A DNA stretch of 43,572 nt from an uncultured delta proteobacterium (GTDB lineage: Bacteria > Desulfobacterota > Syntrophobacteria > BM002): the NCBI GenBank assembly GCA_963712115.1, contig CAVQGX010000052.1:1-43572 (forward strand). Reading direction: 5' to 3'. The notes under the pieces are model-generated. The model was not told the origin of the DNA and made no database searches. It worked only from the letters and a program-made list of their open reading frames with translations. Each line of letters starts with the position of its first letter. Position 1 is the stretch's first letter. Made by a program: the position numbers and the translations under genes. Shown here piece after piece: positions 1 through 43,572 of this stretch.

Positions 1-140
1 GCATCTACAACTCCCACCAGCAGTTTATCTGGCGCGGCCTTATCGTCCTGTGCAATGGAATTGACAGGCAACAAGGTAAAAATCCAGAGCATTACTATTC
101 CCAGAACTCTTGCGATGGCCATTTTATGATTCTGTGACAC
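1..140 (-). CDS. N-terminus of an exported protein, possibly a family-3 substrate-binding protein (runs off the window)
   Basis: Read manually on the minus strand: SD GGAGGTG, then GTG at 140, giving (M)SQNHKMAIARVLGIVMLWIFTLLPVNSIAQDDKAAPDKLLVGVVD. This is a signal peptide followed by an LxVGV strand. The product is a guess. Confidence 0.55.
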   Translation of the reverse strand, partial: MSQNHKMAIARVLGIVMLWIFTLLPVNSIAQDDKAAPDKLLVGVVD

Positions 141-600
141 TATGTTCACCTCCGATCCTATGGTTAGGAATACAACCGGTCATAGGATAAACACTGCTGG
201 TCACAGTGCTCGGAGGAACATACCAAACCTGCATCTCTGCTTTCAACCGATAGTCCTCACTCCGAAAAAATATGAACGGACGCCTGATATCGTAGTTTAA
301 GCTAGTCTTTGCGAGTTGTAGGTCTCTTGGGAATATGTAAACATTTCAGAATTTATAGATATGAAAAGCATATGTTAAAGCTAATTCAGTGAGCCGTGAG
401 GACTTGCCCCTGGGCACCGGATTGTCTTTTGAGCCGGATGTGGATCATCATTTGTAGCAGATGAGCTACAGACCAAAAAAGAGGGTCGAGATTGGGAGAA
501 AGGCAAAAAAACAAAAACGTCCCTCTTTACTCTTTATACTTCGCTGACCTGCTGTCTGGCGATGAGATTTTTGATTCAGAATGGGCAAAGTAATAATGCC

Positions 601-637
601 TTGCATCTCTTGCCCACATTGGTTACACTGTAATACA
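601..637 (+). promoter_or_regulatory. sigma70-type promoter and palindromic operator of the TA operon
   Basis: TTGCAT-17 nt-TACACT at 601-629. The palindrome TGTAATACA (629-637) overlaps the start site, as expected for ribbon-helix-helix antitoxin autoregulation. Confidence 0.6.
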
Positions 638-660
638 TTAAAATACAATGGAGGTGATGT

Positions 661-879
661 ATGAGCAAGGCTATTTCGATAAGAATTCCTGACGATCTGG
701 CGTCAAAACTAGCTGAAATTGCAAAGGAAACAGAAAGGCCCAAATCATTCCATGTTCAAAAAGCCTTGGAAGCATATCTGGCCGACTTGGCAGATCTGCA
801 GATCGCAATCGACCGGCTTCATGATTCATCCGATCCTGTTCTTACCATTGAAGATATGAGGAAAGAGCTTGAGCTATAA
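661..879 (+). CDS. Type II antitoxin, ribbon-helix-helix (CopG/RelB-like)
   Basis: N-terminal ISIRIPDDL..KL..IAKETERPKS RHH pattern, acidic tail, SD GGAGGTG, overlaps the downstream toxin. Confidence 0.85.
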   Translation: MSKAISIRIPDDLASKLAEIAKETERPKSFHVQKALEAYLADLADLQIAIDRLHDSSDPVLTIEDMRKELEL

Positions 880-1120
880 GATAGCATTCAAGAAGTCGGT
901 TTCTCGTGACCTCAAGAAGATAGGCAAAGATCAGGCGGAGAGGATCTTAAGAGAAATCGAAGAAAAACTTCCTGAAAAAGCAGACACCTTCCCATCCTTG
1001 ACAGGAAGATTTACAGGTCTTCGGAAATTTCGCGTAGGTGACTACCGGGTGATTTACGCAATCATCGAAGACACTGCGCTTATTCTCAGAATTAGTCACC
1101 GGCGGGAATCCTATAGATAA
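869..1120 (+). CDS. relE: RelE/ParE family toxin
   Basis: 83 aa basic protein with YKIAF..SV.RDLKK, RKFRVGDYRVIY and C-terminal HRRESY motifs. Confidence 0.9.
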   Translation: MSYKIAFKKSVSRDLKKIGKDQAERILREIEEKLPEKADTFPSLTGRFTGLRKFRVGDYRVIYAIIEDTALILRISHRRESYR

Positions 1121-1530
1121 GGATTTGACTCGCACTCAGAACAAACCCTCCAGTCGAGTGCTGCTCAAGAGCACTGTTGCCCGGTATTCGTCTCTACTAA
1201 TTTGGGATTGGCTGATGATGAGATCCAGCTCCTGGCGTCAGCCGCTGCAGTCTGAGGTCGGACCAAGACAACAGTCTGAAATGACGGTGAAAATCTGGGC
1301 TTAGAGGCTCATTTTTGCTATCGAAAATAGCCTTCTAGAGGGCAGGTGGCCTGGAGAAGAGGAAACCCAGTATTTGTTACAGCTGCTATTTTGAGTGCAA
1401 AAATGCCACCCTAAGCCCTGGAATTGGTTATTCTTGGCAGGTGTTCCTAGAAATATAATGTTTGTAGCTTCGTCCCACCAAAAGCGGCAGGTGATGATCA
1501 TTAGTCAAGTAGATTTTCTAGGTGTCCAAG

Positions 1531-1851
1531 TTATTGGGTCGCGAAGCCATAGTTATTACTGCTGTCAATAGCTGTAACTTTAGGGCCAGTGAATCTCAGT
1601 ATCCTCATTGTTTTACCGCTACCTTGATTGTAGGTCCAAACGTCAGCTCCCCCCGTTGCATAACGTCCCGGTGTTTCTAATGTAGGGGAACCGCACTTCT
1701 TCAAAATATCGGTTTTAGTATCACCGACACGCACAAGCTTGGTTCCACACCTGAATGAATAAAATGCCTCAGCCACATTTGGAACCGCCATCATTATTGT
1801 CAGCCCTAATATTAACACTGCCCCAAGCAGGGCGGATGATCTTGTTTTCAT
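1531..1851 (-). CDS. Secreted DUF2845-like protein
   Basis: Start moved to MKTRSS (SD GGAGG upstream). Signal peptide followed by FRCGTKLVRVGD....ILKKCGSP...WTYN pattern. Confidence 0.75.
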   Translation of the reverse strand: MKTRSSALLGAVLILGLTIMMAVPNVAEAFYSFRCGTKLVRVGDTKTDILKKCGSPTLETPGRYATGGADVWTYNQGSGKTMRILRFTGPKVTAIDSSNNYGFATQ

Positions 1852-2108
1852 GATTCGTCCTCCATTTCCTGTGATTTGCCTCCCAAGAAGCGAGATCGAG
1901 GGAGGCCATAGCAAGCAAATATAACTGTGATGTAAGATTAAGCACCAATCTGGCCGAAGTCAACAAAAGGAAGGATCTGAAAACTCTCAGGCCTTAAGTT
2001 TAAGACACTGAAAATGCGCCCCTGGTGGCGGCATGGTAGTGGGGTGGGGCAAGTAATTGGAGGTGGTTGTTGTGGAAAATAATCGTTACATTCCCCGCAC
2101 TATGTAGT

Positions 2109-2142
2109 GTAAAGGGGTCAAGTCTACGTTTGACCCCTTTAC
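2109..2142. repeat. Perfect 13-bp inverted repeat (REP-like palindrome)
   Basis: GTAAAGGGGTCAA-gtctacgt-TTGACCCCTTTAC. Confidence 0.7.
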
Positions 2143-2263
2143 TTTACAAGAGTATTGTCTAGTTGCATATTGACCCTCACGAATTATAAGATATGAAGGT
2201 CATGACGGTTCTGATCGCAACCGGAGGTTGCTCCTACAAACAGGCAATTAGGTAGATGAGACT

Positions 2264-2746
2264 ATGGAAGAGATAACCTATCGTCCTATTGGAATCATTC
2301 GTTCTCCATACAAAGAGACCGAAGGTACACCAATTCAGACAACTGGTGCAAAGGGAGTAGGCGGCACGGTTGAAATACTCCCCGAGCGCGCTGAAGGATT
2401 AAAGGATCTAGATGGTTTTTCACACATAATTCTCATCTACCACTTCCATCTCTCCAAGGGGTACTCGCTGACGGTAAAACCTTTTCTGGATGATACCCCC
2501 CGAGGGGTGTTTTCCACCAGGGCTCCCAAACGTCCCAATGCAATTGGTATCTCGGTTGTAAGGTTGGTGAAGATCGAGGGAGACACACTTCATATCGAGG
2601 ATGTCGATATTGTCGACTCCACTCCTTTGCTGGACATCAAACCCTATGTGCCCGAGTTTGATGCAAAAGAGGCGGAGCGGATAGGTTGGCTGGCTGGCAG
2701 GGCAGAAAAGGCAGCCGAAACAGGTGCGGATGAGAGGTTTAAATAG
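2264..2746 (+). CDS. trmO: tRNA (t6A37) N6-methyltransferase TrmO/TsaA
   Basis: PIGIIRSPY, GLKDLDGFSHI, RGVFSTRAPKRPNAIGIS and TPLLDIKPY motifs. Confidence 0.92.
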   Translation: MEEITYRPIGIIRSPYKETEGTPIQTTGAKGVGGTVEILPERAEGLKDLDGFSHIILIYHFHLSKGYSLTVKPFLDDTPRGVFSTRAPKRPNAIGISVVRLVKIEGDTLHIEDVDIVDSTPLLDIKPYVPEFDAKEAERIGWLAGRAEKAAETGADERFK

Positions 2747-2773
2747 AGTCCGTAGTTCGTCATCCGTTGTGAA

Positions 2774-3070
2774 GGGCATGGAGCATGGGGCATGGGGCAT
2801 GGGGCATGGAGTAAAGCGAGACGAGCGAGACGGGAGGTCGGGCGAGACGGGGAAAAAAGAAAGAGGTCAGAGGTCGGAGATCAGAGGTCGAAGGTCAGAG
2901 GTCAGAGATCAGATTGTAGATTGCGGATTGGGGAATTTGGGATTTGAGATATGGGATGTGGGATGTGAGATTTCGGATTGGCGGATGTTCAGCGATTTAA
3001 AAGATCAATAACCCATAACCCATTATCTTAACTTTAGGCATTTTAGACACTTTAGTTCATTTTAGGCATT
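2774..3070. repeat. Stack of six different short tandem arrays
   Basis: (GRGCATG)x5, GCGAGACG(G), (AGAGGTC)x7, AGATTGY/GRGATKT, (ATAACCC)x2 and (AYTTTAGRC)x4 in succession. Confidence 0.9.
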
Positions 3071-3087
3071 CAATACTGGAGCGTACC

Positions 3088-3492
3088 ATGACAAGCATTT
3101 TCCGAACTCTTTCTCTGGTTTTTGCAGCCGGATGTGTGGGCGCAGTGGCAAATAGCTTAATTGTCTGGCTTTTTGGTGATCTGGGTATAAATGCGGCACT
3201 GGGGGTGAAAATTGCGCCAAAACTGACACCTGCCTGGCTCTATCCCCGCATAGTCTGGGGCGGATTGTGGGGATTTTTGTTCTTGCTGCCCATACTCCGC
3301 AGTTCATTGCTGGCTCGCGGCCTCCTTTTCAGTCTGGGACCATCTCTGGTCATGTTCTTTGTGATCTTTCCAATGAAGGCTAAAAAAGGCATGTTCGGCC
3401 TTGACCTGGGGAGCATGACTCCGGTGCTGGTGCTATTTTTTAATGCAGTGTGGGGTGTGACCGCTGCGATATGGCTTAGATTTAGCAAATAG
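3088..3492 (+). CDS. Hypothetical membrane protein (about 4 TM)
   Basis: Hydrophobic 134 aa ORF with WLYPRIVWGGLWG and NAVWG; SD GGAG upstream. Confidence 0.8.
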   Translation: MTSIFRTLSLVFAAGCVGAVANSLIVWLFGDLGINAALGVKIAPKLTPAWLYPRIVWGGLWGFLFLLPILRSSLLARGLLFSLGPSLVMFFVIFPMKAKKGMFGLDLGSMTPVLVLFFNAVWGVTAAIWLRFSK

Positions 3493-3501
3493 GCGAATAA
3501 G

Positions 3502-3741
3502 ATCTCTCGCCCGAGCCCTGCGGGCTCTCGAGCCCTCAGAGGACTCAGAGAAAAAGATTGAGTGCACATACTCGGATCGCTTAAAAACTCCCGCCAAGGC
3601 GGGAGGTCCCGATAAAGCTTTAATGGGACAAAAAGGGGAGGACTTTATGCTTTTAAGCGATCCATGAATCGCTTGCTACATTGCCCAATTCATTTTGGTG
3701 TTTTTGAGTTCTCAGAGTTCTCCGTGATCTCTGTGAGAGAT
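3502..3741. repeat. MITE-like palindromic element
   Basis: Ends ATCTCTCGC / GTGAGAGAT. Internal perfect inverted repeat GGATCGCTTAAAA (3574-3586) / TTTTAAGCGATCC (3651-3663). Hairpins at 3588-3605 and 3606-3629. Confidence 0.6.
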
Positions 3742-3766
3742 TAGCAGGTAGGGGAGGGCACTATCG

Positions 3767-4023
3767 TTTTAGAGATTGCAGATTTCAGAATGCAGATTGT
3801 AGATTTGAGAAGGCATAGAGCATAGGGCATGGAGTCTGAGGTCAGAGGTCAGAGATCAATGATTTCCGATTGCGAACTGCGAGTTTTGTATTCTGATTCT
3901 TTAATTTCGAAATTCGAAAATAAAACGTTCGAAATGGTTAGCTACTGGCTGCTGGATTCTTTGATCTCGGATTGAAGAATCTATGCTTTCAAGCTTTTTC
4001 AATCTACAATCTACAATCTTAAA
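3767..4023. repeat. Nested stack of heptamer arrays abutting the lon stop codon
   Basis: Outer inverted arms AGATTGY-type (3767-3808) and CAATCTA-type (3999-4023). Inner arrays GRGCATR, AGAGGTC and TTCGAAA. Confidence 0.85.
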
Positions 4024-6375
4024 TCATGCGGGTTCGAGGGCTACTTCCAGGGCCTCGGGCATTGCCCTCACCAGGTGAAACTGCATTGATTTCCGCACCG
4101 GTTCAGGCACATCCGGCAGATCCTTTTGATTGACGAAAGGCAGGATTACCTCCCGAATACCCGCACGGTGAGCGGCGAGTACCTTCTCTTTGATACCCCC
4201 TACAGGAAGGACATCGCCCCTGAGAGTGATCTCACCGGTCATTGCCACATCTCTCCGAACTTGCCTAGCGCTAACCAAGGAAGCCAGGGTAACTAACATG
4301 GCGATACCGGCGGATGGTCCATCTTTGGGTATTGCCCCGGCAGGCACGTGAATGTGGATGTCCGAGTTCTCAAAGAGCTTCTCTTCGATGCCCAGTTCAG
4401 CGGCATGGGCACGAATGTAGGTCAGGGCGGCGGTGGCAGACTCCTTCATAACCTCACCAAGTTGACCTGTAAGGGAGAGACTACCTTTTCCTCTCATCCT
4501 GGCTGCCTCGATAAAAATTAGGTCACCACCGGTAGGAGTCCAGGCAAGACCGGTTGCTAATCCGGGCCCCCAGGAGCGGGCCGCAAGTTCAGGAATGAAC
4601 TTGACCGGTCCCAGAAATTTCTCCAGATCGTCAGAGCCAATCCTGGTTGTCTCTTCACGGCCCGCAGCCACCTCTTTAGCCACACCTCTGCAGACGGCGG
4701 CTATTTCTCGTTCGAGGTTGCGAACCCCCGCCTCACGCGTGTGAGAACGGATTATCGTCCGGATAGCGTCGTCCTCCCATTCAATAAGATCAGCTTTTAA
4801 CCCGTGGGCCTCAATCTGTTCGGGGAGAAGATAGCGCTTGGCGATCATGAGCTTGTCTTCTTCAGTGTAACCGGGTAACTCCATGACCTCCATGCGGTCG
4901 CGCAGGGCAGGGGGGATAGTGTCCAAAATATTGGCGGTGGTGATGAACATCACCTTTGACAGGTCAATGGGCACTTCGAGATAGTGATCGGAGAAAGAAT
5001 GGTTTTGTTCGGGATCGAGCACCTCCAGAAGGGCGGAGGAAGGATCGCCACGAAAGTCGGTGCCCACCTTGTCGATTTCGTCAAGCATGAAGACCGGGTT
5101 ATTGGCGCCGGCTTTTCTAAGACCTTGGACTATACGCCCTGGAAGGGCGCCCACGTAAGTGCGCCGATGTCCGCGGATCTCAGCCTCGTCCCTTACTCCA
5201 CCCAGGGAGAGGCGGATGAATTTGCGTCCGAGGGTGCGGGCTATGGATTGTCCCAGAGAAGTTTTGCCAACCCCCGGTGGACCCACGAAACAGAGAATGG
5301 GACCCTTCATATCCTGTTTGAGCTTGCGCACTGCCAGATATTCCACAATGCGCTTTTTTACCTTTTCAAGGTTGTAATGGTCAGCGTCAAGGGTTTCTTG
5401 GGCAGCAATAATGTCCAAAGTATCTTCAGTGGAGACTTCCCAGGGAAGTTCTAATAACCAGTCCAGGTAAGTGCGGGAAACGGTGTACTCAGCGGCAGCT
5501 GGCGGCATTCTGCTCAAGCGATCCAGTTCCTTGCCGGCCACCTTTTTTACCTCCTCGGGCATATCCGTTTCGGCCAGCCTGTTTTTCAGTTCATCGATCT
5601 CCACGGTTCGTTCATCGGCCTCGCCCAACTCCTTTTGAATAGCCTTGAGTTGTTCGCGGAGCATATAGTCTCGTTGAGTTTTATCCATGCCATCCTTGAC
5701 TTTTTTCTGGATTTCCTGGCTCAGTTCAAGAGTCTCCAGTATCTCATTCAGCCGGATGGTCAGCTTATCCAGAACCGTTCTAGTTTCCAGGGTTTCCAAT
5801 ATTTCTTGGGCCTCAGCCAACTTGAGATCCAAATTGGATGCCACCAAGTAGATGAGGGGATAGGGTCCTTCGACATTTGCGGCCACCATGGCAAGCTCTG
5901 GAGGCATGTTGGTCAGTTCGACAACTCGCTGGAAGAGGTTACGAATGTTGAGCACCATGGCCTCGATTTCTTTGCCCGTCTCGACGATTTCTTCGATCGG
6001 TTCCACCCGGGCGACCAGGTAAGGTTCCTCTTGTATCGTTTCCAGCAGCCGGACTTTTTTTGAGGTGCGAACCAGGAGGTGATAGTGGCCTTCGGGAGAG
6101 CGCATCATTTTTACAATGAAAACTGCGACTCCCATCCGATATAGATCCATCAAGGCAGGTTTTTCGACCTTGTCGTCTCTTTGGGCCACAGCGACCAGTA
6201 CTCTATCCTTGACCAGTGCGTCGTCCACTAGTTTGATGTGTTCAGGTCGGCTTATCATCAAAGGAACGGTGAGTTCGGGAAAAAGGACCCCGCGGTGCAG
6301 AGGCAGCACCGGTAGCTGTTCGGGTATTTGCTGTTCTTCTTCATTACCTTCAATATTTACAGCTTCTTCAGCCAT
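4024..6375 (-). CDS. lon: Lon ATP-dependent protease
   Basis: LON N-domain (LPVLPL), Walker [20 protein letters not shown], catalytic PKDGPSAG and GGIKEK. Confidence 0.97.
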
Positions 6376-6392
6376 GAAAAACTCCTCATTTT

Positions 6393-6455
6393 AGCGTCCA
6401 GCGATCAGCTTTCAGCCATTTTTTTAAAGGCTGGAAATTGCTAGCCGATAGCTGA
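6393..6455. repeat. Inverted heptamer arrays between hsp20 and lon
   Basis: AGCGTCC AGCGATC AGCTTTC AGCC ... GGCTG..GCTAGCCGATAGCTGA. Confidence 0.55.
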
Positions 6456-6899
6456 TTATTCATCCGACTTGATGGATACGGATGTTGATGTCCGAGCTTT
6501 CTTAGGCAAATTGATTACCAGAAAACCATCGCGGTAGGTTGAGCTGGCTCCTTCAGAATCAATCGGTACTGGTAGCCGAAAGCTGTTGCTAAAGGGGCCA
6601 AAATCTATTTCCATGTGATGGACACGGTTGACGTTTTTTTCCGTTGGGCGGCATCTGTTGCCCCTCAAGCGCACAGTATCCCCGTCAACTACAACTTCCA
6701 CATCCTTTGGCTTGATGCCAGCAAGGTCCACCAGTACAATGAGCTCGTCAGAAGTCTCGTAGAGATCCAATGAAGGGCGCCAACCGGCGTCGCCGCACAA
6801 TGTGGCCGCACCAGGACGTGATGGAGAGCCAAGCATCTTCTCCATGCGTTGGCGCATGCGGTCAAATTCCTTTTCGATCTCATCGTCGAACCATTTCAT
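6456..6899 (-). CDS. Hsp20/alpha-crystallin small heat-shock protein
   Basis: WRPSLDLYET, DLAGI, MEIDFGPF...FRLP and YRDGFLVINLPK motifs. Start set to MKWF (SD GGAGG). Confidence 0.92.
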   Translation of the reverse strand: MKWFDDEIEKEFDRMRQRMEKMLGSPSRPGAATLCGDAGWRPSLDLYETSDELIVLVDLAGIKPKDVEVVVDGDTVRLRGNRCRPTEKNVNRVHHMEIDFGPFSNSFRLPVPIDSEGASSTYRDGFLVINLPKKARTSTSVSIKSDE

Positions 6900-7112
6900 A
6901 AATTCCTCCAGGACCAAAAGTGGAGTGGTTATAACTTATCCCCGGCTGCTGGATGGACACTAATTTAGGATATCTAAAGATAGAGAGCAACCAAGTTGCA
7001 AATAAGTTAATAACGCTTTGTAATTTTTCAAGAGATGGTAGGAATACAAAAGGGGACGCCCCTATTTCCTGACTGCAGCGAGTGGCTATACAGCGCGGCA
7101 GGATAAGCAGCA

Positions 7113-7237
7113 TTAGACTCTCGGAACAGACAGACCGCGGCAGATTTTCTTTGCCAACTTGTCGGAAATCTCGGTGTGACGGGGCACAGGTCCACTTGGC
7201 CAGTTCGGGGGTTGCACCAGAGGGAAAGATAGCGCAT
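7113..7237 (-). pseudogene. Chimeric toxin remnant: Doc-like start fused to a frameshifted HicA C-terminal half
   Basis: The ATG overlaps the antitoxin stop (TGATG) and reads MRYLSL-WCNPRTGQV. After a 1-nt shift it reads VPRHTEISDKLAKKICRGLSVPRV*. VPRH.EI...LA.KI is the HicA signature; MRYL(S/T)L is a typical Doc/Fic start. Confidence 0.7.
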
Positions 7238-7434
7238 CAAGCTAACCGCTTGTATAGCTCCTTGTTCTTGGACAATACCTTACGCATCGCAGCGTCGAAC
7301 TCAGGCTCAGGCTGAGCGAGCAAATCTTCTATGGAAGCCGTGACAAACTCGTCTAATGAAATACCATATTTCTCAGCCTTCTCTTGGAGAAGAGCAGCCT
7401 TGGAGTCGTCTAGTTGCACCGTGATCGTCGTCAT
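7237..7434 (-). CDS. Small antitoxin-like DNA-binding protein (Doc-partner type)
   Basis: 65 aa with an RHH-like N-terminus (MTTITVQL..L.EKA..YGIS), C-terminal VLSKNKELYKRLA and SD AGGAGG. Confidence 0.75.
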   Translation of the reverse strand: MTTITVQLDDSKAALLQEKAEKYGISLDEFVTASIEDLLAQPEPEFDAAMRKVLSKNKELYKRLA

Positions 7435-7506
7435 GAAGTAAGCCTCCTAAGATCGGAATGTCCCTAGGATACTCGAAAGCCTGTTTTTTAGCAAATTTAC
7501 TCGATC

Positions 7507-7567
7507 AGATAACGGCCGAGCTCAGCAGCCCTAAGCGAACGGAGCCGACTGTAGCGAGTGGTTAGCC
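7507..7567 (-). mobile_element. Integron attC-like recombination site
   Basis: Minus strand GGCTAAC-CACTCGCTACAGTCGG...GCTGCTGAGCTCGGCC-GTTATCT, 61 bp. The R'' AAC overlaps the upstream gene's stop codon and the R' GTT box is present. Confidence 0.75.
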
Positions 7568-8023
7568 GAACTTGGGTTCAATCCCTACGAACCAAGCCAG
7601 GGACAAAACAATGCCGCTTCCCAGTAAACAGCCGGACATCTTGCCTAAGGCCGTTGTAACGGGCTCTCTGGATTCTTCAATTCCGCGAGCGCGGAGCCAT
7701 TGAGCGATACTTCCCTCGAAGAAACCGGCAACTGAATCGGTTAGTGCATCACCTACTACTCCACCGGCTACGGCACCAGCTACGCCGAAGACGACACCAC
7801 CCCAAAGAGCAGGGACGGTTAAAAGACCGGTGTCTATGACGCCAAAAATCAAATCAGGCGTGGCACTCAGAAAGGAACGGCCGGAGAAAAACAGGCCAAG
7901 CACTGGGAAAACTGTAAGGCCAAGAACTATGGGTCCAGTGGGCAAACGGTATTTTAGAGATAGAACCGCGAGAATCGCCACAGAAATGGTAATGATGCCT
8001 ACATACGAAGCTTTTTTGATCAT
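7562..8023 (-). CDS. Hypothetical membrane protein (probable gene cassette)
   Basis: 153 aa hydrophobic, Gly-rich ORF that ends inside the attC R'' box. Confidence 0.75.
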   Translation of the reverse strand: MIKKASYVGIITISVAILAVLSLKYRLPTGPIVLGLTVFPVLGLFFSGRSFLSATPDLIFGVIDTGLLTVPALWGGVVFGVAGAVAGGVVGDALTDSVAGFFEGSIAQWLRARGIEESREPVTTALGKMSGCLLGSGIVLSLAWFVGIEPKFG

Positions 8024-8245
8024 AGTAATTCTCTTAGTTGAAGTTCGACCAACCTTAGAGTATGCGCCGTATCTGCCTTTCTTTCAAAATCCAGGATTTA
8101 CTGCTGCAGAGATCATGCAGACTCACAAGTGGTGGCATCCATAAGTAAGTAACTCTTGATGCTCCGGCAGATGTCAACCTATTTATGGATCCCCTAGCCC
8201 GGATGTTTCATGAATTGCTGTCGCGAGACCATGAAGATGGGCGGG

Positions 8246-9016
8246 CTAGAGGTTGAACGGCAATAGACGGCCGGCGGCTAGCTCCAACTCTCTTTGCAAC
8301 CGCTCCCAGACTGTATCCATAATGGTTTTCAGATTGACCACGTCGGCCTCATTGTAGAGAAGGAGCTTTTGCAGAGCGTCCCCGTTTCCCTGCCGATATT
8401 CGTGCCAGAGGACAACAGCCTCATATCCGGTCATCTCCTGAATTTCCGGGGATCTCGCAATACCAAAAAGGGGCTCAATACTTTTTAGGCCGCCGCGATA
8501 GCCGAGCCTACGCACCACATGTAGCAAGTCGATATGAGCCTGGCGAAATTGCAGGTTGCGGAAAAAGCTGGAGATAAAAGGAAGATCGAACCTGCTGCCA
8601 TTGAAGGTGACCAAAAGGTCGTAGGACTCCATGGCATCCTCGAATTCATCCATATTCTGACCATTGATAAAGTGGTAAGTATGTTGGCCGTCGTAAAGAC
8701 CGATCACGGTAATTTCATGGCCGTAGATCGTCACACCTGTGGTTTCGATATCCAAGAAAGCACAATTGTGCCGGAAATCTCTGTAGAGTCGCCAGCGTTC
8801 TGATGGAGGCAGTATTTTTTGAAAATAAGAGGCTTGGTCCCGGTGCTCTCTGGATTCCTGGAGGCGGGACTTCATCAGTCTGCGGTTTTGCCTGTTGCCG
8901 GGCCAATGGTCGAGGTGCAGCTCGAGTTCGTCCCAGGTTAGAATGGACTGGCGCCAGAGGTTGATTTCTGTCTTTGGCCCTATAAGGGGCAAGTGTAAGA
9001 ATGTATTTTCTAGCAT
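8246..9016 (-). CDS. RNase H-like (YprB/RNase_H_2) exonuclease-domain protein
   Basis: FLDIETTG, LVTFNGSRFDLPF, GGLKSIE and YNEADV acidic motifs. Confidence 0.88.
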   Translation of the reverse strand: MLENTFLHLPLIGPKTEINLWRQSILTWDELELHLDHWPGNRQNRRLMKSRLQESREHRDQASYFQKILPPSERWRLYRDFRHNCAFLDIETTGVTIYGHEITVIGLYDGQHTYHFINGQNMDEFEDAMESYDLLVTFNGSRFDLPFISSFFRNLQFRQAHIDLLHVVRRLGYRGGLKSIEPLFGIARSPEIQEMTGYEAVVLWHEYRQGNGDALQKLLLYNEADVVNLKTIMDTVWERLQRELELAAGRLLPFNL

Positions 9017-9024
9017 AACAAAAT

Positions 9025-9060
9025 GGTCATTGGGTCATTAGGTCATTAAGTCATTATGTC
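9025..9060. repeat. Octamer array (RGTCATTR)x4.5, downstream arm flanking the four-helix-bundle gene
   Basis: GGTCATTG GGTCATTA GGTCATTA AGTCATTA TGTC. Confidence 0.9.
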
Positions 9061-9148
9061 GTTTCATGATCCGCGAATGGGATCGTTTCATTTCGCCTTA
9101 ATTCATTCGTCACTAGGTCAATAGATCTAATCTTGTGGGTTTCAGTGA

Positions 9149-9517
9149 TTAAGTTCCCATATTACTTTTTCTCCCGATGGAATTAATATAGTTATTAAGC
9201 TTGAAGGCAAACGTATCCATTTCCGTCAGTATGGAACGAAAATCCTTAGGGTCAATCAGTCCTCTTCGTTGCGCTTTTTTTAGCCAGGTCACGGCTTCAT
9301 GCTGTGACCCCCTACTGTAGTAACAAAACTGCTTATTTTCCTTGTAGTAAAACCTCCCGAATCCTTCACTCAAATTAGCGGCCATGGAGTCAGTCGCTTT
9401 AACCAACTGCTTTCCCACCGTGTCTTTCGCAAAAAAGTCCCAACGAACAACAATTTCCCAGACTCGCTCGCCGATGTCCATGGCAAGCTGATAAACTTGT
9501 AGATCCTCCAGTCTCAT
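9149..9517 (-). CDS. Four-helix-bundle protein (23S rRNA intervening-sequence protein / Avd-like family)
   Basis: 122 aa with LEDLQVYQLA, QLVKATDSMAANLSEGFGR and F.YYSRGS..E motifs. Confidence 0.9.
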   Translation of the reverse strand: MRLEDLQVYQLAMDIGERVWEIVVRWDFFAKDTVGKQLVKATDSMAANLSEGFGRFYYKENKQFCYYSRGSQHEAVTWLKKAQRRGLIDPKDFRSILTEMDTFAFKLNNYINSIGRKSNMGT

Positions 9518-9539
9518 AACGGCGCCCCTTTCATCTCAC

Positions 9540-9575
9540 GACCTAATGACCTAATGACTTAATGACTTAATGACA
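9540..9575. repeat. Octamer array (GACYTAAT)x4.5, upstream arm, reverse complement of the 9025-9060 motif
   Basis: GACCTAAT GACCTAAT GACTTAAT GACTTAAT GACA. Confidence 0.9.
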
Positions 9576-9643
9576 GACTGTGCTTTTCGTTTTAACAGAC
9601 CCCGCACCGTTTACATTCCTCCGGATCGCACGGTTCTGTAAAC

Positions 9644-11329
9644 TTACCGGTTAGAGCCGGCCTGATATTCGTGCCAGAGATAGTCCTTGCTCAAGCCGTG
9701 ATCAATGAAGTCCCAAGGCAATAGCTCATCTCGCTCCCGCTCTCGATACACGTAGAATTCGGGGTTGAGATTGATTTTTTTCGTGGCCTTGGACCAATTG
9801 GAGTTTTGTTGCCCTAGTATGGCGAGCAGAGGTGCCAACCGCCGGTCACCGCGGGACAACAGCGCTTGAATGTAAGCCCAGCGAGGCACATCAGCATGTA
9901 CCTTCACATTGGCCACTGCTCCCAGTCCACGTTTCAGCTTTTTAATCCGCTGCTTCAAAACCGAGAGATCACAGAATGGCACCCACTGAAAGGGTGTAAA
10001 AGGCTTGGGCACAAATGAACTGACACTCAAGGTAATGGTACCCAAGCGCTTCTGCCCACGGCCAATGACCAGTTGCTCGTGCTTGATTTTTTTGACCAAC
10101 TTAATGATTGCCGTCATATCCTCCTCTGTTTCGCTGGGCAGTCCAATCATAAAATAGAGACGCAGGTTTGGAATGCCTGCGCTGACCACTGCCATTACCG
10201 AGGCAAGGATCTGCTCTTCAGTCAGATTCTTGTTTATTACTTGCCGCAATCTCTCGCTTCCGGCCTCGGGTGCTAGGGTCACAGTCTGGAGACCGCTTTG
10301 GCGGAGTGCATCGAGCATTGTGGGTGTGACGGAATCGGCTCGCAGTGATGAGACCGACAAACGTGTTCCAGCCTTTCTTAGTTGCAAACAGATGGCGTCG
10401 ATATCAGGATGATCAGAGACTGCTGAGCTTAGTAGGCCAATTTTTCCTCCCTGGGGAGACCGATCCAAGGCTGCTTGCACCACTTTGTTACCTTGTCGAT
10501 GACGCACCGGTCGGTAGACAAATCCGGCGGCACAAAAGCGACAGCCCCGGCCACAGCCCCTGCCGATCTCTACCAGCACCGTGTCGGAAAATTCCGTGTG
10601 AGGTGTGGTTATTATGGAGGTAATGGGGTCTTCACTCTCAATAGGTGCTGGTCTGGCTGAGATTCTCTTTGGGATATCTATAAGGGGCTCGCAAGAGGTA
10701 AGTCGGCCATCTGTGTCGTGCTCAACTCGGAACAAGGAAGGCACATAGGCGGAGGATACCCGCTGTGCAAGGTGAGCTAGCAGCTCTTCTCTCGAAAGTC
10801 CATCATCTTGGCCTTCTTGCCAAGCGGCAATGAAATCCTCTAAAAAATTTTCCGCTTCGCCTAAAAGGAAGACATCTATAAAGGGTGCTATGGGTTCGGG
10901 ATTGAGGAAGGTGGCTACGCCGCCCGCCGCCACCAGGGGCTCGTGCTGGTGGCGGCGGGAGCTGTAGAGGCTCAATTTGCCGAGTTGCAGGAGGTGTACA
11001 AGGTTGGTGAAATCATTTTCAAAGGCCAGTGAAAAAGCGACAAGGTGGAAATCCGCCATGGGCCTCTGGCTTTCTACAGAGAGCGGTCCAGGACCCGAGC
11101 TTGCGGCGGCCATGTCCTCCGGTTCCGGTAAAAATAATCTCTCGCAAACTACATTGGGTAGCCGGTTGAGACGGTGGTAGACCGTCTGGAAACCCAAGTT
11201 GGACATACCCAGAAAGTAACGGTTCGGGTAAACCAGGGCGATTGGAATCTTGCCACCCCAGTCCTTGATGACCGTCCCGGTCTCGTCTGCCAGCCACTGC
11301 TTTAGTCTGCGTTGCAGTTGCCAAGACAT
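9644..11329 (-). CDS. B12-binding radical SAM protein
   Basis: RGCGRGCRFC (CxxxCxxC), YPNRY.LGMSNLG, APEAGSERLR and FVPKPFTPFQ motifs. Confidence 0.9.
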   Translation of the reverse strand: MSWQLQRRLKQWLADETGTVIKDWGGKIPIALVYPNRYFLGMSNLGFQTVYHRLNRLPNVVCERLFLPEPEDMAAASSGPGPLSVESQRPMADFHLVAFSLAFENDFTNLVHLLQLGKLSLYSSRRHQHEPLVAAGGVATFLNPEPIAPFIDVFLLGEAENFLEDFIAAWQEGQDDGLSREELLAHLAQRVSSAYVPSLFRVEHDTDGRLTSCEPLIDIPKRISARPAPIESEDPITSIITTPHTEFSDTVLVEIGRGCGRGCRFCAAGFVYRPVRHRQGNKVVQAALDRSPQGGKIGLLSSAVSDHPDIDAICLQLRKAGTRLSVSSLRADSVTPTMLDALRQSGLQTVTLAPEAGSERLRQVINKNLTEEQILASVMAVVSAGIPNLRLYFMIGLPSETEEDMTAIIKLVKKIKHEQLVIGRGQKRLGTITLSVSSFVPKPFTPFQWVPFCDLSVLKQRIKKLKRGLGAVANVKVHADVPRWAYIQALLSRGDRRLAPLLAILGQQNSNWSKATKKINLNPEFYVYRERERDELLPWDFIDHGLSKDYLWHEYQAGSNR

Positions 11330-11553
11330 TGGTATCCTGTAGAAGCTCTCGCCGGAAGTAGGTCTTCGAGTTTCCGCTGCCCTGAAGGAGTCTGGCGAGG
11401 AAATTACTCCTTAGTGATTTCAGCACTCTCAGCTCACATCGCTCAATTATGCCACAGAGAGCAAGCTGCGTCCTCACTTTTTCACCACCTATAGACATCT
11501 ACTAAAATATTCTCCTTCAGAGCCCCGCAGGGCAACAACCATTGGCCCTGGTC

Positions 11554-12711
11554 TCAATCTGCCTGCCGCCTGAGGAAGGTGGGTATTTCCAGTTCGTCTT
11601 CATCTATGGGCAGGTCTTTGTAACTCATGGGGCGGCTCAACTCCCTCCTGCCATCTTCACTCTTTCGATTCCGCCGTAAAAATGTAGGGATTTCCAAGTC
11701 ATCCTCGCGGCGGGAGCCATGGATGACTCCCAAGTCGGGTTTGGGTCTCGCATCGATCTCGCCGATTCCAGTTGCAATGACAGTAACTCGCAATTCGTCT
11801 CCGGCGCTCTGGTCCAGTACCGTACCCCAAATGATGTTGGCATCCTCATGGGCTTCTTTCTGGATGAGCGAAGACGCCTCCTGGACCTCGTCAATAGTTA
11901 GGTCCAGGCCGCTACTGATGTTCATGAGCACGCCCTTGGCCCCACTTATAGAAACGTCTTCCAACAGAGGGCTTGATATGGCCTTCTGAGCTGCTTCAGT
12001 AGCCCGATCTTCTCCACTGGCCATACCAGTGCCCATGAGAGCCATGCCCATCTCACTCATAATTGTTTTGACGTCGGCAAAATCGAGATTGATCAAACCA
12101 GGAATTGTGATTAGATCAGAAATCCCTTTCACCGCATAAAGGAGAATATCGTCAGCCTTCTTAAGCATTTCGAGAAAAGTCGCTTTCTTGGCCGCTAGGC
12201 TCAGTAAGCGATTGTTGGGAATGGTAATGATAGTATCCACCACTTCCCTGAGCTCCTTGATTCCTCTGTCGGCCGCCCTCATGCGCTGACGCCCTTCAAA
12301 ATTAAATGGTTTGGTCACGACCGCTACGGTTAGAGCTCCCATTTCTTTGGCTATCTGAGCTACTATGGGTGCACCACCAGTTCCGGTGCCGCCGCCCAGT
12401 CCAGCGGTGACGAAGATCATGTCACAGCCTTCTAGGGCCTGGCGAATCTTGTCCGCGTCTTCCAGGGCGGCACTCCGACCAACCTCAGGATTAGCCCCAG
12501 CCCCAAGTCCTTTAGTAATGTTGACGCCCAGTTGGAGCTTGGTAGTGGCCTTGGAGATTTCTAAGGCCTGGGCGTCGGTGTTGGCGGCGATAAAATCGAC
12601 TCCTCTCAGATTGGCGTTGATCATGTTGTTTATAGCGTTACCGCCTCCACCTCCTATGCCAATGACCTTGATCTTGGCTCCGTTATTACTTTCGACGAAC
12701 TCAAACATCAT
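11554..12711 (-). CDS. ftsZ: Cell division protein FtsZ
   Basis: GGGGGNA, tubulin signature GGGTGTG, NLDFAD and C-terminal IPTFLR (present twice). Confidence 0.98.
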
Positions 12712-12735
12712 AATCCACCTCCTGCACTAGAGCGT

Positions 12736-12882
12736 TTAAAACATCTTCCCCAGCGGCACTTCACGAGCCCTTGCGTTGTAGCCGACGGGCGAAGAAGACA
12801 AACCCCGTATAGTCAGAACTGCATAACAGCCCATGCACGTGAAGAACATGGTAAGCACGAAGTAAAGGTCTGATTTGCTCAT
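12736..12882 (-). CDS. Putative 48-aa small single-TM protein between ftsA and ftsZ
   Basis: Strong SD GGGGAGGA before ATG. MSKSDLYFVLTMFFTCMGCYAVLTIRG... has one hydrophobic segment. Confidence 0.4.
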   Translation of the reverse strand: MSKSDLYFVLTMFFTCMGCYAVLTIRGLSSSPVGYNARAREVPLGKMF

Positions 12883-12946
12883 CAGATCCTCCCCCTGAGT
12901 TTGCAAGTGCTGTTTTAGTTGGTCACAAGACTTTCGCACTCTCAGG

Positions 12947-13110
12947 AAATTCGAAATCCAAAGCACGAAGCACGAAACAAATCCGAATGCTCGAAATTCC
13001 AATGACCAAAATAGTAGGAACTCGTTAATTGAACAACGGCAATTGTTTTGAACATTGGAGAATTCGAATTTGGAATTTGTTTAGTATTTCGATATTCGAA
13101 TTTCGAATTT
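12947..13110. repeat. Inverted TTCGAAA/AAATCC-type repeat element
   Basis: AAATTCGAAATCCAAAGCACGAA..ACAAATCCGAAT..CCAATGACCAAAA pairs with TTTTGAACATTGG..ATTTGGAATTTGTTT..TTCGATATTCGAATTTCGAATTT. Confidence 0.85.
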
Positions 13111-13177
13111 GACAACATTAGCTCTCCCCATAAGGTTGAATCCCAATTAGCTAGATTGAAGTGGCACTCCCGCACAC

Positions 13178-14404
13178 CTAGACCACATCCTTGAACCATT
13201 TCCGCATTCGATCGAGCAGCCGATTGAAGATATTATTCTGACGTATGCGGAAAAGTTTCTTTGGCTTGGATCTTCCCCCGTAGAGGACCAACCCCACCCC
13301 AGTGGCGTACATGGGATTCTTGACCACGTCCACCAAACCGCCGATGGAGATGGGTAAACCAGTGCGCACCGGCAGATTGAAAACCTGCTCGGCCAAATCG
13401 GCGAGACCTGGCAGCAAAGCTGAGCCGCCGGTTATCACCAAACCGGAGGCAACAAGGTCCGAATAACCAGAACGAAGAAGTTCCCGTTGAAGCAAGGAGC
13501 AAACTTCCTCAACTCGAGGCTCCAAAATCTCGCCTAGGATGTGCCGGCTAAGCACTTTTGGCTTGCCCCCTCCAACACTGGGAACCTGAATGGTCTCATC
13601 CTTCTGAATCATGGCGGTGAGAGCACAACCATATCGTTGCTTGATCTTTTCGGCCTCCTCCACCGGGGTTCTCAACCCCACAGCAATGTCGTTGGTGAGG
13701 TTGTTACCGCCCAGGGAGAGAACTGAGCTGTGGCGGATACTGTTTCCCGAGAAGATGGCCAAATCCGAAGTGCCACCACCAAAATCCACCAGTGCCACGC
13801 CTAATTTGCGCTCTTGTGGGTTCAGCACTGCTTCGGCAGAGGCGAGGGACTCCAGGACTATGTCGCAGACGTCAAGGCCGGCACGCTGGCAACATTTGAC
13901 GATATTCTGGGCGGAGGTAACCGCACCGGTGACAATATGAACCTTTGCCTCCAAACGCACACCGGACATGCCCAGTGGATTCTGAATGCCCCTTTGGTCA
14001 TCGATGATGTATTCCTGGGGGAGAATGTGAATTACCTCCCTGTCAAAGGGTATTGCCACAGCCTTAGCCGCATCGATCACCCGGTCGATGTCTTGCTGGC
14101 TTACCTCGCGATTCTTTACGGCGATGACACCATGGCTGTTGTGGCCTTGGATGTGACCACCGGCAATACCGGCGTATACCGCATTGATTTCGCAGCCAGC
14201 CATTAACTCTGCCTCTTCCACTGCCCGTTTGATCGAGTCCACTGTGCTTTCAATGTTGACTACTACACCTTTGCGCAATCCCTCAGAGGGGTGGGTACCA
14301 ATGCCCACTATGTCGATTCCCTCTGGGGTCAGCTCGCCGACTACGGCGCAAATCTTTGTGGTGCCGATGTCGAGCCCCACGATCAACGAATTATCCTTGG
14401 CCAT
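13178..14404 (-). CDS. ftsA: Cell division protein FtsA
   Basis: GLDIGTTKI, DFGGGTSD, AEKIK and ITGG actin-fold motifs. Confidence 0.98.
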   Translation of the reverse strand: MAKDNSLIVGLDIGTTKICAVVGELTPEGIDIVGIGTHPSEGLRKGVVVNIESTVDSIKRAVEEAELMAGCEINAVYAGIAGGHIQGHNSHGVIAVKNREVSQQDIDRVIDAAKAVAIPFDREVIHILPQEYIIDDQRGIQNPLGMSGVRLEAKVHIVTGAVTSAQNIVKCCQRAGLDVCDIVLESLASAEAVLNPQERKLGVALVDFGGGTSDLAIFSGNSIRHSSVLSLGGNNLTNDIAVGLRTPVEEAEKIKQRYGCALTAMIQKDETIQVPSVGGGKPKVLSRHILGEILEPRVEEVCSLLQRELLRSGYSDLVASGLVITGGSALLPGLADLAEQVFNLPVRTGLPISIGGLVDVVKNPMYATGVGLVLYGGRSKPKKLFRIRQNNIFNRLLDRMRKWFKDVV

Positions 14405-14406
14405 GT

Positions 14407-15267
14407 TTAAACTCCCTTTTTCTGAGGTCGGTCCTGCTTGTGAACCTTAAAATTGCCTCTGACAAAAACTCGGTTTCCGTGGCTCAGATCAATCCCCCGC
14501 AGCTGAGGATGAAGCCCTTTTTCCTCCAGATAGCGCAAAACCTTCTCCAGTCTGGCTATCTTGGGGCCATAATTGTCGCGGCCGAGATCGATCTGAATAC
14601 CGCCTCGGACTGTAAAAATGCTGAGCCCTTTATTCCTGCCCCAACGGATCTCCGAGATCAGCCTCCAGGGGAGTCTCAGCTGGCTCTCTTGGTAGAGATC
14701 TTCAATGAGAACAGTGAACTCCCGGGGAAGCTTGCACCCTGGAGCGAGAATTTCGGGGTCAAATCCGGTTATTATCGGCAAACCTGTATGTTCGCCCGGC
14801 GCAGCGCTGATGAAACATACGCCTCGATAGTCCATCAGGTAAAATTGGCGGCCTTTTACCAGGGCAACCGGCTTGCTTTCAACTATCTCTATACGAATCC
14901 GATCTGGAATCTCCCTGCTGATCACAGCAGAAGCTATCCAAGGATGGTTTGTGACCCTTTGTCTTACCCCGTCGAGATCGAGGGAGAGAATGTTCACCCC
15001 GGAAGGGATCTGCGCTTGTTGAATGACGGTCTGCGGGTCCAGCACCTCACAGCCGCTCACCTGGACACTAGTGACATTGAGGAGGGTTGAGGTGAGCAAA
15101 GTGCGGTAGCAGGCTACACACAGAGCACTCAATCCCGTAAATGCCAGGCAAATCAGAAAGAACTGCAAGATGGAGCGAAGTCGCCGTTGCAGTTCTCGAG
15201 GGTCGCCCCGGTAACTATTCTTTTTGTTTGAACCCTTGACGGTTTCGAATGGTAGCGAAATTTGCAT
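14407..15267 (-). CDS. ftsQ: Cell division protein FtsQ/DivIB
   Basis: Single TM, POTRA-like HPWIASAVISREIPDRIRIEI.E..P, C-terminal IDL, and position just before ftsA. Confidence 0.9.
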   Translation of the reverse strand: MQISLPFETVKGSNKKNSYRGDPRELQRRLRSILQFFLICLAFTGLSALCVACYRTLLTSTLLNVTSVQVSGCEVLDPQTVIQQAQIPSGVNILSLDLDGVRQRVTNHPWIASAVISREIPDRIRIEIVESKPVALVKGRQFYLMDYRGVCFISAAPGEHTGLPIITGFDPEILAPGCKLPREFTVLIEDLYQESQLRLPWRLISEIRWGRNKGLSIFTVRGGIQIDLGRDNYGPKIARLEKVLRYLEEKGLHPQLRGIDLSHGNRVFVRGNFKVHKQDRPQKKGV

Positions 15268-15314
15268 TAGTTTCTTACCCGTCTTGATTACCCGAAACCA
15301 TTTTGTTGCAAGTA

Positions 15315-16235
15315 CTAAGAGTTATGATGATTTCCCACGACTTCAATTTCCAGTTCGAGCTGCACGCCAAATTCCTGAGAAACCTTCTCCTGTGCGAGCT
15401 GAATCAAAGCAAGGATATCTCTGGACCGTGCCTGGCCTCGGTTGACAATGAAGTTGGCGTGCTCTGGGGAAATCTGAGCATCTCCAATGCGGACACCCTT
15501 CAGCCCAACTGCCTCGATGAGCCTGCCGGCAAAATCCCCTGGAGGATTCTTAAACACTGAGCCAGCAGAGGGAAGCCGCCATGGTTGTTTTTCTTTCCTG
15601 ACTACGAGCAAAGAACGAATCCTCTGGCGAATTTGCTCTCGAGAGCTTAGATTTAGTAGGAACTCCGCCTCTACCACCACGGACGCTGGTGGCAGTTCGA
15701 GCCTACGGTATGAGAAGGGGAGTTGGGCGCGCCCAAGCCTGACTAGAGCGCCGTCAGAGAGAAGCAGGTGCACAGCTTCACAGACATCAGCCATTTCCCC
15801 GGCATGGGTGCCGGCGTTCATTCGCAAAGCACCCCCCACCGACCCGGGTATGCCGGCAATAAACTCAAGACCACTGAGACTTTGCTGCAGGCAGAAGCGC
15901 AGTAGTCGGCTGAGACGCAACCCTGCACCCGCTTTGACTCTCCCCGAGGGGTCAATACATTCCACCTGCGAGAAACCTTCTTCCAGGCTGATGGCAACAG
16001 CCCTAATACCTGCATCCTGCACCAGAAGATTTGTTCCCCGGCCAAGGATGAAATAGGGATAATGGTTTTGATTCAGCACCTGGACGGCGGTTTGCAGCCC
16101 TGCCAGATCTAGAGGACGGAGGAGGCAGGACACTGGCCCCCCTACCCGCAATGATGTATGTCCTGCCATGATGATATCCCAGTCGGCTTCTACTCCGTCC
16201 AGGTGCTGAAGTTGTCTTTTCAGTTTATCTTCCAT
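15315..16235 (-). CDS. murB: UDP-N-acetylmuramate dehydrogenase
   Basis: LGRGTNLL, GIPGSVGGALRMNAG, SAGSVFKNP and HANFIVN motifs. Confidence 0.97.
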   Translation of the reverse strand: MEDKLKRQLQHLDGVEADWDIIMAGHTSLRVGGPVSCLLRPLDLAGLQTAVQVLNQNHYPYFILGRGTNLLVQDAGIRAVAISLEEGFSQVECIDPSGRVKAGAGLRLSRLLRFCLQQSLSGLEFIAGIPGSVGGALRMNAGTHAGEMADVCEAVHLLLSDGALVRLGRAQLPFSYRRLELPPASVVVEAEFLLNLSSREQIRQRIRSLLVVRKEKQPWRLPSAGSVFKNPPGDFAGRLIEAVGLKGVRIGDAQISPEHANFIVNRGQARSRDILALIQLAQEKVSQEFGVQLELEIEVVGNHHNS

Positions 16236-16311
16236 CAGACCATTTCAAATCGCTCATTTCTCATCGAGCGTCAGTCATGAGATTGATCTACGTGTACCAG
16301 TAACCGCCTCG

Positions 16312-16394
16312 ACTAGGCACTAAGCAGTAGGCACTAAGCACTACTTTCGCGTTTTCAACTGGTAGTGCCTAGTGCATAGTCCCTAGTGCCTAGT
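16312..16394. repeat. Inverted heptamer arrays (ACTARGC)n / (TAGTGCC)n overlapping the murC stop
   Basis: ACTAGGC ACTAAGC AGTAGGC ACTAAGC ACTA ... TAGTGCC TAGTGCA TAGTCCC TAGTGCC TAGT. Confidence 0.88.
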
Positions 16395-17795
16395 AATTTT
16401 TGGCAATGTGCTTCCTCCCCTTTCATGCAATCGTTTCAAAAACTCCTCCCCTGTTTGCCAGATGTTTCCTGCGCCGAGAGTTAAAACCACATCTTTCTCC
16501 CGTACTTCTTCCATTAGAACCGGAATAATATCCATGGCATTGGGGATGTACCTGATGTTGCCGTGGCCGTGTTCTTGTATGGCAGTTGCCAGCTTTTCAG
16601 CATGCACCCCGGGAATCGGGGGTTCACTGGCCGCGTAGATGTCAGTGACGAAGAGAACATCAGACTGATAAAAGGCAGTGGTAAAGTCCTCGAACAGCGC
16701 TTGGGTGCGGGTGAAACGGTGGGGCTGAAAGAGCACGTAGCGGCGATGGTCTGGAAAAGACTCAGCTATAGTTTTCAGCACTGCCTTTATCTCGTTTGGA
16801 TGGTGGCCATAGTCATCGATTACCGTGATTCCACTCACTTCGCCCTTAATTTGAAAGCGGCGCTGCACCCCAGTCATTCCTTTTAGTCCACGGCAAATAG
16901 CAGGGAAGGGGATTTCTAGTTCATGCCCTACGGCAACGGCCGCCAAGGAATTAAGCACATTGTGCCAACCGGGTATGGAAAGGTCGACTTTGCCTAACTC
17001 CTGACCCCGGTGGCAGGCGAGGTAAGAGGCATTGAGTCCATCGAAGGAGATCTCGCGGGCTTGGAAATCAGCCTGAGCTGAAAAACCGTAGGTAACCAGC
17101 CGTTTTTTGATCCTCGGCAGAAGGCTCTGAATGTTCTCATCCTCAAGACAAAGGATATTGAGACCATAAAAGGGAACCTGATTCATGAATTCAAGAAAAG
17201 TCTCTTTGATTTCATCCAGATCCTTGTAAAAATCAAGATGCTCGGTGTCGATGTTCGTAACCAGAGAGATGGTAGGTGAATAGAGGAGAAAGGTTCCATC
17301 ACTCTCGTCCGCCTCCGCCACCACGAAGTCACCCTTGCCAAGCTTGGCATTGGTTCCCCAGGCATTCAGACGGCCGCCAATCACCACAGTGGGGTCCAGG
17401 CCACCCTCGGCCAGTACCGTTCCCACCATGGAGGTGGTGGTGGTTTTTCCATGAGCTCCTGCCACCAGAACGGCATACTTCAGCCTCATAAGCTCAGCCA
17501 GCATCTCGGCGCGACGAATAACCGGTAGATGATAGTCTTTATTAGCAGCCAGAACTTCAGGGTTGTTAGAATCAATGGCCGATGAAACCACGACCACGTC
17601 AGCCCCGGCCACTTGGTGGGGTTGATGGCTGTAGTAGACAGTTGCCCCAAGATCTGCGAGTCTACGGGTGATTTCCGTCTCTTGCAGGTCGGAGCCGCTG
17701 ACCTGATGATCGAGGTTCAGGAGCAATTCAGCAATGCCGCTCATACCGATGCCACCGATTCCAACGAAGTGAATATGGTAAGAACGTTTGTACAT
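16383..17795 (-). CDS. murC: UDP-N-acetylmuramate--L-alanine ligase
   Basis: HFVGIGGIGMSG, GAHGKTTTT, EADESD, DDYGHHP and FQPHR motifs. Confidence 0.98.
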   Translation of the reverse strand: MYKRSYHIHFVGIGGIGMSGIAELLLNLDHQVSGSDLQETEITRRLADLGATVYYSHQPHQVAGADVVVVSSAIDSNNPEVLAANKDYHLPVIRRAEMLAELMRLKYAVLVAGAHGKTTTTSMVGTVLAEGGLDPTVVIGGRLNAWGTNAKLGKGDFVVAEADESDGTFLLYSPTISLVTNIDTEHLDFYKDLDEIKETFLEFMNQVPFYGLNILCLEDENIQSLLPRIKKRLVTYGFSAQADFQAREISFDGLNASYLACHRGQELGKVDLSIPGWHNVLNSLAAVAVGHELEIPFPAICRGLKGMTGVQRRFQIKGEVSGITVIDDYGHHPNEIKAVLKTIAESFPDHRRYVLFQPHRFTRTQALFEDFTTAFYQSDVLFVTDIYAASEPPIPGVHAEKLATAIQEHGHGNIRYIPNAMDIIPVLMEEVREKDVVLTLGAGNIWQTGEEFLKRLHERGGSTLPKITRH

Positions 17796-17857
17796 TTTTC
17801 AGTTTAGCCGGTTAAGAAAGTCGTCATAAAATCTAATAGTTAACAGTGTTTTTCAAA

Positions 17858-17897
17858 ATTTTAGACAATTTAGGCACTTTAGACATTTTAGACATTT
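17858..17897. repeat. Nonamer array (AHTTTAGRC)x4 overlapping the ftsW stop
   Basis: ATTTTAGAC AATTTAGGC ACTTTAGAC ATTTTAGAC; same family as 3031-3070. Confidence 0.85.
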
Positions 17898-19090
17898 GTC
17901 TTGCTCCGCCTCCCTCTGGTCTGCGGATTCAGCCAGTTCTCCCCGTGCCAGCCCTGGGAATGCTCCCTGGCGTAACTGTTTATATTCATCAGAATGCCCA
18001 TAGCTAATAAATTGGTTATCAAGGAACTGCCGCCGTAGCTTATGAATGGTAGAGGTAGCCCCTTGGTGGGCAACAGCCCCATGACCACAGCACTATTTAT
18101 AAAGGCCTGGAGCCCCACTGCCAGGGTCAACCCAAAAGCCAGGTAAGTTCCGAAGCGCTCAGGGGCCCTCAAGGCTATTTTGACGCCCTTGTAAATGAGC
18201 AAAGCATAAAGGAGGAGTACAACAGAGATCCCAAAGATACCGGTCTCTTCGCCAATGACGGCTAAAATAAAATCTGTATGTGGTTCAGGCAGATAAAAAA
18301 GCTTCTGTTGGCCGGAGCCCAGACCAACTCCAAGAGGACCACCGGAGCCGAGGGCCAATAGGGAGTGGAGGAGCTGAAAGCTAGTGTCACTCGGGTCCCG
18401 CCAGGGATTTAGAAAAGCGAGAAACCTCTCCAAACGGTAGCCCTTTTGGGCTATGGCAAGAGCCAGGAGGGGCACCACCGCAAACCCGGTGGCCAAAAGA
18501 TAGCGCAAACGGACACCGGCCACAAAAAGTAACAGAAAAGTCAGGACTGCAAAGGTTATGGCGGTTCCCAGGTCAGGTTGCATTACAACCAGACCAATAA
18601 AGACCGCAGAGACCAGGAGGTGCGGCGCGTAGCCAACCGAAAGTTCACGCAGCCGCTCTTTCTTTTTGGCCACAGAGTAAGATATGTAGATTATGAGTGC
18701 CAGCTTGGCGAACTCAGCTGGTTGGATGGAAATGGGCCCGAAACGCAGCCAGCGCCTAGCTCCCCCCACCCGGTGGCCCACTTGAGGCAAGAGCACAATT
18801 ATAAGGCTCAGCAGGGTGACACCGAGAATGACATATACGAGACGACGGTAGAGAACATATGGTAAATTCTTGCTAACGATGAGAACCCCAAGACCGAGCA
18901 GGGCAAATACAATTTGCCTTTTGACGAAATACATGCTGTCGCCAAAGCGCTCTTGGGCCATGATTGAACTGGAACTGTACAGCATCACCAGTCCGATACC
19001 TATGAGGGCGAGGGTTAGGAACAGAAGGACCAGGTCGTAACTGTTCTTATTCTTATGTTCGTTTCCTCCAGCCATTAAGTCATTTCTCAT
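17888..19090 (-). CDS. ftsW: SEDS peptidoglycan polymerase FtsW (start may be 19075)
   Basis: GARRW, QPAEFAK, QPDLGT, LPEPHTDFI and PFISYGGSS motifs. Confidence 0.96.
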   Translation of the reverse strand: MRNDLMAGGNEHKNKNSYDLVLLFLTLALIGIGLVMLYSSSSIMAQERFGDSMYFVKRQIVFALLGLGVLIVSKNLPYVLYRRLVYVILGVTLLSLIIVLLPQVGHRVGGARRWLRFGPISIQPAEFAKLALIIYISYSVAKKKERLRELSVGYAPHLLVSAVFIGLVVMQPDLGTAITFAVLTFLLLFVAGVRLRYLLATGFAVVPLLALAIAQKGYRLERFLAFLNPWRDPSDTSFQLLHSLLALGSGGPLGVGLGSGQQKLFYLPEPHTDFILAVIGEETGIFGISVVLLLYALLIYKGVKIALRAPERFGTYLAFGLTLAVGLQAFINSAVVMGLLPTKGLPLPFISYGGSSLITNLLAMGILMNINSYAREHSQGWHGENWLNPQTRGRRSKTNV

Positions 19091-19147
19091 TTAGCATTTC
19101 TCATTTCGCATCTAGCATCCAGCATCCAGCAACTAGCATCCAACATT
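19081..19147. repeat. In-phase heptamer array filling the murD-ftsW gap
   Basis: CATTTCT CATTTAG CATTTCT CATTTCG CATCTAG CATCCAG CATCCAG CAACTAG CATCCAA. Confidence 0.85.
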
Positions 19148-20574
19148 CAGTTGTGGGCATTCAGCTTCCTGTTGTCTTTTCTTGATGCGACCCAGGGAGA
19201 ATTGAGCATTTCCACACCCGCTTCCATGGCAGTATATTTATGCACCAAGTTGCGGAAGTGATCGCCCCGTTCCTTGTAGTTCTCGTAGTGGTCAAAGCTG
19301 GAGCAGGCAGGGGAGAGCAGGACAACGTCCCCGGCTACGGCAGCTCCAAGGGCCACCTGGACTGCTCCATCCATGTCCTCCACCACTACGGTGCAGGAGA
19401 GATTACCCAAAGCCTTGGCTAGACGAAATCTAGCTTCGCCCATCAGCACGAGCATTTTTACCCGCTGACGGACCAAGCTGACCAAAGGTTCATAAGAGCC
19501 TTCTTTGTCCCGCCCCCCGGCAATGAGGATGATGGGCGACGAGAAGCTCTCGAGGGAGCGGACCACCGAATCCACGTTTGTCCCTTTAGAATCGTTATAG
19601 AAGCGGATGCCGCGCCAATGGTGAACCAATTCCATGCGGTGCGGCAGAGGTTCAAAGCTGTCTATAGTTTTTTGTATGGCTTCTGGCTTGGCCCCCATAC
19701 TGGTCGCTGCCAGTACGGCAGCCAAAAGGTTTTGCTGGTTATGTTTGCCGGACAGCTGCCAGCGGTGGAGATCATAACGACGCAACGGTCCAGGCATTAC
19801 CCGACACATGAGCCAGCCTGAGTCCAAATAGGCATGGGCTGAGTTTTTTGTCAGGCTGAAGTTGAGCTGACGGCTACGAATGGTACAGCGAACGGTAATC
19901 AAAGGATCGCGGGCGGGGACCACTGCCGTATCTTCTTCGGTTTGGTTGGCGAAGAGGCGACACTTGCTCGCCACATAGTCGGCAAAGGAAGGGTAACGGT
20001 CCAGGTGATCCTCGCTGATGTTAAGCAGCACTGCCACTTGCGGATGAAAGGTCTCCATGGAGTCGAGCTGGAAGCTGCTCACTTCTACCACTGCCACTTC
20101 AAATGTTTCTTGCTCTTTAAATAGAGTGATGAGAGGCTTACCGATGTTTCCTCCTACAAAGACCCGTTTGCCGCTGTGCTTGAGCATATCCCCCACCAAA
20201 GCTGTAGTGGTGGTCTTGCCATTGGTGCCACTTATGGCCACAACCGGCAGCTGGAGAAAGCGGCTGGCCAATTCCAGCTCGCCCATCATAGGGATTGACC
20301 TCAGTTGAGCTTCTTTTAACTCTGACAAGTCCAGGGGAACGCCCGGACTGACAACAATCAAATCCGCCTGGATGAACACTTCCAGCGGATGGCCTGCCAA
20401 TGCCAAGGAGCAGCCTAATTCTTTGGCGGCATCTGCTGTCGAACCTAGCTCAGAAGCTGGAAGATGGTCGGTGACGGTAACCCGGGCTCCTTTAGTCACA
20501 AGAAACTCGGCAGTGGCCAAACCACTCTTAGCCAACCCAACAACCAGTACCTTTTTATTTCGGAGATCTTCCAT
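19147..20574 (-). CDS. murD: UDP-MurNAc-L-Ala--D-glutamate ligase
   Basis: VVGLAKSG, VSPGVP, GTNGKTTT, EVSSFQL, NDSKGTN and LSPACSSFD motifs. Start set to MEDL. Confidence 0.97.
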   Translation of the reverse strand: MEDLRNKKVLVVGLAKSGLATAEFLVTKGARVTVTDHLPASELGSTADAAKELGCSLALAGHPLEVFIQADLIVVSPGVPLDLSELKEAQLRSIPMMGELELASRFLQLPVVAISGTNGKTTTTALVGDMLKHSGKRVFVGGNIGKPLITLFKEQETFEVAVVEVSSFQLDSMETFHPQVAVLLNISEDHLDRYPSFADYVASKCRLFANQTEEDTAVVPARDPLITVRCTIRSRQLNFSLTKNSAHAYLDSGWLMCRVMPGPLRRYDLHRWQLSGKHNQQNLLAAVLAATSMGAKPEAIQKTIDSFEPLPHRMELVHHWRGIRFYNDSKGTNVDSVVRSLESFSSPIILIAGGRDKEGSYEPLVSLVRQRVKMLVLMGEARFRLAKALGNLSCTVVVEDMDGAVQVALGAAVAGDVVLLSPACSSFDHYENYKERGDHFRNLVHKYTAMEAGVEMLNSPWVASRKDNRKLNAHN

Positions 20575-20587
20575 CGGTCTCATTCCA

Positions 20588-22042
20588 CTATGTTCTGATT
20601 TGTTTAATGGTTTCTTTAGAGCCACCACAGAGCTGCACAAGGGCCTCCACCACCTTCTCCATCCGCATTCCCCGAGACCCTTTCACCAGCACCCAGTCGC
20701 CGGCCGCAAGCAAGCTATGGACTTGGGCGGCAATTTCCTCGTGGTTGCCGGCCTCGGTAAGGTGGTTTCTGGTCATACCCGCCTCAGCAGCACCAGCGAG
20801 AAGGTGGGAGGCCTGTTTGCCCATGGCCAGAAGGTGATCAACCCCCTCTTTGGCTGCTACCCTGCCCACCTGGTTGTGGAGAGAAGCACTCTCTTCTCCC
20901 ATTTCCAGCATGTCACCGAGTACGGCGAAAGCTCTTCCTTGCTGCTTAACCTGCATCAGTGTTTCCAGAGCGGCCGCCATAGAACCTGGATTAGCATTGT
21001 AGGTGTCGTTTATAAGGTGGATATCACCAGGAAGAGTGAGTACTTCCATTCGTTTATCAACGGGTTGAAAATTCCTCAGGGCAGTACCTATGGTACTTGC
21101 CGGCAGGTTCAAAGCCCAGGCTACTGCTGCAGCGGCTATAGCGTTCTTGACGTGGTGAAAGCCAAGTACCGGCAGTTGAATATCCAGAGTTTCCTCTGAT
21201 AGTCTGAGAAGGAAACGACTGCCTTCCCCGTCCACACCAAGCACTCGTTCCAGCGAGACCTCGGCTGGATAACCTTTTGATGAGAACCCCACCTGCCGTC
21301 CAGGGAAACTGGAAGCTTCATTTAAAACCCTGGGGTCGTCTTGGTTGACCACGATAGTGCCAGTGGCTGCCATACCCGCGAAGAGTGCCCCTTTGGCCGT
21401 CTGAATGGAGTCAAGATCTCCCATCCCCTCTAAATGGGCCGGCTGAATATTGGTAATCATTCCCACGCTTGGCTGAACTATTTCGGTCAATCGCTCTATT
21501 TCACCTGGTTGATTCATTCCCATCTCTATCACTGCGGCCTCATGGGTGCTGTCTAACTGCAGCAAGGTAAGGGGCACACCCACGAGGTTGTTGAAAGTCC
21601 CGTGATTTTTGAGAATCTTCCAAGATCGGCTGAGAATCGTCGCAACCATCTCTTTGGTAGTGGTCTTGCCATTTGACCCGGTAATGGCCACCACCGGGAT
21701 TGAATACCGGCCCCGCCAAAACGATGCCAAGTCACCAAAGGCGCGGAGCGTATCGGTCACACCGATCACCGGGATCTGCAGGGCCTGGGTGTCTAATGCT
21801 TCTGCCGACCTAAGAGCCACAACCACCCCGGCGGAACCACTGCTTGCCGCCTGGGCAACAAACTGGTGACCATCAAAGTTTTCACCCACCAAGGCTACGA
21901 ACAACTCGCCTGGTCGCAGGGTTCGGCTATCGGTACAGATTCCAAGGAAACGTTGCTCTTTACCCTTCGCTAGCAGCTCTCCCCCGGTAGCCTTGAGCAC
22001 CGTATCCAGAGTCCATTCATTTCTCATTTGGTCATTAGTCAT
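20588..22042 (-). CDS. murF: UDP-MurNAc-tripeptide--D-Ala-D-Ala ligase (start may be 22027)
   Basis: TDSR, GSNGKTTTKEM, EMGMN, NDTYNANP and LVKGSRG motifs. Confidence 0.97.
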   Translation of the reverse strand: MTNDQMRNEWTLDTVLKATGGELLAKGKEQRFLGICTDSRTLRPGELFVALVGENFDGHQFVAQAASSGSAGVVVALRSAEALDTQALQIPVIGVTDTLRAFGDLASFWRGRYSIPVVAITGSNGKTTTKEMVATILSRSWKILKNHGTFNNLVGVPLTLLQLDSTHEAAVIEMGMNQPGEIERLTEIVQPSVGMITNIQPAHLEGMGDLDSIQTAKGALFAGMAATGTIVVNQDDPRVLNEASSFPGRQVGFSSKGYPAEVSLERVLGVDGEGSRFLLRLSEETLDIQLPVLGFHHVKNAIAAAAVAWALNLPASTIGTALRNFQPVDKRMEVLTLPGDIHLINDTYNANPGSMAAALETLMQVKQQGRAFAVLGDMLEMGEESASLHNQVGRVAAKEGVDHLLAMGKQASHLLAGAAEAGMTRNHLTEAGNHEEIAAQVHSLLAAGDWVLVKGSRGMRMEKVVEALVQLCGGSKETIKQIRT

Positions 22043-22089
22043 TTATGATTATTTTCGCCGCGTCCCCGCGTCGCCCCGTCTCCGCGTCG
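22018..22089. repeat. GTCATT/CATTTCT array and (CNCCSCGT)x4 octamer array at the murE-murF junction
   Basis: CATTTCT CATTTGGT CATTAGT CATTT; CGCCGCGT CCCCGCGT CGCCCCGT CTCCGCGT. Confidence 0.75.
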
Positions 22090-22121
22090 TTCCGCACTGC
22101 CAAGCACTTACTGTTTACTTC

Positions 22122-23660
22122 TTAGCCTTTGCGTCTCTCCCTCTCTCTCCTCTGCTTCAACGCCTCAGCCGCCACAATTCGATCGTCGAAATCAATGCGC
22201 TTATTTCCGAGGATCTGATAGTTCTCATGCCCCTTGCCGCCGATATAAACCACATCCCCTTCACCGGCGTAATCGATGGCCATGCGAATAGCTTCGCTGC
22301 GGTCTACCACCAAGGTGTAGCCGGAGGTGCAATTGCCACCACAGTGGGCGAGTGAAACCAAAAAGGAAAGACCCTGGGCCCGAACACCGGCTTCAATATC
22401 AGCCATGATAGCCTCGGGCACCTCACTTCTTGGATTGTCCGAGGTAATAACCACCAGATCAGCCCTCTGAGCTGCGGCCTCTCCCATAAGGGGCCGTTTG
22501 CCTCGATCCCGATCCCCTCCGCAGCCGAATACGCAGATAATTTTTCGAGAATGAAGCTCTCTCAATGAATCCAGAGCTTTCTCCAAGGCATCGGGAGTGT
22601 GAGCATAATCAACCAGTACGTGCACCCCCAAATCGTTGGGAATGTTCTCTAACCGTCCCGGAACCCTGGCCAGGTTTTTCTGGCCCGAAGCAATATTTTC
22701 GAGTGGCAAACCGAGTCCCACTGCCACGGCTGTGGCGGCGAGCAGATTGTAGAGGTTGAGCCGACCGAGCAGGGGAGAGTGTACCTCGAGCTCACCCCTG
22801 GGAGTTCGAATCAGGGCTTGAATGCCTGAGAAATCGCACCTGACTTGCTCGGCCCTGATTTCAGCATCTCCTGAAAGACCAAAACGGAGCAAGGGACCGT
22901 CGATGAGGGTGAACAGTTTTTCGCACCACAAATCATCCGTATTGATTACTGCAAGGGCGGGCGGTTCGCCTTCACTCTGAAGGATGTGGGAAAATAACCG
23001 GCTTTTGGCGGCAAAATACTCCCCCATGGTGCGGTGATAATCCAAATGATCTTGGGATAAATTGGTGAAAAGGCCTGCGGCAAACCGGGTTCCGTCCACT
23101 CGGTGCATGTCAAGGGCATGGGAAGTGGCTTCGAGGACCACGTGGGTTACCCCCGCATCCACCATTTCCTTGAGGGTGCGCTGCAGATCCACTGATTCTG
23201 GCGTAGTTACGGCTGCCGGCTGAGCATGGCCAGGATAGCGAACCTCCACAGTGCCTATCACTCCAACCCGCAGACCGCAAGCGGCGAGAATGGACTCCAG
23301 TAAGTAGGTTGTAGTGGTTTTACCGTTGGTTCCGGTGATGCCGATAACCGTAAGGCTGTGGGAGGGGAAACCGAAGAAGCGGTTGGAAAGTTGGGCCAGA
23401 GCAGCCCTGGTATTGGCAACCTGAATAATAGTTACCCCGGGCATGGGGTCCTGTGGCTTCTCAACCACTACAATTTGACAGCCCCGGTCAATGGCCTGCT
23501 GAACGAAATCATGTCCGTCGCTTTGAGTTCCTTTGATTGCTACAAAGAGGCTTCCCTCCGAGGCTTGGCCGCTGTGGTAAGTAATCGCGCGGACCTCACG
23601 TTCCACGTCGCCGTGTAGTTGAAGAACGGTAAGATCCTGAATCAGGTTTTGCAACAGCAA
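22122..23660 (-). CDS. murE: UDP-MurNAc-dipeptide--meso-DAP ligase
   Basis: GITGTNGKTT, TTPES, DYAHTPD, FGCGGDRD and DNPR (DAP-type). Probable TTG start at 23660 after SD GGGAG. Confidence 0.97.
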   Translation of the reverse strand: MLLQNLIQDLTVLQLHGDVEREVRAITYHSGQASEGSLFVAIKGTQSDGHDFVQQAIDRGCQIVVVEKPQDPMPGVTIIQVANTRAALAQLSNRFFGFPSHSLTVIGITGTNGKTTTTYLLESILAACGLRVGVIGTVEVRYPGHAQPAAVTTPESVDLQRTLKEMVDAGVTHVVLEATSHALDMHRVDGTRFAAGLFTNLSQDHLDYHRTMGEYFAAKSRLFSHILQSEGEPPALAVINTDDLWCEKLFTLIDGPLLRFGLSGDAEIRAEQVRCDFSGIQALIRTPRGELEVHSPLLGRLNLYNLLAATAVAVGLGLPLENIASGQKNLARVPGRLENIPNDLGVHVLVDYAHTPDALEKALDSLRELHSRKIICVFGCGGDRDRGKRPLMGEAAAQRADLVVITSDNPRSEVPEAIMADIEAGVRAQGLSFLVSLAHCGGNCTSGYTLVVDRSEAIRMAIDYAGEGDVVYIGGKGHENYQILGNKRIDFDDRIVAAEALKQRRERERRKG

Positions 23661-23670
23661 TGTTTGCTCC

Positions 23671-25668
23671 CTATTCTGCAGCCAAAATAAGACTGCAGGA
23701 GTCAACCGTGCTGAGATTTCTGCCCGGCTCAGGATTCTGTCCCACTACTCTGCCACTTCCGTGAATATCCAGTGAACCGGCAAAATTTTTCAGTCGATTC
23801 AGTGCGGCTCTAAGGCTAAGGCCGGTGAGATCGGGCATGACCATGGCTTGGTTGTATTTTGTCCGAACATAGGCCACCGGCTGCAGGGCTACGAGTGACG
23901 GCTGTGTTGGTACGCCGTTGTCAAAAGCGGCAACTTTTTCTGATTTTTCTCTTATCTTCTCCGGAGGCACTTGCAGGGCATGGAGAGCCTGCTGGGCAAT
24001 CCGGCGAAAGGTTGGAGCTGCCACCACTCCACCATGAAATCCCTTTTGAGGTTCGTTGACCACCACCACAACTAGTATTTTGGGATCAGTGACCGGTGCG
24101 AAGCCGACAAAAGAGGCAGTGTACCGATCATCTGAATAGCCGCCGCTATGACGATTACTGTTTTGAGCAGTACCGGTTTTACCAGCTGCCTGATATTGGG
24201 CGAGAGCGGCTCGCGCCCCGGTTCCGTCGGGTTTGAGCACGGCAGCAAGCAATCCCTTCATTTTTCGAGCAGTATCCGCACTTATTACTCTCCGCACCGC
24301 TATGGGCTTATTTCTCCTGACGACTCGTCCTTGCCCGTCCAGTACTTCTTTAATGAGCAGGGGGCGCATGAGAAGTCCGTCGTTGGCAACAGCCCCTAAG
24401 GCCGTGGCTAACTGGATGGCAGATACAGAAATGCTTTGGCCAAAGCTGGCGGCAGCAAGATCTACCGGGGACCACTCATCAGGCGAACGTATCAGGCCGG
24501 AGGTTTCACCGGACAAGCCAATCGAGGTGGGAGCACCGAAACCGAAAGAACGAATGTAATGGTGAAAGCGGTTCTGGCCTAGCTTTTCTGCGACCTTAAC
24601 CGCTCCTATATTGCTGGAGAAGCGCAGGATCTGCGCCAGTGAAAGCCAGCCGAATTTCTTCAGATCGTGGACTGTGTGGTTCAAGATTCTATATTTGCCT
24701 TGCTCGCAGTAAAAAAGGTCATTTGGATCGACCAAACCTTCTTCCAGGGCGGCCGCCGCTAGGAAGACTTTGAAAGTGGAACCAGGTTCAAAGGCATCAG
24801 TTATTGCTCGATTGCGCCAAACCGATGGCCCGTAAGAGGAAAAAGAGTTGGGGTTGAATGTTGGGAACACGCCCATGGCCAAGATCTCCCCGGATTGGGG
24901 CTCCATGACTACGGTCATACCGCTCTTGGCCCCGAAATCATTCACTGTCCTCTTTAATTCTCTTTCGGCGATGTACTGAATGCGTTTGTCCAGGGTTAGC
25001 CGTATACTATATCCGAGGGGTCGAGATTCATCCGGAATGCCGTGAGTGTAAATGATCTGACCCCGAGCGTCTTTGGCACCAGGAAGGGTGCCGGAGTGGC
25101 CACGCAAGAGAAGATCTTGGGCAACCTCCAATCCTTCCAGGCCTATGTGATCTAGGCCAACAAAGCCAATTACCTGGCCTGCAAGTTCCACATTCGGGTA
25201 GTAGCGGCGATTTTCTTTGACAAAATGAATGCCCTTTATGCCAAGAGCCCGAACCGCGTCAGCTTGGCGAGGCGCGAGATAATGTTTTAGCCATACAAAG
25301 GCGCGTTCTTGGCGAAGCTTTTTACCCAGGCTGACCGCTGGAATTTGGATGACTTTTGAAAGTTGCCGGGCAGTGGCTGCCGGATTCTCTATGATGCGAG
25401 GATTGGCAGCAAGGGATTCCATCTCTATGCTGACAGCCAGTTCTTGACCGTTACGGTCATAGATGTCCCCTCTGCGTGGTTCAAAAAGGAGATTTCTTCG
25501 GACCTGCTTGTTGGCAAAATCCGCCCAATCCTGCCTTTGGAAAAACTGAATTTGAAAGCTCCTAGCGATCAACAACAGGAAAGCAAAAAGCAGACTTCCG
25601 GTGACCAGAATTAGGCGGAAACGTATCCAGCGAGCCGTGGGACTACTTGAGGGAGATTTGGATTTCAT
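23671..25668 (-). CDS. ftsI: Class B PBP FtsI/PBP3 with a C-terminal PASTA domain
   Basis: RGDIYDRNG, EPGSTFK (SxxK), SSN, KTGT and a PASTA-like MPDLTGLS..GSGRVVGQNPEPG. Confidence 0.96.
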   Translation of the reverse strand: MKSKSPSSSPTARWIRFRLILVTGSLLFAFLLLIARSFQIQFFQRQDWADFANKQVRRNLLFEPRRGDIYDRNGQELAVSIEMESLAANPRIIENPAATARQLSKVIQIPAVSLGKKLRQERAFVWLKHYLAPRQADAVRALGIKGIHFVKENRRYYPNVELAGQVIGFVGLDHIGLEGLEVAQDLLLRGHSGTLPGAKDARGQIIYTHGIPDESRPLGYSIRLTLDKRIQYIAERELKRTVNDFGAKSGMTVVMEPQSGEILAMGVFPTFNPNSFSSYGPSVWRNRAITDAFEPGSTFKVFLAAAALEEGLVDPNDLFYCEQGKYRILNHTVHDLKKFGWLSLAQILRFSSNIGAVKVAEKLGQNRFHHYIRSFGFGAPTSIGLSGETSGLIRSPDEWSPVDLAAASFGQSISVSAIQLATALGAVANDGLLMRPLLIKEVLDGQGRVVRRNKPIAVRRVISADTARKMKGLLAAVLKPDGTGARAALAQYQAAGKTGTAQNSNRHSGGYSDDRYTASFVGFAPVTDPKILVVVVVNEPQKGFHGGVVAAPTFRRIAQQALHALQVPPEKIREKSEKVAAFDNGVPTQPSLVALQPVAYVRTKYNQAMVMPDLTGLSLRAALNRLKNFAGSLDIHGSGRVVGQNPEPGRNLSTVDSCSLILAAE

Positions 25669-25985
25669 TGCAGCACCACAATTTGGTCCTTGGTTGGCTG
25701 TTTCAGACCCAGCTGTTCGATAGCAATGCGCTGCACTCTCTCAGGAGCTTTGAGCCGGGCCAGTTCCAGGTGCAGTTTCTTGTTGTCATTCAGCAGCCGG
25801 GTGTGCAGCCCGTGGATGTCTGACAGTTGATAACCAAGCTCCACAACCTGGACTCGACACCAGACATAGCCAAAGCCGCTTAGCAAGAGCCAAAGAAAAA
25901 TAGCAATTATAGTGGTTAGCCTTCTCTGTCTCCACTTAGATGCTATTTTCTCTTTAGGTGATTTCTTTTTTTTCTTCTTGCTCAT
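25665..25985 (-). CDS. ftsL: Cell division protein FtsL
   Basis: Basic N-terminus, TM, coiled coil, RVQRIAIEQLGL, and position between rsmH and ftsI. Confidence 0.88.
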   Translation of the reverse strand: MSKKKKKKSPKEKIASKWRQRRLTTIIAIFLWLLLSGFGYVWCRVQVVELGYQLSDIHGLHTRLLNDNKKLHLELARLKAPERVQRIAIEQLGLKQPTKDQIVVLQ

Positions 25986-26946
25986 TCAGTTTTTGCTTTT
26001 CCACCACCCGGAGGCGGCCACTCCTCGCTCTGGGGTTTGCTTGTATCTCTGATTTCCCGGGGACTACTGGCTTTTTGTTAACTAGCTGCGCCAGGGGTCT
26101 CCCCTCACATTGGCAGATGGGCGAGCGAGCCGGGCAGCGACACGATCGGGCCCAGTTGGCGAAGGCTTGCTTTACCAACCGGTCCTCCAGGGAATGAAAA
26201 GAGACGATGGCTAATCGACCACCAGGCTTGAGCCAGTCTAAAGCTCCCTGAAGAAACGTCTGGAGGTGATCGAGTTCCCGGTTCACCGCCAATCTTAGGG
26301 CTTGAAAAGTGCGAGTGGCCGGATGTCGCTGCCGACCCCTCTTACCTGCTGGAATAGCTCTGTAAACCACTCTGGCCAAACGGTCGGTGGTTTCTATGGC
26401 CTCCTCATCTCGAGCTCTGACGATGTGGCGGGCGATTCTTCGATGCCACCGCTCCTCGCCGAAATTCCGGATTATTGCAGCCAGTTTGTCCTCGCTCAAA
26501 GTGTTGACCAAGTGGGCTGCAGTGTTCTTCTCCCGGGTGTCCATGCGCATATCCAAGGGGCCAGCTAGGTTGAAGCTGAATCCCCTTGCAGCCTCATCCA
26601 CCTGGAAAGAAGAGAGTCCGAGGTCTAGGAGAATGCCGTCCACTGCCTGGATATGCAACTGGGCCAATACCAAACCAATTAGGGCAAAATTCTCCTGGAC
26701 AAGGACGAGCCGCTCCTCGTAAGACTGCAGGTTCGAGCGCGCCTTAACCAAAGCCTTCTCGTCCCAATCTATGCCGATTAGCCGGCCGTCAGGAGCTGTT
26801 TTTTCCAGGATGGCCCGCGCGTGGCCACCACCACCCACAGTGCCATCCACAAAGAATTTTCCCGGAGTGCAGCGGAGATATCTAATGACCTCATCTAGGA
26901 GAACTGGCTTGTGCTCCTGCAACACGCTCACCACCGGGCATGTCAA
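25954..26946 (-). CDS. rsmH: 16S rRNA m4C1402 methyltransferase RsmH (MraW)
   Basis: HKPVLL, DGTVGGGGH, DLGLSS.Q, PLDMRM, SFHSLEDR and NPRARS motifs. Confidence 0.97.
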   Translation of the reverse strand: MTCPVVSVLQEHKPVLLDEVIRYLRCTPGKFFVDGTVGGGGHARAILEKTAPDGRLIGIDWDEKALVKARSNLQSYEERLVLVQENFALIGLVLAQLHIQAVDGILLDLGLSSFQVDEAARGFSFNLAGPLDMRMDTREKNTAAHLVNTLSEDKLAAIIRNFGEERWHRRIARHIVRARDEEAIETTDRLARVVYRAIPAGKRGRQRHPATRTFQALRLAVNRELDHLQTFLQGALDWLKPGGRLAIVSFHSLEDRLVKQAFANWARSCRCPARSPICQCEGRPLAQLVNKKPVVPGKSEIQANPRARSGRLRVVEKQKLNEQEEKKEIT

Positions 26947-27024
26947 TCCTAAATTTTAACCCCTCATCGAACGTTACGATGCGGGGCAGTTAACAAAAGA
27001 ACTAAGGGTTCTTCAGGCCTAACC

Positions 27025-27172
27025 GGAAAAACGGAGGCGCGGCGGCACGGCAAAAAACGGTCTGCTGCGCTGTTCATTTTTTTTGGTCCGTGAAGCCCCT
27101 GTTGTCTTCACCCGCCATAATCCTTTCGTTAATGGTTTAGGTTACTCCGCACCGCCGCGCCTCCATTTTTCC
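27025..27172 (-). ncRNA. Candidate structured cis-RNA in the mraZ-rsmH intergenic region
   Basis: 26-bp stem (27147-27172 with 27025-27050) that is fully paired on the minus strand using 3 G.U wobbles. Confidence 0.55.
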
Positions 27173-27241
27173 TCGTCGGTGCCTCCCCACCGATGAAGGG
27201 GAGGAGGTAACTAGTTGTCAAAGAATCTTTATTCCGATTTA

Positions 27242-27682
27242 TCAGATTCCTAGCTCGGCTAGGGTAGCGGTAATTTGAGAAAAATTATCATGGGCTCTCT
27301 TGATTTCTTCATCCCAAAAGTCCTTACTCCAGACCTCGAAACTTCTGAGCATGCCAGCCAGTATCACCTCGCGCTCCAGCGAGGCGTGTTCCCTCAGGGT
27401 TTGGGGAATTAGAACTCGACCTTGTTTGTCGAAGCTGCACTCGGTGGCACCAGAAATGAAAAACCGCTGGAAGGCCTTCACGTCCTGACGAACCAGAGAC
27501 AGTGATCCTAGCTTTTCTTCGATTACTTCCCACTCTTGTAAAGGATAGGCAATCAGGCAGCGGTCAAGGTTGGTGATGACGAAACGGTCATCATAGCGGG
27601 TTTTGAGGATGTCTCGAAACCGTGTAGGAATGCGGATACGTCCCTTTGCATCCAGGGTATGTATTGAGCGGCCCCTGAACAT
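27242..27682 (-). CDS. mraZ: Transcriptional regulator MraZ
   Basis: MFRG..HTLDAKGRIRIP..FR and a second DKQGRVLIP repeat. Start set to MFRG (SD GGAG). Confidence 0.97.
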   Translation of the reverse strand: MFRGRSIHTLDAKGRIRIPTRFRDILKTRYDDRFVITNLDRCLIAYPLQEWEVIEEKLGSLSLVRQDVKAFQRFFISGATECSFDKQGRVLIPQTLREHASLEREVILAGMLRSFEVWSKDFWDEEIKRAHDNFSQITATLAELGI

Positions 27683-27703
27683 GTGGACTCCATGAGATGA
27701 CAA

Positions 27704-27773
27704 AATTGACACTTTTGACCACTTTTAACCACTTCTTGACACCCTTTATACAGATCTAACCACTGAATGTCAA
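27704..27773 (-). promoter_or_regulatory. dcw promoter with MraZ-type direct repeats
   Basis: TTGACA-17 nt-TATAAA (27773-27745), followed by the 10-nt-period repeats AAGTGGTTAA AAGTGGTCAA AAGTGTCAA. These resemble the GTGG/TGGG repeats bound by MraZ in other bacteria. Confidence 0.8.
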
Positions 27774-27985
27774 CTTAAAAAGAAAATCAACCCATTAGAG
27801 GTTTCATAAGAGAATTTCCCATACGCAAGCAAATATCAATATATAGAATAATTATCTAATATACAACTACATTATGTGCCAAAAATCAAGTGGGTAAGAT
27901 ACAGGAGTTTCCCCAAAAATGAGTGGATCATTTTTCTAACCCGTGTTTAAGAGCCAGTTTACCTTGGTGTGTAAATGAAAATTGT

Positions 27986-28236
27986 TTTGCTGATGTCTCT
28001 TCTATCGTTCCCACCGGGGCGTAGGCCCCTATGGGCCGGAGGCCAGGGCTCATCCGTGCGGCGGAGTCACTTCTTGCCCGGCTGCGGCCGGGGGAAGGCG
28101 CCCCCTTGTATATTTGTGATGTAATGGCTCATAGTATTAAACCGGTATCAGGACGTGACAGACCGGTCGCTCCCCCAGCCACAGCCGGGGAAGTGGCACA
28201 GACCTTCCGCAGTCACTCAGAAGAAACATCAGCAAA
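27986..28236 (-). other. Long imperfect hairpin of about 250 nt (structured RNA or MITE)
   Basis: Outer stem 27986-28003 with 28219-28236, inner 19-bp stem 28077-28095 with 28171-28189, plus internal hairpins. Confidence 0.55.
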
Positions 28237-28445
28237 GGCCAAAAGGGGAAGCTGCGAAACAACGAGCATCTGAGCAACCTATCTTCACGAATCTCAGCTT
28301 TGAGACGGCCTGCATGAAGATGTGGTGTTTCCTAAACAGCGACTCTGCCAATAAATGGTGCGAATATGATCGTTATGGAGTAGCTTTCCCGTGGCCTATG
28401 TCACAAAAATATTTCTGGGTAAACTCCCGGGTAAGGGAAGAACTG

Positions 28446-29477
28446 TTATCGCCTTTTTTGGTGGCGCAAAACAGCGGCGTTGTGTTCCACCAGACTGGTG
28501 GAGAAATGATGGGTCCCGTCTTTTTTAGCGACGAAATACAAATAGGCTGTGGAGGCTGGGTTCAGCACAGCCTGAATAGATTCAGCCCCGGGATTGCATA
28601 TGGGACCGGCGGGCAAGCCTCGCCTAGTGTAAGTGTTATAGGGAGTGTCAGTCGCAAGATGGGCTCTGGTAAGGTTGCCATCGAAATTTTTGAGTCCATA
28701 GATCACCGTGGGATCGCTCTGAAGCCGAATCCCTTTCTCGAGTCGATTTAAAAAAACACCAGCAATCATGGGCCGTTCTTCCGCTACGGCAGTTTCCTTT
28801 TCCACCACAGAGGCTAGGATGACCACTTGGTGACGAGTAAACCCGAGTTGGTCAGCTTTCTCGTCCTGGGCTGGCCCAAAGTGCTGGTCAAATCTTTCCA
28901 CCAATGAGCTTAAGATATTTTCTACGGGGAGGTTTCTGGCAAATTGATAAGTATCGGGAAAAAGATAGCCTTCTAAGGTAGAAGCGGGAATGTTTAACTT
29001 TTGGACAAAAGCTGGGTTGCTTGCGGTGGCGATGAAGCGATCAGCCCTTGCCAGACCACGAGAATCAAGGATTTCGGCCATTTGCTTCATGGTGTAACCC
29101 TCGGGAAAGGTTACCTGGTGGAGGAGAACCTCGCCGCGGACAATTTTGTCAAGCACCTCTCCAGGCCGAAGTCCAGTTGAGAGTTTATACTCACCAGCCT
29201 TTATCCGGCGGGCTGCTCCCTTGAGCCTCACTAACCAGCCGAACCTCTCTGCGCTACTAACTAAGCCCCGCTCTTGAAGCAGGTTACTAAGAGTCCTAAG
29301 GGACATACCGGATGAAACTTCTATTACCAATTCCTCTGGCTCAGAACTGGCTGGCGCACTGATAAAGTGATACACATCAGCCATTAGCCAAAGGGATACA
29401 ATGGCAAGAACAACAAGCAACCACCAGAAGCGGCGGAAGGGTTGCTTTTTAGGTTTGGCCGAAGCTGTTTCTACCAT
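28446..29477 (-). CDS. mltG: Endolytic transglycosylase MltG
   Basis: TFPEG, LEGYLFPDTY, ASVVEKET, LQSDPT, YNTY..GLP.GPICNPG and YLYFV motifs. Confidence 0.97.
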   Translation of the reverse strand: MVETASAKPKKQPFRRFWWLLVVLAIVSLWLMADVYHFISAPASSEPEELVIEVSSGMSLRTLSNLLQERGLVSSAERFGWLVRLKGAARRIKAGEYKLSTGLRPGEVLDKIVRGEVLLHQVTFPEGYTMKQMAEILDSRGLARADRFIATASNPAFVQKLNIPASTLEGYLFPDTYQFARNLPVENILSSLVERFDQHFGPAQDEKADQLGFTRHQVVILASVVEKETAVAEERPMIAGVFLNRLEKGIRLQSDPTVIYGLKNFDGNLTRAHLATDTPYNTYTRRGLPAGPICNPGAESIQAVLNPASTAYLYFVAKKDGTHHFSTSLVEHNAAVLRHQKRR

Positions 29478-29636
29478 CTGCCTCTTTCTGGGTCACAACC
29501 GCTGGATAAATCCGAATAGCGATGCGTGCAGTGTGATGGGAGATGAATTCTCTAACTCCAATATATGCCCTATCTCACATCGCTGCCTTGAATCTGCATG
29601 CTGTCAGCTGCCAGTTGCCAGCTGACAAAGCGGCCA

Positions 29637-30413
29637 TCAAATGGTTCCTGCATAAACCCGCTCGGTCAATAGCTGATAAATGTTCAGACCGGCTTTTTCG
29701 AAGCCCTTAAGACCGTAGACCATGTTAGCTTCCAAAACCAGATGATTGCCTTGGCAAATGCAAATATCGAGCCCCACTTCGTCGAAATTGCAAAGGCGGG
29801 CCACCTGTTCAGCAAACCGGAGGGGGCCGTTTTTGATATTGTGGAAAGATATTCGTCCTCCAAGAGAGACATTACTACGATATTCGCCAGGTCGAGCAAT
29901 GCGCCAATAGGCGTGCACGACCTTGCCTCCCAGCAAAACTATGCGCAGGTCACGGTCAATGGGCAGGTATTCCTGGATATAGGCCAAATCAGACGTTTTC
30001 AAGTAGCGCTGCAGATCTTCAAGGCTTCGGATTAGAAAAACGCCTCTGCCCTGCGAAGAGCCCCTGGGGATCTTAGCGATAAAGGGATAAGAGAAATCAT
30101 TCAGGATTCTCTCGGAACTGTGACTCCCCTGATAAAATCGGGTGCGAGGGTGGGGGATACCAAGGAGAATAAAGAGCTCTGTTTGTTTGACTTTATCTCC
30201 CATGTAACGGTAGTAGTTTGCTGGAAAAACCTTCTTGCCCAGGGCGAGAAATACGTCTTCGTAGAGACTGCTTGGGTAGTAGATGGTGTCCGCTTTGCGA
30301 AGAAGCTCCAATTCAGCCTCGCTGTAGTCCTCAATATTGGGACGCATCCCCAGCGTCCTCACAAGAGGACTGTTTCTTAGTCTTTTTCCCAAAGCGACCC
30401 TTTTTTGTTGCAT
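29637..30413 (-). CDS. RimK-like ATP-grasp ligase
   Basis: DKVKQ, PFIAK..GSSQGRGV, YIQEYL..DRDLR, RSNVSLGG, GLD and LEAN motifs. Confidence 0.85.
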   Translation of the reverse strand: MQQKRVALGKRLRNSPLVRTLGMRPNIEDYSEAELELLRKADTIYYPSSLYEDVFLALGKKVFPANYYRYMGDKVKQTELFILLGIPHPRTRFYQGSHSSERILNDFSYPFIAKIPRGSSQGRGVFLIRSLEDLQRYLKTSDLAYIQEYLPIDRDLRIVLLGGKVVHAYWRIARPGEYRSNVSLGGRISFHNIKNGPLRFAEQVARLCNFDEVGLDICICQGNHLVLEANMVYGLKGFEKAGLNIYQLLTERVYAGTI

Positions 30414-30446
30414 CTACTCTGCGTCCAAAGGGATCAAGCTCAGGTA

Positions 30447-30668
30447 CAAATCCGAATATCGATCCGCCGGAGGCGGACTAAACAAAGTCAAGCTGGATGT
30501 GAGATGTGAGATCTGAGATATGGGATACTGAATACCGAGATAAAAGTTGAATCTCACATCACATATCGCACATCCCACATCTTTTACTCAATATTTGTTT
30601 CGGATTTCTCCTTCGGAGTCCCCACCCTGCGGGCGGGGCCCCGGTTTCGTGCTTCGGATTTTGGATTT
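30447..30668. repeat. Nested inverted repeat element
   Basis: Outer AAATCCGAA-family arms interrupted by mini-hairpins. Inner (RGATRTG)x5 at 30495-30529 and (ATCNCAY)x4 at 30551-30581. Confidence 0.85.
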
Positions 30669-30712
30669 ATACCACAAAGGCTTAGTCTAATATGACACCG
30701 ATGCATAGGATC

Positions 30713-31831
30713 TCAGCTTTTTAGAAGGTCCTCCACCGGTTCGTAAGTATAACCAAGATCCTGGGCCACGATTTCGTGGGTGACATGGCTGCGATAGATG
30801 TTGATCCCCTTTGCCAAGGCGGGATCTGAAGCCACAGCAGCCTTGAGTCCCTGGTTGGCTATTTTAAGAGCGTAGTTTAAAGTCACGTTGGTCAGGGCGA
30901 AAGTTGCGGTTCTCGGCACAGCACCTGGCATATTGGCCACACAATAATGAATAACGTTATCCACCGTAAAAACGGGCTGGTCGTGGGTCGTGGGTTGGCA
31001 GGTTTCGCAGCATCCTCCTTGATCCACGGCCACATCTACAATCACTGTTCCCGGTTTCATTTGGGCGACCATCTCACGGCTGACCAAGCTTGGTGCTCGA
31101 CCACCCGGTACCAAAACTGCGCCGATAACCAGGTGGGATACTCGCACTGAGCGTTCAATGGTGTCAGGGTTGGAGATGAGTGTGGTGATGGCCGAGCCGA
31201 AAATGTCATCAAGGGCCATGAGGCGAGCCTGATTTATATCGATAATGTTGACCATGGCTCCCATTCCCACGGCGATCTTTACCGCGTTGATGCCCACTAC
31301 ACCACCTCCCAAGACAGTTACTACACCCCGGTAAACACCAGGGACGCCCCCCAAAAGCACGCCGCGCCCGCCGCTGGGCTTTTCAAGGTGATGGGCTCCC
31401 ACTTGGACGGCCATCTTCCCAGCAATCTCGCTCATGGGTATGAGCAGAGGCAGGGAACCGTCAGCCAGCTGTATGGTCTCGTAAGCAATTCCAACAATAT
31501 CCTTTTCCAAAAGGACTGCTGTCAGCTCCGGTGCCGGAGCCAAGTGCAGGTAGGTGTAGATGATTAGGCCTGGTCTCAGAAGATCATATTCTGGTGGCAA
31601 AGGTTCCTTTACTTTCATCACCAGTTCTGTCTCCCCATAAACCTCGGCAGCGGAGGAGACAAGATTTGCCCCGGCGCTCTCAAATTCCGAATCACTGATG
31701 CCTGCGCCCTCTCCCGCACCCCTTTGAATAAGAACGCGGTGCCCTGAACCCGTTAGTAACCGCACGCCAGCCGGAACTATTCCTACCCGGTATTCCTCAG
31801 TCTTTATTTCTTTTGGCACACCGATAATCAT
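30713..31831 (-). CDS. ald: Alanine dehydrogenase
   Basis: IGVPKEIK..EYRV, KVKEP, YLHLA, PMSEIAG, GGGVVG, DVAVDQGG and HYCVANMPGAVP motifs. Confidence 0.97.
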   Translation of the reverse strand: MIIGVPKEIKTEEYRVGIVPAGVRLLTGSGHRVLIQRGAGEGAGISDSEFESAGANLVSSAAEVYGETELVMKVKEPLPPEYDLLRPGLIIYTYLHLAPAPELTAVLLEKDIVGIAYETIQLADGSLPLLIPMSEIAGKMAVQVGAHHLEKPSGGRGVLLGGVPGVYRGVVTVLGGGVVGINAVKIAVGMGAMVNIIDINQARLMALDDIFGSAITTLISNPDTIERSVRVSHLVIGAVLVPGGRAPSLVSREMVAQMKPGTVIVDVAVDQGGCCETCQPTTHDQPVFTVDNVIHYCVANMPGAVPRTATFALTNVTLNYALKIANQGLKAAVASDPALAKGINIYRSHVTHEIVAQDLGYTYEPVEDLLKS

Positions 31832-31892
31832 TGACAGCCTCCTTCCAGGTCAGATTTCAATGGCTTTGCCGGTAAAGATGAAGAGTGTTTCT

Positions 31893-32043
31893 GGAGTACT
31901 GGAGTAAGTATCATTTATGATTTCAGATTGCTGATTGCAGATTGAGGTTGAATGCATTCCATTCCACTAGGTTCTAAGCCCTTAAATCTGGAATCTACAA
32001 TCTAAAATCTAAAATCGCTGAACTTTATTACTCCAGCAGACTC
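31893..32043. repeat. Nested inverted arrays (GGAGTA outer, GATTKCA/AATCTA inner)
   Basis: GGAGTACTGGAGTAA ... GATTTCA GATTGCT GATTGCA GATTG ... AAATCTG GAATCTA CAATCTA AAATCTA AAATC ... TTACTCCAG. Confidence 0.8.
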
Positions 32044-32061
32044 ACGCATCAAGGAAAGACC

Positions 32062-32979
32062 CTAAAAGTCCCCTGTGGGGCTGGCTCTCAAAATGACCTT
32101 ATTGGACATGTGATCCGGGTAATAAGAAAGCTTGGCTTGGCGCAGCCCAGATTCGCCTAGATCCTGCTCACGGTTTATGTAGGTAAAACCGCTCCAGGCG
32201 TCTTGGCAAAATTCTTGGTTAATCACCGCGTAGCTGCCAGTGAAGTCGGGGTTGGCCTTCTCGAGGTGAATTACAGCTGTATCAGGGTTGAGCTGTTCAC
32301 CCAAACTGAAGGCCACTACTTTGTCATCCACCAAAATTACACCGCCCAGGCAATCAAGTATATCAAAATGGAGCAGGGCCTCCCGTATCGCCATTTCTTC
32401 ATTAAGAAGCGCAGGGTTTTCCGCGCAGCTCCTTAGGCGACACCACTGTTCCTCAAGGTCCAGACAAGCCTCTATTAGGTCGCTCGCAAGAGATTGGTAT
32501 CGGTAAGAATATCTATTTCTAAATTGCTTGAGATGGTTACGCTTTCGATGATATTTCCGCCCACTTAGATTAATCAGCGATTCAGTACGGTAGACGTAGT
32601 CACTGTTGGCTGGGTCCGGGACAACTTCAAAGGGGAGAGAGTCGGCATAACTTTTAGCCAATGGTTCAGGTACGCGGCGGATTTCCGGCCTCTGAGCATG
32701 CCTACCAAGAAATTCGAAGAGCTGTTTAAAAGCTGGCAATAGACTATCCTTACCGATTGGTGGTAAACCAAAGGGGGGTTCATCAGCAGTTTGGCCTACA
32801 ATAAGAAGCGTGTCTGCGCTAAGGCACCATTGGAAGTGGTAATGGTGCCGCCACATGAACAGATTGGTGAAAGTGAGCTCGGAAGTGACCGGTGGGCTCC
32901 GGCGAAAGCACAAGGTAATTTGCTCCCGGTCTTCTAGGCTTAGTGGCTTAAAGTCAGGGTAAAGTGGCGTGGGCTGCAT
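32062..32979 (-). CDS. DUF2156 protein (aminoacyl-PG synthase C-terminal-like GNAT domain)
   Basis: ELTFTNLFMW, DYVY....L..LSGRKYH.KRNH, HLEKA and YINREQDLG..GLRQAKLSY.P motifs. Confidence 0.88.
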   Translation of the reverse strand: MQPTPLYPDFKPLSLEDREQITLCFRRSPPVTSELTFTNLFMWRHHYHFQWCLSADTLLIVGQTADEPPFGLPPIGKDSLLPAFKQLFEFLGRHAQRPEIRRVPEPLAKSYADSLPFEVVPDPANSDYVYRTESLINLSGRKYHRKRNHLKQFRNRYSYRYQSLASDLIEACLDLEEQWCRLRSCAENPALLNEEMAIREALLHFDILDCLGGVILVDDKVVAFSLGEQLNPDTAVIHLEKANPDFTGSYAVINQEFCQDAWSGFTYINREQDLGESGLRQAKLSYYPDHMSNKVILRASPTGDF

Positions 32980-33253
32980 GAAGTTTCAGGAAATTAAACC
33001 GAGTCTTGAAGGTTCAGAACATCCCCCAAGGTAACTTTTTCTTCTGGAGGAAAATGGTATTCCTGGACAGAGTATGTCATCCCCGAGACTATGTCATAAC
33101 AAATACAGGGGAGTCAATGACATAAAGTTTCAAAAATTTTGCCCATCAAATTTCAGAAATTTCTCCATTTTTTCCCTTTTATATTTGCCCCATGACCATG
33201 GAAAGTCCTCTTTCATGGATAGTGTGAGCTCAGAATTCTTACCACTAAGCCAA

Positions 33254-33316
33254 GGTTATGGGTCATAGGTTGTGGGTGATGGGTAATAGGAAGTATACAT
33301 CCCATAACCAATTACC
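33254..33316. repeat. Inverted heptamer arrays (GGTNATR)n / CCATAAC
   Basis: GGTTATG GGTCATA GGTTGTG GGTGATG GGTAATA ... CCCATAACCAATTACC. Confidence 0.75.
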
Positions 33317-33432
33317 TTCTTAGGGGAACCCCTAATAAGATTTTTGTTGACATGACTACCACAAGATGATTTATATTTAGGATTTAAGAAAAGATAGTAG
33401 GGTTTAAAATCATCGACGGGGGGGACGGATCC

Positions 33433-33561
33433 ATGAACAAAAGCCCTTGCTTAGGTTGTGAGTTAGTCTGCGAGGACAAGAACAAGTGTTTGGAAAACTG
33501 TGATAAACTCAAACAATACCAAGAGTTGATTCTCAAACAGGGAGTTTACGCCAAAATATAG
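33433..33561 (+). CDS. 42-aa Cys-rich small protein (below the ORF-track cut-off)
   Basis: MNKSPCLGCELVCEDKNKCLENCDKLKQYQELILKQGVYAKI. G-rich SD, an upstream TTGACA at 33347 and its own terminator. Confidence 0.7.
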   Translation: MNKSPCLGCELVCEDKNKCLENCDKLKQYQELILKQGVYAKI

Positions 33562-33582
33562 CTGGACTCATACAGCTGTGCT

Positions 33583-33610
33583 AAAAAGGCGGCCTTCGGG
33601 TCGCCTTTTT
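33583..33610 (+). terminator. Intrinsic (probably bidirectional) terminator
   Basis: AAAAAGGCGGCC-TTCG-GGTCGCCTTTTT. Confidence 0.9.
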
Positions 33611-33689
33611 ATATTTTGATTTAAGGAGTATGCCTTTCCGCTATCGTCAGAGCTGCTTCCAGTCAGTATGAATCAAGACGACGGTTTGC

Positions 33690-33797
33690 GGAGTATTGGA
33701 GCAGTGGAGTATTGGAGTAGTAAAGGAATGGAATCTATAATGTTGCAGCAAGCTTAGGGTTTAACAACACTCCAGTACTCCAGAACTCCAACACTCC
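33690..33797. repeat. Inverted octamer arrays (GGAGYAKT)x4 / (ARHACTCC)x4
   Basis: GGAGTATT GGAGCAGT GGAGTATT GGAGTAGT ... AACACTCC AGTACTCC AGAACTCC AACACTCC. Confidence 0.9.
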
Positions 33798-33998
33798 AGA
33801 GCCTGCCGACTCGGTAAAAGCATAGGCCACAGATATTGGCTCCTATCCTTGAATGTTTATGGAAATACCTTGCTCTTCGAGACAAAAGTCCATAAAATGC
33901 GGGAATACCGAAGAAAAATACCTTAATTGAGCTAAAATTGAATTAGGGCTTATCCGTTAACTTTCGATTGAGCGTTATAGCTTAATCGAGGAAATAGC

Positions 33999-35789
33999 AT
34001 GCCAGAGCAAAGACGTTGGACAAATTTTATTAATTATCTAAGAGAGCACGCCATCTCGCGCTGGATGTTTTATAGTCTGCTCGTTGGTATTGTTGCCGGG
34101 TTAGGTGCTGCGGCCTTTTTCTTTTCCTTGGAATGGCTCAAATACTTTGTTTTGGATTTCCTGGCCGGGTATCCCATGGAATCACCAGCTGGAGAACGCT
34201 TGGTCAATGGTATGTCCCACGGTATACCAAAAGCATGGATTCTTTTTTTGGCTCCCGCGGTTGGAGGTTTGATTTCCGGTCTGGTAGTTTACAGTTGGGC
34301 ACCCGAGGCAGAAGGTCACGGCACCGACGCTATGATAGATGCTTTCCACAACAAACAAGGTGAGATTCGCGCCCGGGTACCCTATATCAAGAGTGCGGCG
34401 TCTATCATAACCCTCGCCACAGGTGGAAGCGCTGGGCGCGAAGGACCTATTGCCCAAATCGGCGCCGGCTTTGGTTCCTGGCTGGGTCGCGTGTTCAAAC
34501 TGAACTCGAAAGAACGGCGGATTCTCATGCTGGCAGGGTGTGCGGGGGGCTTAGGAGCCATATTCCGGGCGCCTCTTGGTGGAGCTATCACCAGCATTGA
34601 GGTACTTTACACTGAGGACTTTGAAAGCGAGGCCATCATTCCCTGCGTTATGAGCTCCGTGGTTGCCTACTCAATTTTTACCTTCATTTTCGGTCACCAG
34701 CCCATCTTTGCTACACCCGCCGTGATTTTTAACGATCCACGAGAATTGCTACCGTACGCAATTTTAGGACTGGTGTGTGTGCCGGTGGGATGGCTCTACG
34801 CCAAGTCCCTCTACGGACTCAGGGATCATCTCTTCAGGCGGATACCCATAAAGCCCCACTTTGTCCCGGCTATAGGCGGTCTTCTGGTGGGGTGCATTGG
34901 CCTGATGACTCCAAGGGTTTTGAGCGGTGGCTATGGTACCATTCAGCTCGCCCTACTGGGAAAGTTGACGGTTAGCTTGATGGCTGTCATGGTCTTGACC
35001 AAGATAGTTGCCACCTCTTGCACCATAGGCTCCGGCGGCAGCGGCGGCGTATTTGGTCCGTCACTTTTTATCGGTGCCATGTTGGGAGGAGTAGTGGGAA
35101 AGCTGGGACATCAATACTTCCCCCATCTAGTGAGTAATCCGACAGCTTTCGCCTTGGTTGGGATGGCGGCCTTCTTTGCCGGAGTGGCCAAGGCGCCCAT
35201 AGGGGCTCTGCTCATGGTCTCTGAGATGACCCGAGGGTATGGTTTGGTGCTTCCACTTATGTTTGTCTCCGCTATCCCAGTACTTCTCTCAGGTCGCTGG
35301 GGTATTTATGAAAAGCAGGTCAAGAACAAGTTTGCTTCGCCAGCACATTTGACCGATCTGACAATTAATGTTTTACAGACCATGCAGGTACGGGATGTAT
35401 ACAACCCGCACAAAGCGGTCACCATGCTACCTATGGACATGCGTCTTAAAGAGATGAAAAAGCTCATGATGCGGACCAAGGAGTCTTTTTTCCCAGTTGT
35501 TGATGAAGAAACAAGGTTGGTGGGAATCCTCGCCTTCCCCGACCTACGTGCCATTCTCTTTGAAGAAGCCCTTTCAGAACTGATAGTTGTGGGGGATTTA
35601 GTAGAAAAACCGGTGGCCATTGGCCTCAACGAGACTCTATATGAGGCGTTGATAAAATTTATCAGCAGTGGCTACGGTCAGATCCCCATCCTCAGAGACG
35701 ACCGACCTGGTCGTCTTACCGGGGTGCTTAGCCTGGAAGAATTGATGGAGGCTTATCATCAAGAAATGGTCAGGCTGGAGAAGGGATAG
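33999..35789 (+). CDS. CLC-family chloride channel/antiporter with CBS domains
   Basis: GGSAGREGP, FRAPLGG and GGVFGPSL motifs, with a C-terminal CBS pair (FPVVD, IPIL). Confidence 0.93.
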   Translation: MPEQRRWTNFINYLREHAISRWMFYSLLVGIVAGLGAAAFFFSLEWLKYFVLDFLAGYPMESPAGERLVNGMSHGIPKAWILFLAPAVGGLISGLVVYSWAPEAEGHGTDAMIDAFHNKQGEIRARVPYIKSAASIITLATGGSAGREGPIAQIGAGFGSWLGRVFKLNSKERRILMLAGCAGGLGAIFRAPLGGAITSIEVLYTEDFESEAIIPCVMSSVVAYSIFTFIFGHQPIFATPAVIFNDPRELLPYAILGLVCVPVGWLYAKSLYGLRDHLFRRIPIKPHFVPAIGGLLVGCIGLMTPRVLSGGYGTIQLALLGKLTVSLMAVMVLTKIVATSCTIGSGGSGGVFGPSLFIGAMLGGVVGKLGHQYFPHLVSNPTAFALVGMAAFFAGVAKAPIGALLMVSEMTRGYGLVLPLMFVSAIPVLLSGRWGIYEKQVKNKFASPAHLTDLTINVLQTMQVRDVYNPHKAVTMLPMDMRLKEMKKLMMRTKESFFPVVDEETRLVGILAFPDLRAILFEEALSELIVVGDLVEKPVAIGLNETLYEALIKFISSGYGQIPILRDDRPGRLTGVLSLEELMEAYHQEMVRLEKG

Positions 35790-35800
35790 GGAGTATCGGG

Positions 35801-36131
35801 ACTAGGCACTACAGGACGACACGGGGACACGGAGAAACGGAAACGGAGAGAGTGCTAAGCACTTAGGCGAGACGTGAGGTCGGGCGAGACGGGCGAGACG
35901 AGGATTTGAACGCGGAAGTCGGAACGCGGAACGTGGAATTCTTTTCTGTACTGATGGCCAACGGGCTAAACCGGCCAAACTGGCTCAAACGGCCAAACAG
36001 GCAGAGGACAGAGAAGATGTTGGAGGTTCGAGGTTAGAGGTTTGAGGCAACAAATCTGACGACGCAAATGAAGGTGCCTCCAACCTAAAGCGGAGCGCTC
36101 CTCCAACCTCCAACTCTATGCTCTATGCTCT
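35801..36131. repeat. Stack of at least seven different short tandem arrays
   Basis: ACTAGGC, GGACACGG, GGCGAGACG, GGAACGC, GGCCAAAC(N), GAGGTTN with inverted CCAACCT, and CTCTATG. Confidence 0.9.
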
Positions 36132-36154
36132 GAAATCCAATAGATGAGGAGGAC

Positions 36155-36658
36155 TTGGAACCGATGAGCGGTAAGGGGGAACTGACACCACTCGAGAAAA
36201 AAATAATCCACGAGTTGCAGCAAGATCTTCCGGTCATAAGCCGACCTTTTGCTGAAGTGGCGGAGAAAGTTGGAATCAGCGAAACTCAACTATTGGAAAA
36301 GGTGCGCGAATTTGTTGCCAAAGGGACTATCCGACGTTTCGGAGCTACTTTGAGGCACCAACGCTCAGGATTTGACGCCAATGCCATGGTGGTTTGGGAA
36401 GTGGCGCCCGAGAGGACTGAGGAAGTAGGTGCTATCTTCGCTTCATTCCGAGAAGTCAGCCACTGTTATCAGAGGCCGGCGTTACCAAATTGGCCTTACC
36501 GGCTATTCACCATGATCCACGGATCATCCCGAGAAGTTTGCCAAGAAATCGCGCAGAGGATGGCAGATGCAGCAGGGGTCGAAAACTACGAACTGCTCTT
36601 TACCGAAGAGGAACTAAAAAAAACCACCATGGCCTATTTTGGCGATTCGGAAGATTAA
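36155..36658 (+). CDS. ahbB: Siroheme decarboxylase beta subunit (Lrp/AsnC fold); start may be 36164
   Basis: LQQDLPV.SRPF, IRRFGATLRH, NAMVVW, VSHCYQR...WPY.LFTMIHG and ELKKT motifs; adjacent to hemL. Confidence 0.88.
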   Translation: MEPMSGKGELTPLEKKIIHELQQDLPVISRPFAEVAEKVGISETQLLEKVREFVAKGTIRRFGATLRHQRSGFDANAMVVWEVAPERTEEVGAIFASFREVSHCYQRPALPNWPYRLFTMIHGSSREVCQEIAQRMADAAGVENYELLFTEEELKKTTMAYFGDSED

Positions 36659-36700
36659 TCCGGCAATTGAGAGGTGGAAGCAGTTAGCACAAGTGGACTT

Positions 36701-36887
36701 AGGTCATTAGGCTTCGCCGTCATTACGCCCTGCTGTCATTTGGGCTTACAGCCCGTCATTTATTGCCACTCTTCTCCGGCTTTATTCGGACTAATCGACC
36801 GTTATCGGGTAATATGATGACCTACTATGAGTGACAGCGAAGCGTAGTGACGGCCACGTTAGTGGCCAAATGACTATAAATGACATT
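36701..36887. repeat. Gene-less inverted GTCATT/AATGAC arrays with mini-hairpin spacers
   Basis: GTCATTA-GGCTTCGCC-GTCATTA-...-GTCATTT-GGGCTTACAGCCC-GTCATTT ... GTGAC-AGCGAAGCG-TAGTGAC-GGCCACGTTAGTGGCC-AAATGAC. Confidence 0.85.
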
Positions 36888-36939
36888 GAAGATTAATGAG
36901 GCTATTGACGGACGAAAAGGATAATGGGAGGAGGAAGTA

Positions 36940-38223
36940 ATGGCTCAGGATAGCAGCGAGCGGTTGTATCGGCAGGCAGAACAAATAATCCCTGGTGGGG
37001 TGAACAGCCCAGTCCGTTCATGCCGCGCAGTGGGTACACATCCTTTGTTTATCGCTAGGGGGCTGGGTTCGAAGATTTTCGACGTTGATGGTAATACTTA
37101 CATCGATTATGTGGGCTCCTGGGGTCCACTGATTCTTGGCCATGCTCATCCCGAGGTGGTGGAGGCTATTAAAAAAGCAGCTGAACTGGGAACCAGCTTC
37201 GGTATTCCCACTGCGCTGGAAGTTGAGTTGGCCCAAATGATTACCAAACTGGTTCCCTCCATGAAAATGGTACGGATGGTTAATTCCGGCACCGAGGCCA
37301 CAATGAGCGCCATCCGGCTGGCCCGAGGTTACACGGGGAGGAGCAAGATCATCAAGTTTGATGGATGCTACCACGGTCATGCTGACACGCTACTCGTAAA
37401 AGCGGGCTCTGGAGCCGCAACTCTTGGCATACCTGGTAGTGCGGGGGTCCCAGCTGATTTCGTCCAGCATACTTTGTCACTGAGGTTCAATGATCTGGAC
37501 CAGGTAGCAGCGGTTATGCAAGCGCAAGGAAAAGAGGTGGCGGCCATCATACTCGAGCCGGTAGCAGGTAATATGGGCGTTGTTCCACCCAAACCTGGTT
37601 TTCTCGAAGGTCTCAGGCACTGGTGTAACGAGACCGGAACCTTGCTGATTTTCGACGAAGTAATGACCGGCTTCCGTCTGGCCCTGGGTGGAGCGCAGGA
37701 ACTTTATGGCGTCCAGCCAGATCTTACCTGTCTTGGGAAGGTTATTGGCGGCGGGTTGCCCGTAGGAGCCTATGGAGGACGCCGTGATATTATGAGCCAG
37801 GTTGCTCCCCTGGGTGAGGTTTATCAAGCCGGTACTCTATCAGGCAATCCTTTGGCAGTTACTGCTGGCTTGACAACCTTGAGGCTATTGAACAAGCCTG
37901 GTGTTTACGACGAACTGGAAGAGCGTTCCAACTACCTATTTAACGAGATGAGTCGGCTGGCAGCGAAGCACAAGGTGGTTTCCACCATGAATAGAGTAGG
38001 CTCCATGGGGTGTCTCTTTTTTACTGAGCAAAGGGTGGTTGATTTCGACTCCGCTCAAACTGCCGACACCCAGAAATTTGCCCATATGTTTTGCGCCATG
38101 TTAGAGAGGGGCGTATACCTGGCTCCATCCCAGTTCGAGGCGGCCTTCGTCAGTCTGGCCCACGATCAGGAAGACATCGATAAGACACTGGCGGCAGCGG
38201 ACGAAGTTTTTAAGGAGATTTAA
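36940..38223 (+). CDS. hemL: Glutamate-1-semialdehyde 2,1-aminomutase
   Basis: [42 protein letters not shown] and [10 protein letters not shown] motifs. Confidence 0.97.
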
Positions 38224-38278
38224 TCCAGCGGGCAACGAGCTGCTGGCAGTGGGGAATAGGGACCAGGTAAAAGTAACT

Positions 38279-38373
38279 GCGAGACCAGCTAAACTGGCGA
38301 GACGGGGGAATAGTCTACTGTGTTTTCATCCACGTCTCACTCGACCTCCAGTCTCGCACGACCTCCCGTCTCG
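38279..38373. repeat. Inverted GCGAGAC-family arrays
   Basis: GCGAGACC..GGCGAGACGGG ... CGTCTCACTCGACCTCCAGTCTCGCACGACCTCCCGTCTCG. Confidence 0.75.
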
Positions 38374-38434
38374 TAGCGCAGAACGTATCGTTCTGCGCTT
38401 TGTTCGCGAACGAAATTCTTTTCACAAAAAACCG

Positions 38435-38485
38435 TTGACTTTCCCCAGGTGCTGTGGTAGGGAAGTACGTGAAGTTTTACACGAA
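38435..38485 (+). promoter_or_regulatory. atp-operon promoter with a Rex operator
   Basis: TTGACT-17 nt-TAGGGA with an extended TG, then TACGTGAA-GTTT-TACACGAA (38466-38485), which matches the Rex palindrome GTGAA-n4-TTCAC. Confidence 0.7.
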
Positions 38486-38554
38486 CTCTGTTGCTGTCTT
38501 CGAGCAGTTTAATTCGTGGGCAGGGGCCAGGCTGGGAAGAGAGAGGTGGCCTTC

Positions 38555-38773
38555 ATGAAAGAAGACACCAGGCAGGCTCTCAAACTGGTCGGGCTCGCCA
38601 GCACTCTGGGACTAACCATAGTCATTGCCACCTTCATCGGACTGGCCTTGGGACTCTGGTTAGACAGGGTGTTTAATACCAGCCCGTGGCTTACCGTAAT
38701 ATTTCTCATACTTGGTATTATTGCAGGATTTCGTAATTTTTACCGTTTTATGTCCAAACGCGCCAAGGAGTGA
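38555..38773 (+). CDS. AtpZ/AtpI-family (ATPase gene 1) protein
   Basis: GL.LG.WLD..F.TSPW....FL.LG..AGF.N motif; SD GAGG. Confidence 0.9.
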   Translation: MKEDTRQALKLVGLASTLGLTIVIATFIGLALGLWLDRVFNTSPWLTVIFLILGIIAGFRNFYRFMSKRAKE

Positions 38774-39189
38774 GGGTCATCTCTGGCCCAGCCACTATGC
38801 TTATAAAAGATGAGGCCCTGATTAAGAGGATTGAACTATTCAACTGGGTCCTGTTAGCACTTCTCACAAGTAGTAGTTTCGTTTTCTCATCCCGAGAATT
38901 TGGTTTTGGGGTCCTGGTCGGAGGGATATTGGCAATCGCCAATTTCTATTTGATGAAGCGCAGTCTGTTCAGGGCCCTAGATCCACAAAGAACAGGAAAG
39001 ACCCGCTTTTTCTATTTGCTCAAGTACTACCTGCGCTTTGCAGCGCTGGGACTGATTATAGCCTTGTTGCTGATCAAGGGGTGGGTAAGCCCCTTTGGTA
39101 TGTTGTTGGGTTTATCAATAATAGTTCTTGGCATTGCGCTGGTAGGTATTGACGAGGCGCGAAAATTCTTTTTCAAGGGGGTAGTCTAG
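38770..39189 (+). CDS. atpI: ATP synthase protein I (start may be 38797)
   Basis: 4-TM protein with GG.LA.ANF and KYYLRF, located before atpB. Confidence 0.85.
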   Translation: MRVISGPATMLIKDEALIKRIELFNWVLLALLTSSSFVFSSREFGFGVLVGGILAIANFYLMKRSLFRALDPQRTGKTRFFYLLKYYLRFAALGLIIALLLIKGWVSPFGMLLGLSIIVLGIALVGIDEARKFFFKGVV

Positions 39190-39192
39190 GCC

Positions 39193-39915
39193 ATGGAACA
39201 CCCGATAATCTTTCTGAATCTCCTTTTTACAAAACTTGGTCTACCTATTGTTCACGATTTCGCTGAAGCCCACACCTTTCTGCAGAAGATACTCCTGCCC
39301 TATGTGACCTATACCTGGTTGATCATGATCGGTTTGGTGATCCTGGTCAAACTGACGGTCCGCAAGATCGAACTGGTTCCCAAGGGAGGGCAGAATGTCT
39401 TCGAGGTTGTGATCAACGGCATCGAGGAGTTCATGGTTAGCGTTACCGGGGAGGAGGGCCGTTACCTGTTCCCATTGATAGGCACGCTGGCGTTCTTCAT
39501 TCTGATCAGTAACTACATGGGAATGATCCCGGGCTTCTTCGGTCCTACTGCCAACGTCAACACCACCGCAGCGTGTGCCATAATAGTGGTTGTCTACACC
39601 CACGTAATCGGTGTCAAGTTCCATGGACCTGCATACATAAAACATTTCATGGGGCCGATCTGGTGGCTGTCACCCCTTATCTTCGTTGTAGAGGTTATCG
39701 GTCACATTGCCCGCATTCTCAGCCTGTCCATCCGACTTTTTGGCAACATCTTCGGCGAGGAGCTGGTGCTCGCCATCCTCATGTTTCTGGCGGGTCTTTA
39801 TTTGGCTCCGTTACCGGTGATGTTCTTGGGTCTGTTTACCGGCGGCGTGCAGGCCTTTATTTTCTGCCTGCTTTCCATGATGTACTTCGCCGGCGCTATT
39901 GAACATGCCCACTAA
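39193..39915 (+). CDS. atpB: Fo ATP synthase subunit a
   Basis: QNVFE, SNYMGMIPG, PTA, LSLSIRLFGN (essential Arg) and QAFIF motifs. Confidence 0.97.
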   Translation: MEHPIIFLNLLFTKLGLPIVHDFAEAHTFLQKILLPYVTYTWLIMIGLVILVKLTVRKIELVPKGGQNVFEVVINGIEEFMVSVTGEEGRYLFPLIGTLAFFILISNYMGMIPGFFGPTANVNTTAACAIIVVVYTHVIGVKFHGPAYIKHFMGPIWWLSPLIFVVEVIGHIARILSLSIRLFGNIFGEELVLAILMFLAGLYLAPLPVMFLGLFTGGVQAFIFCLLSMMYFAGAIEHAH

Positions 39916-40026
39916 AATGCCAACTTTTGGCGAGTTCAAGGACAGGGAGAAACCGAAAGGGTTGGGAAGAAGGTCGTAGTAGGAAGAAGGCCATATTAAT
40001 AAATAAAAACAAGGAGGGCTTTTTGC

Positions 40027-40401
40027 ATGAAAAGGAAAGTTCTGTTTCTGACACTGGTGCTGGTTCTGGGTTTCGCCGCGTTGGCTTTTGCGGCAGAGGC
40101 GACGGAAGCTGAGAAGGTTATGGGTCTTAGGTTCTTCCTGTACTCTGCCACGGCAGCTGGTTTCTCCATTGCCATCTCTTCTATCGGCTGTGGTCTTGCC
40201 CAGGGAATCTCCATTAAGAGTTCGGTGGAAGGCGTTGCCCGCAATCCCGAGGCCTCTGGTAAAATCACTGTGACCATGATGATCGGTCTGGCGATGATCG
40301 AGTCCCTTTGTATTTATACCTTGGTTATCTGCCTGATCCTGATCTACGCAAACCCGGTGTCCAAGCTCATCCAGGGTTTTGTGGGGCTAGTTGCCCACTA
40401 G
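40027..40401 (+). CDS. atpE: Fo ATP synthase subunit c with an N-terminal signal-like extension
   Basis: ARNPEA loop and IESLCIY with the ion-binding Glu. Confidence 0.95.
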   Translation: MKRKVLFLTLVLVLGFAALAFAAEATEAEKVMGLRFFLYSATAAGFSIAISSIGCGLAQGISIKSSVEGVARNPEASGKITVTMMIGLAMIESLCIYTLVICLILIYANPVSKLIQGFVGLVAH

Positions 40402-40425
40402 TAGCTAAACTGCGGATAAACGGCC

Positions 40426-40457
40426 GGGGGATTGATCAGGAAGTTGGTCAATCCCCC
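40426..40457 (+). other. Stable stem-loop after atpE (mRNA stabiliser or attenuator; no U-tail)
   Basis: GGGGGATTGATCA-GGAAGT-TGGTCAATCCCCC. Confidence 0.6.
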
Positions 40458-40516
40458 TGTCACCCTCTAAATCGAGATCGGCGTGACCGCCGATGTTACA
40501 ACAGGATCGTGAGGTT

Positions 40517-41152
40517 ATGAAGTTCGCTAAGATTCCCATGGCCACGATCAACCGGCTGTCTATCTATTTGAGAAATCTAGACGAATTGATGACCAATGAT
40601 GTCGAGGTGATCTCTTCAGAGCGCTTGGCCAAGCAGTGTGGGGTGAATCCAGCCCAGATTCGTAAGGACCTGGCGTACTTCGGTGAATTTGGAGTGAGGG
40701 GGGTTGGCTATAGAGTCAAGGACCTCTACTCTCAAATCAAGGAGATACTCGGTCTCGATCGCCCGTGGAACATGGCATTGTTCGGAGTAGGCAATCTGGG
40801 TTCAGCCCTTATCCGCCATGCCAACTTTTTAAAGCATGGATATCGCTTTGTGGCTGCCTTTGATTTGGATTCTGCAAAAATCGGCAAGAGGCTGCCCAAT
40901 GGCCTTGTCATCGAGCACGTTGACCGCTTTGAGGAATTAGTAAAAGAACGCAACGTTGAAATGGGCATTATCGCTGTGCCGCCTGCGTCCGCCCAGAGTG
41001 TGGCAAACCAGCTCATTCTTGCTGGAATCAACGGAATTTTGAATTTCTCTCCGGTTCAGATCCAGGTACCTGACTGCTGTCGAGTGGAAAACGTAGATTT
41101 CTCAATCAAGCTAGACAATCTCGCTTACCATATTTCTTCGACCAGCACCTAA
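40517..41152 (+). CDS. rex: Redox-sensing repressor Rex
   Basis: IP.ATINRLSIYLR, QIRKDLAYFGEFG.RGVGY, GVGNLG.AL and ILNF motifs. Confidence 0.96.
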   Translation: MKFAKIPMATINRLSIYLRNLDELMTNDVEVISSERLAKQCGVNPAQIRKDLAYFGEFGVRGVGYRVKDLYSQIKEILGLDRPWNMALFGVGNLGSALIRHANFLKHGYRFVAAFDLDSAKIGKRLPNGLVIEHVDRFEELVKERNVEMGIIAVPPASAQSVANQLILAGINGILNFSPVQIQVPDCCRVENVDFSIKLDNLAYHISSTST

Positions 41153-41229
41153 ATGGCCCGCCAACCGTCAGGTGACCAAAGCCTTCCGTGGGTGGCGCGA
41201 TCCGTGTGGTCTGCGATCCACGATTATCG

Positions 41230-41380
41230 GGTCATTTGGCTTCGCCGTCATTAGGCCTTTCGGCCGTCACTTATGGTCATTTGTAGTCAATTGCCTTCGG
41301 CGTCATTCATGGTCGCTCATTTTTTCATGACAATAAATGACAGCGAAGAGCAGTGACAGCGTAGCGTAATGACCTAGTGA
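41230..41380. repeat. Gene-less inverted GTCATT/AATGAC arrays with mini-hairpin spacers
   Basis: GGTCATTT-GGCTTCGCC-GTCATTA-GGCCTTTCGGCC-GTCACTT..GCCTTCGGC-GTCATT ... AAATGAC-AGCGAAGAG-CAGTGAC-AGCGTAGCG-TAATGAC. Confidence 0.85.
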
Positions 41381-41383
41381 TTA

Positions 41384-43572
41384 CTAGGTTAACACCCGGT
41401 GTAGGTATCTTCCGGTATGCGATTCGGGTATTTCTGCTATTTCCTCCGGCGTTCCGGTGCCCACAATCCTTCCACCCTCTGTCCCTCCTTCAGGCCCAAG
41501 ATCAATGACGAAGTCTGCGGTTTTAATAACATCAAGGTGATGCTCTATGACCACGACTGTGTTGCCCACTTCCACCAGGTGATTTAGAACATAGAGGAGC
41601 TTTTTGATGTCGTCGAAATGCAGACCTGTGGTGGGTTCGTCCAGTAGATACAGGGTTCTGCCGCGACTACGCTTGCTGAGTTCCCGGGACAGCTTTATTC
41701 TCTGCGCTTCACCGCCAGACAATGTTGTGGCTCCCTGGCCGAGTTTGAGATAGCCAAGCCCGACTGCCTGCAAGGTGGAAAGCTTGTCTTTGATAGCAGG
41801 GATGTTGACAAAAAACCTGAGGGCCTCGTTGATAGTCATGTCCAAGATTTGCCAGATGTTTTTCCCCTTGTAAATGATTTCAAGGGTATCTCGGTTAAAA
41901 CGGAGACCATTGCACTGATCACAGGTAACATAAACATCTGGCAAGAAATGCATTTCCACTTTGAGAATACCTTGACCACTACAGGCTTCACAGCGGCCGC
42001 CCTTGACGTTGAAACTGAAACGACCGGCCCTGTATCCCCTTGCCCGAGCCTCAGGTACCTGTGCCAGGAGGTTGCGGATCTGGTTGAAGACGCCGGTATA
42101 GGTGGCCGGGTTAGACCTGGGGGTGCGACCGATTGCGCTCTGATCAATGTGAACAACCTTATCTATTCTTTCGAGACCCAGAATTCGTGCATGAGCGCCA
42201 GGATATTTTCGAGCCCGGTGCAGAGATTTTGCAGCGGCACGGTGAAGAGTGTCCAGGATTAAGCTGCTTTTCCCCGATCCGGATACGCCAGTAACACAGG
42301 TGAATAGACCAACGGGGACAGATGCGGTTATGTTCTGGAGATTGTTGGCACTGGCCCCTTCGATGGTAATAAAGCCCCGTTGGGGTATGCGCCTCTTGAA
42401 TGGCAAGGGTATGCTCAACCTGCCGGAGAGGTATTGGCCCGTAAGAGAGTCCGGGTGTTGACTGATAAGTTCCGGCTTGCCACTAAAAACAAGATAGCCG
42501 CCGTGATCACCGGCACCAGGCCCGACGTCAATGACATAGTCCGCCGCCATAATGGTCTCGGTGTCGTGTTCCACAACCAATACGGTATTGCCCTGATCCC
42601 GAAGGGTCTTGAGAGTGTCCAGTAGACGGTTGTTGTCCCGCTGGTGCAGGCCAATGCTCGGCTCGTCCAGGATGTAGAGCACACCCACGAGTCGGGAGCC
42701 GATCTGGGTGGCAAGACGAAGACGCTGGGCCTCTCCACCTGAAAGCGTAGTGGAGGCGCGATGGAGACTTAGATAAGAAAGCCCCACCTGGGCAAGAAAT
42801 GCCAGCCGCTGCCGGACTTGGCTGAGCAAGCGATTGGCCACAGGAGCCTGCTGGGTCGAAAAACGCAGTTTACTGAGCCATTCATTCAGGCCGGTAATGT
42901 CCAGGCTGCTAACCTGATAGATGTTCATATCCTCGATGGTTACTGCCAGGGATTCCTGCCGCAAGCGGGCACCTTTACAACTGGGACAAACTCCTTCTCT
43001 TTCTATCACTACCCCGAGACCTGAGCAGTCAGGGCAGGCGCCAAGGGCGCTGTTAAAGCTAAAGAGTTGAGGAGAAGGCTCCACCATTTTCAGGTTGCAG
43101 GAGTGGCAGATAGGTTGGTCAGTGAAATCCCAGTCGTCCCCATCAAGAATGGCCAATCTAGCTCTACCTTCACCAGTCCTGAGTGCAAGTTCCATAGAAT
43201 CTGTTATCCGCCTGACACCGTCAGACCGAACCACTAGTCGGTCCACAACTACTTCGATTCGCGGATTTGGATCAGGGTCGAGCTGAATGGGTTCGTCAAG
43301 ATCAAGGACAATGCCATTTACCCGGACTCGAACGAATCCCTCACGGCGTAACCGGCTAAAGAGATGCTTTGGCTTACTTTTACGGTGCATTGCAAGGGGG
43401 GAAAGTATGAGAATGCGAGTGTTTTCTGGCAAGGTAAGGATCCTGTCCACCATTTGCTGAATGGTCATGGCCTGGATCTTCTCGCCGCAGCCGACGCAGT
43501 GAGGCTGACCTACCCTGGCAAAGAGTACCCTCAAATAGTCATATATTTCTGTAATGGTTCCGACGGTAGAGC
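41384..43572 (-). CDS. uvrA: Excinuclease ABC subunit A (5' end outside the window)
   Basis: The frame stays open to the window edge (STVGTITEIYDYLRVLFAR). Two LSGGEAQR signatures, GVSGSGKS and Zn-finger CxxC pairs. Confidence 0.96.
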   Translation of the reverse strand, partial: STVGTITEIYDYLRVLFARVGQPHCVGCGEKIQAMTIQQMVDRILTLPENTRILILSPLAMHRKSKPKHLFSRLRREGFVRVRVNGIVLDLDEPIQLDPDPNPRIEVVVDRLVVRSDGVRRITDSMELALRTGEGRARLAILDGDDWDFTDQPICHSCNLKMVEPSPQLFSFNSALGACPDCSGLGVVIEREGVCPSCKGARLRQESLAVTIEDMNIYQVSSLDITGLNEWLSKLRFSTQQAPVANRLLSQVRQRLAFLAQVGLSYLSLHRASTTLSGGEAQRLRLATQIGSRLVGVLYILDEPSIGLHQRDNNRLLDTLKTLRDQGNTVLVVEHDTETIMAADYVIDVGPGAGDHGGYLVFSGKPELISQHPDSLTGQYLSGRLSIPLPFKRRIPQRGFITIEGASANNLQNITASVPVGLFTCVTGVSGSGKSSLILDTLHRAAAKSLHRARKYPGAHARILGLERIDKVVHIDQSAIGRTPRSNPATYTGVFNQIRNLLAQVPEARARGYRAGRFSFNVKGGRCEACSGQGILKVEMHFLPDVYVTCDQCNGLRFNRDTLEIIYKGKNIWQILDMTINEALRFFVNIPAIKDKLSTLQAVGLGYLKLGQGATTLSGGEAQRIKLSRELSKRSRGRTLYLLDEPTTGLHFDDIKKLLYVLNHLVEVGNTVVVIEHHLDVIKTADFVIDLGPEGGTEGGRIVGTGTPEEIAEIPESHTGRYLHRVLT

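Follow-up and report, generated by a model that had tools for sequence, protein, structure and literature searches.

Short tandem arrays at gene junctions of an uncultured delta proteobacterium: candidate arms of stem-loop elements built like 23S rRNA intervening sequences

Short arrays of tandem 7-9-nt words between genes are a real and genome-wide feature of the uncultured delta proteobacterium studied here. On balance, we lean towards reading them as the arms of stem-loop elements built like 23S rRNA intervening sequences, of which the complete form carries a small gene and the rest are gene-less derivatives. A complete cassette of about 0.5 kb would comprise a 5' arm of about four tandem 7-9-nt words, the small gene, and a 3' arm of complementary words. 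The gene would usually code for a four-helix-bundle protein (TIGR02436/PF05635), and a GxxExxY PD-(D/E)XK nuclease would represent a second class. Hairpins without a gene, stacks and solitary arrays, which are far more numerous, would be versions of this build that have been reduced or have decayed. Placed at gene junctions, operons included, the elements would be co-transcribed and form stems of 30-45 bp, and they are gained, lost, replaced and resized unit by unit on the time scale of sister species.

An earlier note on this DNA had described arrays at about 17 junctions of the window, as we call the whole 43,572-nt stretch analysed. Tandem Repeats Finder (TRF) returned 56 rows for the window, and 18 gene junctions with 7-9-nt tandem arrays were counted. 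The program recovered arrays at 2774, 2816, 2862, 2925-2979, 3008, 3033, 3773-3858, 4000, 9025, 9540, 12961-13110, 16312/16363, 17858, 19080-19150, 22055, 30496/30551, 31891-32016, 33690/33769, 35818-36131, 38329 and 41336. The sites at 22030, 35801, 36701, 38279 and 41230, which it missed, were verified by direct reading of the sequence; positions 33254 and 30447 fell outside this verification. That arrays occur even within the dcw operon also held, since six of the 18 junctions belong to the dcw cluster (mraZ to ftsZ), either within it or at its head. The ftsA/ftsZ junction holds a hairpin of TTCGAAT/AAGCACG-type words (12940..13110; TRF, fold), and at the murC/murB junction an ACTAGGC array is followed by a 19-nt loop and an inverted array (16312..16394; TRF, fold z -6.5). 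TRF further located the 9-mer ATTTTAGAC repeated 4.4 times between ftsW and murC (17858..17897), TCATTTC and GCATCCA arrays between murD and ftsW (19080..19150), and a period-10 plus period-21 array upstream of mraZ (27706..27748). At the murE/murF junction, GTCATT words lead into an CCGCGTCC 8-mer array (22030..22089; TRF and direct reading).

Elsewhere in the window, a stack of abutting arrays (2774..3070; TRF) fills the gap that separates a TrmO-like gene from a small ORF, namely GGGCATG, GCGAGACGG, AGAGGTC, AGATTGY/GGATTTG, a 21-nt GGGATGTGAGAT-type unit, ATAACCC and TTTAGGCAT. In the convergent gap before lon, AGATTGC, GCATAGA and GTCAGAG arrays are followed by TTCGAAA words and the inverted partner CAATCTA (3767..4019; TRF). 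Found by TRF and folded were a hairpin of a GATGTGA array, a loop and an ATCACAC array (30496..30581; z -4.3), CTGGAGTA and GATTGCA arrays with an inverted AAATCTA array (31891..32016; z -3.8), and, in a divergent gap, the 8-mer hairpin GGAGTAGT/ACTCCAGA (33690..33800; z -4.9). A second stack (35800..36131; TRF, direct reading, fold) consists of ACTAGGC, GACACGG/GAAACGG, GCGAGAC, GAACGCG, an 18-nt GGCCAAAC-type unit and AGAGGTT, then the C-rich partners CCTCCAA and CTCTATG. At 38279..38373 (TRF, direct reading), GCGAGAC words, a loop and inverted GTCTCGC-type 17-mers form a hairpin whose folding signal is weak (z -2.1). Gene-less forms of a cassette family occur at 36701 and 41230. The hairpin at 36701..36885 (direct reading) has arms of a longer GTCATTA-containing unit, which brackets four-helix-bundle genes in sister genomes (L107, L111, L116, L119), and a second hairpin, of the GTCATTA-containing 16-mer family, lies at 41230..41373 (TRF, direct reading, fold z -4.0). 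Decay from cassettes is documented for only a few arrays. The eight window hairpins tested all gave a better fold than their own shuffles did on average (z -2.1 to -6.5); no U-run was seen after the stems in the folded stretches, and Rfam and tRNA scans of the window gave no matches.

A scan of the home genome (G000) yielded 4711 TRF rows, 2115 of them of period 7, against 667 and 79 in an order-3 Markov copy; period-7 arrays are 27-fold above this control, and periods 10-13 are unremarkable. Fully intergenic positions account for 1811 of the 2115 period-7 arrays (86%), and 154 lie wholly within gene calls, which are crude and cover 79.6% of the genome, so that the statement that none lies deep inside ORFs is nearly, not absolutely, right. 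About 30% of all intergenic regions bear arrays, and this share varies little between co-directional, convergent and divergent neighbours. The vocabulary is indeed shared, as had been proposed: 2097 arrays are spread over 257 of the approximately 1170 possible canonical heptamers, and the three commonest word classes comprise 144, 120 and 103 arrays. Period-7 arrays have a median of 3.9 copies, and arrays of 4.x units are the commonest (787, versus 145 at 5.x and 48 at 6.x) in a length distribution whose lower end is censored by the TRF score threshold.

Inverted pairing, likewise proposed earlier, is pronounced at short range, where same-word pairs less than 60 nt apart are inverted in 175 cases and direct in 11. 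At gene-scale distances (500-3000 nt) there is no inverted enrichment, with 96 inverted and 144 direct pairs. Solitary arrays are the majority, with about 3015 arrays versus about 175 close inverted pairs. Read by eye, arm order is constant in 14 of 14 close pairs from the four word families that have at least two such pairs, and the cassettes of these families follow the same order as their close pairs. Most families place the G-rich or purine-rich arm first; as a general rule this fails or ties for GTCCGTG, AATCGTTCA and GCCAGTTTA, and it was therefore replaced by an order that is fixed per family.

The complete architecture is seen in the window, with a radical-SAM gene on one side and an RNase-H-like gene on the other: a 122-aa protein is encoded on the minus strand (9149..9517) and flanked on both sides by inverted GGTCATTA arrays. 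TRF places the arm that is 3' in gene direction, GGTCATTA repeated 4.5 times, at 9025..9060, and the 5' arm, an inverted 8-mer array of 4.4 copies, at 9540..9574; the minimum-free-energy fold of the cassette RNA is closed by a stem of these two arms (z -3.0). In profile searches the protein matches PF05635 (23S_rRNA_IVP) at E 5e-23 and TIGR02436 at E 5e-22. The closest solved structure to its predicted model is that of pentameric XCC0516 (2gsc; TM 0.89-0.95), and the model also resembles Avd (4dwl; TM 0.74-0.84), with which it shares 8-12% sequence identity.

The proposal that the four-helix-bundle locus is a gene-carrying form is borne out beyond the window. In the home genome, six of 14 PF05635 matches are bracketed by inverted same-word arrays, compared with a baseline of about 40 of 4368 crude genes lying between same-word arrays. 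Across 15 sister genomes, 40 of 43 PF05635 genes are bracketed on both sides (four by short or degenerate arrays), two on one side, and one lies at a contig end. Bracketing was also seen for 12 of 17 four-helix-bundle genes of distant relatives (17 of 20 fetched loci, leaving out L124, L136 and L140) and for six of seven on named plasmids (two from Nostoc, and those of Oscillatoria, Leptolyngbya, Calothrix and Azospirillum), the arms in relatives being classified by eye from repeat-finder output and not by a computed statistic. Genes of the GxxExxY PD-(D/E)XK nuclease type form a second cargo, three of five being tightly and one more loosely bracketed. Further cargo was sought among 17 bracketed home-genome genes outside the four-helix-bundle family, but these represent 16 unrelated domain architectures (RapZ, RadC, dUTPase and others, with two HAD-hydrolase paralogues) and hence appear to be chance neighbours of common words. 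Decayed gene copies are present too: of the 14 PF05635 matches, three have in-frame stops and four are fragments.

Protein subfamily and word family vary together. The word shared by the window protein and its 83%-identical ortholog is GGTCATTA, relatives at 67-71% identity have the longer GTCATTA-containing unit instead, and those at 35-44% have unrelated words; the same pairing was found for the GCATGGA/GCATAGR/GCGCATA and AGAGGTC groups. The suggestion that each motif family may belong to its own paralog stands in this respect, but not in full, as words are also abundant in complete genomes that have no matching paralog. Dependence of dispersed arrays on a resident cognate gene was accordingly rejected from pattern counts of three words against the matching protein. 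The GGTCATTA pattern is almost limited to the cassette itself, and AGAGGTC fits partially, two of the three genomes richest in it carrying the gene and the third, G014, lacking it. ACTAGGC does not fit, with 155 and 163 matches in two chromosome-level genomes without an ACTAGGC-type gene; one of these, G010, has a single PF05635 gene overall and several abundant word families. Matches per genome range from 2 to 205 for the AGAGGTC pattern and from 1 to 185 for the ACTAGGC pattern, and such differences in copy number between genomes are burst-like. Array density in 13-kb ftsZ loci of 50 genomes is weakly linked to PF05635 count (hand tally, 10/17 versus 11/33), in a small per-genome sample of related genomes.

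As the earlier note had anticipated, orthologous junctions of close relatives are full, empty or differently filled. The ftsA/ftsZ junction is empty in three relatives and has at least four different fillings in others, and its hairpin centre is replaced or absent in relatives and public contigs. The junction between the radical-SAM and RNase-H-like genes carries the cassette in two genomes and other hairpins in two; in one further relative, a solitary arm with other arrays occurs where the window carries the gene. Fillings are not conserved between species whose FtsZ proteins are 92-97% identical. Copy numbers are unequal between orthologous cassette arms, one public contig has one 8-nt unit fewer in the arm 9540..9574, and another joins across the entire window cassette. 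Cover is low over 9086-9628 in three of four public runs, a depth that derives from contigs of RNA libraries and is not counted as evidence. Two cassette pairs with aligned flanks are both at orthologous sites, which shows vertical descent and not transposition; no target-site duplication and no movement step were seen. The elements might spread as DNA, for example through recombination between same-word arrays, with arms of about 30 nt, the nuclease perhaps aiding one class, and they may be selfish.

The turnover bears directly on a first alternative, which is possible if rather unlikely: that the arrays are binding sites of multimeric proteins and together form a regulon, in which pentamers of the four-helix-bundle proteins read about five tandem copies of their own word, in RNA or DNA, and the gene is autoregulated between its own sites. 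The covariation of protein subfamily and word family favours it, as do the predicted fit to pentameric XCC0516 and to Avd, which acts in an RNA-protein complex, and the length peak at 4.x units, enough for a short core to occur five times. In Geobacter metallireducens, paired tandem 7-9-mers have, similarly, been proposed as sites for unidentified global regulators (PMC2700814). Regulatory sites are nevertheless hard to reconcile with unconserved orthologous junctions and with word families that abound in complete genomes lacking the matching paralog, G010 among them. The length distribution is censored at its low end, and the protein-word pairing could be plain co-inheritance, given that both aligned cassette pairs are orthologous. 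More specifically, and still more doubtfully, the four-helix-bundle proteins could be ring-shaped pentameric readers that take one 7-9-nt unit per subunit, with a word of its own for each paralog subfamily, and that mark or mobilise their own arrays. If true, this would constitute a natural, diversifying code of protein-nucleic-acid recognition. It would account for the preference of arrays for about 4.4 units (five cores) as well as for the long-puzzling excess of bacterial heptamer repeats.

It is unlikely that the arrays are host RNA elements comparable to REP/BIME sequences, with a generic role in operon transcripts as stabilising stems, processing sites or partial terminators, and with the small genes as passengers. 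Their position at cistron junctions, six of them in the dcw cluster, the folding of all eight tested hairpins and the large array-bearing share of intergenic regions, alike in all neighbour orientations, agree with such a role. An equal share in divergent gaps, on the other hand, argues against a function at 3' ends; neither presence nor sequence is conserved at orthologous junctions, no U-run was seen after the folded stems, and the occurrence of one gene family in the loops is left unexplained. Very little probability attaches to ordinary microsatellites generated by replication slippage at random intergenic seeds. Slippage would account for the difference of exactly one 8-nt unit in a public contig and for varying copy numbers between orthologous arms, but not for the period-7 excess beside unremarkable periods 10-13, the restricted vocabulary common to several genomes, the close inverted pairs, the arm order fixed per family or the association with one gene family; the earlier note had dismissed it as well. 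Templated writing of the repeats, as in diversity-generating retroelements or telomerase, by a reverse transcriptase that works with the Avd-like four-helix-bundle protein is hardly credible, for although the predicted Avd fold and the G-rich word as 5' arm on both strands in most families (by eye), the pattern expected if both 3' ends were extended at a break, point that way, the RVT_1 profile had no match in the home genome (94.4% complete) or in the chromosome-level relatives G008, G010, G012 and G015, two of these four being array-rich, and did match control genomes.

The reading as intervening-sequence-like elements retains from the earlier interpretation of repeat-bounded elements with a gene-carrying form the cargo, the pairing of word and paralog and the turnover, and drops cognate dependence and the reverse transcriptase. 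Under it, the stems may undergo RNA-level processing like that of rRNA intervening sequences. In the home genome, whose assembly lacks the rnc neighbourhood, searches detected no rnc gene, and the chromosome-level relative G010 has no rnc and is still array-rich. Among the richest array genomes (G000, G010 and G014), two show no rnc and one has a fragment of it; this hint of a relation between rnc loss and array richness is weakened by the unassembled neighbourhood in the home genome and by the rnc-positive G003 and G008, which are nearly as rich.

The proposed link would tie bacterial repeats that have long lacked an explanation to a single gene family. For the S23p or 23S rRNA intervening-sequence protein family, two structures have been solved and, to our knowledge, functions are known from retroelements only; should heptamer repeats and this family belong together, both puzzles would become testable. 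In practice, the arrays break metagenome assemblies, as indicated by the many cassettes at contig ends, they can mimic CRISPR arrays, and they mark hypervariable junctions usable for strain typing. Beyond a remark on Coxiella, no paper tying PF05635 genes to flanking tandem arrays was found in a literature search that excluded subscription journals and supplements.

Several known systems share parts of this architecture. The dispersed intergenic hairpins, with 175 close inverted pairs, recall REP, BIME and MITE sequences. Members of that class have a conserved unit of 20-40 nt or more with defined ends, and REP elements have an associated RAYT transposase; the arms here consist of interchangeable words in runs of varying copy number, and their loops differ. 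Unlike in CRISPR arrays, the units abut without spacers; cas loci have been reported to contain PF05635 genes (PMC3936711). The predicted fold is like that of Avd in diversity-generating retroelements (4dwl, 8ub7), a resemblance also noted for Pfam PF05635 (PMC10053308), whereas a reverse transcriptase was not detected here. In marine Beggiatoaceae, TAACTGA forms intergenic tandem heptamers of 2-6 copies that are patchy across phyla, and relatives have shorter, repeat-free intergenic regions; in contrast to the arrays here, this is a single word, nearly always direct and facing the downstream start codon, for which a role in translation was proposed (MacGregor, 2015, PMC4679880). Geobacter metallireducens has 3-5 tandem 7-9-mers on opposite strands, which form pairs of varying spacing and occupy 24, 21 and 8 loci, the inside of the proBA operon among them; the paired sites are absent from the sister species and were interpreted as IHF/HU-type binding sites, and the main text is silent on four-helix-bundle and S23 genes (Aklujkar et al., 2009, PMC2700814).

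The arrays also have the features of intergenic heptanucleotide repeats, that is, head-to-tail units of about 7 nt in few copies, between genes, with words that recur at many loci. Cyanobacterial STRR sequences, described since 1990, are tandem heptamers of several families per genome, intergenic and dispersed. Four-helix-bundle genes on Nostoc and Calothrix plasmids are bracketed by STRR-like heptamers, and our literature search found no paper tying the two together. Long heptanucleotide simple repeats of cyanobacteria are, like the arrays here, tandem heptamers (PMC4692102). The Xanthomonas GGGAATC and Nostoc GGGGAYT heptamers form intergenic arrays at about 186 sites, with 70-75 convergent inverted pairs, and differ in repeat length between sister species (Rehm et al., 2015, PMC4692102). 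They comprise one word family per genome and were read as G-quadruplex elements, whereas hundreds of words, mostly incapable of forming quadruplexes, occur here; in the portions of that paper used here, no link to a gene family is made. XCC0516 comes from Xanthomonas ATCC 33913, the strain analysed there (PMC4692102).

S23p-type intervening sequences of Coxiella burnetii and Leptospira likewise carry a PF05635 ORF inside terminal inverted repeats that form a stem (PMC4990558). The window cassette differs in lying between protein-coding genes and not in a 23S rRNA helix, in that its whole arm is made of tandem words, and in its setting of about 12 cassettes and thousands of gene-less arrays per genome. 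Excision by RNase III was shown for the Coxiella element and might, by analogy, apply to the cassettes here. ORF decay is common to both, and the Coxiella 23S intervening sequence combines an S23p ORF and a 28-bp terminal stem with two to three tandem heptamers, beside the ORF, that vary in number between strains (PMC4990558).

The four-helix-bundle gene of the window (PF05635, 23S_rRNA_IVP; TIGR02436) occupies positions 9149-9517 and is flanked by GGTCATTA in 4.5 copies on one side and by an inverted array of 4.4 copies on the other. In the computed RNA fold of this cassette, i.e., the small gene with its two arms, the closing stem is made of the two arrays. The predicted model of the protein (pLDDT 94) superposes on XCC0516 with TM scores of 0.89-0.95; it also fits BT_0352 and, less closely, Avd. 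The genome that harbors the window (G000) has 14 PF05635 matches, three with in-frame stops and four fragmentary. Inverted arrays of one word family, the word being the 7-9-nt unit of an array, bracket six of these 14 matches, and the word differs for each; as background, only about 40 of the 4368 crudely called genes of G000 are bracketed by inverted same-word arrays. When all 43 listed PF05635 genes of 15 sister genomes were considered, with flanks in 40 loci, 40 genes were found to have inverted tandem 7-9-mers on either side, the arms being 340-610 nt apart, including four with short or degenerate arms; two of the remaining genes are one-armed and one lies at a contig end. Bracketing was also found for 12 of the 17 loci examined in more distant relatives and for six of seven genes sampled among 31 plasmid matches, namely on plasmids of Nostoc flagelliforme, N. 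punctiforme (pNPUN02), Oscillatoria nigro-viridis, Leptolyngbya BL0902, Calothrix brevissima and Azospirillum lipoferum, the seventh, from a Pseudanabaena PCC 7367 plasmid, being unbracketed. These counts support the four-helix-bundle locus as the gene-carrying form of the array elements, as the earlier note had proposed.

A second cargo suggested there, the GxxExxY-type genes (PF13366, PD-(D/E)XK nuclease), forms a second cassette class. Four of the five such genes in G000 are bracketed by inverted 8-9-mer runs, three tightly (arms 384-393 nt apart) and one loosely; the five genes (loci L177-L181) are found at C46:9413-9763 and, for four of them, on a single contig (C31:145239-229663). Other cargo was rejected, as 17 bracketed genes of other types that were checked had 16 different, unrelated domain architectures. 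In the sister genomes, many PF05635 matches are no more than a few hundred bases away from the end of a contig; short-read assemblies therefore seem to be interrupted by the word arrays, and draft genomes probably undercount these genes.

The presence of tandem arrays at gene junctions of the window is borne out by 56 TRF rows, which match the positions initially read by eye, and by direct reading of the array sites without a TRF row (22030, 35801, 36701, 38279 and 41230). Genome-wide, TRF returned 4711 rows for G000, 2115 of them of period 7, vs. 667 and 79, respectively, for an order-3 Markov copy, and arrays cover 2.6% of the genome. According to our own crude gene caller (4368 genes, 79.6% coding), 1811 of the 2115 period-7 arrays are wholly intergenic and 154 lie wholly within gene calls. 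About 30% of the 3820 intergenic regions contain an array, with similar shares for co-directional (787/2705), convergent (195/557) and divergent (174/558) neighbors. The vocabulary is restricted, as 257 canonical heptamers account for 2097 arrays, the commonest classes being ACTAGGC (144 arrays), ACCTCTG, i.e., AGAGGTC (120), and AAATCCG (103). Copy numbers peak at 4.x (787 arrays, vs. 460 at 2.x, 594 at 3.x, 145 at 5.x and 48 at 6.x), the low end of this distribution being censored by the TRF score threshold.

Pairing depends on distance. Same-word pairs less than 60 nt apart are inverted in 175 cases and direct in 11, while the corresponding numbers at 500-3000 nt are 96 and 144. Eight inverted-pair hairpins of the window have folding z values from -2.1 to -6.5. 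Arm order is fixed, with the same strand version located 5' in 14 of 14 close pairs read by hand from the four word families with at least two pairs, and cassettes show the same order as the hairpins of their word family, which supports a common descent of hairpins and cassettes. The gene-less hairpins at 36701 and 41230 of the window are built from an arm unit also found on both sides of four-helix-bundle genes of sister genomes.

The idea that each motif family has its own paralog subfamily agrees with three protein series. The GGTCATTA arms are shared by a relative of the window protein in the sister genome G007 (83% identity), a longer unit containing GTCATTA is found with relatives at 67-71%, and the words are unrelated at 35-44%. 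For the GCATGGA protein encoded on contig C18 of G000, relatives have GCATGGA at 82% identity, GCATAGR at 70-74% and GCGCATA at 68%; below 41% the words are unrelated. AGAGGTC-type words accompany the AGAGGTC protein at 92-95% identity, with arrays on both sides in G003 and one upstream array in G010; at 56-61% the words are different. The same grouping of protein and word was obtained from an alignment of 37 proteins. Many top words of G000 are arm words of some cassette of the clade, among them ACTAGGC, AGAGGTC, GCATAGR, GCGCATA, CAGGTKT, GCATGGA, CAGCAGG, AAACGGT and CAGGAGT.

The pairing may reflect plain co-inheritance, since both cassette pairs with aligned flanks are at orthologous sites. 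Paralogs whose words are related occur at separate loci in each of G001, G005 and G011, which shows that gene and arms were duplicated jointly in the past. The AGAGGTC-type protein is 50-62% identical to proteins encoded on many plasmids of Nostocales, Oscillatoria and Leptolyngbya (matches H2-H31). Most paralogs in G000 are more distant from it than these proteins are, which points to a transfer between phyla.

The window is the entire 43.6-kb contig C52 of a 4.9-Mb genome in 70 contigs (GC 0.489; completeness 94.4%, contamination 6%), whose FtsZ shares 80-97% identity with its counterparts in about 15 uncultured Deltaproteobacteria or Syntrophobacterales-labelled genomes. Its ordinary genes include a TrmO-like gene, lon, hsp20, an RNase-H-like gene, a radical-SAM gene and a minus-strand dcw cluster (mraZ, rsmH, ftsL, ftsI, murE, murF, murD, ftsW, murC, murB, ftsQ, ftsA, ftsZ), past which lie a CLC channel gene, ahbB, atp genes and uvrA. 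The dcw cluster (13178-27712) is devoid of mraY and murG; a MraY-like gene, itself flanked by arrays, is found at C20:18121-19227 of G000. A dispersed palindromic element that is not built of words, probably of a REP-like family, has one of its copies at 8193-8243, with more copies in the fetched locus L096 and downstream in L160; in one metagenome the summed contig depth of the window copy reaches about 14,000, and loose ends are numerous.

Alignment of orthologous junctions revealed filled and empty sites as well as different fillings. The 3' part of the ftsA/ftsZ junction is conserved in 14 of 16 genomes; in its 5' part three genomes are array-free, and the fillings of the others are arrays of the GGAATTGA type, hairpins of several kinds or a composite of 618 nt. 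A minus-strand ORF of about 43 codons (about 12760-12895) that lies between ftsA and ftsZ codes for a hydrophobic peptide, and 14 of the 16 junctions compared contain this small, conserved ORF immediately upstream of ftsZ. The window copy has two additional bases at 12807-12808 that are missing in contigs of four out of four public runs; they result from a frameshift or from an error of the assembly. At the radical-SAM/RNase-H-like junction, the cassette is present in the window and in G007; G014 has a lone AATGACCT arm and unrelated arrays without the gene, and in G001 and G010 the site is occupied by other small hairpins. In public-run contigs, one 8-nt unit is missing at 9552 and the ftsA/ftsZ hairpin has numerous alternative joints, and one contig skips the cassette by linking 9019 directly to 9662; these runs were seen as contigs only, and nothing about transcription follows from them.

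Word-family abundance differs up to hundredfold among sister genomes, with 2-205 matches per genome for the AGAGGTC pattern and 1-185 for ACTAGGC, and none for reversed-pattern controls. Writing of the repeats by a reverse transcriptase, a speculation of the earlier note, is disfavored, as no RVT_1 domain was found in G000 or in four chromosome-level relatives. Dependence of the arrays on a resident matching paralog does not hold either. Of 16 genomes, G005 alone encodes an ACTAGGC-type protein, but the highest numbers of pattern matches were obtained for G000 (185) and for the chromosome-level genomes G010 (163), which has a single PF05635 gene in total, and G008 (155), indicating that arrays persist or spread without such a paralog. 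The observation is confirmed and its interpretation partly supported: the cargo genes, the word-protein pairing and the junction turnover are supported, and resident-paralog dependence and reverse-transcriptase writing are not.

The system most likely consists of cassettes like rRNA intervening sequences and their reduced forms. Their architecture and its generality, their decay, turnover and bursts are apparent from the genomes; the elements might be selfish, spreading at the DNA level between arrays of the same word, and their stems would be processed as RNA. A role of RNase III in this processing is suggested solely by analogy with Coxiella. Of the 16 clade genomes, 11 have the rnc gene. 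Chromosome-level G010 lacks it, and the flanks of the ancestral locus there, compared with G003 (L184), are inverted and about 11 kb apart (C1:54.6-70.5 kb); G014 has only a C-terminal fragment, and G000 has no match, but its whole rnc neighborhood is unassembled. G000, G010 and G014 are the array-richest genomes for the two words counted.

The arrays belong to a known, unexplained class of intergenic heptamer repeats. In the main texts searched, general bracketing of the PF05635 family by inverted word arrays was not found stated. The main interest is that two old puzzles become testable together. Xanthomonas has 70-75 convergent pairs of GGGAATC heptamers, and Nostoc has heptamers as well (PMC4692102); paired tandem 7-9-mers were reported in Geobacter metallireducens, with one pair within proBA (PMC2700814), and TAACTGA intergenic repeats in Beggiatoaceae (PMC4679880). 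PF05635 genes have been reported within cas loci (PMC3936711). The cassette described here resembles the S23p intervening sequences, and in that of Coxiella two to three tandem heptamers adjoin the ORF (PMC4990558).
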